Shown here: piece after piece, positions 1-64,000 of the stretch
How positions within the stretch are numbered: position 1 is the first letter of the stretch
Layout of the letters: each line of letters starts with the position of its first letter
Origin: Amoebophrya sp. A120
Taxonomy: Eukaryota; Protista; Dinoflagellata
Assembly: GCA_905178155.1 (NCBI GenBank)
Contig: CAJINV010000007.1
Location: 2,275,151 to 2,339,150, forward strand
Length of the DNA: 64,000 nucleotides
Direction: 5' to 3'
Program-made: the position numbers and the translations under genes
Notes under the pieces: model-generated
Told to the model about the DNA's origin: nothing
Database searches by the model: none
What the model saw: only the letters and a program-made list of their open reading frames with translations

Positions 1-2460
1 ACTTTTTCAGCCGAAGCTTTCCCTTTTCCCTTCGACAGGGGACCAGGAACGGTGGCCAGTCGCTGGACCGCTTTCTGCATGTTCTGCTTGATTTTCCAAT
101 TGGCGAGTTCGTTCTCCGGATCTTTGTCTCTTTCCAGCCTCTCGAGCGCTTGTGCCTTCAACGCAGCCAGCTCCTCCGGGGAGAGCAAGGCCTTTTGCTC
201 TTCTTCGGACAGTCGCGGCTTTCCCTTCTTCTCGCCCTTCTTGCCGTTCCCTTTGTCAAAAAGGACGCCATCGTCCTCGCCGGGATGAAACACACCTTTG
301 CCTTTGATGCCCTTTACATCAAACATTGCGTCTTCCTCTTCGTCTTCCGACTCGGAGTCCATGGGACCTCTCCCAGATGAGCCTTTTTCGAAAGAATCAG
401 CGAAGTCTTTTCCCTTGGGCCCACCTTTTCCAGGGCCTAAAAAGAAGTCCTTACCTGATTTATTTCCAAAGAACAAGTCCTTGCCTTTCTTTCCTTTTGC
501 TTTTTTACAACTACCTTTCATCAGTAGCAGCTCCTCGTGGGTTGGTGGTGGAGGACGTGCGTATTCCTCGAGCAAAGCGTCGAAAGCTGGTTTTGCAGGG
601 CGAGGCTCGGGATCTACAGCTTCAGAAGGTCGTGCGGCGCTGGCTGCGTCTTTCATCTCGACGTCAACATCTTCTGTACCGACAGCATTGCTAGGCGCGC
701 TTAAGGCTTCTCCTGATTCACCAGTTGCAGCAGGTGGCGTAGTGCCGGAAGCAGGTGGAAGTGAAGCGACAGCCACAGCAGCAGGCTTTGAAGAAGAAGA
801 GGATGAGGAGCCAGCAGAAGCCGTCACTGAAGCTGGAGGTGCGGCTGATGCTGTCCCTCCTTCTGCTCCTACTCCTGCTTCTCCTCGTGGCGCAGAAGTT
901 GCAATTTTCTCCGCGCTCAGTTTCCTTGCCTTGTTCCCACCACCAGCCGCGTTGTTCAGAAATCCCTTTTTGACGGCGGGGTCCTTCTTCGCCGACGTGT
1001 TGAAGAAGCCCTTTTTCACAGCGGGCTGCGATGATTGTGGCTTCTGCTCTTGCAACTTGTCTCCAGTAGCAGTAGCACCCGCAGCTGCTGAACCACTTGG
1101 GGAAACACCACCTGGTGGCAGCACGTTCGATGACGTCTTCGGTTGTAAGCTCTGCTCCACCACTCCGAGAATGTCCTCAGTGTTCATCTTTCCGACGTCT
1201 TCCTTTTTCACTTTTGGCTTCGGCTTCGCTTGCTGGGCGGCGGGCTTGGCAGCTTTTGCACTTTTTGACGAACTACTTGAGGATTTGTTGTTGTTTCCCC
1301 CGCCTCCATTAAGGTTCAACACACTGTCGAATTGCTCCATCATTTCCTTGAAAAGCGGGTCCTGATAGAAAAAAATAGATCGCACATGATGTGGTTAAAG
1401 TTCTTGTGTACTTTTTGCTTCACAAATGCCAATATGCCCCGACGCAAGACAAGTTCCGCATTCATCTTAATATGACGATTCACAGAAGTAAGTTTTTAGT
1501 TTTACGTATTTATACCTGCATGATTTCTGTCATTTCCTGCATGCCTTCCATCTCATTCATTTCCCCACCTTGCACCTGCTTCATCCAATTCGAGAAATCT
1601 GACATCAGATCTGCGTCCCCAAGCGTTTCCTGGATCGTTTTCTCGAAATCGTTAACATCCTGTGACTTCGACGTCGCGCTACTCTGCTTGCTCTGGTCCT
1701 CGGCGGCCTTCGGCTTCTTGGCTGCTGGAGCGGCTCCTTCCCCCGTGGAAGCAGAAGCGGCTGCTTTTGCACCAGCTGCAGTGCCTGCACTGGACAACGT
1801 GGAACAGGAGGCATCAGTAGTAGGCGCAGCTTTAATACTGCTCTGGGGACCTCCTGTTTGCGCAGGCTCTACAGTGATCGTCTTCGGGTCCTCAGCAACA
1901 TCAGGACCTCCCTGAGGAGCTGCACCAGCATCGAAGTTTTTCCTGACCGGCGTCGGCCCAAGATGCCAATCTCCCTTCAGTGCCGGGTCGACTTCGAGTA
2001 AACTCTTTTTCTCCTCTGCGTTTTTGTTCCTCAAATGCAAAGCTAGCTCATCCTCCAAAAATTGGCACTTGTTCAACAGGCTCGTCTCTTTATCCACAGT
2101 GTCAGTCGTGGTTCCAGCATTTTCACCCACATTATCTTTTCTCAACGCATCAACCAATTTCGCATCTTGCACCTTCTGCTCGACGGTGTGCAGTAACCCT
2201 CTGTCTAGGTCCGCGTCGCCACAATTTTCGTCGAATCCAACAATCGGGGCCGCGTTGTGGCACTTGTCCTCCAAATCTGAGTCTTCCGCGGTGCCGTTCG
2301 TGTACCCAGTGTCCGGAAAACTGTTGTTCCCGCGGGCGAGGTTTTTGTTGAGCTCATCTATTTGCTCTTTCGTCTTCTGGTGGTTCTTGTCGTACTTCTG
2401 ATCGACGAGCTTCTCGAACTGCGCATCGATCGCCTGCTCGTAATGCGAGGAAGCCGTCAT
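1..2460 (-). CDS. Hypothetical low-complexity protein, two exons (2460-1516, 1361-<1), 3' end outside window
   Basis: ORF 1510..2460 ends at a GT donor (CAG|GTATAA); acceptor TTTCTATCAG| at 1362 continues in frame (EIMQ|DPLFKEMM, STI1/DP-like) and stays open to base 1; repeated KKGFF/KKGFL motifs. Confidence 0.7.
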
Positions 2461-3502
2461 CTTTGTTTCTGGTTTTTTTATTTCGTTTTAATTTTCCTGA
2501 ACAGTTGTACAATACATAGGGTAGGTGCACCAGGTAAGCAGGAAAAAAGAAAATATTATAGGAACAAGTACGCATAGACAGTGCCGTAATTGTAATTTGC
2601 TCTAGTGAGCCTGTTGTCGGGGTGAAGCGTCGGTGGACTTCGAGCGAGTAACCCGGGTCCTAGTAGCCGAAATCCGACCATAGCTTTTGTCTCAACTACG
2701 AGCAGCCACGGGACAGACTAAACGAAGTAGGAGCTATGTGAGTTTCACAAGCTCGTCGCTGATCACACACCACAATCTATCATAACATTCAAGTAGGTCA
2801 AAGGATTCATAAGCACATTTTCTACAGATGAAACTACATGTGAGGAGGTCCTGGGCGTGTGGCACAAAAAACGCGGCAAAAAAAAAAACCTGAACTCGAT
2901 GTTAAACCGGTTCGAAGTTGAGAAGCTCCTCCCGTCGTGCCAAATGAGTTGTCGCTCTACTAGAAGCGACAGCTAGATCCTACGTGGTGGACAAGAGCTC
3001 TTCATCGCGATGCTGCTGCGGCTAGTAGGAGAACGAAGAGGTCGTGGTCACTGTAGTGCTTTTGTTCATATCAAAGTCGTGGTCCACCATGTAAAAACAC
3101 ATGGAAAGTAGTAGTACTCTCAGAGAGCAGCGTGCGCGGTACTAGATCTGGTGCTGCAAGAAGTGTTAATCAAACTCGCTGCCGCAGAGAAAGAACACTG
3201 CTGGGGCTCGATTTTTTTTTTTGCAGGCAAGTGCAATACTTTCACGTTATCCTGTCGATGTGTCGGGAAAACTCTTTGTCGCTTGCTGTCGTCTGTACAA
3301 AGCAAAAAATCTTGATTTCGCAAACGCAAAATCGAAACCACTGGATAATGTTTTGATTCACGCAACTAAAACTCATACTAGGAGAGCGTGTACTAAAGAC
3401 AGCAAGAACTGTTATCGTAGAAAGTAAAGCCGAACGGTAAATGAAGAAAGTACCGCTCGAAATAAACATCCTAGAAGATGAAACCACTCGTAAAAAATAG
3501 AA

Positions 3503-6301
3503 TCAGGCCGTCAAAATTGTTATCATGTCGTCTGTGACGTTGTTTTCCTTCAGCATCGTCCGTACCACAGCGTTGAACCCGGATGGGCCGGAGACGATTA
3601 CTCGACAATCCTTCACCATTCTCGAAACCGCTTTTTTCAACGACTCCACAGATATCCTGTTCCTGACCAGTTCGCAATTCGGCAGACCTTCGAACTCAGC
3701 CAGCTGGTCGTGTTGCTTCATTTCGTCGAACCCCCGGGACGAAAACGGCATAGTTCTTGCGCCAGTTACATCTCCATTGTTCTCCTCGTAGTCTGATGCA
3801 ACACTACTCGTTTCCCCTGTCAAGTGCAAGACGCAATTCCTCAAGCCCTGCGGTCCGTTTGCGAGGCGTCGTTTCTTTTGGTATTCGCTCTCCTCCTCCG
3901 CTCCGGCGGGGCCTGCTCCGGACCCCTCCTTGCACCATTGAAGGATTTCGGGAAGCATATCAAAAGGAAAAATCCCCCCTCCCCATATTGCAAAGATATG
4001 CTTCCAAAAATTTGTGTTGCGGATTTGAGGTCACAAATCACCTCTGTCTTGCAAGAAGACAAGGGCAGAAGTTTCCGCCACATTACGGAAGCTGTTTGTC
4101 ATGCTGTTGGGCATAAAGGGGAACCGTTTGCCATGCTGAACAACTAGACCCATACGCCCCTACCTAGCCTGGGGATCTGGCCGCCATGCCTCTCTGCAAT
4201 ACAAAGCTGATTTGTGGCCACAAATCAGCATCACAAATTTCCGTTTTGATATGGGGAGGGGGGATTTTTCATTTTGATAGAGCATCAAAATATCGTCCTT
4301 CCGACAGGAGAGGACCAAATCGATTGCGATCTTCAACTGGTCCGTCTTTCTCGTCGCGATGTTCAACTTGCTATACGGATCGCGGTGCGCCAAGACCTGG
4401 GGGAGCGCAACGACGCCGGTTCCGCCGAGGACGAGGAGGATGGACTTCTGGATCTGTTTCGGCATCTGCGCGTCTTCCGGGATAAGGTGAGGGAGGGTAA
4501 GGGTGATAACCGGCTGGGAAAGGTAGATTTGAATCTTGTTGCTGCTGATCTCGACATCTTTGCTGGGGGTTGTAGTTTTGGCTTGTTCTTGGCTGTTCAT
4601 CACGACGTCGCCTGAGCCCCCTGCTGAGCTGGGCGCAACTGCACTTTGGTTGATGTCCGCATGGTAATCATTCTCATCAACTACCACTTCCGTCCCCGCC
4701 ACGACCCGACTACTCGACCTAAATTCGTCCTCTCCACCTCGTCCACTTGGTTCATCAACCTGATCAGAAGTACTATGCAGCCTCTTCGAGATCGTATGTA
4801 GCCAGCTTGTCGCCTGGCCATCGGGGTAAATTTTGATCAGAATGTCACAAGTCCCCAGCTCCCACTCCTTGGCACTGCTGATGGGTGTGTAGTCACGCTC
4901 GACCCAGGGTAGTGGCCCTTCGTCTTCGATTTCGTCTTGTGACTTCGATTGTAAAACCAAGTCCAGATTCCGCGGCGCAAGCAATGTTGTGTGCCACGTT
5001 TTGGGAATCGGCATCTTCCCGCGGCCGCGGGGGTGTGGTGTGGCGCGTTTTTTGTCTTGCGAGGAAAAGTGGAAGACAGCGGAATGATAAGAAACCGGGG
5101 TCACTTTCTCCAACGTCCACTTGGTGTAGTTGTCAATGGCTTCTGGGAAGACAAAATTCCTGTTTCGCTCCGAAGTTTTATTTACAGCGGAGGAAGACGA
5201 AGATGCCGATGCGGTTGCTGGAATTGCGTTGCTTGGATCTTGTGATGCTGCGCCGACATCAGAATCTGGAGATGTTGCAGCACTCGCGTCGTTTTCGCCT
5301 GCTCTTTTCGCCTTCGCCAAATCCGTCAGCATTTGCTGCGTTGTCGTCGTGCCGTCGAATGTTTTCCACTTCTCTTTCTCCCCACCCCCGCCGACGTTCG
5401 TCGCTTCCGCCAGCATTTTCGCTTTACATGTGTCGATGAAGAGTAGCAGCCGCTTCAAATTCATCACCGGCATCATCATTTTTTCGTTCGGATTCATCGC
5501 CGAACTGACCTCAGTCGAACTATCCATCAATTGCTCCAGCTTCTTCTCAATAGCCCCCACCGCTTGTTCGTCCGCGTGTTTGGAAAGCAAGGAGATCTTC
5601 TTCCTGGTTAAATTTTCCAATTGCTCCTGCAAAAAAGCCTTGTTGCTCATCGCCTGCCTTGCGTTATTTGCCCCGAGAGCTAGACCTGAAGAGGCGCCGC
5701 CTGTTTGCATTAAACTCTGCTGCAGCTGCTGATTTGCTCCTTTCCCGAGGGAAAAAAAACGCTTTTCCGCGTTCTGCAGCACCTTGCAGCCGTCCTTCCA
5801 AAAGCCGGCCATCTCGAGTAAATTTGCCTGTGCGATTGCGAGTTCCACAAATTTCTTCGCGTCGAAGGAGTCGATTTGTTCCACCTCCCCGGTCAGCTTT
5901 ACTTGCGCGGACAACCCCTTGAGCGCCGTGTTCCACTTGAAAACCGACGCCGCGTACTGCCGGCTGCGGCTCAGTCTGATGTCCTCTAGCCTCCTCTTCG
6001 CGTTTTCGTCCAGGAAGCAGGACTGGAGTAAAACGCTCGCCGCAATCCCGGCGGCAAATTCGATCATCCTTGCAATGGCGTCGGAGGTGGAGAGTCTCGT
6101 AAAGGGGGTTTCGTTTCTCCGGTTCTTCACCACCACGACGCCCGGCGCCTGGCTGCAGAGCCCCAGACACCCGGATTGATGGACGGCGCAGGTGTTTTTC
6201 GCGTCAGAACCACTGACAAGCTCTTCGATCTCGATCAGCGTGGCTTCGGACCCGGCCTTGCGGCAGGAACCCGCTTGGCAAACGAGGATGTCGACGGCCA
6301 T
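3503..6301 (-). CDS. Thioredoxin-like [2Fe-2S] ferredoxin fused to a cytochrome-b5-reductase/FNR-type FAD/NAD(P)H oxidoreductase (~823 aa; exons 6301-4280, 3952-3503)
   Basis: N-terminal CQAGSC...SGCLGLCSQAP; FAD motif RDYTPIS and KIYPDGQATSWL; NAD motifs GGTGV and SGPSGF; ORFs 4160..6301 and 3503..3958 join in frame (DDILML|PEILQW) after removing the 3958-4279 element plus one direct repeat. Confidence 0.8.
3958..4279. mobile_element. Introner/MITE-like element, family D (322 bp)
   Basis: TIR TATCAAAAGGAAAAATCCCCCCTCCCCATAT / ATATGGGGAGGGGGGATTTTTCATTTTGATA; flanks AAGCA (3953-3957) and GAGCA (4280-4284); interrupts CDS, removal restores frame. Confidence 0.9.
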
Positions 6302-7319
6302 TCTTCTTGAGTATCAATCAATATTGCGAAATCAAATGCGTAAAACTTGAAAAATGGACTTGAAACGAATTATGGGTACGCAAAACGTAATCGTGGCTTT
6401 TGCTCGCCGGAAATAACGAGAGTAATAACTACTCAACTCGGAGTACACATCCGGATAGCGATCAGTTTCTAAAGTTTCTTCATATCATGGTGTGGCGCCG
6501 TCCTGAAGAAAGAAACAATTGTGAGATCCTTTCCTTCCAGGCATGATGAAAGGTTGCGAAGCAGGAAGGCGAACAACTACGGCTGTACTGAAAAAAAAAC
6601 AATCTGCTGTGTAGCATGCCATGATCCGCTCCTGCGTCTAATATTTTCACTTCCACCTTTTTCTCCACTATTTCATTCCATCACCACATCCTCATCATCT
6701 CCATCATCTTCTTCTGACTCTCACCATCAACTTCTCTTCCAATGGCTCTTGTTTCCGAGGACAAAATTTTTCTAGATCAATTCTTCTTCTTGCTTCTTTC
6801 TCTCTGCAAGTAATCTTTTATTTTCGCTTCAAGGTGTACAGTAAGTTGCAATCGAAATAGAATAAAGATCGGCAATGATAACTTCAGCTTCTGCTTCGCT
6901 ATCCATCACCTCCATATCACAAATATATCGAGATACAAGTTGGGAGCTTGAAATTCGTTATTCTTGCGCTGGACAACATACAGATATCAGTCACGATAGA
7001 GAATCATACATTTCGACTGAAGGATCTTCATAAAACATCACTAACATTGTCTTTATTATTATTGATTCTCTAAGATACTAGAAATTACTAATATCAAACG
7101 GCATTTATTAAATTAAATTTTGAACAAAACACATTCATAAATATCATTTCATTTTACTCGTCGACAGGTAAGGGATCTTGATGGCAGGGCGCTTCTTCGT
7201 CGCAGCTACGGGTTTACTTCAGCAAGAACCTTGAAAGTGAGGCTCTGCCCGCAAAGTCGGATCATCCTCGTACCCTCCGATGACTCCTCCACCCCGACCA
7301 CCCGCACCCCCTGGCCCAC

Positions 7320-9974
7320 CTATAAGGTGCCAACACCTTCCACCACGACATCGGCCTTCTGCACGGGTTCGCGATATTCCGCTGCAAAGTGCCAAAAGCC
7401 GAACACCAACTGTTGAGTTTCGGGGCCATCTGGCGAGCTGCCAAGAACTTCTCGGCAAATACTGGTCGATGTGATTTGCACTGGCAGTCTTGCGAGCGTC
7501 ATGATCCGTCGGAGCTCGTCGACTTTATGTTGTACCGCTTCCGCAGTGATTCTTCCGCACCTTTTGGACGTCGTCGAGGTCGAGGTGCTTACTTTTGCAT
7601 GCGATCTGATTTTGTCGGAACAAGACGTGGCGGAAGCAGCTCGGGGGCCGTAGAAGAACTCACGCCAGTCGGTCGACCCGAAAAAGTATTGGAACACACT
7701 CTTTGGCAGGTAGTGCTTTTGGAGGCGATCCAAAACCACCGCTAACGGAACCCAGATCGTGTTGGGGGTGGCGTCCACGACGAAAGCTCCCACTAGCTGT
7801 GTGGAGGTCGATGAGTCGACTTCTTTCACCCCTGGTGCTGCAGCGAAAGACCTCCCCGTGTAGTGGTTCTTCTTGCCGAGCTTCACCACCGGGCACAACA
7901 TGTTTCGCACCGCCATCGCCAGAGTGTAGATCATGAGGGGCTCCAGGACCGCCCCGGGGAATTTCGAAAACGCCCCGGTGGAAAATGGATCGTAGATCTC
8001 GCCCTGATCGACGAAGGTCTGTTGCTTTTTCTTCGCGTACCGGACATCCGCAGCGGGTTTTGCAGCACCAGCAGGCGGCATCATCTTTTTCGACTCGGCG
8101 ACGAGATCCGCGAACGTCAGCAACCCGACAATGTCGTGTCTCTCCAGTTCTGCGGGATCGACGCGGTCTCCGCCGGCGCGGCTCAAGTTCACCATCAGCT
8201 CCCAGAAATCGAAATCGTGGGCGGCGCAGAACGCCTTCAACTCGTCGCGAAACTCCCGCTCGAGAAAATTCATCAGTTCGATCCGGTACCGCAGCTTGTG
8301 CCGCCTGTACTTTGCGTCCGCGTCCTGCATGCCCCTTTCCATCCGCATCAACTCCAGCGGATCTTGCTCCCCCGGAAGCGTCGGCGCCTGAATCGGAAAC
8401 ACCAGATTCGGCTTGTCAACGATGAACGGTTCGAGGAATAAGGGGATGTAGTGATCGACACGGCTGCTCTCGTCTTCTTCCCCACAAGAACTACCCCCGG
8501 CAGCGGCAGCTTGGGGGCACAAAACTTTCGCAAGCTCGAAGAAGATGCGCGGAATGTGTTGTCTCTCCCACGGCTGGAGACCCTCTTCGGGGTGGGAGAG
8601 GGCGGCGGCATGAAGAGAGTCGTGCCGCTGCATCTTACGATGTTCTCGCACGGGTCGCAAAACCAACATGAACAACTGCTCTTCCAGGTAGTTCACGGGC
8701 GCCCAATCCGTCAGCACACTGTCGGACGGAGCATAATTTTCCTCCTGGTTCTGGCCGAAGCTGTGGCTGATGTGCCCACTCGAGCAAGAGATACTAGCGG
8801 TAGACGTTTCATCTTCTGCTTGTTTGATCGGGGGGCTCTTGGGTTCGTCAACCTTCTGTTCAACACCTTCAGTTTGAAACTCGCCTACTGCCGATGGACG
8901 AGACCCGGATCCCTCTGTTTTACTCGGTGTTTTTCTATTTGTACCACCAGCGTCGGAAAAAGAACCACAACTGGACGTTGCAGCTTCATCGCATTGCACC
9001 ACTGAAGCGCAAGAATCGTCACTCGTGTCCGTCGATTTGCTTACAGCTGTTGCAGCTCCACCTGACGATGCTGCGCCCTTGGAGACACTGCAGATTTTTT
9101 TCGCATGAACATGATCTTCTTCTGGAAGTTCTTCTCGCGATTCTACGACGACATCATCAAAAGCATCACGCTCTTCAGGACCACAGCCCAGCACATTCGG
9201 CTTCTTCTTGCCTTGGGTGGCCGCGATCAAGGCAGCCGCCAATGCCTCGGCTTCACTGCGCAGAAGCAAGACCTTCTGCTCCTTGACTTGCTCGTGTAGC
9301 CAACGGCGCGAACTCCACGCAGATTTGCAACCCAGCTGACCTAGTACTGCTCCGGTGAGACCTAGCGTCACGATCGTCCCGGTGGAAGCGATTTCCCGGG
9401 CTTCTATTTTGCGATGCAGCTCCGCGATCTTCTCCTGGTGTAGAGAATCACTGTAGACAATCTTTCGGGCTTCGGCGGCGGCGGCCGCGTCCGTGTAGTG
9501 GCACGAGTCGCGCAGGTGCGCTTCCTCAGCGCTTCTTTCGCCGAACCAGGTACAGCCACGGTCGCGCATCGGGCAGGGGAACCGGATCGCAGGGCAGGTC
9601 TCCCAATGGATCGCTGCGTCGGAAAAGTTGAATGTGGCCTTGCAGCCAGTGCAAATCGCGTTCGCCTTCGCGATAATCGACCTCAACCCGCGCGCGGGCA
9701 CCCATTGCAATTTCGGCTGCCGGCAGTGCGGGCAGGAAAGCTCGTCGCTCACAGTTGTACCTGTGCCGTCATACTGCTGCTTTGCTTTTTCGTGTGCTTG
9801 TTTGATTCCCACGAGGCAGTCCTCGCAGAAATCGCAGCCGCAGCATGTCACACACACTGGATCCCGGGGCTTATCGTAACAGATACTGCACTCCAGATCG
9901 TTTAACAACGGATCATCATACTCCAACGCTGGCGGGACGAAAAGCTGCCTCGACCTTGTACCCGAGTCGCCCAT
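7320..9974 (-). CDS. RING finger + TRAF-type zinc finger protein (putative E3 ubiquitin ligase), paralog 1
   Basis: CSIC...CCGCDFCEDC...CPHCR RING, then CTGC...HWETC and CPMRDRGC.W.G.R...H...C fingers; ATG at 9974 within ORF 7320..10007; C-terminal region alignable by eye to paralogs (QPWERxH). Confidence 0.8.
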   Translation of the reverse strand: MGDSGTRSRQLFVPPALEYDDPLLNDLECSICYDKPRDPVCVTCCGCDFCEDCLVGIKQAHEKAKQQYDGTGTTVSDELSCPHCRQPKLQWVPARGLRSIIAKANAICTGCKATFNFSDAAIHWETCPAIRFPCPMRDRGCTWFGERSAEEAHLRDSCHYTDAAAAAEARKIVYSDSLHQEKIAELHRKIEAREIASTGTIVTLGLTGAVLGQLGCKSAWSSRRWLHEQVKEQKVLLLRSEAEALAAALIAATQGKKKPNVLGCGPEERDAFDDVVVESREELPEEDHVHAKKICSVSKGAASSGGAATAVSKSTDTSDDSCASVVQCDEAATSSCGSFSDAGGTNRKTPSKTEGSGSRPSAVGEFQTEGVEQKVDEPKSPPIKQAEDETSTASISCSSGHISHSFGQNQEENYAPSDSVLTDWAPVNYLEEQLFMLVLRPVREHRKMQRHDSLHAAALSHPEEGLQPWERQHIPRIFFELAKVLCPQAAAAGGSSCGEEDESSRVDHYIPLFLEPFIVDKPNLVFPIQAPTLPGEQDPLELMRMERGMQDADAKYRRHKLRYRIELMNFLEREFRDELKAFCAAHDFDFWELMVNLSRAGGDRVDPAELERHDIVGLLTFADLVAESKKMMPPAGAAKPAADVRYAKKKQQTFVDQGEIYDPFSTGAFSKFPGAVLEPLMIYTLAMAVRNMLCPVVKLGKKNHYTGRSFAAAPGVKEVDSSTSTQLVGAFVVDATPNTIWVPLAVVLDRLQKHYLPKSVFQYFFGSTDWREFFYGPRAASATSCSDKIRSHAKVSTSTSTTSKRCGRITAEAVQHKVDELRRIMTLARLPVQITSTSICREVLGSSPDGPETQQLVFGFWHFAAEYREPVQKADVVVEGVGTL

Positions 9975-10626
9975 CTTTGTTTCCCCAATTGGAGATTGTT
10001 GAATCAATTCCAGAACATTTGTTCAAAAAATATCCCGAACATCTGGTGGGTACGCGAAGAATAAGAAATTTGAGATGTTCCAAGTCTTTGGAGCGGTTCC
10101 CGGTCACGACGGAAACGACGAGTTTTTCCTTGCGACGAAAGACGACATTGACGCAACGGCAACAAGAGCAAGACGCATTTTCATCTAGTTACGGCGAAAA
10201 TAAACGACGGACCACTCCGACTCTCACGAGACTCACGGTCCGATCGAAAGACCTAGACAACATGAGTGCACGAGCACGACCATCAATCCATAGCGATTAT
10301 ATCGATTCACCACGACTGCTACCGATCCCGATCCCTTGCTCGCTTTCTACTCATCGCAACGAAATAGACGCGAAGCTTTTATGTTGGCCTTGATGTTTGG
10401 CCGCCGACCTCTTGATAACTTCACGGCCGTCGGTTTCACATATTAATTACCTTGTAGCTTTTCTAAACTTTCCGTTTCCAAGCAAATCCGTGTACAGTAA
10501 AGAATCTGATGTGCTAAATAATTCTGTAAAGCCTCCGAAACTGTACCGGAGTGCACTTGTATATTCGTATTTTCTTTGTCAAAAATAACCAATAACATCC
10601 TTGAATAAAACGACGCTTAGACTTAC

Positions 10627-10841
10627 TGATAGAACACAGACACTCAGAATACTATAGCCGTGATAGACTAAGAGCATATGCACCCGCTTCACTCACCTGA
10701 GTGGATTTGAAAGAATCATGGTTCGAGGTTCTACTCCCCGGAGGTCATTCATGTCATTTCATGATCATCTTTCTTATCGTTTGGATCTCTAGCTTTGCTC
10801 TTAGCTCTACAATGTAGGTCGTATTCTGATCCTTCCCTACA
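10627..10841 (-). repeat. 3' LTR of copia element
   Basis: 215-bp direct repeat of 16305-16519 (12 mismatches by eye), TG...CA ends, adjacent PPT AGAGGGGGAA on minus strand. Confidence 0.95.
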
Positions 10842-11207
10842 TTCCCCCTCTGATTGAACCAAGTCCAGAAGCAAGACGGCCTGCTAGGTGTCAAGTGACT
10901 CCAAGAATTGCCTGATTGCTACTTGCGACTTCAATCCTAGAGCAAACGAGAAAGGACCCGAGCAGCGGCTGGATCGTGTCAGGGTCTGAAGAGTACATCC
11001 ACCAACTCAACAGATTCGAACTCTCATAACCAAATGGCTACGGAGTACCGGTCTGATGCGCCAAAAACCCCCGCAGATACCCTGCTACCCGCCAAGTGAC
11101 TCCAGATGAAGCATCACGAGCGTGGGAGGAAGAGACCATCACAACCTACAACACAAGTTCCCGCAGTCCCTTGCGACCCTATCTACCCCATTCCCCCTCG
11201 ATTGCAA

Positions 11208-14200
11208 CTAGATAGCGCAATACAAGGCTAGAAGACCTTTCTTCTTGTCGGGAAGTGAATCCTGGGGCGGTGTGCGAAACACCAACAGGGGTTTCATCAT
11301 TGGTTTTGTCAGAGGATCTGCACGATTCAAACCAGTTGGACAGTAGCAGAGATCACCAGCGTGATCCTTGACCGAATGCCAGCGCACTTGGAAGTGCTTG
11401 GTCTTCTTAGTTGGAAGGGTAGACCCCGCCACGGTCAGACTGCTCTGATTGTCGCAAAAGATCTGAGGCAGCTGCTTATTGGTCTGAAGCCAATCAGCAT
11501 AACCCTGAGACTGAACGAGCTGCAAAGTGTCATAGAGAGCAATACACTCGCTCTCACAAGTACTATGCGCCCTAATCGACTGGCGACGACTCGACCAGGC
11601 TACCGGGCATCCCCGATAAAAGAGAATGGAGCCGCTACTACTCCTAAGTGTAACAGTACACCCAGCATAGTCAGCATCCGAGAACGCAACCCACTCACGG
11701 AGTTCGCCTCTCTCTTTGTTGTGCTGATCCAGCACCTGTTGGCAAGTTTCTTTGAACTTAGACTCAATTGCCGGAGAATACTCAACCCCCTCTGTCAGAG
11801 TATGCAACAGATACCGCGCAACCCGCTTAGCCGCAGTGATCAGAGCCCCAGTGGGATTGGTCATCAGCCTAGCCACCCGATTGACTGCGAAGAGACAATC
11901 CGGACGCGATTGCGTAGCAATGTATTGCAAACCCCCAACCAAACTCCTAATAGGGAAATCTGGCTGCGTGGCCCCCTCTGAAAGATCAGAGTAGACGCAC
12001 GGAGTGGACATTGGTTTTCCCGCATTGATCTGAAACTTTTCAGCCAACTTGCGAACTGCTTGCTCCATGTCCAACTTCATACGCTGCTTCTCAGCATTAT
12101 ACAAAAGCCGAACGCCTAGGATGTCCCTGATTTCAGTAACACCATCGGCAGCAAGTTCCGCTTTGATGATTTTGCCATCAAATTCACCAAGGATTTCCTT
12201 GATAATGTCATCTACTTCTTTCTGTGTAGGTGCACTGATCAAGCTGTCATCAACATAGATGGCCAGCGTCACAGAACCGCGACGGAAGAGACCAGGCTCA
12301 CTAGGATGGCGATCCCAACCATGCTTACGCAAGTATGCATCATAGCAGTCAAACCACTTACGCGGCGCAATCTTCAAGCCATAGAGAGACCGAAGAAGAC
12401 GCATGACATCACCACGACTATCCTTGCTCCAATGCTTAGGCAGACGGATGAGCACTCGGTCGCTCGTCCTGACCAAGGTCACTGCGAAGGAATGCATTAC
12501 TGATGTCAAACTGCCCAATGCGTTTCTTGTTCGCAGCAGCATCGACCAAGAGAACCCGATTTGCAGCATGTGAGATAGTCGGACTAAAGATCTCAGCCTT
12601 GCTGACCTTCGTCTGACGATTCCCCAACGCCACGCATCTGGCCTTGTATCGACCGCAGCGCTTCTTGGTGTAAATCACCACGCGTGGTATGGTCTCATCA
12701 TCATCGGATAGCTTATCCTCGTCCGATACTGGCCTCCAGGACTGCAAAGCTTCCAACTGCAACTTTTCAAGGTTGTCAGCCTCCATGTACTTAGCAGAGT
12801 CCGGCGCAGTAAGGGCATGCTTCCGTGTAACTTGAACCGTCCACGCAAGAGCTTGCTCACCTTCCTCCAAGTCATCAGAAAATACTGAGCCCGAGAACGC
12901 GGCAGCTACTTCCACATCTAGCTCAATCTTTTGCGCACCTGCCTGATTCGCTGCCGCATTGTTCTGACGCCTAGTCTTCCTGCCCTTGCGGGTAGACCAG
13001 TGCGGACAAAGTTCACGCGTGAGACCCGTCGGCCGACCACGACGTAGACGAACTTTGACCATTGAACCGCCACGCTTGACCCATTTGAAAGGATTCAAGT
13101 CGTCGTCGATCAAGTCTGAACAATCGCGCCGATCACCGGAAGGATTGCTTTCGTTGATCTCTTTGGGCCAGTCATGAAACTTACCAGCCCCCTCCGAAAG
13201 GTTGGGAAGTTCCTTCCGCTCGCCTATTTCCAGCTGGATACTACCATCTGAAGGCTTGTCGGAGTTTTGGTCGCCAGTCTCCTTGTCAGGTTGCTCAAGT
13301 GGCACCGACTCAGGTAGACCCGACTCAGGAGAAACCTTAACAGGACCACTGGCCTTGTCTTGGTCAACCCTGTCACCCTGATTCGAAATCTCCAAAGAAG
13401 GAAACTCCTCATCGAGTTTCTGTCGCTTAGCCGAAGGACTTACTTCAACCCCCGTAGGACGACGCAAACTATCTCCCGCCCCACCTCCAAGAATCAAGCA
13501 GAGGCCACGGCGCCTCCTCTCAATCAAGGCAGCAGGTGTGAGACTAGTCTGTCCCCCCTCCGGCAGCTGTTTCGGATCCTGCTTAAGCTCCTGAATGTCA
13601 CTAATGACTGCGTCTTCGAAGAATTTCATTGAGCTATTCTCCTCAACCACAAAGCGCCATGCGTTCGTCTTGTCGCTGAAGCGCCAAAGACCAACCAGGA
13701 AGCTTGAGGAAGTACGAGAGTAACCGAGAAAGACTCCACGCTCATAGCGATCATCCAGCTTTTGCTGTTGGGTATGCACTTTGGCATAGCACTCACATCC
13801 AAAACGACGCAAATGCTTTATGGATGCTGGACGATTCCAACGCCGCTGGAAAGGACTAGACTGCGACTTCTTGCGCTGCCGTCTGTTATAGACATAGGCG
13901 ACGAAGCGAGCACAGTACTCCCATAGGCATGGATCAACGCCCTGCATGTTGGACCTGATGCCATCGGCAAGTGTCCTACTCCATCTCTCCACCACTCCAC
14001 TCTGTTGCGGCTCATAAGGAGAAGAATGGATCGGGAGAATTCCGAAATCTTTGCAAGCCTTTTTCCAAGACGACTCAGCTCCTTTGAAAGTAGGCTCATT
14101 GTCTGTCCTAACCCGTTCGGGTTTGCCGACTTCTTGAACGAACTTCCGCAGGATGTCCCCACAGTCAGACTTCTTTTCAATAGCATAGACCTCGACCCAC

Positions 14201-16178
14201 TTGGTACAAGAGTCCACAAAACTGCGAAGATAGTGAGCACCTTTGAGCGCCGCAGGAAGCGGACCCATAAAGTCAGAATCGACTTGCTCCAGGAACTTCT
14301 TGGCAATATGTTCCGGCGGCCTAGTAGGCTTGTGCGATGCCTGTCCGTAGGACTTACTTTTCGCACAATCTCGGCAAGAGCAGTCAAAGCCTTCGACTTT
14401 GAAATGCGCAGGACGCCTGTGGATAGTCAATTTGGAACCGTAGGTGGCCCCAGCTGCTGCGCCAATGGTAGCGAACTGAGCCCGTGCCTCATCCTCGAAC
14501 GAAACACCAAACACAGATGCGCCGCCTTTGACTTCAAACTTGTGAGACTGACCACTGGGGTCGATGAACTCGCGCCAACCATTGGGATCCCCTTGAGGTC
14601 CACAATAGTGAAGCTGAGCCCCCTCACTCGCAGCGACTTCCATTGAGAACAATTCCCGAGACAACATCGGATGGAAAAGACCAAACCACATGCCCTTGCT
14701 GTTCGGTTTAAATTTACCAATAGCACCTTTCACATTGGATGCTCCATCCGCAGTGCTAAGAGATTGATCAGCTGGGCCAATCCACTCGAAACGACTACGA
14801 ACCAACGCCCGACATATGGTGGCTAGCACCTGTGTCAAGAATCATCCCACACACGCTACCCGACTTCCCATTCTGACTCCTAGCATTTTCACCTGAAAAC
14901 ACCTGCGCACTAGAAAGGGTCGTCGTTGCTGTGTACGACTTTGCAAGATTGCTCTGCGCCTGTACGTTAGACGAGAAACAGGCGCGGGCGAACGATCCAG
15001 AACGAAAACCATACACGTGACGGCTCTCATCCTCTACCTCAGAACAAACCAACTCGCTCTTCTCATCTGGCTCGGCCTCCAAAATGGGAGAAAGGGAGGA
15101 CACACGTTCGACCACCTGACCAGTTCGCTTACTGCGAGCATGAAAAGATCCTACCAACACACCAGAGCTGTCACGTTCCATAGAGGTGGAAAGTTCATCA
15201 TCTTCATCATCAACAGCCCTCGGAGCATGAGAGGCAGGCGCGGGAAATACCACAGCCATCGCACCCTGAGCACCTTCATCATCATCATCCTGCTGCTTGC
15301 CTCCCTTCTTGGCCTTGTGTTCTTTGTTCAACTTCTCGAAGCGAGCACGCAGATTCTTCGGAGCCTTGTTGGGATGCAGCACCCAGCAACTGCCAGGCGG
15401 ATGGATCTTGCTGCAGATTTTGCGCTTCTTTTTGTTCTTGTCTCCTCCCGGAGGCTTCAGAACAGCACTAGCGTTGGCATGCTTTTGCTTGTCCTTAACC
15501 GACTGCAACTCTTGACGAAGAGACTTGACCTGCGCAATCAGAGCACGGGGGTCCTCTTCCTTGTTCCCTTTCAGATTCTGCAACCCTTCAAACTCCTTCA
15601 GAGTGCGTTTGATCGTAGGGATGTCAGTCTGGTTCTGAGCCAACAGAGTACCAGCGACAGTGTTAAACTTGGAATCGAGTCCAATCAACACACTAGCCGC
15701 GAGGAGTTCATCAAGCGAGATCTTTCCCTGAAGGTCCTCCCGCGCAATCAATCCGCTGACGAGACTCCACGAACTCCTCAACAGGCGTGGAACCCTGGGG
15801 CATCAAGAGTTTCTTGTAGGCTGCCAAACGGCTAGAAGCTTCCTGAGAGTTGAACTTCTTAAAGATGCTAAGCATGATGCCGAACAAGTGTTGGTCATCA
15901 GCTTGCTTCGCAGATTGCAGCGCCGACGAACCCGCAGAAAGACTATTGACGACCTTCGTCTTCAAAGTCTTGACGGCTTTCGCAGCGTCTACAACACTCT
16001 GCAAGGCTTTCGCCTCATTCACGGCCTTCGTACCCTTGCAGATATCATCCAGGACACCATCTAGATCATGCTCCGCAAAAGCACTGGCGACCTTATACCA
16101 CCAGTCAGAATAGCTCTGACCGCCATCACCGGAGAACTTCTCCAGATCCAGCTCCTTGGACTTGTCTTGGGTGGGCAT
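11208..16178 (-). pseudogene. Copia gag-pol polyprotein broken into four overlapping ORFs (frameshifts near 15770, 14810, 12460)
   Basis: Protease ILDTGASHHM; integrase CRDC, VDSDFMGP, RTDNEPTF, PQQSGVVER; RT YKARCVA, FDISNAFL, LYGLK, YVDD; RNaseH FSDADYAG, STCESE, CDNQS, ADPLTKP; two of the frameshifts fall inside the conserved PR and RT domains. Confidence 0.9.
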
Positions 16179-16304
16179 GTTTTTGGTATTCTTCGGAAAC
16201 TGGTAGAGAAACTCTAGAAACCTACTCGATAAAAGAAAATCGCAAGCAATAGTAAAAGTATACTACTACTGAGTCCACTAAGCTCTAAAAGCTCAAGGCG
16301 AGAA

Positions 16305-16519
16305 TGATAGAACGCAGATACTCAGAATACTATAGCCGTGATAGACTAAGAGCATACGCACCCGCTTCACTCACCTGAGTGGATTTGAGAGAGTCATGGC
16401 TCGGGGTTCTACTCCCCGGAGGTCATTCGTGTCATTTCGTGATCATCTTTCTTGTCATTTGGATCTCTAGCTTTGCTCTTAGATCTACAATGTAGGTCGT
16501 ATTCTGATCCTTCCCTACA
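16305..16519 (-). repeat. 5' LTR of copia element
   Basis: Direct repeat of 10627-10841 followed by TSD CTTAC. Confidence 0.95.
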
Positions 16520-16924
16520 CTTACGGTTGAAATTTTTATTACGTCGCAGAGTTTATTCGTAGTATACACAATAATATATGGAAGGTTGCATGTTTAATTT
16601 TCTCAATCTGGTGTCTTTATTGTTGTAGAGAATGCTAGCAATTAAATTGAAATGTGTAGACAAGAAGTAGAGCAACTAAATCTGCAACGAATGTAAAATT
16701 AGCAAACGGATAAAATAACATCAAGAGTTAGGGCAGACAGACACAACTTGCGAACAAATGTAAGAAACAAATCGGGTATTGTATCTTGCTGCTGCTGATG
16801 ACCTATTGTCATTACTGACAGCACAAACGGCTTAATCCGGTTGTCGTAGTTGCAAAACAAAAATCAAGCAGCCTGGACTACAACAAGAAACGTGACTCAT
16901 TCCCTTTGCATTTTTGCACACCTC

Positions 16925-19405
16925 TCACCTGTTCCACCGCGGTTTCTTAGGTGATTCAATTTCGGCATTCATCGTCCCTGCATTACCATTACCACCAGTC
17001 GCCTCAACGTTGCCTCGCTTCTTCGGGGCGAACCTGAAAGACTTCAGGGAGCTGCTCTGACCCAGACTTTTACCCGCTGCAGTCTGTGCGGCGCGGGACA
17101 TGTCGTCGTTGTTCTTCTTTCTCATCAGATGCCGCCAACGGTCGCTCGGAGAGCGAGGCTGAGCCTGAGCCGGTGGAGCCGGGGCTGGATTTTGATGGCT
17201 GTTCGCAGCTGGAATTCGTTGCCGCGCGTTTGGGGTAGAGGGCCGATCCGGAGCCGGAGGTTGACGTGCAACCTGTGGTTGTGCTGGTGGTGCTGCTGCT
17301 ACCAGCGCGCTCGGTGGTTCTGGGTAGTTGTTCTTGGGCACCGACGAGGATGAAGATGGCAACTGCGGCTCCGGATTGTTGATAGCCCCCACTGCACTGT
17401 TACTTCTACGCAGCGTGGAGTTAGAGTTTGCAATCATAGAAGCATTCGCCGTTGGAGGAATGGTAGAAACTACCGGTGATGGTGGTGGTTTCGCTTGTTT
17501 TGGCGCCATCTTCACGAGCGGGCAATAGTCTTCTTTGATGTATGTGAACTTCACGATCGACTTGCGGCCCTCGTCCAGCAATCTGGAGCAAATTGCTGCC
17601 GGACTGTTAGTCGCTTTGAAAAGGTACTCCAGATCGGCGGCAGTGCGAGCCGTAACGCCAGCGCAGCTCGCGTTATTTTCATCTACTGGGTCTTGGCCCG
17701 CTATGGAGCCAGGAAAGCCATTTTTTTCGCCGAAGAGGAGATCCAGGTGCTCGCAGGACCAGTCGGGCAGGTAGGTCTGCAATTCCTGCATGAACTCCGC
17801 GACCGGCATGTAGACGGAAGTGACGGGTGCGTCGGGGTACTTGAACTCGACGCTCGCGAAGAATTCTCTCGTCACGCAGTCCACGACTTTTGGCAGGAAT
17901 ATCGATCGCACGGCCAAAGCGAATACGTACTGCATCAGCGGCAGCAAGAACTCGCCGGCGGGTAAAAACTCCAGTTTGTGCTCCAAGGGCATACGCTGCA
18001 TGGGGCCGGTGCCGGCGAGCCCGAGGAGCGCGTGGTCTGCTCCGGTGGAAAAATCGCGGTGGAGCTGATCGAGCTGCTTTTCGATGGCGGAAAGCGAATA
18101 CAGGGGGTTCCAACGCGGGTACAGGTTTTGGTAGAAGAAATTCACGGTCGCCGTTTTCCTCTCGTCTTGTTCTTCCCCGTCCCGAAATGTTTTCTTCATT
18201 TCGTGGACTATCTCGTAGCCTGCTAGTGCGTCATCCGTGAACGAGATCCTTTTCACGGGGCAAACCGGCGGCGTCTTCTCCAAAATCCACGGCTCCAGCG
18301 CTTTCATGTAGAGCCCAGTGTACTCCTCTCGCCTCGCCGCGATCATCGGCATACTCACCCGTGGATACAGGGTTTCTAGTACCGCGTTCAAAATCCGCGG
18401 CACCCAGTGCTTCCGTTCCCAGGGTTGGAAGTCGCCGTTCGTGTAGGGCTGAAAGTGCCAGGATGTGCGGATGTCTTTGACAAGTGCTTTGCAGATTTGT
18501 TTTTCCATCGGGGTGGTGGTTACTAGAATGCTGCAGTCCGTCGATGCTGCTGAAACATCTTTTGCACGTGCATGGTTTTCGTTGTTCACAGGTGCCGCAG
18601 ATGAGGAGAAAGACGACGAAGAAGATGAAAGTCCGCCAGACCCAGCTGGCGCTACTTTTCTGCTCCTCAAGCTCTGGTAGGCACTCAGCTGGGACATGAC
18701 TGCCATCTCGGCAAGCTCCTGTGCTTCCTTCCGCAGCAAAGCGAGTTGCTTGCTTTTCACCTCCTCGCACAACCACTTCAGTGGATGGGTACTCATTTGG
18801 GCCATCAATTGACTCGCGAACCAATCCGATTTCAAAATCAGATGGCTTTTCAACGAGTCCAATTTCTTCCGACGGTCCTTGTCTTCATTCGCAATCTTCA
18901 ACGCCTGCAACGCCACCCTCTCCAGCGAAAACTCGCAATGGTCACTCACATGGTTCTCCAGCTCGTTTCGTCTCCCGAACCAACCGCAGCCTTTTCCGTG
19001 GTTCGGGCACGGAAGCTGCACCGCTCCGCACTGCTTCATGTGGTTCTCCGTTTGTGATTTGTTGAACGTCAAATCGCAGCCGGTGCAGCGAACTTTGGAC
19101 GTCGAAAGCAGGGACTGCATAAATCGAATCCGGTGCCATTCGAACGGCGGTCCTCTCCGGCAATTCGGGCACTTCGCGGAATCCTCGCCCTGCGCCTCCC
19201 GCACGGCCTGCAAGCAATCCTCGCAAAACTCGGTGCCGCAACAGGAGGTAAAGACCGGATCCTCGATCGGTTCGAAGCAGATGCGACAACTGTCCAACTT
19301 GTGCAGTACCTGGTCCGTCTCCTCCACTTTCACCTCCGGGCAAATCATCGGTCTTGGAGGAAGAGCACCGACGGAACCGGCCGAATTTCCAGGCAAGCCC
19401 GGCAT
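16925..19405 (-). CDS. RING finger + TRAF-type zinc finger protein, paralog 2
   Basis: CRICFE...SCCGTEFCEDC...CPNCR, CTGC...HMKQC, CPNHGKGC.W.G.R...H...C; likely start AAAATG at 19405 in ORF 16925..19510. Confidence 0.8.
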   Translation of the reverse strand: MPGLPGNSAGSVGALPPRPMICPEVKVEETDQVLHKLDSCRICFEPIEDPVFTSCCGTEFCEDCLQAVREAQGEDSAKCPNCRRGPPFEWHRIRFMQSLLSTSKVRCTGCDLTFNKSQTENHMKQCGAVQLPCPNHGKGCGWFGRRNELENHVSDHCEFSLERVALQALKIANEDKDRRKKLDSLKSHLILKSDWFASQLMAQMSTHPLKWLCEEVKSKQLALLRKEAQELAEMAVMSQLSAYQSLRSRKVAPAGSGGLSSSSSSFSSSAAPVNNENHARAKDVSAASTDCSILVTTTPMEKQICKALVKDIRTSWHFQPYTNGDFQPWERKHWVPRILNAVLETLYPRVSMPMIAARREEYTGLYMKALEPWILEKTPPVCPVKRISFTDDALAGYEIVHEMKKTFRDGEEQDERKTATVNFFYQNLYPRWNPLYSLSAIEKQLDQLHRDFSTGADHALLGLAGTGPMQRMPLEHKLEFLPAGEFLLPLMQYVFALAVRSIFLPKVVDCVTREFFASVEFKYPDAPVTSVYMPVAEFMQELQTYLPDWSCEHLDLLFGEKNGFPGSIAGQDPVDENNASCAGVTARTAADLEYLFKATNSPAAICSRLLDEGRKSIVKFTYIKEDYCPLVKMAPKQAKPPPSPVVSTIPPTANASMIANSNSTLRRSNSAVGAINNPEPQLPSSSSSVPKNNYPEPPSALVAAAPPAQPQVARQPPAPDRPSTPNARQRIPAANSHQNPAPAPPAQAQPRSPSDRWRHLMRKKNNDDMSRAAQTAAGKSLGQSSSLKSFRFAPKKRGNVEATGGNGNAGTMNAEIESPKKPRWNR

Positions 19406-20594
19406 TTTGAAAAAAACAACGACGATAACTACGAAAAACAAATATCGACGATTAGTCCAACCTATTGATGTGGCGGGTATCAAAGTAGAAGAGGTGAGAA
19501 TGAGACCCATACGACTACAACGAGCTCAACCATCAACGACCACAACACCGATCAAAACGATTCGTATGATTTGACGAAGCTTGTTGCCCGCTACGGAGGG
19601 CGGATCTGATGCAGATCAGACGATGCTTGCTGGTGCGAATAATACGACCGCTTATGTCGACCTTGATACGACGAGTCTCTTTACGAGGACGAAGAAGGCG
19701 ATCGACGACGATTTCTTCTCTAGCGCTCTTGTTCTCATATTCGATGTCGACTGCGAGTGGTCAACCTAAACCTTTATGCAAGAATATACACGACGGACTG
19801 AAACTGTCGCTCCTGCGGTCACGGACCACATCAACATTTTGAGAGCGAAAAACGAATCGAAAGGACGACACGACGACGGAGGGCGAAGAAGCGAGTTCTC
19901 ATTTGGAACTCCTCAGCAGCCGAGAAAGGGTATAGAAAGCAAACACTTTTATTTCGGGAGCCCATCCAGGACTATGCGGCAGGCCTACCTCGAACCATTG
20001 TGATCTTTAACTTTTCGCATCAACCTCAAAAGTGTGTACAGTTGAAACCTGTTGGAGAAAAAGAAACTCTGAACAAGAAGTCTCTAAGTTATACAGGATA
20101 AAGAAAATGAAAATGTTGCACGACAGAGTGATGAAAATAATAAATGTTTGAGGAAATCCACTATCCATCTGTGACTAAGTTAGGATTGAAAACAAAACTT
20201 GTGCCGGAGGCGGAGCACGCCGAGACTAGGCGCTGTAGCTGCGACTCGATACTGGAAGTTGGAGAACTTCGAAACACAATTTCATACGAATTTTTTCAAA
20301 AGAAGAAACAGCGAAAGTTGAAAGTGTACATTAGTGACATCACGACGCGAATGACGACCTATCGCTAGGTGAGAAACAAATATCTGTGAAAATAGTAAAC
20401 AAGATGTTCAAATAAACAACGTCGTACAAGAGAAAGAGAATCCTGTTAAGGCAAAGAAAGCTGAAACCTGTCATAAACTCGAAACGAAATAACGACTGCA
20501 GAAATCATAGTCAAGAACTAGCGAGAAATCATACTCTCCTGCCTTTCACCAAACTAACAGCAGCATCCGCGATATGGAGATTGTCACAGCTCGC

Positions 20595-23265
20595 TCAAGA
20601 CACGCTCTTCTTGGGTTTCTTCGGCGAGTTGTCATCTCCGCCGGAACCCGCGTCCTGGCTGAGTCGTTGCCGCTTCTGCTTCTGATGTGCGGTCGTGGAG
20701 GAAGAGGCAGACACTGCAGCTGCACTAGCGGCTACTTGCGCTTGATCTTGTGCTTGTACTTGTTCCCGCCCGGCGTCCATACCCAGACCAACCGAGCAGC
20801 TCCTGCGCCCTCTCGTTCCACTAGCGAACGGACCTGCGTCGCTCCGCTTCCGGATCTGACGCTGGGCACGGGACGGTGGCGGTGCAACCGACGCCCGGCT
20901 CTGTGGTGGACTCGGCGGCGCAACGGGAACTGCTCCTGACGCCGGTTGCGTTCCCGAAGGAGTCGCTTTCGACTTCCTCTTCGTGTTGCGTGGCGACGGC
21001 GATGCAGCAACACTACCCCGCCTCGCCGGTGGGTCAAATAGGGACTTGCTACTGCTGGCGCCGCTTTTCTGAATGCTAGGACCTTCTGCCGTAGAGGTTG
21101 TAACATTCGGCTTCGGATGGCTGTATTCCTGCGCAAAGTACCTGAACCCGACGACCGCCGGTCGACTGCCGTCCGGCGATTTCGAGACTTGAATCGGCGT
21201 GTTGGTCTTGTGAAACCAGTGCTCTAGGCGGGTAGTTGTGAAGGATGCCGCTTCTTTATCTTCCCCGCTGGTCACCGCGGTTCTAAGGCTGTTTCCGGCA
21301 TCGTCACAACCGAACAGCTCCAACCGCTTCTCAACCCAGGTGGGGATGAGTTTGAGAAGTTTTTCTAGGAAGTCTCTCAAGGGCATGAAGATGGTGGTTG
21401 TCTGCTGGTCCTTCTGGCTACCTTCGGCGACGGTGCGGAAACTAGATACTTAGATTGTTTGTTCTGGAGAAGGAAGCAGATGCGGAAGCGGAACTGCTCG
21501 CGGCAATTGAATCCCTAATATCCACATTCGGCAAGAACACTGCCCTACTGGACAAACAGAAGACGTACTGCGCTACCGCGTCTTGGAATGTCGGTGTGGC
21601 AGATTCCAACATTTTCCCCAGCTTCTGCGTGCTGTCCGCATGGCCCAACCTGATCAAGGTCGTTCTAGCGTCGAGGTCAGGGCCCGTGATGGAAAGATTG
21701 TCAGTCCTGTCATCGAATCTCAGTTTAGGCACTGGCGTGATTCCTCGGACGTGAGCAAGCTCTTTGGTGAAGGCTCTCCTGCAGAATCTCAACATCGCTT
21801 CCTTCAGCAAGGCTTGATGTTCCTTGTACCGTTTCTCCGCCTCCAGAACGTTATGATACGTGGGATCGATATTAAAAAACCCGCCGTCCTCCTCGAACGA
21901 AATCCTCTTCACGGGGAAGACCGGCGGGTGCTTGTCCAGGATCCAAGACTCCAGGCTTGTCAAATACAGAGTCGTGTAAAATTCCTTATCTGATTTGCCA
22001 GTATACATCTGCACCTTCTCCGTCGGGAACAGGAGCGCTGTAGCCTCGTGCAGAAACCGCGGCACCCAATGCGCGATCTCCCATGGGTGCAGAACCGCGC
22101 CGGAGCCGACATTAGTGAACGCATGAAACTTCGCGTGCTCGCGGACTTTTTTCAGCAGGATCTTCGCGATATGCTGCTCCAGCTCCGTAACGCTCGGTGC
22201 GAAGAGATTCGGCGTACCAAACAGAGCGCTGATACCCTGCTGCTGCAGCTCCATCGGGCTCGAGGAAATGGAAGAACAGGTCGGTGCGTCACCTGTGTCG
22301 TGCTGCTCGGGTTCGTGTTCCACTACTTTATCGACCTCATTGTGATCGACCGCTGCAGGAGATGTCGCTGGCGCTTTGTCATTCTTTGATGTCTTCGTGT
22401 CTGTACTGCGCACCCCGAAAAAAGAGGAAGAAGAGGAACATGAAGAGGTGGCACTCGTCTTCACCAGCACTACAGCAGTACTCGAGCTAGCTTTTGCTTG
22501 GGGCTGCTTATAAATTTCGGCTAAACTTGACGCTGGTTTCTTCGCGTAGAACTGCATCTGGATGCTGACCGCCAACTCCGCAAGCTCCTTGGCCTCGTAG
22601 CGGAGAAGCGCGAGTTTCTGCTTTTTCACTTCTTCGTACAACCACCGCAAGGGGTAGGCAGACTGATCCGTCATAAGGTGTTTGCCGTAGTCCTTCCCCC
22701 TTGCGCAGATCTTCGCCTTCACTTTTGCAAGTTTTTTCGCTCGGTCTTTGTCCTCGTTCGCGAACTTCAGTGCTTGCAAGGCCGCACCGTGCTCCGAAAA
22801 CTCGCACGAGTCCTCGATGTGGCTTGACAATGCCTCTCGGTCTCCGTACCACGAGCAACCTTTCACGTGGTTCGGACAGGAGAGCTGCACTTTCCCGCAC
22901 TGCTTCATGTGATTATCCGTCTCCGCGCGGTTGAAAACCTCCTTGCACCCCTCGCATTTCACTTTGGCGGTAGACAAAAGCGCCTGCATGAAGCGAATCC
23001 GGTGCCAGGCTAGGTTCTCCGCCCGGCAGTTCGGGCATTTCGCGTCGTTGCCGTGGGCGGTCTTCACCGATTTGAGGCAGTCCTCGCAAAACTCGGTGCC
23101 ACAGCAGGAGGTGAAAACCGGATCCGCGATTTCTTCGAAACAAATTCGGCAAGAATCCAGTTGAGCGAGGAGCTGGTTCTCGACCACTTTCACCTCTGGG
23201 CAAACGACCGGCTTGGGCTGGTGGCCCCTTGGTGGGCCTTTTTGGGAAAACGAATTCACCTGCAT
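20595..23265 (-). CDS. RING finger + TRAF-type zinc finger protein, paralog 3 (frame change near 21450: short intron or frameshift)
   Basis: N-terminus nearly identical to paralog 2 (CPEVKV...LDSCRICFE...SCCGTEFCEDCL); downstream ORF 20595..21386 (IFMPLRDFLEKL) matches paralog 2 VYMPVAEFMQEL. Confidence 0.75.
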
Positions 23266-24139
23266 CTTTTGCGTAGTCGAAACAGGAAGTAGTGGTCCGA
23301 GAACTAGCTACAGCAATGCAGGTGGTAAGAAGTAAAAGGAGGCTGACACCAGCATCATTTCAACTGCACCGCTGGCGCTGGTAAAGGTCATTTCCAGGGT
23401 CTTTAATCGATGGCGAATTGTAGTTGTGTGTGAGTGATGTCGATGCTTTGACAATGAATCAGTAACTTTCTTTACTTAACATGAAAAAACAAGCGGGAGT
23501 TGTAGAACTACATTCATTGTTCCAACAGGAGATTGAGATTCGTCTTTGTGTTCATCATCATCATGATCTACGCAGCTCTAGTTGAAAAGAAACGACGATC
23601 TCGAGTAGCAAAAGCGACAAGTGAATCGACCGCAGAAAGCCAATACCTAAACTCTCTCGTCAGTGGTGCAGTGCTTGCGAGCGAAACTGGCTCACACCTA
23701 CGATGAAGAACGAAAATTCACGTAATAAATCGACGACGGACATAGATAGGAGCGATAGCGATGCCATAAAGAGAACTCACGACTTGCATACTAGTGGAGA
23801 AACTACAACGTGGTCCGAATGATACTCTACGACTTTATTTTTCTGTACAAGAAACTTTTTCTACTGGTCTGAAGGAACTACAATGACACCGTGACTGTGC
23901 AGCTCCATGAGGTTGCGAGTTTTATTTTGCAATCATATTGTTGTCGCACCATTTGTCTCAAGACAACCAAGCGGTTGCCAATTGATGTTGCGCTACTGCC
24001 TTGATAACTGCGTTTGCTATCATGATGCGCGACCCTGTTGAAAAACTTTACTCTGCGTGCCCGGTTTCGGTTTTTGTCTTTCTTTACACAAACTGCCTCG
24101 CGTTCTGAGTGCTGGAGCTGACCCCCATCATCTATCATC

Positions 24140-25352
24140 TCAGCCAGATTGGAAGTCACCAAAAAAACCATCATCGTCTTCAAATGGATCTTTATCAGCC
24201 GTGTTGTACCCCATCGGCGCACCAGGCGGCGCCGCGATCCCTCCCCCTCCGCTAGGTGGTGGCGGCATCGCGAATCCTCCTCCCCGATTCGGACTTGCGC
24301 CACTGCTCGTAGTAGTTCCGACCAGCTTGTTTACTGTGTTGTTCGCTTTATTCCCACCCCCTCCGGGGGTCTTCAAACTTCTGATGCTTATCTTCTCCCC
24401 GGCTTTCAAACTGTAGTCTTTCTTCTCAAAATTGATGGAGGATGATGCTTCTGCAGATGATCCGCCCGCCGGTCCACTGGAAGCAGCTGTTGAGGAGGCT
24501 GCTGATCCACCTGAACTCGTACCTCTGAAATCCGTTAAACAGCAGTTGAAATCGAACGCGTCGTTCCGGTCTTCGTATCCTGTGCAAAAGTATCGTACTC
24601 GTATTACAATCATGCATTACAAATTTTTTTCTCAAGGTAAATCCGCATTACAAATTTAATTTCTCATTCTCATGCTGAGGAAACTTGTAATGCATTTATA
24701 CGAGTACGTGTACGATACTTTTGCAATGCATACTTCGAAGCCCAAGCCGATGTACGCCGTTTTCTTCGTTCCCGGGTGCACTTATAAAATGTAAAAGTGT
24801 CTGGGTCTGGAAGAGGAGAAGTTTGTCATGCACATTTTACATGATCCATGATGTCTCTGATGTATGAAATAGCATCACAGATTTATCGAGCGCGAGCGCC
24901 TATCGATGCGCGTCCAGCATGACAAATGCCCTCTCCGCGTAGCCAAATTTGAGTCCTCTATCTGCTCATGCAATGCAGATTTTTTTAGCATCCAAATGCA
25001 GCATCACAAGTTTGGCTCTTCCAGACCCAGACATGTTTGCAATCCATAGCACTACTCGCAAGACGAAATACCGGCTGGAGTCGACCGTTCGTTCAATAAA
25101 TTTCTCGTGGTCCCCGTGTTCGATGACCGATTGCAGGAACATCTCCTCCGTGGCCGGTTTGACCAGGCGGAGCACCACGTGCGGCCCCTTCGCAACCACC
25201 CAGACCTTGCCCTGCCAAATGCAGTTTTTCCACTCCTCCGCCCGGTGTCCGGCGGCGGTCGCGCGGGGCGGCACCTGGAAGGCGTTGACGTCGCGCCGGT
25301 TCAGAATCGTGTACTCGATCTGTTGTTCCTCATCGTCTTCCGAAGAGGCCAT
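24140..25352 (-). CDS. NECAP: NECAP / adaptin ear-binding coat-associated protein (~259 aa; exons 25352-25049, 24777-24733, 24570-24140)
   Basis: Spliced product VPPRATAAGHRAEEW...VDSSRYFVLRVV|HPGTKKTAYIGLGFE|DRNDAFDFNCCL...SLKAGEKISI matches the PHear domain signature; both introns are TIR elements. Confidence 0.9.
24576..24732. mobile_element. Introner/MITE-like element, family B (157 bp)
   Basis: TIR TATCCTGTGCAAAAGTATCGTAC / GTACGATACTTTTGCAATGCATA; perfect direct repeat CTTCG (24571-24575, 24733-24737); removal restores GLGFE-DRNDAF. Confidence 0.92.
24783..25048. mobile_element. Introner/MITE-like element, family A (266 bp)
   Basis: TIR core TGTCTGGGTCTGGAAGA / TCTTCCAGACCCAGACA; perfect direct repeat GCACT (24778-24782, 25049-25053); removal restores YFVLRVV-HPG. 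Confidence 0.93.
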
Positions 25353-26966
25353 GGCAAATGGCTTGTTGGGATTCAGAATCAATCAGAGGTGAAACACGTA
25401 TTTGAGATTTTGCGCTTCTTCTTGAAGCTACAGCAAACTGCTCCTGCAGCTGCGATAGATCGAAGCTCCTCGTCCTCGCTTCTTCTACTTATAGGTTCAA
25501 CCCTCCCGCTCGCAAACCTATGCCGGGGCACTAATATAAATGGCGGATCAACATCAAAGCTAGTAGGTGGCGTTGACAGTTCGTTGACCCCCGGGAGAGG
25601 CGGACGACACACACGGAAGCCATTGCTGCAGAATCGCTGGCTGCAACTGTTGATTTTTGGTTCGCAACAAGTAGCTGCGAGCCACCTCCATCATCCTCTT
25701 TTCATCTTCACTCAGGGCCAGGACGAACCGACACGGACGCAAACGCAAGAACAACGGACAAACCACAACCTGGCGAAACTTGTTTCCAAAAAACGCTTGC
25801 CAGACCCCGGCCAAAGCCGCTAAAGATAATAAGCGAGAAGATGGTATCCATATCGTGTGCGTTTGTTTATTTTTTTCTGAGAATTCATTTCATTTCGATC
25901 GTTTCTCTCTTTCCTTAACTTTCATACCAGATGAAGCCCCGCTTATGGCTCTGTTCCCAATATTGAAGATTCTGCTTCTGCATCTGCTTCTGCCCTCCTT
26001 ACGCAGAGAAAAAATCAGAAAAAAACTGCAAAATTGTGCCGACTTGATGTTGTTGATGTAAGTATTTGCAAGAGTTTGGAGGCCTCAGCGAATGAGCTGT
26101 TTTTTGTTCACAAAAAAATCATAATCCAACAGCAAGAGCTTGCTGTTATTCGTTATCGCGCAGAATAGAGCCAAGCACTGACAACTCTAGTGAGGGTGAA
26201 GGTTTACTTAGATTACAGCTCCCGAAGACAAAAACGCAAGGTCGTTGCATTTTTTCTGGCCCTTAGCTTTCCTTTGGTTGATGCGCTCATGAAGACTGAG
26301 CATTCATATTCAACCGACTAAGTATCATGTCGACAATTATTATGTGCCACGCGAACCATAGCTCGAGCCGCACCCGCACCCCCTACAACTAACGCAGAGC
26401 GCAACTTGAAGCTGCAGCTCGGTGTCTTGCTCTTGCTTCTGCTGAAGATGCAAGGTGCTGTAGAAGAACGATGCGCGGCCTGGATTGTCGGACGCATGAA
26501 TAATATGTTGCGCATTCTCGTACGCAAAAGCAGGCTGAATGTTGTACCAGGCCGTGAAGATAAATTATAATTTTTCCAACATGTAGCCTACACAAACGGC
26601 CTTGCTGCACCTGCACCAGCTGATTTACTTTACTACAAAGTGCGACGATGCCGCGTGAAATAAGAAAGTACGTAGATGCAGCAGAGTTTGTTCAGATGTT
26701 GAGCAAGTTAAAGTACAGAAGGTTCTTGCTTTCCGGCACTTGTAGTTGAAGATGTTTGAAAAAATCTATAGAAGTTGGAAGAAGAAGAAGATGAAGAAGA
26801 ACTTTTTCGAATTGATAAAGCGCAGCTCCAAAGGCAGGATATTGTTCTTGTACAGCATTAAGTGCTACTGCCTAGCCTAGGCATTGACATTTCTATGGTT
26901 GTAAGTTTCAGTTGGCCAACAGCTGTCCGAGCACATTAAAATTAATTAAATCAAGAAATCGTCCTA

Positions 26967-29900
26967 TTATTTTATCGCGACCCATCCCGGCAGCAGTTGC
27001 TTATTGGGCGACTTCGCAGCGCCAGCACCATCGCTCGGACGTGGCGACGCCCCGGGACTTACGGTCCCGGGTGGCAAGAGCCCCAGCTTCTGAATGTAGC
27101 CCGCTCGTATCTGCACCGGCGTTTTCATCCAGTTCGTGTCTTCGGACACGTCTACCACCTCGACTATCGGGTCAAAAACCTGAATGTGTGGCCCCAGGAA
27201 GGCACCGAACGCACGGTAGGGAAGTTTGTCCTCGTCAGAGGGGGACGCGATCGAAGTGGATGGGGAGACAGACCCCGATGCTGTCGTGCTCGGCACGGGA
27301 ATGGTTGTAGTGGAAACTGCATCGGGGTGTGATGTGTCTGGCTGCTGGAGCAGCTTTTCCCGAAGCATTTTCTCTTGGGAAGTCTTCGCCTGTTTTTCTT
27401 GCCTCTTCAGCATCTTGGCGCCACCCTTGTACACGACCAGGCCGATGAGAACGGTGAAAAGGGCGAACCTGGGATGTTTGAAAGAATGTATGTTCTTCCG
27501 GCGGATGTTTTGTCTTGTTCATCTTCGACCTGCCAGGACGACAAAAAGTTGTTATAGAACTGATGTGTCTGATGGTCCTCAGTCACGCGCTGGCCCCATC
27601 CATATATCTCTAAAAGCGACTACACCTGCTGGACCTGTATACAACTACTTCTAGGTACCAGTCCACCATTCGCATCGGCACCGCGGAGCTTCCCATGATG
27701 ACCGGCGACGCGAAGAGCACGCTGGTGATTGGCAACCGAGCGGCGTTGATAACGAAGTAAAAGCTGGCCGTGCCGTACTTGACGAGCAGCATACAGAGGA
27801 TGTTGTAGGCGATGTTGAAGGAGATGTACATCGTGGTCGCAAAGCCAGCGGCGTCGCACTTGTCGCACGGCCGCAGCCCCTGCATCCGGGGGAAGGTGCC
27901 GTCGTCGCAGTCGTCTTTCACGGTGTTGTATCAAATGTAAAAATGTCTGGGTCTGGAAGAATCTAAACTTGTGATGCTGTCTCTGGATTCGAAAAACATT
28001 TGTATTGCATGACCAGTAAGAGGAGTAGATTTTGTGCTCCACGGAGATGGCATTTGTCATGCGGAATAGGTATGAGGAAGCGCTCTAAAAATCTGTGATG
28101 CTACGGCATGCATCACAGACATCATGGGTCATGGAAAATATGCATGACAAATCTAGAAATGTTCCAGACCCAGACATTTTTACACTTGATATGTTGATGC
28201 CGATGAAACACTTCGCGCCGTCGATGAAAGACGGAATCATGTCGTTCAATGGGATTTGGCTGATATTTGTGTTGATGTACGTGTCCATTTACAAGTTCTT
28301 GTGTTCGCATCTACTTCCAACATGCACTGCAAACTGATCCCGCTCCGTGCTCTTATTGGTCTTGCTGTGCGTCAGGGATTCAGCAAAGTACAACGAGCAA
28401 TTCTCAAGATTTAGTACAATACATTCACAGAGGACCACGCGCAGCGGTGAATAAAAAGAAAAAGTACCTCGGCCCCAAAATCGGCAGAGTGTACAGCGGA
28501 CAGAGAACGAAGTTGAAAAGCCCCTGGAAAACGGCAACCCACATCTGGATCAGGTTGACCGAGAGGTTTGGGACATCCTGGAACGCGACTTCCTTGTATA
28601 TTGTGGACAGTGCAGTGGGAAAATTGCTCGACGCGAAAATCATGTTGAAAGTAACATTGTCACCGGAGTCCGTGGTAGCGGCTTGGGGCCCGATCTTCGA
28701 GACGGCTGGTTTACGTATTATGATGCAGTAACTAGTTCTAGTGGTGCCTAAAAATGTAAATGACTATGATATGATATTACCAATTCGCTAGTTGTATCAT
28801 GATCAACTGCACCAAGCAATCTCTTTACCAACGCCTCCGACTATGACTGCTGCGCCGAGGTACTGGTAAAGATGGAAGCGGCGTCGCAGCAGCAGGACCG
28901 ACAAAAGAATCGTCACGGGGATGGCTCCTTGTGTGAGCAACACCTGGGTGCCACCGGCGGTGTAGGCACCGCCGAGAACCTGAGCGGGTTATTTGAAGAC
29001 GAAGATACAGATAGACGTCAACATTACATATATTAAGTTGAAGCAAGCATCTTCTTCTTCAAGGGTGGGTGAACCTGAAGTAGACACAGTACGGGAGGTA
29101 CTCCTCCTGAATCTTTGAATCCGCCAACGACAACGACATGTACTTAGCTCCGCCTGCAGTGCCTGTGCCAGTCTGCTCAATAACAGTACTAGTTCTAGTT
29201 CTAGTACCATGGTCATCCCGGCGCAGGCATCGAGCAAGCCCATGACCGCCGTCTTCCGCTTAGGAATGTCGCCTCCCGCTTTCTGCTCCCACATCTTCTC
29301 CAGCTCGGTCGCAAAGTAGAAAAACGGAATGAACACTATCGTGGTCACGTTCGTGGTGAACCAACTGTAATTCGCAAGGGAAGTGGTCATCTTCTTGAAG
29401 TAAATCGTGTTCCCGGTCGCCATCAGCATGTAGCACCCGTACATCAGTGCTTTCTGCCAAGAACTGAGCTTTTTCCTGGACATCGGTGCTGCAGTACTGC
29501 TTGTGGTCTTGGTGGCACTTGTAGCTACCGCGCCAGCGCCACTATTTTCTACTTGTCTGCCGTCAAGATTTGAAACACCAGGTGGATGCACCGTGGCAGA
29601 TGTTTGATGTCCTCTATTAGGATTGCTCCGGTTGATGATGTTCTGCTGGTCAACAAAGAGCTTCCCGGGGCTATTGAAGTTCGTTTTGTTCGGAGAGGGA
29701 GGCTTGTTGTAGTAGCCTCCGAGAATCCCGCTATTACTCGCCGGACCTCCACCTCCGCCTGCAGTGGCCCAGGGTGGCTGTAGCGACGAGGTGGATGATG
29801 TGCTGTTGTTCCCTCCCAGGAAGTTGATTTGCTGTCCTCCGTAAAAATTGGCACTTATTCCGGGCGGCGTGATCAACGGCGCGGCCTGCTTCGACGGCGT

Positions 29901-32153
29901 GGTTAAGGACGCCTGTCGCTTGCTCGTGGAGGCTGACGCCGCTCCTGACCCGCCCCCCACCCCGCTCCCGTTGTTTGCGTCCGCAGAGGTTTCGCTCGTG
30001 CGACTGTCCTGCTGCTGCCGGCTCTGCACTAGTTGTTCGTACCAGGTCATCTTCCGGGTTCTACCCCGGCTGTTCGGCCTTTGCTGCTGCTTCTGCGGAG
30101 CTGCACCAGGCGGACCGCCTGTAGATGATCCGACCCCGCCGTCAGAAGGTTGCTGTTGTGGAGGTGCGCTTGTTGATGTAGAAGATGCTGTGGTCGCTGG
30201 AGGGTCGTCGTGTCCTGTCGTGGTAGTAGCACCTCCGATGGAGGTGGTCCGTGTTGTACCTCCTCCAATCGCTACAGGCTGGTCATGGGTCGAGAAAAGA
30301 AATGGACGAGAAGACGCACTAGAGCTCGACGAACCTCCCGCCCCGCCGCGGCCCATGATTGCACTTTGCGTGTACTGCGTCACTTTATTTTCTACTTTTG
30401 GCAATTGCTGGTCATGGTCTTCGTCTTGCTGCTGCCAGGGGGGCCCACGCTGCTCACTTGTTGTTTCCTTTTCATCTCCTGCTGATCTGGGACTTGTTCT
30501 CAGTCTTTCTCTATTACTCCCCCCGCTCACCTTCCGCTTTTTTTCGCTACTGCCGCGACCTCCAGAGACGTGGTCGAGATGGCTTCTCTGGGCCACCAAC
30601 GGATTCCCTTTAACTTCTCTGGTACCAACATCTACTTCCTGCTCCATGTCGTCCTCGTCAATGGCGCTGGGCCGCTTTTTCAGCAGGAGAGTGGTTGTGC
30701 TGCCTTTCGTTCCTCGCTGCGGAGTAATGACGACCACATCGCCCTCCTGCTGTCCTCTGCCATCCCGCTCGCCGTGAATTGGTCGTGAAGAAAGGTCTTC
30801 TGTATCCGAATCCGCCGACGACGGTAAAGGAATCATCCCTCCCGCTGCTCCTTCCACCCTTTCGTGATCCGTCCTTGCAAGAAGATTGGTTTGATGCTCT
30901 CCGGGCACCACTCGAGTCCACTGGCTGGACGCAGAAAGAGAAACGACGACCACAGGTGGTGCTGTGCTGCCTGCCGTGCTGGCGCTGTGAGAGTTAATGT
31001 CCTCTGTAGTTGTTCCAGGCCCGCGGCCGTCCGGAGGTCTGATTGCAGGATCAACATGATGGCCGCGCACGTCTTGATTCGAAGTACCTGCACATTGTTG
31101 TAGACTAAGCCCGTTCAACAACATCGGGCCATCGACATCACTAGGACCGCTCCCAACATTAGTTTTAGTACTCTGCGGCTGCAGCAAACTTGATGCAGCT
31201 CCACCTCCAGGAGTAGTTGCAAAGTCGATCCTTGTCAAGGGAGACGATTGTAGCTTCTTCAGCTTCGGCAGTCGTGCGGCCACAGTGCTGGTGCTGGAAG
31301 TGGAGGACCGGCCAGAAGGGGGCGAACGCTGCGGAATAAGTTTATTTTGACCCGTTGTAGAAGTGTTTGAATTTCTACCGGCTGTAGTGGTCCCAACTAC
31401 CGGGCCAGCAGAGGACGCCGGAAGTTGGACTTGCTGCAACCGCCCGGAGCTACGAGGAACCGCCACGCCAGGAAAGTGAATCGGCGAGAGGACGGCGAAA
31501 TGCGGCTGCGTTGGGCCTGTGTTCGTACTTGTTGTAATTGAACTACCCGTCCTGGGAGCTGGAACTCCTATCGTTGCCATGCTAGTAGAGGCGGCGGACG
31601 AGGACAAGGCTGGAGGAGAACGGATTTTTCCGGTAGAAGTTGTAGAAAGGGCAACGCCCCCTGCAAAAATACTATCCTCGCCGGTCGCCTCATGAGCAAA
31701 TATCCCTGCTCCAGCTGTTGTTTCTCGTCCCGCGGCCACCCCTATCTTAGAAGTCTCTTCGCCACCCGCACCGACATCTGACTGCAGAAAACGTTGTTCC
31801 ACTAGTGCCACCGTTGAAGATACTGAGTTCGTTTGAGCTTCAGGCGATGCTGTGCCGTCGTCCTTGTTAACACGACCATAACTCACCTGTTGTTTGATAT
31901 TTGGCGAAGCTCCTTCGGCTTCGCTGCCGAGAGACGGCGAAGTGGAACTGTATGGAGGATTTGATGTTTTATTATCCGCTAAGACATTCAAGTCTTGGCT
32001 ATAGCTGCCAGGTTGCGCGCGCGTGTACTGCCGTCCTCTGTGCGAGGAAGAAGATGTTGTAGTTGTAGCCGGTTGTAGAAGTAGTGACACAGGAGAAGGA
32101 GCTGCTGCACTACTAGGACACGACGGAGAGGGCTGCTCCTCTCCTGGTCCCAT
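26967..32153 (-). CDS. CRT-like (chloroquine resistance transporter family, DMT superfamily) transporter with long low-complexity N-terminus; exons 32153-29208, 28979-28829, 28705-28468, 28259-28192, 27923-27659, 27468-26967 (~1389 aa; start uncertain)
   Basis: Motifs GNTIYFK, MGLLDA, GGTQVLLTQ, RRRFHLYQYLGA, ALSTIYKE, WVAVFQ, GAKCFIGINT...C...CDKCD, FNIAYN, DW..L..VLIGLVVY typical of CRT/CLT proteins; four GT-AG introns and one introner; summed exon length is a multiple of 3. Confidence 0.85.
27929..28191. mobile_element. Introner/MITE-like element, family A (263 bp)
   Basis: TIR TATCAAATGTAAAAATGTCTGGGTCTGGAA; perfect direct repeat TGTTG (27924-27928, 28192-28196); removal restores CFIGIN-TVKDDC. 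Confidence 0.93.
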
Positions 32154-32668
32154 GACTTTTATTTTTGACGTTATATTATCTCTCCTTTTGATGTAAAGTT
32201 CAAAGTACGAACAAGCGGAAAAAAAAATGAATCTGCGGAGCGACAAATAATTGAAGGAAGAAACTTCAGCACTGTGATTGGAAATTTCACCAGCTCCTTA
32301 CTTTATTTATCGCCGCTCGCTCCCAGCTCCAACATCTCTCGTCTAGTAGTATGCACTTTTTCATCGCGTTTTTGCATTCTGTCAACCACTTCAAAGGCCT
32401 GTTTTGTCGTGTTCTTCCTGTGTGTGGCGCTCTCTACCAATATCTCGTGGCAATGGAGAAAAAAAAACACAGCAAAACTGGCTTCCATTGAAGAAAGACC
32501 GTCTACCAGTGTCTGACTCCGTTTGATGCTCTCATTGCCAACGCCAATGCTACCACCAAGTCCCCTCGGCCTTTTCTCTCGTCACGCACATGAAAAACTA
32601 GAAAAGTTCCGCGACTCTTGCAACAGCCAAAGAATGCAATGTATCAAGAAAATGCAAACGCAACCTTC

Positions 32669-32770
32669 AACAACATGCAACCTGAAGAACATGCGAGAAC
32701 CTGAACAACATGCAACCTGAACAACATGCAAGAACTTGCCTGAACAACATGCAACGTGAACAACAGCAAC
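32669..32770. repeat. Imperfect minisatellite, ~16-bp unit CTGAACAACATGCAAC, about 6 copies
   Basis: Repeated units visible directly in intergenic DNA upstream of the CRT-like gene. Confidence 0.8.
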
Positions 32771-33818
32771 GCACCAGGAACAGGAACTTCACCAGCACCT
32801 CGAATACTGTGCACCACTTTCGACGGTGTTCGTGTTGCCTGTCAACGGGGTCGGAGAGGCGATTCTTGATGTGTCTCTCAAAAGATCATACACAGGGGAA
32901 TCTTCAATGGCAGGGCGGGTTACGCCACAAAAAAGTCAAAGAGTAAGAGGGAGTGCAACATCATACAACCCAAACCAAACGTCTTTTACTTTTTTTATAC
33001 CTTCAGTGTTCTTCGTTCTTGGAAGGAAAAATGTTTCTAGTCTTTAATTTAGTAGATTTAGATATACAAAATTGGGCCACTTCAGCAGTCCTCTGTCGGG
33101 GGGCAATTCTTGGGCTGTGCTCTTTCGGGGTTCATGATCGCGAGTGCGATTGTATGAAGAACTACTTTTTATGCGGAAGCGCAGACAACTAGCCGCTGCC
33201 GCGCTACTTTTTGTAGAGGATACACAAAAATAGCTAAACTGTGTAACTCAAGTCGGAAATTGTACACGGGAGGGCACTCGTTGAGGAGGCCTCGCACTGC
33301 ATGTGCTAACTTGTAGATGTACAACTGAGAGGTCGTATTAATCTACGTACTAGATTAAGTGGATAAGCCTGGTTCCTCGCGAAAACAAAAGTGGGAAAAC
33401 GTCGCGACGAACGTGCAGAGGCAATAACAAGGGCATCACCGAAATAAGTACTTAACTTCAAGTTCAAATGCCAATGCGTGCTCTTGCGGGTAACATAAAA
33501 ATGTTAAGGTTGAAAAAAATGCACCAGCGGAAGTATGTTTGCTTGTTTGTATAATTCTCCCCCTCTTCATCCTCAAAACGAAAACACAACACCCGGGCCG
33601 TCGAGCAGCTGGGTTTTTTTGCTTAATAACTTCGTCTGCCACTGTCCGTGTCGGTGTCCCCGCCAACCGCAAGAACCACGCGCCGGCTCCGCCTGCGCTC
33701 TTTCGTCTTGTTGCGGATCTTCACCTTCAGCGAAGACGGTCTTCTATGAATGTCGTACGTTGTTAACGCTCTGCGGTCGGGATGAAGAATGTATATGCAG
33801 GCTTTTTCTTTTTCTGTT

Positions 33819-35879
33819 TCATCTTGGCGCTAGAAATACACCTTCCGTAGTTGTACCAGTTCCAGTGTCGACCTTCTGCTCCTCCAACGGACGAGGCTCA
33901 TTGGAATAATCTGCCACGGATTTGTCCTCCCCGATTTCCTCCGTGAGCCCATTGCGGAATTCCAGAATGAACCGCGAACCCAAGTCGTTCCGCAGAAACA
34001 GCACGGCTTCTTCCGCATTTACGATTTCATTTTCAGCTTGACGATCAAGAAGTGCATTTCGAAAGTTCTCCACTCCGACCTTTCTCGCGGCAATCAGCTT
34101 TTGGTTTGTCGCGGTTTGGTACTCCGTCAAAGAGTCGTAGTTGTCCCGATATTTCGCATACAGCAACACCCACCACCCACAGCTCCAGTCGTCTTGCTGA
34201 AAAGGAAATCCATTTTTCACGAGATGAGTATCCGCGGTCCTCGGGCCGTCGAAAGGGGCCGCTCCTTTGGTCGTTTCCTGCAGGAGCGCGTCCCCGAACT
34301 CTGTCGGGCCGAAGAAACTGTTATCGGGCAGCAAATAAGATCTGCTTCCACCCCCCGACCTGTCAAACTTCGTACTCTGGAACGCATGCTGGAAGACTTT
34401 CCGCCCGGTAGACCACCAAGCTCCCTCCTCATTGTACTTTTTTGTGAGGGCTTTCGAGTCGAGCAGTTGCTCCAGCTCAGCTTCTGCTTCGGTCGTCTCG
34501 CGTAGAAAAGGGTTCGTCTTTCGGTCCATGCTACCCGCATCGGTTCCCTTTAGCGCGAGACGCGAGGACTTCATGCCGTCCTCAACGTTGTCGCTGCCGT
34601 GGCTGTTGTGATATTCAACGGAGTAGTGCAGAGCGTGGGGAAATAAACCGTCCGAATCGGAGGTTCCGGAAAACCGGATCTGGATCCGAAAGACCACCCA
34701 ATGACCCGCGTTGCGCGTCAGTTTTTCCAGCTTGCCCTGCGCCGTTTCGGTCGGCAAGTTTTGCTTCAAGTAAACACCCCACGGAAGCTGGACCGGCAGA
34801 TACAGGGCGACAAAGTTCTTCCCCGCCGTGAGATGCTCTTTCAATTCTTGGATCGTACAGTGTCGGAGCTCCTTCTCGATTTTTCCCAGTTGGGCTTTCA
34901 GATGTTCCTTGAGCCCGGCTGCGCCGCTACGTGCGCTCGTCTCCCACCGCACGTGCGGAATCTCCTCGGACAGTGTGGCCTTGAAAAACCAGTGGTGGAA
35001 GTCTAGGAGTGCCTTTTTCAAAGCCTTCAATTCGCGAGAAATCTTGTTCCCGCCGATAGTACCAGTTCTTGGTGTATAATTACTAGCGCCGGATAGGAGG
35101 TGGAGTTGCTGTCGTTGTTGTTCTTCTGTTGGGTCCTCGTCAACGGCTGGGAAGATCATGGGAGGACTACTAACGATCATATTTTCGTTCAAGACCCCGT
35201 ACTTTTTTGCCAAAAGAAAATGGAGCTTTGGCTGCAACCCGGCGGAAGCAAGCGCCAGCTCGAGGAAACCCGGTTTCACCTCGCTATCCGTGAAGCCACT
35301 GCGGAGCTTTCCCCCAGAGAGGAGCTTTTGTTTATATTCGGCAATTTCTTGCTTCAGTGCGGCCTCAATTTCGCTCGTCTCCGTCTCGTCGAGGATAACA
35401 TCGAAAGCATCTTCTACTTCTCCTTCAACATCATCTGGAGACGAGGACCCATCTTCACCCGGCAGCTGGTCGTGCCCATCTATCTGCTCTTGTTGCTCTG
35501 CAGGTAGAAGTAGATCTTCAGGAGGAGTAGAAGTGCCACTCCCGCTGCCCTGTGACACAGTTGTCCTCGTAGTCGTACTGCCACTGGAATCGGACGGCGT
35601 CGAGGACGATAACACAGCTCCAACATGAGCAAGGTCCCCTTCCCGCCCTCCAGGCTTCTGCTCTCCTTGTTCCTCCGTTGGAGATTGTTGTGGCGCTGGT
35701 GTTGGGGCCGCTCCACCAAAGAGGGTACTGAGCCACATCGCGGAAACGCCGGTAATACCGGGCTCGTGCGCAGACAGGAAAACAATCGCCAGAGTCGACA
35801 CGAGAGTCACGACCGGCGGTGCAGCCCGCCTCGGCTTGGGATACATCAGAAAACTTGCCTTCATTCGGTGAGCCTCCAT
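33819..35879 (-). CDS. Ulp1/SENP-like CE-clan (C48) cysteine protease with N-terminal signal/anchor
   Basis: Single 686-aa ORF; LYLPVQ...GHWVVFRI...YHNSHG...QQDDWSCGWWVL fits His/Asx/Gln/Cys order of CE clan; hydrophobic VVTLVSTLAIVFLSA near N-terminus. Confidence 0.7.
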   Translation of the reverse strand: MEAHRMKASFLMYPKPRRAAPPVVTLVSTLAIVFLSAHEPGITGVSAMWLSTLFGGAAPTPAPQQSPTEEQGEQKPGGREGDLAHVGAVLSSSTPSDSSGSTTTRTTVSQGSGSGTSTPPEDLLLPAEQQEQIDGHDQLPGEDGSSSPDDVEGEVEDAFDVILDETETSEIEAALKQEIAEYKQKLLSGGKLRSGFTDSEVKPGFLELALASAGLQPKLHFLLAKKYGVLNENMIVSSPPMIFPAVDEDPTEEQQRQQLHLLSGASNYTPRTGTIGGNKISRELKALKKALLDFHHWFFKATLSEEIPHVRWETSARSGAAGLKEHLKAQLGKIEKELRHCTIQELKEHLTAGKNFVALYLPVQLPWGVYLKQNLPTETAQGKLEKLTRNAGHWVVFRIQIRFSGTSDSDGLFPHALHYSVEYHNSHGSDNVEDGMKSSRLALKGTDAGSMDRKTNPFLRETTEAEAELEQLLDSKALTKKYNEEGAWWSTGRKVFQHAFQSTKFDRSGGGSRSYLLPDNSFFGPTEFGDALLQETTKGAAPFDGPRTADTHLVKNGFPFQQDDWSCGWWVLLYAKYRDNYDSLTEYQTATNQKLIAARKVGVENFRNALLDRQAENEIVNAEEAVLFLRNDLGSRFILEFRNGLTEEIGEDKSVADYSNEPRPLEEQKVDTGTGTTTEGVFLAPR

Positions 35880-36336
35880 ATTCTTTCTTTATTCAGCGTT
35901 GTGCGTTTACAAAATAGTGAGAAGAGAAATGACGTAAAAATCCTGCGAATGTACGTCGGTCGCTACAACGGCGTAGGTGCTTATGTTTTTGTGGTTAGTT
36001 CTATAATTATTTTGAAAAAAGTGGCACAAAATATGATTCAAAACTCTACGGGGCTCGTATCTACTAAGTCAGTTTGAGTTCGATTACGATTGTCACAGAT
36101 TCCCTTCTTGCTTTCTCATCAATACTCAATTTGTATACTTTTTTCAAGAACAGGGATTCGGGGGCCGGAGCCGCTCGAGAATGAAATTAATCGTGGCGAA
36201 GACGGTATCTAAAAGATGTTTCCAAAAACAGAACTTCTGGATCTTTTGACCAATAAATGAAGCAAATGAGTAACATTCCATAAAAAAAAGGCTTCTGACA
36301 CTTTTTCGAAATGATCTTTTTGGATCGATGATTTAG

Positions 36337-36338
<2 letters not shown>

Positions 36339-36366
<28 letters not shown>
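36339..36366. repeat. (CTTT)7 microsatellite
   Basis: Direct reading; abuts a 16-bp palindrome CCATGCCCGGGCATGG (36367-36382). Confidence 0.85.
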
Positions 36367-36367
<1 letters not shown>

Positions 36368-49902: not shown

Positions 49903-51405
49903 GGTGATGCTTGTTATCGCGTTGCGCTAAACTAGAAGTTGATAGGATTTACGCAGATTCGGATTTTTTTTTTCATCGTGAGTACTAGTTGACCGGAGTT
50001 GTAATCTTAGTAGATAGAAGGGAAGCTGCGGGTAAGTACAACAACACTAGCATGCAGACAAGGGGAAAACACGTGTTGAAGAACTCCAATCTTCTATAGG
50101 CGTCGGGGGATACCGTCTCAAAATTGCATAGCTTCAACTTCAAGAGTTCTGTTCCTGTTACACATAGACTTTTGATGCTGATGTTTTTCTAGAACGTAAA
50201 AAATAAAGGGAGGAGCATCAGTAGTCTGCTGTCTTCCGTTATCGGGAAGAGAAGTTCAAGTTCTTCAATAAATTACGGCCGGCGGACGAGATTTAGCGAT
50301 TTACGACGACCACGAACGTGTACGCACGAAACCAGTACCGACGTTCTTTTCGAAAACAAAGGTTTGGTAATTGAGCACGAGCATCGCAACAGGAAAAATT
50401 CAGATTGCACCACGACATGACCGAACAAATAAGGGCCCACCTACGATGGCAGATGAAAACGACGGGGACCGATCTACTCTCAGCTCGCCACAAAACCGAC
50501 GCAAATTTTTGTACGTCAGAAGCAAGTGACAACTGAGCCTTCGTTCCCTGAGATACGCAACCGCATGACCGCAAATTCTTACTGTGGAAATTTGTAAACA
50601 ACGAAACAGCAATCGCAGCCAACCGTGGCATTGCAGCGGTGCTTTTCGCGCTCGTCGTCTTCGTGTATCGTTGGGGACAAGGAGCTACTTTTTCTTTACT
50701 TTATGAGCTTTTGAATAACAACTTCTGCTCTGGTTTGGTTTTCCATTTGTTTTCATTTTCAACGGCAGACGCGGAAGCCGGCAGAGCCTTTTCATTTTTC
50801 CAAAACAAGACGAAACTTCAAAACGGGGCGTCAATCAGAACAGGCTGCGTTTCTCAACACTGTGCGATAACATTGACTTATGCCTACACGAGTAGGCTGA
50901 TGACTTGTGTTCTCAAGGATAAGAAAAAGATAAAGAATATCAATCAAGTGGGGAAATAACATTATCTTCTTACGTAGGGTATTTTTCTTTTTACTTCTGC
51001 GTTTAGACCACCGCAGCTGGAGCTACACCGAAGATTTATGTTGAAACAGAATTTCAATTTTGTTTGTGAGTCTCTCTCTGTTCTTCGTCCACTATTAGTT
51101 CTCACTGTCATTCGTCTTCTTCTGAGCTAGAATCCGACACCCGCGCCACTCCGGACGACGAGCTGCTCGTGCTCGTCCTTCCACCCCTGCTCGCGAGCGT
51201 CGACCGTCTATGAACTATCGAATTTCTTATCAAACAAAAGAATAGTAGCCTCCATGTCCATCCTGTCCCCGTGTGCACAACAACAAGAAGATCACACCTG
51301 CATGACTCAAATTCTATCTCAGTACATCGAATAAATCGATGAACGTGCTCCTGTAAACGTATTTGAAGTCGGGCGCACGACGTTCAAGGGTAGAACTAGA
51401 AGCAG

Positions 51406-54400
51406 CTAGCTTCTTATTTTTGTTTTGATACTTTTCCGTTTCTTCGCACAGAGCCGTGTAAAGCAGACCGCCAAGCCAAAAGCGATGATGAGACAGCAAA
51501 ACATGCAAACCAAGCCGAAGATATCCACAGAAAAAAACCCATCCACATCCAATTTGTCATGCAAAAAATGGATGTGGATGGGTTTTTTTCTGTGGATAGA
51601 AGAGGAGCAGGTCGTAGAACTTTTTCTGCTCCTCCGCCAGCCGCTGCTCGTGCTCCTCCCGCAACTGCACAATTTGCTTCCGCATCAGCTCCTGCTGCAA
51701 ATCGGTGTTCTCGTGCTTCGCCAGATTCGCCGCAAACTTCACGTCCAAGAGGTCTTGCGCGATCATTTCCCGCTGCCGCTCGCCTTCCCGGAGCAGCCGC
51801 GTTTGCTCCGCGATGGACTTCGCTAGCTGCTCCGCCTCAGCCCCCGTGCCTGCTGATGCTGGATCTCCACCTGGATGCTGGTCGTCATGACTTACTTCTA
51901 GGGAAGCCGGAACATCAGCAGAAGAGCCAGCAGCTCCGGGCGTTGGAAGTTGTCCTAGAAGTCCTCTACTCTCGTCTCGTCCACTAGTACCAGCACCACC
52001 TCCTCCTCCTCCCCCGCCCATACTTCCGGTTGTTCCCCCGGGCGAGTGGGGTGGCGGCTTTGCCCACGAGGCCAGCTCCGGCCGCAAAGTGCGCCGGCGC
52101 ACCTGCAAGTCCCGAATGGTCGACCTGCGAACCTGCAGATCCTTCGTCAATTGCTGCTGGCAAGCAGTGAGCAGTTTCTGGCGGTAGAGCACCGCCTCGA
52201 GCCGCAAGTCGGCGTCCATCATGCGCCGCTTGAGTTCGAAAAAATTGGTGATGGTAAACGCGGTGGACAGCTTGTTACTTGACGTCATTATTCCTGCTCC
52301 TTGTCGGTTATTTTGCATCTCGTCCGTTGCAGAAGTTCCGGAGTTTGGTGGAGACAGAGCTACCCCTGAAGATTTATTGCGAACGAAAAAAACCGCGCGC
52401 CGTCGGATACTAGGAACCGCCGCCGTCCCAACATGTTGAGAAGACACAGCGGGCGACGATGACCTCCTATCGCCCAGCAAGGTTGATGTCACTACAGGCA
52501 CCATCAGGATCCCTGTTTCCTCGGGCCACCAGTACTTGTGTAGTACGTTCCCCTTCTGGCCCCAGCGCCAGGGGATCACGTACACAAGCCACGTCATGGG
52601 TAGTTGCTGGTTTCTTGTTTGTGTTGCGGAGGAGGTCTCGTCAACTGTAGTAGAAACTCCAGCCCTCCTTGTTCCTTCAGAAGACCCGGAAGAACTCGCC
52701 CCCGCGGCCAGGCGCTCCATCCGCTTTCTCTCCGCCAATCGGAGAGAAACCTGGTCTTCCTGAAAACGTTTCAGTGCCGCGTTGCGCAAATCGATTTCAT
52801 CTTCCACGCCACTCGTGGGGATGTGGTCGTCCCCCTGCTGTCGGCGGTGGTGCACCGAGGTGCGGAAGGTTGCATTTTTCACCTCCTCGGGAGAAGGTTC
52901 TTGTGAATCCATTCTTGAGCTACCGACTGCTGGTGGGCCTGCAAGATGAAAATTGCGATTCTTTCTTGCGTGTTGCTCCGAGGAGCTGTTTGTGGGTGGA
53001 GAGAGCGTACAGGCCTCGTCCAAGTCTTCCAGGGTCATCTGCAGATGTTGTTGCTTTTGAAAATTAGGCACGGACAATGAGAAATCCGTCACGTCGCCTT
53101 CAGAACAGTTGCGAAGGTCCGACTGTTCCTTGTTCGTGCCCGTTCCATTTCCGAGAAGGCCTACTTTCGGCGGCAGTGTATACCCTTCCTTTACCAGTAT
53201 CTCCTCGACACTGCGCTGCACTTCGAGCAGAACGTTTGCTTTGCTCTTCTCAGGCCGCCAAAAGAAAAACTCCGCGGTTGTGCGGAAGGGCGAGAGGGCG
53301 GAAGAAGTGCGTTGTTCTACTTGAGTCGTGTCGTCCGCAGGAGTCGCGCCGTCTTTGAAAAAAGGCACGTTTGGTCGTGGGCAGGTGTTTGTCAGGGCAC
53401 CACCTGCAGATGGTGTTTGATCTTGTAGCTTTCTTGTCGCCCCCCTCGCGTCTCCAGCAGCTCGAGCTCCTCGCTGTGGTTCAGAGGTGCTCGCAATTCT
53501 ATTTCCGTCGCCTGCCGATGTAGTTGCATCTTCGACAAGATTCATAGCCGCTTCGCCGGAGGAACCAAACGTCGAAAGTTGCTCTCTCCTAGCTTATATC
53601 AAATGTAAAAATGTCTGGGTCTGGAACAATGCAACTTGTCATGCTAAATCGGAATCATGTAAGAATCATGTGTGTTGCATGATTACCAAAAGCTGTCCAC
53701 TTTTGACCTAATCGAGAGGCAGTTTCTCATGCACGATAGGCATGATAGAACTCTCACAGAGTCTGTCATGCTATGTCCTTCATGCCAGACCTCATGGGTC
53801 ATGGAGAACCTGCATGACAAATCGCGCATTCTTCCAGACCCAGACATTTTTACATTTGATAGCTTCTTCCCGATCCTCCTCCAGCAGCAGTGCGGAGGGC
53901 CTAGGCCGCCCACGGTCACGGCTCGAGGCCTGATTCACGGCATTACCGCCAATGCTGAGCCTGCGGGACCGCCCTGACGCGGTTGTGCGGTGCGAAGATG
54001 AAGTGGATATGCAGGACCCAGCGGACGCTTGCAGATGGTCCGCGGACCCGGCCTGGTGTGGTCTCACCAAGCCCGACTGCCGGCGGGAGGAAACAGACGT
54101 CGCGGGCCTATTTGCTCCTGTGGTGCAGCCGCCGCCCTGCAACAGGTTCAAGTCGGCACCACCGCCAGCAACACCACAACATGAAGACCCTGCAAAAGCG
54201 TCCGGCACAATTGCCGCGAAGTCCAAAAATTCCTGCGAAACTTCCGGCACCAAGTTGCCCGGCTCCGTCGTCGAAATGGGGTGGCGGAGCTGAAATTTCG
54301 CATTGGCTGGGAGGTGAAGGAATTCCGGAGGTTTCGCGGCTTCGGAATGTTGATGAAGCGGAGGGGGCGTCGTGACGGGTCTAGTTGGCTCACCAATGCT

Positions 54401-57120
54401 CGTCGAGTCCGGGTCCACTTCTCGAATATCTGGCATGTTCTGTTGTACTTCTACACGCTCGGAGGTCCGATCGCTTTCATGATCGTTATCCACCGCACCC
54501 TCCACTCGGTCGTACACGCCACTCGCCAAGCCGCTTTTCCATTCCGGCGCGAAGGAGCTGGCCTTCGCTAAGCGAGAAAACCGCAACGGGATTTCCAAAT
54601 CGCTCTCGTCCAAATAGGTCGGCGGCCGCAGCGGAACCGCGGCCCTCCTGGCCCGCTGCATCTTGTTCAGCCAATTGGAGCCGCTGCTGGTCGTAGTGGA
54701 GGTAGGAGCCGCGGGCGTCGGGGCCTGAGGTGGACCCATGCCGCGATCGTTTTTTGCTTGTCCACTGTTCTGAGCCGCTGCGTGCGCGTTGGCGTTCTTG
54801 CCCTCGATCTCGGCCGCCTGCTGCAACACGCGGTCTTGGAACTCCAGAAATTTCCGGTGGTTTTTCCGCACCGCCGACTCGAGTCGGCCCTTGATGATCT
54901 GTTTCCAGAAAAAAACCTCGTCCTGTTCTTCCTGCAATGCATCCTTTCTCGCGTAGTCCTCGAGTGCGGCCTGCTTGTTGATCATGTGGTCCTCGCATGG
55001 GCCACGAGTCTGCAGCAGATCCTCAGTGCTGCTCGTCGGGTCGACGTTTCGTCGAGCGTCAAGCGCTGAACTTTGCCGATCTAGGTGTCTTCCACCCGAG
55101 TCAGTAAACGATTCGTCCTGCGGACAAAAATTTGTAGCAGATGGTCCTACTCCCGCGGGCGCAGCCAGCTGCGTAGTTGGTGTCATCGCATTGCCAGTCT
55201 TTTCGTTCGAACTTTTCCACAAGCCTGCCAAACCTGTCCCTGTAGGAACCTGCTTCTGAAACTTGTCGACACAACCCCGCGGATTCCAGGGCGGTAATCG
55301 CTTGGGGAGCCAAGGTGGGTAGTGTGGACTCTCGTTTTCCTTGTACGCTGCAATCGACGCGGTTGTGTTCGCAGTTTCGTTTCTAGCACCTTGAGCGTTC
55401 TTGAGCTGCAATCTGTTACCACCGATCTCACAATGCAATCCTGGCGCCGCCGCGGCCGTTTCTGTAGAAGAGCCACCACCCCCACCTCCCAGAGGGATCT
55501 CGGAGGCGGAACCGGAAGAGCAAGTCAGGTAATTATCCTGCGTTCGTTCTTCGTATCAAATGCAAATATGTCTGGATCTGGAAACAGGAAACTTGTGATG
55601 CAAGCCAGGGAATAGTACTGGGCGCACTGTCATACGTGGCCAAGCATGACAAGAAGCTTTTGAGCTGCTATGTGTAGCTTATTCCGCATGGCAGACTGCG
55701 GCTGCGCTTTTGCGTCACAGACATCAAAACGATCCTTTTGCACCTACGCATGACAGAGCTTCGAGTCATGTGCATGTCAGACAAGCATGACATATCTGGC
55801 AATCTTCCAGACGACCCAGACACATTTGCAATGCATAGTTCATCGTCCGGATCCTCGTCCGAACACGACGCGAATTCGTCTGCAGCGTGCTTCGTTCTGA
55901 GGTTCGTGGAGGTCGACGTCCACAAACTCCCCGGCGGGTAGCACTTTTCCGCAACCAACTCCCTCCTCGCACTGTTATGCGCGGTCAGTTTCACCTCCCA
56001 GTTCTTCGGCGGTTCCCGTTCCAAGTAGTAGTGCGACCCCGCGCCGAAGGGCAGCCAGGAGCTCGGGCCTCTGCAGCGAAACTTGTCCGACACGACGGCG
56101 CCGGTGGCAAGCTCGACCACCTCGCCGAGTCCGTCCCTCTCGCGGATGTCGTGCAGGAGAAGAACGGTAATTCTTTTCAATTTGCGAAACTTCAGGTCTT
56201 CGGCGGACGACGGCCACTTGCGCTCGGCGCCGCGGGCCTGTGCGTCTTCCTCGTCCGTGGGGAATTTCCAGTTCTCGATCTTTTCCCTCAAGGAAGAAGT
56301 AGGTGGCGTGGGTGCGAGGGAGGAACTCCTGCTGTCGTTCGCATTCACATTACGATTACCTCGCCCATCCTCGTGCCCGACGGCGCCATAATTTCCAGCT
56401 GCATTGTTCGGAAGTGGTAACAGACTGCTCTGCTGTGGTCTCGGTATGATTGATGCACTTGTTGCACCTGCTCCACCTGCGCTGCGCCCAGCAGGTCGTC
56501 GCGGCTGCAGGTCATGTGGATCATCCAAAAGAGGATGGGACGACCAAGAAGAGCTTGTCTTGGGCTCCGGGGTGCTGGTTCCATGATACCAGGTGTCGAA
56601 TTCATGGTCGGAGACCACGTACAGACCAGCGGCGCAAAGTTTAGGCTTGCTGTGGTCAATATCAACTGTAAAAATGTCTGGGCCTGGAAGATTTCCAGGT
56701 TTGTCATGCATATATATTTCGAATGAGCTATGATGCCTGTAATGCATGACCTAGCATGACAGATTTTTTGCGGGTATCTTGATGCCTATCCCGCATGACA
56801 AATGCTCTCTCCGCGGAGCAAAAACTGGACGCCTCTTGCTGCTCACGCAATACAGATTTTTTCAGATTCCAAAAATAGCATCACAAGTTGCATTCTTCCA
56901 GACCCAGACATTTTTGCAATCCATAGTCAATTGTCGTGGCTTGTTGCGCGGACGAGAGCGATGCCGGAGGCGCGATGGTTTTCTGCTGGTGGTGCAGCTT
57001 TCGCCCTATCGCCAAGGACGACCGATTGGTGAGACCTGAGAACGATAGGACTGCAACGCAAACGCAGTGGATGAAGAATAGACGAGCATGGATCAGCCTT
57101 CTACCCAAACAGAGAAGCAT
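51406..57120 (-). CDS. Large hypothetical protein (~1600 aa): N-terminal hydrophobic leader, low-complexity body, coiled coil, C-terminal TM; exons 57120-56926, 56654-55838, 55548-53862, 53591-51599, 51516-51406
   Basis: Five ORFs join in one frame when four TIR elements are removed (TTID|HSKP, DDE|xRTQ, EEA|RREQ, LLLF|GLVC); start codon uncertain. Confidence 0.75.
51522..51598. mobile_element. Miniature introner, family C (77 bp hairpin)
   Basis: Perfect 30-bp TIR TATCCACAGAAAAAAACCCATCCACATCCA around a 17-nt loop; perfect direct repeat GAAGA (51517-51521, 51599-51603). Confidence 0.92.
53597..53861. mobile_element. Introner/MITE-like element, family A (265 bp)
   Basis: Perfect 30-bp TIR TATCAAATGTAAAAATGTCTGGGTCTGGAA; flanks GCTTA / GCTTC; removal joins ORFs 53792..55438 and 51557..53545 in frame. 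Confidence 0.92.
55554..55837. mobile_element. Introner/MITE-like element, family A, diverged (284 bp)
   Basis: Degenerate TIR TATCAAATGCAAATATGTCTGGATCTGGAA / TTCCAGACGACCCAGACACATTTGCAATGCATA; flanks CTTCG / GTTCA; removal restores frame. Confidence 0.85.
56660..56925. mobile_element. Introner/MITE-like element, family A (266 bp)
   Basis: TIR TATCAACTGTAAAAATGTCTGGGCCTGGAAGA / TCTTCCAGACCCAGACATTTTTGCAATCCATA; perfect direct repeat GTCAA (56655-56659, 56926-56930). Confidence 0.92.
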
Positions 57121-58534
57121 GACGCCGTTGCTCGGTCTTGAATCTCGTCCCGTAGCCGTAGCGCGCAGCATCAACGCTGAAATAAAAGCTTTCACATTGC
57201 GATTGCAATTGCTCTACTGTCGATGTCAGTCTATAGGATCTGGAAAGAGGAAGAGCAAGAGGTATAATACACGCAAGCGTGACCACCTTGAGTCGGTCTT
57301 GCAATTTTTGCATCACTGTGTGATCGTCTTTATTACTTAGTTGTCGGATCTCGTCGGCCTTTCACACAAGTGAACAGCACGAGACATACTCTACTGGTGT
57401 ACTGTCAATGTCGCCACCCATCAAGAACATGAAAACAACACATAGCACCAATTTAGATTTGCAATTGGCAATTACAAGAAACACAAAAACAAAGTTCATT
57501 TGCATAAACCGTCAACGTCATCAAGATGAAGCTCAACATGGTGAAAAAATTTACTTTGCGTTTTGGTTTTTTGTTTTCCTTTAATGATCGTGTGGATGAA
57601 CTACTTTGTTCTCAAATCGGTACTTCTACTTTTGCAGATAAAGGCACGCGGGCCACTCAATTCGGAAAACTTAAACTCTGATGAGTAAGAGACCATAGTG
57701 TAGAAAGAACGACTTCCGAGGGTGCAAGCAATAAATCTCGAGTTGTGGCAAATCTGAAAGCGCTTCTGCAACAACACTCGCTTTTGGAAAGAGTAGGTAA
57801 GAGACTCAAAGAACAAAAGTCGAAAAAAGAAACCGAGCGAAACAATGATGTACATAACTACAGAGGAGCGAAAGCGTAAGCGAAAGGGCTGCGTGCGCAT
57901 TGAGATTGCGGTTTTGCAGGCATCGAACCATCAAGTGGGGTACATTTGATAAGGAAAACATATTTCTGAAGACATTCATTTTTTTATTGGTTTCTGCGAG
58001 CCTGCTATTTCTCTTCCTAGTGGTGTTCCTAAAATGTGATATTGAAGCTTTCGTGTTGTGCAATATTGAAGATCTCTTGTTGTGCACGAGCCGCACGTTT
58101 GATAAAAGAAAAGCGTCGATGATAGACACTATTTCTTCTAGCTAGTTGATATAATTGCACTTTTTTTTTGTCATTGTCGCTTACTAGAGGCTCCTTTGGC
58201 CCGTTGAAGATGACCAACTTTATTTTTTGTCTTACATATCTCGTATCTTGCGTCTGCGTCTAGAAGTAGAACTCTGCTATGGCCTGCGCAAACACTCCAG
58301 CACCACGCGGCTGGACGAAAAAATCCACCGGCGCAATTTTCATTGGAGGAAGCTCTATTCTCAAGAAAGTGGGACCAGCGCCAGTCTGTTCGTGCTACGT
58401 GTATTAAATGACCGAGTAGAATAGAAAACAACATACGCTGATCAACATAGAGGCCCATTTTAATTCGAGCACCTGTAACAGGTTAAAAAATACTTACGTC
58501 AATAAAAAGTTAAAGTGAGCATGACATGATCTCC

Positions 58535-61500
58535 TCAGAGCCGCATACGAAACGGATCATCATCTTCAGCACTGTCAGTGACAACTTCTAAATCGGAGAC
58601 GGCAGCTCCGTCACCAGGTCCAGTACCTACTGCATGTCCGGCTCCGGCGGCCTCTTCACCGTTACTCTCTGCTACCATGTTGTTCTCCTGAGCCGCACCG
58701 GAGACAACCGCCGCCACAGACGCTGTAGTACCTAGAGAAGTGGTCGGCTCATGACGGGGAGGTGCAGGAGCTGGCCCGTCTCGCGATTGTTCGGACAATA
58801 TTCCCGGCTGTACTAGTTGTGCAGCTGGTCGAGGCCCGTAGTGCGCTAGAAACTGAGGCGAAGCTGCGTCGGAGGAAAATAGCTGCGCTTGTGTACCGCT
58901 CGTAGTAGAAGTTGTAGGAGCTGCTGGACCAGCTACTGCTTCAGCACTATCCACACCATAAGGCGTACCTTGTTGTGCTTGCGGCGGTGCAGCTGCAAGA
59001 AGTTCTGCAGTGGTCCTTCTTGTTCCCGTTGTGGCCGTGAGATCAACAGGGCTCGCAGGGTTATGGTTCCCATTATTCGTCTGCTCCACTGCCGCTCCTG
59101 GTGGCCACCACTGCGACCTCGGTATCGCCGCCGATGCCGGGGGTGTTCCAATGTAGTAGTTGCTCGGCGGCGGGCTCAAATCATTCCAATCCGAGCTCCT
59201 GTGCAGAAAATCATGGACGTAAGAAAAGCCACTGCGGTGTGCTTCTCCATGATGAGCTGCATCTTGTGGTAATTGCTGATGCTGCTGCAGCAGCTCCTGT
59301 GCCTGGGTAGCTGTCGGCGGAACAAAATGCAACGCGGAGGATGCCAGTCCCATGGACGAGAAAGGAGTAGGGTGTTCCTGGTACTGTTGATTGTGTAACG
59401 AAAGCGAGGAAGAGGATAGGGTCAGCGGGGTCGCTGTAACATTCGCTTGCTGGTGGTGGACATGGTTTGCAGACTGTACTAACCCTGAAGAAGACGAAGA
59501 TGTCCCTCCTCCACGTTCGGTGGCCGCAGGAGCCCCAGTCGTTGTGAAAGCATAATTTGCTCCATCGCGAAAAAATCGCTGCTTGGTCCGTTTCGCGCCT
59601 TTTGGAGTCGTTAGGAGTAGTTGTTTGCGATGGAGCACGGCTGGACTGCCAGGGTTCCACGTGCGGGAGCACTGATGTTTTTGGTTTTATCTTTCTTGGT
59701 GACCAACATACAACAAGAACAAGTGCACTACTACGACAGAGAAGTAGGCAAGCATGCTGCAACGCAAAAACAAGTAAAAGTAGAAACTAGGGCGATGAAA
59801 AATTCGCAAAAATCTCTACATGTTGCATCCACCACTGCGAGTAGGGGTCCATGCACTGCGCTTGCGCGTACATCTGGTAGTTCATGCGCTGCAACTGCAA
59901 GGCCGACTGCTGCCACGATTGCTGGTACGCCTGGGCATACGCAGCGGCTGCCGTAGATGTAGTACTTGCGGCAGCGGCTGCAGCGGGGAGTACCGAACTA
60001 CTGCACCACGGGTTGGGGGTCCAAACGTGCGGACTTTGCGGCGGAGCGGCGTCGTGTTGAAACTGATAATTTTGCGACTGGTGTCCGAGCGTTCCGCTGT
60101 CAGGACCAGTCACAGTCTGGTAGATATGTGGGGAAAGTGGCGGTGCTGGAGGGATGTGGTGCATGAGGTGGACGTGCTGTAATGATGCGTCTTGTGGGAA
60201 GCTGGAGGGTGGATGTGGTACTGGTGGGGAAGAAGGTGACTGGTTGTATAATGGGAGTACATTAGCATATGGTGAACTTGCTGTTGCTCCTCCAAATGGA
60301 AGATGTGTTGCAGGCGTTGCTGGTGGCGAATATGAGTTGTAATATGGCGACGCCGACGGGGACACACCTGCTCCGCCCGCTGTTGCTGGTGAGGAGGACT
60401 TATCCCGTGCAAAAGCATCGCAGTCCTCGTACTAATTGCGCTCATAACGCGTCATGTCAGCAGATGTGGAAGTTTGCATTTGCTACCTGAAGTCTGCATG
60501 ACCACACATTCATCAGTTTATTTTCCTTTTGAACTGCAACTGATCATTATTTCTCACGCGTTTATTCACACCTAGCAGTAGGGATCACGGTGCTTTTGCA
60601 ATGAATAGGACTCAACAAATGCTCGCTCCACCTCGTCCAAATAGTAAGCGACCGGTTGTGCTTTTTGCTGTCTTCTGCCGAAAAGCGGTTCGTTATTTGG
60701 CCTATGAGCAGTGGTCGTCTCAGCCTGTTGCCCTGCAGGTGGGGGGCGAGCTGCGTGGTCTACTGGGGATGTCGTCGTCCCAGTTGGATGAGGACCTGTT
60801 GTAGTGCTGGCGCGCACAGAGTTGCTTGCCGTGGCGCTGCTCGGTTTTTGCGTTATAATATCTCGGATAGCATGCGCGAGTGCGAACGCGCGCTCGTCCT
60901 CGTCAGCTCCGATTGCATTTGGTTCTGTCGTCCGGGTAGTAGCAGTTGTTTGCTGGCGCTCGACGGCTATGCTTGGTGTTCCATCATGAAGATGACCTGC
61001 TCCTTCACGGGTCGTGCTACGTTTTTGCTGAGCGCCCCCGGCGTTTTCATCAGTGCCAACTGATCCACCTGGTCGGGCAGGTTCAGAGTCTGGCTCTTGG
61101 TTTTCATTTTGATTTTTATCGTGTTGATGTCCACCTGCCGCTCCATGATCGTCCTTCGAGCTGCTCGTGCTGAACAAGAAGCAATCGAACAAAGAGGTAG
61201 ATGGAGTTGTGTCTTCTTCCTCTTGCTCTTGTGTAGTATTCCGTCTAGTGCTTGGCGCCGTGTTCGCGGTTTCAGCCTCCACTTTGGGTGGCCCGCCTTC
61301 GTCGGCATTTGAACTTGCGGCGCAGGTAGAACCAGCTGGACGAGGCACCGTTCTCGCGTCCCCGTCGGCGACCCCTGCTGCCGTTCCTTGCGGTGTCGGC
61401 ACGGGAAACCACGGGTCGCTGTAAGTAGTCCCGGTTGATGATTTGTGTTGTTGAAGATCATAATCAACACCGAAATCATAGAACGGTAAGAAGCTTTCCC

Positions 61501-62191
61501 TGGCGGGTGTCGGCGGAACCGGCACATTGATTGGTGAGGAGGCATCAACAAGCAGCTGCGGTGGTGCTGGACAAGGAGGAGATGCAGTTCCTGCTGACGT
61601 GGGAGCAGCTCCACCTCCTGCCAGGACAACTCCCTGCTGTAGCAGTCCGGGTTGTTGAAAGAATGGCGGCAGCGGTAACCCTGGGGGAAAGATATCCAGA
61701 GAATTTTGCGCAAACTGTGCGGCTCCAGGCTGCGATTGATGTTGGAATGGAAATGGAAACAAGCCGGAACCTGGTAGTGGTGTTGGTGGCGGGGTCGAGC
61801 CGGTGGGAGCAAAGTGTTGCAACTGTTGTTGTTCTTGGCGCGAAAATCTTGTGCTGCTGGGACCTTTATTGCCCTTGGAGATCGCCCCGCCCTTGCCGCC
61901 CCGCTGCAGTTCCTCCAGCACTCTTGTTCGCGTCGACCCATGGCCCTGGCCCTTCTTGTTCGCGCCCCCGGAGGTGCGGGCATGTCTAACGCCGGGAGTT
62001 GTACTTGACGACGAATTTAGAGCGTTTGGAATAAATGAAGAACCGCTGCTGGTACCCTTTCCTCCACCGCGTAAGCTTATCCAGCGTTGGTCGACGTTTT
62101 CGTTTTCTCTGTAGTCCTGAAGCCTCCGCGTGTAAGTATTCCTTTTGCGGCTCGCGTGGTCAGGGGAAAACAATCCGGGCGGACGGAGCAA
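58535..62191 (-). CDS. Hypothetical Pro/Gln/Ser-rich disordered protein(s), probably one multi-exon gene
   Basis: ORFs 60572..62191, 59787..60365 and 58535..59638 have similar composition; plausible GT-AG intron between the last two, first junction unresolved. Confidence 0.5.
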
Positions 62192-63092
62192 CTGGAAGTG
62201 TTTTTTACGACAAGGTTTAGGTCATTTTGTCATTATCTCCAAAATCATTTTCGCATCAAGAGAATCAAAGGACGATAGGAGTAGTTTCATTTATGAAACA
62301 AATACGGGCTAGAAAAGCGAGTCGAAGATGTATTAGCATAAGACTAGTACGGTTACGGTACTACATTCAAATAAAGAACTTCTGCTGGTGTGCGCAGCTC
62401 CATGCGCAACAAAGCCTTTCGCCCCCTTGCCCTACAGACAGTGAAGTTTGCTATCGGACGAGTAAAGAAGTAGAGAAGTAGATAGAGAGCGTCTATTATC
62501 CCTGTAAGCGACGTAACACAACAACAACGACGCTCGCTCGCATATTATGTACGAGAGCCTACTGCACCACCATCACCAAGAATACACAACTTTAGTTGAC
62601 GCACCATTATCCGCTCGGTCGTCGTGTCCAGGCGACTTACGACAAGACCAGAAAATCATGTCGCCATGGAGAAGGCCGACTCGCGGATTTGGATAGAAGT
62701 TATTCCTACACGTGGTCGTCGTCGTGTGATAGTCATAGTTGCATGCGTCATGTTGCAGCGTTGTTGCTCTTCAGAAGGCCAACGAAGGCGAAAATGGCAA
62801 TTGCAATAATTCGAATCGCCACAAAGAAGTAAGCCAACATCTTCCAATCTTAAAAATCACAAAATCCTTACAATTCTTGGCAAATCATGATAAATCCAAA
62901 AAACAGCCACAGCATCTTAGAGCTACAGTCTTTCTCACTTCTTTCCTCTTGACCAAGAGCATCGCCGATATTCCTTCACATCTGCCAAGGCTCCGTCTTT
63001 TCATCACTGCTCTCCGCATTCTGTATTTCTCCGTGGCCCGAGCACACTGCTTCCGCTTCGTCGAGGTCTACCGCGACTTCTACGTAGTCGGT

Positions 63093-64000
63093 TCAGTGCT
63101 TCTGTTCCTGATCCTGCGAGGACCTCCTCCTGTCATCTCCCCTCGCCGAATCAACACCGCTTGTAGTTGTGCCTCCAATCGCCGTGGCTGCCGTGCGGAG
63201 GAAATCCGACAGACCCTCGTGGACGTTCGAGCTGTTGTCCTCCGTGACACACCGAGAGAACGAGAGTCGTGGGCTCGAGGCTGGTGAAAGACTTCTTCTA
63301 CACGCGAGAACATCGGAGTCAGTTACAGCAACTTCACAAGAAGAAGACGATGGAGCAGTAGTCGTGGCTGGTGCAATGAAGCCGAACTCTTCACATATTT
63401 CCTCAACACCCAGGCTGGCTGTACTATGGTGCAGCTGCGCTGAGTCCTCTGACTGCGGTGGTGATACAAGAATTGCTGGGTTGTAAGACTTCTGTACGAT
63501 GCCGATGCGGTGCTGCTGGTCGTCTCTCGTCGGGTGGGAAGAACACGACGAGGAGGACACTGCGCAGCCACCTCCGATGGCGCAAGGGCCCCCGGTTGCT
63601 CCACCCGGCGCAGAGGCAGGAGTTATTCCACTGGCCGCCGGGGCTCCTCCTCCTGCAGCAGCACCCACAGGCGAATTCATCACAAACACAGGCATCTGCA
63701 CGATGGTCCAACCCATAAACATGTTGCCCGCGGGAATGCAGAGTGCCCCGTTTGGAAGGACGCTTGGTGCTGTTTCACCAGTTGGACTTGTTTCATTTGA
63801 CCTGGTGGTGATCACGGGAGAGGACCCGGCGGCGTTAATACAGGAGCTCCTTCTGCTGTAATCTGGCGATTGCTGCTGGTCTGCCCACTGTTCGTGATCT
63901 TGTTCCGTGGAGTATGAGGCTATGATCTTCGACGCGGACGAGCCTCCAGCACCACCTACTACATCATCAGCAGCTCCTGCAGCAGAAAAGGTGGTCTGGT
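63093..64000 (-). CDS. Hypothetical low-complexity protein, 5' end outside window
   Basis: Frame of ORF 63093..63815 remains open to the window edge. Confidence 0.55.
   Translation of the reverse strand, partial: QTTFSAAGAADDVVGGAGGSSASKIIASYSTEQDHEQWADQQQSPDYSRRSSCINAAGSSPVITTRSNETSPTGETAPSVLPNGALCIPAGNMFMGWTIVQMPVFVMNSPVGAAAGGGAPAASGITPASAPGGATGGPCAIGGGCAVSSSSCSSHPTRDDQQHRIGIVQKSYNPAILVSPPQSEDSAQLHHSTASLGVEEICEEFGFIAPATTTAPSSSSCEVAVTDSDVLACRRSLSPASSPRLSFSRCVTEDNSSNVHEGLSDFLRTAATAIGGTTTSGVDSARGDDRRRSSQDQEQKH

What the first reader, a model, noticed from the sequence alone, without database searches (positions are those of the whole stretch)
3958..56925. Eight TIR/direct-repeat elements act as non-canonical introns (introner system) in four genes
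Seen: elements at 3958-4279, 24576-24732, 24783-25048, 27929-28191, 51522-51598, 53597-53861, 55554-55837 and 56660-56925 all begin TAT, end ATA, have TIRs and ~5-bp flanking direct repeats (5 perfect, 3 imperfect). All are inside CDSs; I saw no intergenic copy. Removing element + one repeat restores the frame each time, including conserved NECAP and CRT motifs. No register within the repeat yields GT-AG or GC-AG, although the CRT-like gene has ordinary GT-AG introns. Known: inverted-repeat introner-type non-canonical introns have been reported in Amoebophrya genomes, so the class is not new. Inference: non-autonomous DNA transposons spliced precisely from mRNA; the mobilising transposase and the splicing route are not visible here.
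Basis: partly seen in the sequence, partly recalled or inferred. Interest (0 to 1): 0.9.

Follow-up and report, generated by a model that had tools for sequence, protein, structure and literature searches.

The report
Known Amoebophrya transposon-derived non-canonical introns
Small hairpin-ended, transposon-like inserts interrupt genes of the marine parasite Amoebophrya and are missing, to the base, from probable RNA assemblies although they lack normal splice signals; the phenomenon is already published for this organism, and what this window adds is a likely fixed cut position (one base before the hairpin, four bases after it).

Summary
All eight elements are where stated: TAT...ATA ends, TIRs matching at 19-25 of 25 bases, 5-bp direct repeats, no GT-AG or GC-AG register. 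I found four more (37760, 38520, 51228, 60401), giving 12 in six genes. Probable RNA contigs of one sample skip exactly element+5 nt at 5 of the 8 directly and at a sixth by lengths. The other two are bridged only by public proteins. Three spliced products are identical to proteins annotated for Amoebophrya sp. A120, whose introners (TAT + 7 nt + AAA, 29,850 copies, RNA-seq supported) were described in 2021, so this is already known. A second assembly gave 267 more copies, 208 with perfect 5-bp duplications, six inside RPB1. What is added: five diverged duplications fit only one common register, intron = N+TAT...ATA+NNNN, keeping U+2/A+3 of a normal donor with no acceptor consensus. This is weak alone (chance 0.2). 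Two window-derived rules (C at +1; GATA at the 3' end) failed in the larger set. No transposase was found, and the splicing machinery is untested.

The parts
3958..4279 (-). Introner (322 bp, TIR 24/25, repeat TGCTC/TGCTT on sense strand) in a 2Fe-2S/FAD-binding oxidoreductase-like gene
   Evidence: spliced product equals public protein P0035 (823 aa); 117 HSPs of homologs span the junction, and the 8 printed show no gap at it; no RNA lay covered it
24576..24732 (-). Introner (157 bp, perfect repeat CGAAG) in the NECAP gene
   Evidence: joint 24570|24733, skip 162, in 4 of 4 runs; P0001 identical
24783..25048 (-). Introner (266 bp, ~265-bp family, perfect repeat AGTGC) in the NECAP gene; leaves a 45-nt micro-exon
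   Evidence: joint 24777|25049, skip 271, in 4 of 4 runs; P0001 identical
27929..28191 (-). Introner (263 bp, ~265-bp family, perfect repeat CAACA) in the CRT-like transporter gene, among four GT-AG introns
   Evidence: joint 27923|28192, skip 268, in 4 of 4 runs
37760..38067 (-).
   Evidence: joint 37755|38069, skip 313, both=0, in 3 of 4 runs; P0030 agrees
38520..38792 (-).
   Evidence: P0030 matches only if 0-1 nt of the upstream repeat is intronic; no RNA joint shown
51228..51430 (-).
   Evidence: X3 record 9 piece ends and lengths; middle piece inferred, not displayed
51522..51598 (-). Introner (77 bp, almost pure hairpin, perfect repeat TCTTC)
   Evidence: skip of 82 inferred from X3 record 9 lengths
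53597..53861 (-). Introner (265 bp, TIR 25/25, repeat GAAGC/TAAGC); keeping the whole downstream repeat would give an in-frame TAA
   Evidence: X3 record 9 skips 270 and keeps the upstream G; RNA fold of element plus 10-nt flanks -121.9 kcal/mol, z -10.9
55554..55837 (-). Introner (284 bp, repeat TGAAC/CGAAG); the contig takes base 1 from the upstream and base 5 from the downstream copy, so the cut is inside the repeat
   Evidence: X3 record 10 skips 289
56660..56925 (-). Introner (266 bp, ~265-bp family, perfect repeat TTGAC)
   Evidence: unnamed library protein P0033 equals the spliced translation across it and not the unspliced one; no RNA joint displayed
60401..60607 (-).
   Evidence: X3 record 11 skips 212
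3503..6301 (-). Host gene 1: 823-aa oxidoreductase-like protein
24140..25352 (-). Host gene 2: NECAP (PF07933), 259 aa
26967..32153 (-). Host gene 3: CRT-like transporter (PF08627), with GT-AG introns 27469-27658, 28260-28467, 28706-28828 and 28980-29207
37308..39911 (-). Host gene 4: 670-aa protein equal to P0030
51110..57171 (-). Host gene 5: about 1647-aa protein of unknown family, five introners
58535..62221 (-). Host gene 6: ORF of about 1100 aa (start not fixed), one introner and GT-AG intron 59672-59819

Best explanation
These are Amoebophrya A120-type introners: non-coding TIR elements with 5-bp duplications inside exons that are absent as element+5 nt from probable RNA contigs, likely inserted as non-autonomous DNA transposons and likely cut out by a relaxed spliceosome at a fixed register set by the element's end-pairing stem. 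Shown: anatomy, repetition, exact loss from contigs that also lack the GT-AG introns, and restoration of the protein. Inferred, step 1: a trans-acting DDE transposase or integrase recognises the TAT-N7-AAA ends and makes a 5-nt staggered cut with little target preference. Inferred, step 2: in the pre-mRNA the TIRs pair and bring the two repeat copies together. Inferred, step 3: the intron starts one base before TAT and ends four bases after ATA. The donor then reads N-U-A-U (U+2 and A+3 of a normal GUA donor kept, G+1 relaxed), and the acceptor is set by distance from the stem, not by AG. One repeat's worth of sequence goes with the intron, so the pre-insertion mRNA is rebuilt and insertions anywhere in a CDS are tolerated. 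Confidence: introner identity about 0.97; fixed register about 0.6; spliceosome rather than another machine about 0.55.
For: Exact skips of element+5 in probable RNA contigs: 24576, 24783 and 27929 in 4 of 4 runs, 37760 in 3 of 4; 53597, 55554 and 60401 in X3, 51522 and 51228 by lengths. The same contigs skip five GT-AG introns, while DNA-like run X1 covers the stretch evenly at about 30x and runs from the flanks into the TIRs. Spliced products equal public proteins P0001, P0030, P0035 (named Amoebophrya sp. A120) and P0033. A second assembly has 267 elements picked without using the repeat: 208 have perfect 5-bp duplications, and 3-, 4- and 6-9-bp repeats occur in at most 5. GT-AG is possible in any register in only 8 of 156. 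Retention would leave the ORF intact in only 5 of 148. Six copies sit inside RPB1. Register (k = nt of the upstream repeat inside the intron): 37760 k=1; 38520 k 0-1; 51228 k 1-3; 55554 k 1-4; 53597 k<=4, so only k=1 fits all. Farhat Table S4: all nine commonest A120 non-canonical motifs have T at +2, and all nine in A25 are TT-NN with IRs starting TTA, so both strains keep U+2 and A+3. Farhat found 83 of 89 spliceosomal proteins and U2/U4/U6 snRNA, but no U1 snRNA. Most host genes here mix both intron kinds or sit next to genes that do.
Against: The RNA evidence is contigs of one sample whose RNA status is the tool's guess. Its independence from the public annotation is unknown, and 3958, 38520 and 56660 have no RNA joint here. 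The register rests on five elements; independent random registers would share a common one with probability 0.20. The three that exclude k=4 are old, degenerate copies, and one of them (51228) is inferred from lengths. Eight of the nine top A120 motifs also end in A-N, which is what k=4 (or k=1 read on the wrong strand) gives. Annotated 3' AG rates of about 25-30% in large A120 families exceed the 8% expected under k=1, so the published spectra are either aligner-biased or mixed. The codon-likelihood test of 39 repeat mismatches in the second assembly did not favour any register. The 'C at +1' bias (9 of 12 in the window) and the 'GATA at the 3' end' rule both vanished at n=156, so no donor or branch signal beyond the TIR itself is shown. 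U+2/A+3 lie inside a very stable stem and would need unwinding. No transposase was found.
Confidence: 0.6

Rival explanations
1. Same elements and same exact removal, but by a non-spliceosomal, structure-guided endonuclease plus ligase that cuts at the base of the TIR stem (as proposed for euglenid nonconventional introns), independent of snRNPs.
For: No acceptor consensus and no +1 consensus in 156 elements. Very stable end-to-end stem. At 51228 an available GT..AG pair 2 nt off is apparently not used. U1 snRNA not detected in either strain. Euglenid introns have TIR stems, TSD-like repeats and an asymmetric register (review passage).
Against: U+2/A+3 are kept in both strains despite different TIRs, which a pure structure cutter does not need (though they may only reflect the transposase's end motif). 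A nearly full spliceosome is present and needed for the GT-AG introns. In Fritillaria, MITE-derived non-canonical introns are spliceosomal.
Confidence: 0.3
2. The register is not fixed at k=1: it is k=4 (intron ends ATA+N, keeping the A of AG), or it floats within the repeat and differs between elements.
For: Published top motifs are NT-AN. Annotated sites vary, and automated mechanism calls differ between A120 families. k=1 and k=4 give the same intron-phase excess. 53597 and 55554 allow k=4.
Against: k=4 is excluded at 37760 (unique junction, 3 runs), 38520 (annotated protein) and 51228 (lengths).
Confidence: 0.35
3. The elements are unspliced MITE insertions that broke their host genes, or the skipping contigs are DNA of empty alleles or RT template-switch artefacts across the hairpin and repeat.
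For: Hairpin plus direct repeat is the classic substrate for RT template switching (established knowledge). RNA status of X3-X6 is a guess. Loose-end contigs show some element copies are present in these runs.
Against: The contigs also lack five GT-AG introns. No retained form of these loci is listed among the long pieces, and junction contigs carry the gene's own depth. Junctions lie at no-homology or partial-homology sites (37760, both=0). Host ORFs are intact and conserved across the junctions. RPB1 carries six copies. Retention would break 143 of 148 ORFs.
Confidence: 0.03

Closest known systems
Introner elements (IEs) of Amoebophrya sp. A120 (Farhat et al. 2021, PMC7789003)
   Same: Host proteins identical to A120 proteins; non-canonical ends; terminal IR starting TAT + 7 nt + at least 3 A; 3-5-nt direct repeats (Fig. 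S19 legend: 5 bp); mean NCI length about 240 nt; mixed with GT-AG introns; co-oriented genes; no transposase found.
   Different: Nothing in kind. In the text, legends and Table S4 that I saw, the paper leaves the border position within the repeat unknown or variable and argues against general transposase mobilisation. Here the duplication is strictly 5 bp and one register fits all informative cases.
A120 introner families in Gozashti et al. 2025 (PMC12130899, Dataset S2), incl. fam38
   Same: Most families classed as TIR DNA elements of unknown superfamily, many 150-320 bp; fam38 noted as '5-bp TSD, TA/TA termini' with LTR-element-like ORFs.
   Different: Their automated TSD lengths (2-6) and splice mechanisms vary between families. 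The window's copies carry no ORF or integrase homology. I did not map my families to their numbers.
Micromonas/Aureococcus introners (Huff et al. 2016, seen through review PMC11282704)
   Same: Non-autonomous TIR transposons whose excision with one TSD copy restores the mRNA.
   Different: Those carry or co-opt canonical GT/GC and AG sites. Here GT-AG is possible in only 8 of 156 and in none of the eight.
Euglenid nonconventional introns; Fritillaria borealis non-canonical introns (review PMC11282704)
   Same: TIR stem joining the intron ends, TSD-like repeats, non-canonical junctions, MITE origin proposed.
   Different: Euglenid stems start at about +4/-6 with CAG/CTG and Fritillaria introns have AG-AC/AG-AT ends. 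Here the stem starts at +2/-5 (if k=1) and the end dinucleotides are free apart from +2 U.

Membership tests
Amoebophrya A120 introner elements | Splice sites not GT-AG | tested here: met
   No GT-AG or GC-AG register in 8 of 8; possible in 8 of 156 in the second assembly
Amoebophrya A120 introner elements | Terminal inverted repeat of 8 nt or more that can form a hairpin | tested here: met
   19-25 of 25; fold z -10.9 for 53597
Amoebophrya A120 introner elements | IR motif TAT + 7 nt + at least 3 A | tested here: met
   16 of 16 ends of the eight elements against the paper's statement
Amoebophrya A120 introner elements | 3-5-nt direct repeat at the exon/intron boundary | tested here: met
   5 bp; 5 perfect and 3 imperfect; 208 of 267 perfect
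Amoebophrya A120 introner elements | Repeated in the genome | tested here: met
   Five related copies in the window; DNA-like depth 1e3-1e5 on TIR bins against about 30; near-full-length blast hits in fetched loci for 7 of 12, none for 51522 and the four added copies
Amoebophrya A120 introner elements | Removal supported by RNA | tested here: met
   Joined contigs for 5 of 8 directly, 1 by lengths; 3958 and 56660 only through public proteins; one sample, RNA status guessed
MITE / non-autonomous TIR DNA transposon | TIRs, fixed-length TSD, short, non-coding, many copies | tested here: met
   (median 262 bp; longest stop-free stretch 149 aa in the seven copies over 400 bp)
MITE / non-autonomous TIR DNA transposon | Cognate autonomous element or transposase sharing the TIRs | tested here: inconclusive
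   None in the window or in 144 loci; whole genome not held
MITE / non-autonomous TIR DNA transposon | Empty sites with one repeat copy in related DNA | not tested
   The A25 ortholog proteins are continuous, but no orthologous DNA was available
Ginger / LTR-integrase-type DNA transposons | Integrase-like ORF | tested here: not met
   tblastn of the window's Copia ORFs against 267 elements: best E 0.86
Ginger / LTR-integrase-type DNA transposons | TG..CA-type termini (recalled) | tested here: not met
   Termini are TAT..ATA; Gozashti's text also says fam38 lacks Ginger termini and TSDs
U2 spliceosomal intron | GT/GC..AG ends | tested here: not met
U2 spliceosomal intron | Lariat intermediate, snRNP dependence | not testable with these tools
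   needs lariat sequencing or inhibition
Euglenid-type nonconventional intron | CAG at +4..6 pairing with CTG at -8..-6 | tested here: not met
   ends are N-TAT..ATA-NNNN
Euglenid-type nonconventional intron | Spliceosome-independent excision | not testable with these tools
   needs experiment

The most novel reading that the evidence does not exclude
Amoebophrya A120's tens of thousands of 'highly variable' non-canonical splice sites follow one rule. The cut is one base before the TIR stem and four bases after it, so the donor keeps only U+2/A+3 and the acceptor has no sequence signal at all and is measured from an RNA hairpin. The apparent variability in the literature would then be an artefact of aligning reads inside 5-bp duplications. 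This would be a spliceosome (without U1 snRNA) that picks both sites by structure, and it can be tested at once on existing reads.
Probability: 0.5. Interest if true: 0.65.

Novelty: already known. Interest (0 to 1): 0.35.

Why it matters
The system itself is striking but published for this organism in 2021 and catalogued again in 2025. The public gene models that I could compare already remove these introns. The open questions are how such introns are excised and what mobilises them. The window offers a handle on the first: diverged target duplications act as natural markers of the cut, and here they point to one register that preserves U+2/A+3 and no acceptor. If that holds genome-wide, it reduces a 'no signature' problem to a geometric rule, fixes gene prediction in these parasites, and gives sharp predictions for lariat and minigene work.

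Tried and rejected
1. Whole-genome search: no genome is held. 2. Raw RNA runs X9 and X10: 6 and 3 reads, all partial on TIR ends; uninformative. 3. The 38520 element had no RNA joint and the bins beyond 38746 had no cover; this says nothing either way. 4. 'C at intron +1' (9 of 12, P about 9e-4) was rejected at n=156: A50 C38 G41 T27. 5. 'G-A-T-A end must be 3', supplying a branch-like TGAT' (5 of 5 asymmetric copies in the window) was rejected: 26 of 63, p=0.2. A branch A at -7 (A at -7 in 4 of 5 RNA-confirmed GT-AG introns, read) stays untested. 6. Register tests in the second assembly: stop codons at junctions were 0 for every register; codon likelihood at 39 mismatches was inconclusive; the SNF2 junction residue against PDB homologs was uninformative. 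7. Transposase hunt: seven copies over 400 bp have no ORF over 149 aa; one 1031-bp 'long copy' is three separate elements; 94 ORFs of 260 aa or more from the loci gave no transposase or integrase family at E<=1e-5. 8. The window's Copia element as mobiliser: it shares a 5-bp TSD but has TG..CA ends and no homology to the elements; not supported. 9. Two viral-contig pattern hits are chance matches without TIR or TSD context. 10. Target-site preference: the symmetrised logo of 208 perfect sites is nearly flat. 11. Earlier scan findings: none by place or sequence. 12. The frame-restoration control in loci is only moderate because any frame and strand was allowed: 71 of 85 open with +5 (70 with +8), 50-52 with other lengths. 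Rows dropped before counts: of 267 elements, 111 were left out of the strand statistics (strand margin under 5, repeat under 3/5, or length over 700), and 8 more for frame statistics.
Full report
Observation. The eight elements are at the stated coordinates, begin TAT and end ATA, and have TIRs matching at 19-25 of 25 bases. Their 5-bp flanking repeats are perfect in five, 4/5 in two and 3/5 in one. TAT..ATA pairs with TIR>=14/25 and repeat>=4/5 number 13 in the window against 0-4 in five shuffles. All lie in minus-strand ORFs of four genes: an oxidoreductase-like gene, NECAP, a CRT-like transporter and a 1647-aa unknown. No register within the repeat gives GT-AG or GC-AG. Scans and RNA joints revealed four more copies: 60401-60607, 38520-38792, 51228-51430 and 37760-38067. 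That makes 12 in six genes, all in CDS (chance 0.002-0.006). One weak candidate at 47842-48309 lies outside my CDS calls. Five copies form one ~265-bp family found in both orientations.

Are they removed from RNA? The run search gave DNA-like contig sets, four 'RNA?' contig sets of one sample and raw RNA runs with the same species label. On 41600-61500, X1 covers evenly at about 30x, runs from flanks into the TIRs, and piles to 1e3-1e5 on TIR bins, so the ends are highly repeated. X3 is patchy. Its contigs skip 270 nt at 53597, 289 at 55554, 212 at 60401 and a GT-AG intron at 59672-59819. They also skip 290 nt in all over 51224-51598, which equals 82+208, the 51522 and 51228 elements plus 5 each; the middle piece was not displayed. 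On 23600-40400, the joints 24570|24733, 24777|25049 and 27923|28192 (each element+5) appear in 4 of 4 runs. The four GT-AG introns of the CRT gene appear in 3 of 4, and 37755|38069 in 3 of 4. The raw RNA runs laid gave 6 and 3 partial reads and say nothing. Because these contigs lack ordinary introns too, they are best read as spliced RNA. They are one sample, and contigs show presence only.

What organism? The first NECAP exon hits a 259-aa protein named Amoebophrya sp. A120 at 100%, and my spliced translation equals it letter for letter. Both junctions fall in conserved motifs without gaps. The spliced products of the 3958 gene and of the 37760/38520 gene equal A120 proteins P0035 and P0030. 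An unnamed library protein spans 56660 in the spliced form only. Whether these models are independent of the runs laid is unknown.

A larger sample. In them I found 267 distinct TAT..ATA elements without using the repeat (0-2 in shuffles). 208 have a perfect 5-bp duplication; 3-, 4- and 6-9-bp repeats occur in at most 5. A codon model trained on the window called the strand for 160, concordant in 39 of 39 multi-call loci. In 156 usable elements GT-AG is possible in 8, and the 3' dinucleotide has no consensus. Retention would keep the ORF in 5 of 148. Six copies interrupt RPB1, so the hosts are not pseudogenes. Target sites show almost no preference. No long copy with an ORF and no transposase turned up.

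Where is the cut? Diverged duplications mark it. With k the number of upstream-copy bases inside the intron: 37760 gives k=1 exactly (no ambiguity, 3 runs); 38520 k 0-1 (annotated protein); 51228 k 1-3 (lengths; a GT..AG alternative 2 nt shorter does not fit and would shorten the ORF); 55554 k 1-4; 53597 k<=4, which also avoids an in-frame TAA. Only k=1 fits all: intron = N+TAT...ATA+NNNN. Independent random registers would agree with probability 0.20, so this is suggestive, not shown. Farhat's Table S4 fits in part: all nine top A120 motifs have T at +2, and A25's are TT-NN with IRs starting TTA. But eight of the nine A120 motifs also end A-N, as k=4 or a wrong-strand reading would give. Annotated AG rates in the 2025 dataset are far above the k=1 expectation, so annotation is biased or mixed. 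Tests in the second assembly were inconclusive. Two rules that looked significant in the window failed at n=156: C at +1, and GATA at the 3' end.

Mechanism. Most likely the elements are non-autonomous TIR transposons inserted with a 5-nt stagger by an unidentified enzyme. Their ends pair in the pre-mRNA (z -10.9), and removal of element plus one repeat's worth rebuilds the original message. I favour a relaxed U2-type spliceosome (about 0.55) because U+2/A+3 are kept in two strains with different TIRs and the spliceosome is nearly complete apart from U1 snRNA. A structure-guided nuclease-ligase is the main rival (about 0.3). Neither could be tested here.

Comparison and novelty. Farhat et al. 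[quoted passage not shown] Gozashti et al. 2025 (PMC12130899; section 6, passages, 40 of 58 A120 rows of Dataset S2; supplement files 13-14 not searched) class most A120 families as TIR DNA elements and note fam38 with a 5-bp TSD and TA/TA termini. Passages only: reviews PMC11282704, PMC11453091 and PMC12787238, and papers PMC12005148 and PMC13326754. Huff 2016, Roy 2023 and Henriet 2019 were seen only as cited there. Five literature searches showed no paper fixing the A120 register or the splicing route. Subscription journals are largely outside this library, and the unseen figures may already show the register.

Verdict. Real, spliced, and already known; interest 0.35. The fixed-register rule is the one new, cheap-to-test lead (probability about 0.5, interest 0.65 if true).

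Noticed in passing
window 10627-16519 (-): Full-length Copia-type LTR retrotransposon (215-bp LTRs 94% identical, TG..CA ends, perfect 5-bp TSD, integrase and RT domains) with gag-pol broken by frameshifts.
   Followed up: partly
L001-L144 (second assembly): Intron phase is skewed: repeat base 1 is at codon position 3 in 74 of 148 frame-called elements (p 8e-5), i.e. about 50/27/23% phase 0/1/2 under k=1 or k=4, with no matching target-sequence preference. The window's 12 do not show it (4/2/6). Unexplained.
   Followed up: partly
window 38520-38792; proteins P0031, P0032: Two unnamed relatives (85% and 65% identical) read into what looks like the same insertion at the same site, so this element predates their divergence or duplication. 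In P0031 the read-through part looks better conserved than the exon.
   Followed up: no
L064:5024-5995; L005:4001-5255: Family elements carrying 0.7-1 kb of extra non-coding sequence inside intact TIRs; the first sits in RPB1 with a perfect repeat.
   Followed up: partly
L064-L066: RPB1 of the second assembly carries at least six introners in its coding region.
   Followed up: partly
window 7320-10022, 16925-19525, 21442-23307 (-): Three RING + Sina/TRAF zinc-finger paralogs; the last two are a tandem pair about 70% alike in DNA.
   Followed up: no
whole window: All called genes are on the minus strand, as in the published co-oriented blocks of Amoebophrya.
   Followed up: no
window 47842-48309 (-): Weak TAT..ATA candidate (TIR 9/14, repeat 4/5) upstream of the 45573-47597 ORF; could be an old copy in a UTR or chance.
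   Followed up: no
window 41528-44247 and 20595-21449 (-): Overlapping ORFs in shifted frames, without TIR elements or RNA joints; may hide short introns or frameshifts.
   Followed up: no
window GT-AG introns: Four of five RNA-confirmed GT-AG introns have A at -7 and A-rich 3' ends with no pyrimidine tract. Under k=1 the first A of the elements' terminal ATA is also at -7.
   Followed up: no

Follow-up and report, generated by a model that had tools for sequence, protein, structure and literature searches.

Introners of the dinoflagellate Amoebophrya sp. A120 share a short internal box, GCAT[G/C/T]ACA[A/G], whose middle position is rarely A (0-2% of copies). On balance we consider it probable that this box is the double-stranded-DNA-binding site of one trans-acting transposase mobilising all families. 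The elements that carry it are of the same kind as the introners described in A120: they are non-autonomous TIR DNA transposons spliced out as introns. Features common to the families are TAT…ATA termini, a 5-bp duplication and the box, while the TGY of the termini is not shared. The shared box and its 31-33 bp spacing appear to be undescribed, whereas the elements and their end grammar were already known. No mention of the box or its spacing was found in the literature within our scope, outside which lie subscription papers (e.g. Roy et al. 2023) and supplementary figures, of which Farhat S19-S25 and Gozashti S9 may show the motif.

Elements in the window

The window, that is, the whole 64,000-nt stretch of contig CAJINV010000007.1 that was analysed, holds 12 elements. 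A preliminary description implied eight; all eight are present, to which E, F, G and the decayed element X are added here. The four dissimilar TIR bodies it distinguished (families A to D) and all motif copies it cited were confirmed. Elements are listed below; "skip" is the number of nucleotides passed over by contigs of runs X1-X4.

3958..4279, minus strand, family D introner (322 bp, TAT…ATA, duplication AAGCA/GAGCA)
24576..24732, minus strand, family B introner (157 bp, duplication CTTCG; skip 162 = 157+5)
24783..25048, minus strand, family A introner A1 (266 bp, duplication GCACT; skip 271 = 266+5)
27929..28191, minus strand, family A introner A2 (263 bp, duplication TGTTG; skip 268 = 263+5)
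37760..38067, minus strand, decayed element X (308 bp, sense TAT…ATG, no box)
38520..38792, minus strand, element E (273 bp, duplication GCGGA/GAGGA, single 1-mismatch box at 38707, minus strand)
51228..51430, minus strand, element F (203 bp, duplication 3/5, only a 2-mismatch box, spliced)
51522..51598, minus strand, family C introner (77 bp, duplication GAAGA)
53597..53861, minus strand, family A introner A3 (265 bp, duplication GCTTA/GCTTC; skip 270 = 265+5)
55554..55837, minus strand, family A introner A4 (284 bp, duplication 3/5)
56660..56925, minus strand, family A introner A5 (266 bp, duplication GTCAA)
60401..60607, minus strand, element G (207 bp, B-like ends, duplication GGACT, 1-mismatch boxes; skip 212 = 207+5)

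The insertions interrupt coding sequence and are seen in both element orientations; A2, for example, lies opposite to A1 and A5. By a coding model, 10 of 11 window elements have minus-strand host reading frames. For A3 the minus host strand follows from frame restoration and a contig RNA joint, and at the D element the minus-strand frame opens to 676+151 codons once the element and 5 nt are removed. In the full sample described below, 286 of 342 elements could be assigned a host strand, and neighbouring calls were concordant in 143 of 145 cases.

Copies of the motif lie at 4096-4104(-) and 4228(+) in D, at 24614(+), 24645(+) and 24685-24693(-) in B and at 51554-51562(-) in C, the last being the one box of that element and placed between its two TIRs. 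Each of the five window A elements has 2-3 exact copies. In D, six boxes form three same-direction pairs of 32 bp each (4020/4052, 4104/4136, 4196/4228). A 31 bp spacing separates boxes 24614 and 24645 of B, which has a third box at 24693(-), and boxes 56847 and 56878 of A5.

Several other features share the window. A full-length Copia LTR retrotransposon lies on the minus strand at 10627-16519, with 215-bp LTRs 94% identical, TG…CA ends, the 5-bp duplication CTTAC, and rve + SH3 and RVT_2 in separate frames; it was rejected as a partner of the introners on account of its TG…CA ends and box-less LTRs. Three paralogous minus-strand ORFs with a Sina zinc finger, two of them also with RING, flank it (7323-10022, 16928-19525, 21445-23307). 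Host genes include those with a CRT-like transporter domain (28992-32297) and DUF1681 (24143-24616), and a short AACAACATGC-rich tandem array occupies 32646-32765.

A box shared by dissimilar families

Related loci were collected by scanning metagenome contigs with the family-A end pattern, which returned 178 loci; the 177 of them from the JACKZZ01 record series had a merged length of 411,302 bp. Since this pattern served as bait, the sampling is biased to family-A-rich regions. The family-A TIR pattern gave 0 matches in the viral contig and genome contig collections. Elements were sought without use of the box. A first search yielded 312 TAT…ATA elements, of which 301 were kept and 11 dropped as weak or over-long, and 41 more came from a second search that dropped the A-run rule (1-19 at decoy offsets), for a total of 342 in the window and related contigs. 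Among the elements of the 312-element search, perfect 5-bp target duplications numbered 235 at offset 0 as against 0-5 at seven decoy offsets. Two of the loci, L035 and L046, are 90% identical over 5 kb in opposite orientation; as alleles or paralogues they are usable for dating insertions. Summed contig depth in run X5 exceeded 100,000 over family-A elements (window 53242-53875 and 56412-57045) compared with about 30 elsewhere, which suggests thousands of copies, depth being no copy number.

The motif is far commoner in the elements than in background. GCAT[G/C/T]ACAA occurs 19 times in the 2,583 bp of 11 window elements versus once in the remaining 61,417 bp, and 300 dinucleotide shuffles of the window elements, a composition-matched control, gave a mean of 0.16 and a maximum of 2 copies. 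In the related contigs, 331 elements totalling 81,299 bp hold 657 box copies (8.1/kb), compared with 55 copies in 259,854 bp of masked background (0.21/kb). Another box lies within 150 bp of 36 of these 55 background boxes, and such clustered copies are probably undetected or decayed elements. The core box is present in 329 of 342 elements, in 14/14 multi-copy families and in 31/35 singletons. The motif is thus common to dissimilar families, as the preliminary description held, and reaches beyond its four; that every element carries it is true of nearly all (329/342), but F and X have no box even at one mismatch.

Box-masked BLAST between families returned a single link among the 342 elements (I-K, 37 bits), and similarity scores of window element pairs other than family A were close to shuffle maxima; on these grounds the bodies of the TIR elements are dissimilar between families.

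The termini are less uniform than a start of TAT-N4-TGY followed by an A-run, which, with variants of TGY allowed, had been proposed for all families. That grammar holds at 300/328 ends of A and 71/82 of B and in part for H (13/34), but at 0/34 ends of D and 0/4 of C, and at none in I, J, K and M. Four families start with TATG without an A-run, yet have TAT…ATA, the 5-bp duplication and the box. The looser inverted-repeat start of TAT + 7 nt + at least 3 A is found in all 11 intact window elements, TIRs are about 20-50 bp long, and the direct repeats of 3-5 nt at the boundaries by which A120 introners are recognised are here 5 bp. A 4-bp duplication plus spacer was rejected, the 5-bp reading fitting better. 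A C preceding TAT, seen in 8/11 window elements, is no general rule (21% of 286), and TATG versus TATC ends are not linked to host direction (A 29 vs 33, B 12 vs 14). Common TIR tips of the form TAT-GCATTGCAAA (e.g. window 24720-24732) look like TAT and a box with one mismatch, and families A and B have these tip variants in common.

Spacing and conservation of the box

Relative to the element ends, the box avoids roughly the outermost 30 bp, and the first copy usually lies 35-55 bp inside. Its direction depends on the family: outward at 281/328 ends in A, inward at 63/82 in B. In 12/14 families, at least half of the element copies have a same-direction pair 31-33 bp apart, or three helical turns. 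The family-weighted score for such pairs was 26.3 against 4.7±1.6 for random layouts (maximum 9.8 in 300 layouts; 339 elements shorter than 420 bp), and with exact boxes only it was 10.0 against 1.2±0.8. The 31-33 bp window was picked after inspection of the histogram, the next-best of 30 windows scoring 5.0, and the families are not independent in this test, B, I, J and K having partly common box layouts. Only the 31-33 peak stands, overall periodicity at 10.5 bp being 0.35 versus 0.34 at period 12. Spacers flanking paired boxes are 0.17-0.39 identical in multi-copy families, which argues that the pairs did not arise by tandem duplication.

Box letters also change slowly. Private changes were found at 231 of 6404 box letters (0.036), 3251 of 35064 other interior positions (0.093), 593 of 10008 TIR-body positions (0.059) and 74 of 779 instances of the box N letter (0.095). 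Slow box letters around a free middle letter are the pattern of a selected recognition site; with nearest relatives about 11-20% apart, the change rates register selection for transposition and selection by the host alike.

Splicing of the elements

Contigs of runs X1-X4, a single sample whose RNA nature is only guessed, skip the element + 5 nt at seven joints (B, A1, A2, A3, F, G and X). A register of 1 nt + element + 4 nt fits 7/7 joints and is the sole fit for X, where the unique intron solution is CTAT…ATCC. The skip at F is 208, its right side being inferred from an 85-nt contig piece. At C, X1/X2 contig pieces pick up at 51599, and at A4 RNA contigs end at 55549, the first duplication base. 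No RNA joint was seen for E in contigs of the presumed RNA runs X1-X4, or for A5 among the matches listed. The raw-read run X9 gave 7 reads only, every one on elements. In folding predictions the TIR stem closes in register in 61/63 sampled elements. The 1+4 register agrees with Table S4 of PMC7789003, in which NT donors dominate the non-canonical introns of A120.

Contig joints also delimit canonical GT-AG introns:

27467-27656, canonical GT-AG intron
28260-28467, canonical GT-AG intron
28706-28828, canonical GT-AG intron
28978-29205, canonical GT-AG intron
59672-59819, canonical GT-AG intron

All five start with GTA, so that T+2 and A+3 match the N-TAT of the introners. Splicing would be a job separate from that of the box: N-TAT likely serves as donor, and the TIR hairpin would set the acceptor 4 nt beyond the element.

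Readings of the box

The box might be an RNA signal, a branch point or splicing-protein site placed on both strands so that either orientation splices. The branch-point consensus is yUnAy, which GCA-U-N-A-C in the box would fit, and in family A a sense copy lies some 40-50 nt ahead of the 3' end in both orientations. In A120, moreover, no U1 is detectable, so that intron recognition must be unusual (PMC7789003). We nevertheless regard this reading as very improbable. Among the 286 elements with a called host strand, box copies number 407 sense and 443 antisense, no family has a significant orientation bias relative to the host strand, and 39 elements have antisense copies only as against 44 with sense copies only. 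A branch-like position is occupied 146 times versus 148 in a mirror control and by 0/35 exact copies in family B; boxes of family H do not pair among themselves in the folds (2% of box nucleotides). Since the box is strand-blind, absent from the canonical introns (no GCATNAC in 5/5) and missing in two spliced elements, X and F, the splicing or RNA-binding protein offered earlier as reader of the motif fails.

At the level of DNA, a host DNA-binding or chromatin protein (e.g. an AP2-domain factor) might bind the box, recruited by the elements for mobilisation, protection or nucleosome placement, and only the ends would be left for the transposase to read. Any double-stranded-DNA binder would suit the conservation, the helical spacing and the indifference to strand, family-dependent orientation suits an accessory factor, and neither the window nor the loci yielded a transposase; apicomplexan AP2 domains bind TGCATGCA, which shares a GCATG core with the box (PMC4117751). 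The same source, as far as available, separates dinoflagellate AP2 domains from apicomplexan and perkinsid ones, and a host factor sits poorly with a box that is nearly absent outside elements (1 in 61 kb; 0.21/kb, mostly clustered) and absent from the LTRs of the window Copia, so we hold it unlikely, although it is the chief competitor of the transposase reading. The box might also be without present function, all families keeping the subterminal repeats of one ancestor by descent. Common ancestry is implied by the common spacings of B, I, J and K (17/18/31/35) and by the common 45-50 bp outward pairs of N0, N2, N3 and A, and some TIR tips (TAT-GCATTGCAAA) resemble a degenerate box. Two observations largely refute this account, and we think it quite improbable: the N letter changes as fast as the spacer but the other box letters only about 40% as fast, and the spacers between paired boxes are unrelated. 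It is more improbable still that the box is a DNA adenine-methylation site marking or regulating the elements. C-AT-B fits the VATB preference of AMT1-type enzymes (PMC12695648) and the rarity of A at the middle letter is in keeping with it, but conservation of the ACA(A/G) tail and the 31-33 bp spacing are left unexplained, TAT/ATA is under-represented within elements generally (1247 vs 1635 expected), and the available text of PMC12695648 has no passage on Amoebophrya.

A proposed transposase site

Conservation, indifference to strand and a repeat distance of three turns suggest a protein sitting on one face of double-stranded DNA, and the likely candidate is the transposase of these elements, to which the site is confined. 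Transposase subunits would occupy the phased boxes on one helix face, from about 35-50 bp inside each end, and hold the two element ends together; cleavage at TAT and insertion with a 5-bp stagger would fall to a catalytic domain. With recognition based on the box, the two TIR bodies of an element would need to match each other but would be free to diverge from one family to the next. A rigid transpososome is countered by box orientations that vary by family relative to the ends. Of the common trans-acting factor and single superfamily put forward in the preliminary description, the shared ends, 5-bp duplication, conserved box and 31-33 bp spacing argue in favour; its splicing/RNA-binding alternative is not supported.

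Examination of orphan ends and long copies turned up neither a transposase nor an autonomous element in the window or in the 411 kb of loci. The long TAT…ATA copies (L030:505-1608, L041:632-1465, L014:3991-5245) are nested or interrupted by insertions and showed no Pfam hit and no transposase-like ORF. The enzyme is probably integrase-like, for in published work A120 has a family with integrase-like remnants whose TA/TA ends and 5-bp duplication are those seen here.

Relation to described elements

Short subterminal repeats in both orientations, bound on DNA by the transposase, are a feature of hAT (Ac), CACTA (En/Spm), Tn7 and Mu ends. Those elements have other termini and duplication lengths than ours, so the likeness is one of working mode, not membership. 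The A120 introners of Farhat et al. 2021 (PMC7789003) have the same inverted repeat of TAT + 7 nt + at least 3 A, 3-5 nt direct repeats, NT-NN splice ends and hairpin-forming non-canonical introns. Their duplication is treated there as variable, whereas it is 5 bp throughout here; four of our families, moreover, are without the A-run, and the phased box unites all families. In its available text, that paper reports no internal motif ("GCAT" and "MEME" have 0 matches in the supplement text), identified no candidate transposase in A120 and spoke against mobilisation by transposases as a general mechanism.

The family with integrase-like coding remnants is A120 family 38 of Gozashti et al. 2025 (PMC12130899, supplement 8 row 580: "Ginger; 5-bp TSD, TA/TA termini"), the only such A120 family among 40 of the 58 A120 rows; the other A120 introners are assigned there to LTR, non-LTR and diverse TIR classes. 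Compared by description only, it is likewise a TIR element with TA/TA termini and a 5-bp duplication, but differs in its length of about 810 bp and Copia/Gypsy-like coding remnants. IS3EU/GingerRoot elements (PMC10045372, PMC6839031) have TA…TA termini, no target preference and GC-rich duplications (57% GC in duplications here), but their duplication is 6 bp rather than 5 bp, GingerRoot TIRs are 100-150 bp long as against about 20-50 bp, and no counterpart of an integrase-related DDE transposase was seen in the window or loci. Ginger1/Ginger2 have TG…CA termini (PMC6839031), unlike the TAT…ATA found here. An identity as Copia LTRs or solo LTRs was rejected, the elements being bounded by inverted repeats and not by TG…CA direct LTRs. 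In PMC11282704, Amoebophrya appears solely in the reference list.

Significance

For the movement of introners, the genome paper offers no A120 transposase, and the later survey split the elements among several TE classes. The phased box makes the missing-transposase question testable, as a conserved bait for the mobilising protein and a signature for the autonomous element and a re-count of families. It also separates a transposition signal, the box, from a splicing signal, N-TAT and the TIR hairpin, a split that bears on how a spliceosome with no detectable U1 removes introns without GT and AG. More tentatively, nearly all introners of this genome, described in print as hundreds of families with mixed origins, may form a single unclassified TA…TA / 5-bp superfamily with a single integrase-derived transposase reading the phased boxes and not the TIR body, a possibility we entertain with some doubt. 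If true, TIRs would be free to diversify and TAT would double as an orientation-independent splice donor.

What the first reader, a model, noticed from the sequence alone, without database searches (positions are those of the whole stretch)
24783..56925. Family A introners occur in both orientations in same-strand genes
Seen: the internal block TTTGTCATGCACATTTTACATGATCCATGATGTC...TAGCATCACAGATTT is at the left of the 24783 copy (similarly the 56660 copy) but appears reverse-complemented at the right of the 27929 and 53597 copies (55554 appears the same way). All host genes are on the minus strand. Inference: excision does not rely on a directional branch point or polypyrimidine tract inside the element; the symmetric TIR ends or the stem that juxtaposes both ends define the junction.
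Basis: partly seen in the sequence, partly recalled or inferred. Interest (0 to 1): 0.8.

Follow-up and report, generated by a model that had tools for sequence, protein, structure and literature searches.

The report
Hairpin introner elements, spliced in both orientations
Five copies of a small hairpin-forming mobile element interrupt same-strand genes in both directions, and transcript assemblies lack each copy exactly, so the cell likely recognises the element's paired ends rather than ordinary splice signals; this matches the introner elements already described in the parasite Amoebophrya.

Summary
Five 263-284 nt elements have ~30 nt terminal inverted repeats (TAT + 7 nt + AAA...) and 5-bp target duplications, and they interrupt minus-strand ORFs. 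Copies 1 and 5 are inverted relative to copies 2 and 3: internal identity is 0.64-0.78 in the matching orientation and 0.53-0.57 (shuffle level) in the other. Copy 4 belongs to a second subfamily with the polarity of copies 2 and 3.

RNA-type contigs also skip canonical GT-AG introns. They skip copies 3, 4 and 5 to the base, as element plus one duplication. Their lengths fit the same removal for copies 1 and 2. No allowed cut register gives GT-AG, GC-AG or AT-AC. Precise removal restores ORFs of 1661, 1437 and 269 aa. Every copy folds into a hairpin that pairs its first and last bases.

In 128 further copies from a related assembly, 58 could be oriented against the inferred coding strand: 29 sense and 29 antisense.

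The inverted repeat itself puts the same A-rich 5' end and T-rich 3' end on the transcript in either orientation.

The kind is already published as the Amoebophrya A120 introner elements (Farhat 2021). I did not find the orientation symmetry in print, so it is an incremental addition.

The parts
24783..25048 (-). Family A copy 1 (266 nt, TA...TA). P-to-Q polarity is on the minus strand, i.e. sense to the host gene. 5-bp duplication GCACT at 24778-24782 and 25049-25053. Host is a NECAP/DUF1681-like gene.
   Evidence: RNA-type contigs of X3 and X4 join 24570 | 45 nt | 25049. The exon before the copy matches Pfam DUF1681 positions 1-89 and the exon after matches 104-155. The spliced ORF is 269 aa.
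27929..28191 (+). Family A copy 2 (263 nt). P-to-Q polarity is on the plus strand, i.e. antisense to the host gene. Duplication TGTTG at 27924-27928 and 28192-28196. Host is a CRT-like transporter gene.
   Evidence: The X4 contig runs 27657-27923 | 68 nt | 28468-28705. The X3 and X5 contigs hold exactly 722 nt between 27466 and 29206, which equals 267+68+238+149. The ORF is 1437 aa only if the copy is removed. Pfam CRT-like.
53597..53861 (+). Family A copy 3 (265 nt), antisense polarity. The flanking 5-mers are GCTTA and GCTTC.
   Evidence: The X3 contig skips 53590-53859, 270 nt = 265 + 5, with 6 ambiguous bases. Removal is needed for the 1661-aa ORF.
55554..55837 (+). Copy 4 (284 nt), second subfamily, polarity of copies 2/3 by its subterminal motifs. 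The flanking 5-mers are diverged (CTTCG and GTTCA).
   Evidence: The X3 contig skips 55550-55838, 289 nt = 284 + 5, with 3 ambiguous bases. Subfamily and polarity. Because the duplication is imperfect, the 5' cut is limited to 1-4 nt upstream of the element.
56660..56925 (-). Family A copy 5 (266 nt), sense polarity. Duplication GTCAA.
   Evidence: The X3 contig skips 56655-56925, 271 nt = 266 + 5, with 6 ambiguous bases..
24576..24732 (.). A different 157-nt hairpin element (TAT-N7-AAA ends, duplication CTTCG). It is also removed from the NECAP-like transcript, 45 nt downstream of copy 1 in gene sense. A relative lies at 60401-60607.
   Evidence: The 45-nt gap in the contig record fits removal of 24571-24732. 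The Pfam profile is continuous across it.
51522..51598 (.). A 77-nt near-perfect hairpin intron with duplication GAAGA, in the same gene as copies 3-5.
   Evidence: The X3 contig skips 51517-51598, 82 nt, with 5 ambiguous bases. Fold MFE is -54.4 kcal/mol, z = -10.5.
51228..51430 (.). A 203-nt element with TATCAAAACAAAAA-type inverted ends. It is removed as 208 nt. Its imperfect duplication limits the 5' cut to 1-3 nt upstream of the element.
   Evidence: The X3 contig skips 51224-51431 with 2 ambiguous bases. Ends are shown.

Best explanation
These are non-autonomous inverted-repeat DNA transposons (introner elements) that landed in coding exons in either direction, and they are removed from the RNA to the base together with one copy of their 5-bp target duplication; the removal is likely guided by the hairpin that the two repeat arms form, not by GT-AG signals. 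Shown here: the elements have ~30 nt inverted ends beginning TAT and a 5-bp duplication. RNA-type contigs lack exactly element + 5 nt for copies of both polarities. No cut register is canonical. Predicted folds pair the first element base with the last. Orientation shows no bias. Inferred: the stem, or the identical terminal sequences it is made of, places the two cuts a few bases outside the helix. The imperfect duplications allow a 5' cut 1-3 nt upstream and a 3' cut 4-2 nt downstream, summing to 5, so the mRNA returns to its pre-insertion sequence. The enzyme is unknown. It could be a modified U1-less spliceosome or a separate structure-guided machinery.
For: Anatomy: TIRs and duplications. 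114 of 128 further copies have a perfect 5-bp duplication, and the rest match at 4 (8 copies), 3 (4) or 2 (2) of 5 positions. RNA: X3 joints 53589>53860 (270 nt), 55549>55839 (289 nt) and 56654>56926 (271 nt); the same contigs also skip a canonical CT..AC intron at 59672-59819. Contig arithmetic for copies 1 and 2 agrees in X3, X4 and X5. The DNA-type run X1 keeps the canonical introns and runs into the elements (contig 25022-27952). None of the 7, 4, 7, 3 and 6 allowed registers of five non-canonical introns gives GT-AG, GC-AG or AT-AC. ORFs of 1661, 1437 and 269 aa appear only after precise removal, and retaining any single intron shortens them. Pfam DUF1681 continuity across copy 1. Hairpins: MFE -97 to -122 kcal/mol, z from -3.1 to -12, with element base 1 paired to the last base. 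Among 41 oriented copies, the MFE fold pairs the ends in 20 of 23 sense and 13 of 18 antisense copies, and stability does not differ (p = 0.13). Orientation against the inferred coding strand is 23 sense: 18 antisense in subfamily 1 and 6: 11 in subfamily 2, 29: 29 overall. Locus L004 holds both polarities in one minus-strand reading frame region. The duplicated 5-mers have no consensus.
Against: The RNA evidence consists of assembled contigs of one sample and one study, whose RNA nature is a guess by the tool. I infer it from the missing canonical introns. Raw RNA runs of the same species label gave 4, 2 and 0 reads, so no lariat, circle or efficiency data exist. Copies 1 and 2 are supported by length arithmetic, not by listed joints; the joint table was filled with repeat joints from X1. 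Coding-strand calls in the 141 loci are computational, using a codon model trained on three window genes. Only 60 of 128 copies got a call. A plain open-frame control did not discriminate: 55 of 73 open with +5 nt removed against 48-51 with frame-breaking removals. The stem is predicted, not probed. The repeat arms also supply fixed terminal sequences, so sequence and structure recognition are not separated.
Confidence: 0.72

Rival explanations
1. A spliceosome (possibly U1-less) reads the terminal sequences of the repeat arms as splice signals (A-rich UAUCAAAUGUAAAA at the 5' end, U-rich CAUUUUUACAUUUGAUA at the 3' end). The hairpin is only a by-product of the transposon's inverted repeats.
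For: The repeat gives the same 5' and 3' terminal sequences in both orientations. Positions 1-3, 6, 8, 9 and 11-13 of the arms are nearly invariant at both ends in 60 copies. Farhat 2021 (sections read) found nearly all spliceosomal protein subunits (six of 89 undetectable) and most snRNAs but no U1.
Against: Unrelated element families in the same genes share only the TAT-N7-AAA outline, yet they are removed in the same way (77-nt and 203-nt elements). The TATGGATTGC end variant occurs at the gene-sense 5' end in 9 of 60 copies and at the 3' end in 19 of 60, so the outer 10 nt are not a fixed directional signal. No AG or GT is available in any register.
Confidence: 0.2
2. The elements are excised from DNA or are absent from an expressed allele (insertion polymorphism), so the element-free contigs do not reflect RNA processing.
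For: Cut-and-paste transposons do excise. The contigs' RNA nature is only a guess by the tool.
Against: The same contigs lack canonical GT-AG introns that the DNA-type run retains. All eight hairpin introns checked in three genes would have to be polymorphic at once. Transposon excision normally leaves both duplication copies or a footprint, whereas here exactly one copy remains. Farhat 2021 report tens of thousands of such RNA-seq-validated introns.
Confidence: 0.04
3. Ordinary GT-AG splicing uses cryptic sites such as AT|GTAAAA inside the repeat arm and an AG in or after the duplication.
For: By my hand reading of the sequences, such sites would keep the reading frame in copies 3 and 5, adding 9 and 27 nt respectively.
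Against: The contig joints lie at the duplication, not at those sites, and no extra 9 or 27 nt are present. No register is GT-AG.
Confidence: 0.02

Closest known systems
Introner elements (IEs) among the non-canonical introns of Amoebophrya sp. A120 (Farhat et al. 2021, BMC Biol, PMC7789003; abstract, sections 10-12 and 16, and supplement legends read)
   Same: Non-canonical borders, inverted repeats at the intron ends predicted to form a hairpin that joins the exon borders, 5-bp direct repeats overlapping the borders, and thousands of copies in families with no transposase inside. The A120-specific repeat outline 'TAT, seven variable bases, at least three A' fits every element here. Co-oriented gene blocks and a genome of about 100 Mb also fit.
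   Different: The paper gives repeats of 8-20 nt, whereas here the arms pair over ~30-45 nt. In the passages and legends I saw it does not analyse element orientation relative to the gene. Its figures S19-S25 and Table S7 were not visible to me. That the window is from this organism is inferred, not shown by a named record.
Nonconventional introns of euglenids (Milanowski 2014/2016 seen in listing only; review PMC11282704 passages; Euglena splicing code PMC12501133 passages)
   Same: Variable non-canonical borders, short direct repeats that make the border ambiguous, terminal inverted repeats that bring the ends together, and a suspected MITE origin. Cuts lie at set distances outside the pairing motif.
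   Different: Euglena needs a CAG...CTG-type pairing motif with spacers of 3 nt (5') and 5-6 nt (3'). Here the helix starts at TAT/ATA and the two spacers sum to 5. The lineage is different: the host genes here include an alveolate-type CRT-like transporter. Circular excision products are shown in Euglena and are untested here.
Canonical introners of Aureococcus anophagefferens and Polarella glacialis (Roy et al. 2020 preprint 10.1101/2020.10.14.339549, passages read)
   Same: DNA-transposon-derived introns with duplications. [quoted passage not shown]
   Different: Those use GT/GC/GA-AG splice sites carried by the element or recruited from the duplication, and they show an orientation bias in all classes. 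Here no canonical site exists in any register and the orientation ratio is 29:29.
[quoted passage not shown]
   Same: Short length (about 250-290 nt), terminal inverted repeats, a fixed-length 5-bp target duplication (114 of 128 perfect), many copies, and no coding capacity.
   Different: MITEs are not normally removed to the base from mRNA. The autonomous partner and superfamily are not identified here.

Membership tests
Amoebophrya-type introner elements (Farhat 2021) | Intron removed from RNA with non-canonical (non GT-AG) borders | tested here: met
   Joints. All allowed registers are listed and none is GT-AG, GC-AG or AT-AC.
Amoebophrya-type introner elements (Farhat 2021) | Inverted repeats at both intron ends able to form a hairpin that joins the exon borders | tested here: met
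   In the folds, element base 1 pairs with the last base in all five copies.
Amoebophrya-type introner elements (Farhat 2021) | Direct repeats of 3-5 nt overlapping the exon/intron borders | tested here: met
   5-bp repeats flank all five copies. They are perfect in 114 of 128 further copies.
Amoebophrya-type introner elements (Farhat 2021) | A120-type repeat motif: TAT, seven less conserved bases, then at least three A | tested here: met
   Position counts over 60 copies. Other families in the window are listed.
Amoebophrya-type introner elements (Farhat 2021) | Host organism is Amoebophrya | not testable with these tools
   No genome is held for the window, and run and organism names are coded. 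Only indirect fits are available: motif, ~106 Mb of DNA contigs, co-oriented genes.
Non-autonomous TIR DNA transposon (MITE) | Terminal inverted repeats, fixed-length target duplication, many copies, no transposase | tested here: met
   The elements are 240-481 nt long, most 251-272.
Non-autonomous TIR DNA transposon (MITE) | Evidence of mobility (empty sites, autonomous partner) | not tested
   No genome or raw DNA reads were available for empty-site or transposase searches.
Euglenid nonconventional introns | CAG/CTG-type pairing motif at +4..+6 and -8..-6, with spacers of 3 nt and 5-6 nt | tested here: not met
   The ends read TATCAA.../...TTGATA and the spacers sum to 5. The rule is taken from PMC12501133 and PMC11282704.
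Euglenid nonconventional introns | Excised as full-length circular RNA after the conventional introns | not testable with these tools
   Only contigs were informative. The raw RNA runs gave 4, 2 and 0 reads.
Canonical introners / U2-type spliceosomal introns | GT/GC-AG (or AT-AC) terminal dinucleotides | tested here: not met

The most novel reading that the evidence does not exclude
Excision is carried out by a structure-measuring cut-and-join machinery that is blind to element polarity. It cuts 1-3 nt before and 4-2 nt after any long helix that starts TAT...ATA and religates the exons. This would be a transposon-neutralising RNA repair system that arose in a parasitic alveolate independently of the euglenid one and of the spliceosome's splice-site code.
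Probability: 0.3. Interest if true: 0.85.

Novelty: already known. Interest (0 to 1): 0.4.

Why it matters
How Amoebophrya-type non-canonical introns are recognised is an open question. Farhat 2021 raised it and no later mechanistic paper turned up. This report adds three constraints for any model. One family is removed precisely in both polarities. It shows no orientation bias (29:29). Its target duplications have no consensus. The signal must therefore lie in the paired repeat arms, not in the interior or in the target. The report also yields a testable cut register: 5' cut 1-3 nt outside the helix, with the two offsets summing to 5. For annotation, gene finders must remove such elements on either strand or they will split genes such as the 1661-aa ORF here.

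Tried and rejected
1. Cryptic GT-AG splicing inside the repeat arm would stay in frame for copies 3 and 5. It is rejected by the contig joints.

2. In the window, the end variant TATGSATTGCAAA sits at the gene-sense 5' end of copies 1, 4 and 5 and of the 24576 and 60401 elements, and never at a 3' end. I suspected a directional 5' signal. It is rejected: in 60 strand-called copies the variant is at the 5' end in 9 and at the 3' end in 19 (Fisher p = 0.05, in the opposite direction). It follows the element's own P end.

3. An open-frame continuity test in the loci was not discriminating. An open frame of at least 40 codons on both sides was found in 55 of 73 copies with +5 nt removed, against 48-51 of 73 with frame-breaking removals. 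I replaced it with a codon-usage strand call, checked on untrained window positions (177 minus, 1 plus, 93 no call).

4. No RNA holder was listed for the stretch. Raw RNA runs X9, X10 and X11 of the same species label laid 4, 2 and 0 reads, so nothing can be said on lariats, circles or efficiency.

5. No whole genome is held for the window, so no genome-wide count could be made in the window's own assembly. The second lay included the DNA run X1, whose repeat joints filled the joint table, so the joints for copies 1 and 2 rest on record arithmetic.

6. None of the 141 loci overlaps unique window sequence. Only the elements match, at 75-90% identity. Whether that assembly is the same organism is therefore not shown.

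7. Rfam gathering scan and tRNA scan of the window gave 0 hits.

8. Earlier-findings look-ups by place and by sequence returned nothing.

I used exon-by-exon references instead.

10. Literature limits. For Farhat 2021 only the supplement legends were visible, not figures S19-S25 or Table S7, which may bear on orientation. For Roy et al. only the 2020 preprint passages were read. Huff et al. 2016 was not read and is known to me only through the preprint's remark on Aureococcus. 'Orientation not in print for Amoebophrya' rests on searches and on finds 20, 25, 26 and 36.
Full report
**What is there**

The window holds five copies of one repeat, at 24783-25048, 27929-28191, 53597-53861, 55554-55837 and 56660-56925. 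Each begins TA and ends TA. Each carries inverted ends of about 30 nt, of the type TATCAAATGTAAAAATGTCTGGGTCTGGAA (D3 and I7-I11; one search finds 8 arm matches where shuffles expect 0). Each is flanked by a 5-bp direct repeat.

**Orientation**

- With 34 nt trimmed from each end, copies 1 and 5 align forward (0.73), and so do copies 2 and 3 (0.70).
- The two pairs align to each other only as reverse complements (0.64-0.78).
- The wrong orientation gives 0.53-0.57, the level of shuffled sequence (alignment).
- The interior of copy 4 is not alignable to the others. It belongs to a second subfamily, found again in the related loci. Its subterminal motifs give it the polarity of copies 2 and 3.

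**Host strand**

All five copies interrupt long minus-strand ORFs. Canonical introns in the same transcripts read CT..AC on the plus strand. A codon-usage strand call on untrained parts of the window gave 177 minus, 1 plus and 93 no call out of 271 positions.

**RNA evidence**

No run is on record as an RNA holder of this stretch, and three raw RNA runs of the same species label gave almost no reads. Runs X3-X5 come from one sample of one study and are kept as contigs. I take them to be RNA-derived for two reasons. Their contigs skip canonical GT-AG introns (59672-59819, 27467-27656, 28260-28467 and others). The DNA-type run X1 has continuous contigs across those same introns and into the repeats.

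In X3 the joints are as follows:
- 53589>53860 skips 270 nt, which is 265 + 5.
- 55549>55839 skips 289 nt, which is 284 + 5.
- 56654>56926 skips 271 nt, which is 266 + 5.
- The ambiguous bases number 6, 3 and 6 respectively.

For copy 1, the X3 and X4 contigs join 24570 to 25049 with 45 nt between. This is exactly the micro-exon 24733-24777 that is left when copy 1 plus one duplication and a neighbouring 157-nt hairpin element plus its duplication are removed.

For copy 2, the X4 contig runs 27657-27923, then 68 nt, then 28468. The X3 and X5 contigs hold 722 nt between 27466 and 29206, which equals 267+68+238+149.

Both polarities are therefore removed precisely.

**Consequences for the genes**

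- Precise removal gives a 1661-aa ORF over 50700-57500. The unspliced region gives fragments of 360, 587 and 678 aa.
- It also gives a 1437-aa CRT-like transporter and a 269-aa NECAP-like protein. Retaining any single intron shortens the ORF.
- By reference-only Pfam scans, the exon before copy 1 covers DUF1681 positions 1-89 and the exon after the second element covers positions 104-155. This leaves 14 profile positions for the 15-codon micro-exon.

**No canonical signals**

I listed every register allowed by the ambiguous bases for five RNA-supported hairpin introns. None gives GT-AG, GC-AG or AT-AC. The duplicated 5-mers of 57 strand-called copies show no consensus, so the target cannot supply the signal.

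**Structure**

Gene-sense RNA of every copy folds into a long hairpin (MFE -97 to -122 kcal/mol; z from -3.1 to -12 against shuffles). The first element base pairs with the last, which places the two duplication copies side by side.

**Cut register**

Where the two duplication copies differ, the retained bases limit the cut:
- Copy 3 allows a 5' cut at most 4 nt upstream of the element.
- Copy 4 allows 1-4 nt.
- The 203-nt element allows 1-3 nt.

This is my reading. If one rule holds for all, the 5' cut is 1-3 nt before the helix and the 3' cut is 4-2 nt after it.

**More copies**

The results were:
- The loci hold 128 distinct complete copies. Of these, 114 have perfect 5-bp duplications; 8, 4 and 2 copies match at 4, 3 and 2 of 5 positions.
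- 95 copies could be oriented against the window copies, and 31 of the other 33 against copy 4.
- 60 of the 128 got a coding-strand call.
- Among copies with both an orientation and a strand call, subfamily 1 is 23 sense : 18 antisense (p = 0.53). At stricter thresholds the counts are 15:13 and 8:9.
- Subfamily 2 is 6 sense : 11 antisense (p = 0.33).
- The total is 29:29.
- Locus L004 carries both polarities beside minus-strand coding sequence.
- Hairpin stability does not differ between polarities (p = 0.13).

These strand calls are computational. No RNA was laid on these loci, and the loci share only the element with the window.

**A lead that failed**

In the window the variant end TATGSATTGCAAA always lies at the gene-sense 5' end. 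In the larger sample it lies at the 5' end in 9 of 60 copies and at the 3' end in 19 of 60. It follows the element's own polarity. It is therefore not a directional splice signal, which strengthens the orientation-independence reading.

**Comparison with what is known**

Farhat et al. 2021 (PMC7789003; sections read, supplement legends) describe exactly this kind in Amoebophrya:
- More than 60% of introns are non-canonical.
- A subset are 'introner elements' with inverted repeats that form a hairpin joining the exon borders, and with direct repeats of 3-5 nt (5 bp in their example).
- They report 29,850 repeated introns in strain A120.
- They describe an A120 repeat motif of 'TAT, seven less conserved nucleotides, at least three A', which every element here fits.
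- U1 snRNA is missing.

In the text I could see, orientation is discussed only for genes, not for elements. Gozashti et al. 2025 (PMC12130899, passages) require 5'-to-5' alignment when defining introner families, which would split or drop two-orientation families. Intron creation in either orientation is in print for Aureococcus and several Polarella classes, but with canonical splice sites and with an orientation bias (preprint 10.1101/2020.10.14.339549, passages). Euglenid nonconventional introns work similarly but use a different pairing motif and different spacers. Earlier notes of this scan report like elements in other dinoflagellate genomes. I did not test those.

**Verdict**

The repeat arms themselves give the transcript a constant A-rich 5' end and a constant U-rich 3' end in either orientation. 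Only interior signals are excluded.

The kind of element and the hairpin model are already published. The contribution here is the orientation symmetry (precise removal of both polarities, 29:29), the lack of a target consensus, and a candidate cut register. The machinery remains unknown.

Noticed in passing
window 24576-24732 and 60401-60607: A second hairpin-element family (157 and 207 nt; ends TATCC[TC]GTGCAAAAG and TAT[GT]CATTGCAAAAG; duplications CTTCG and GGACT). The first copy is removed from the NECAP-like transcript only 45 nt from family A copy 1, which leaves a 15-codon micro-exon.
   Followed up: partly
window 51517-51598: An 82-nt intron that is almost entirely one perfect hairpin (77-nt element, 29-nt arms, duplication GAAGA). 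It may mark the lower size limit for this excision route.
   Followed up: partly
window 3958-4279: A 322-nt element with 36-nt inverted ends (TATCAAAAGGAAAAATCCCCCC...). It sits in minus-strand coding sequence by the codon score. No RNA was laid on it.
   Followed up: no
window 10627-10841 and 16305-16519: A 215-nt direct repeat, 94% identical, in AT-rich and apparently intergenic DNA. It has no Rfam or tRNA match. The DNA run shows many variant contigs across 14071-16429.
   Followed up: partly
window 18863-19296 and 22732-23159: Three colinear direct repeats at 70-73% identity, spaced about 3866 nt apart (D4, D6, D8). They look like two diverged tandem gene copies.
   Followed up: no
window 24006-25339 and 27341-28674 (run X1): The summed contig word depth of the DNA-type run is 25,000-88,000 in bins holding the elements, against 26-50 in single-copy bins. 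The tool warns that this is not a copy number, but it shows the families are very highly repeated.
   Followed up: no
loci L001-L141: Many loci carry two to four family copies within 3 kb (for example L004 and L076), so single genes are densely loaded with these elements.
   Followed up: partly
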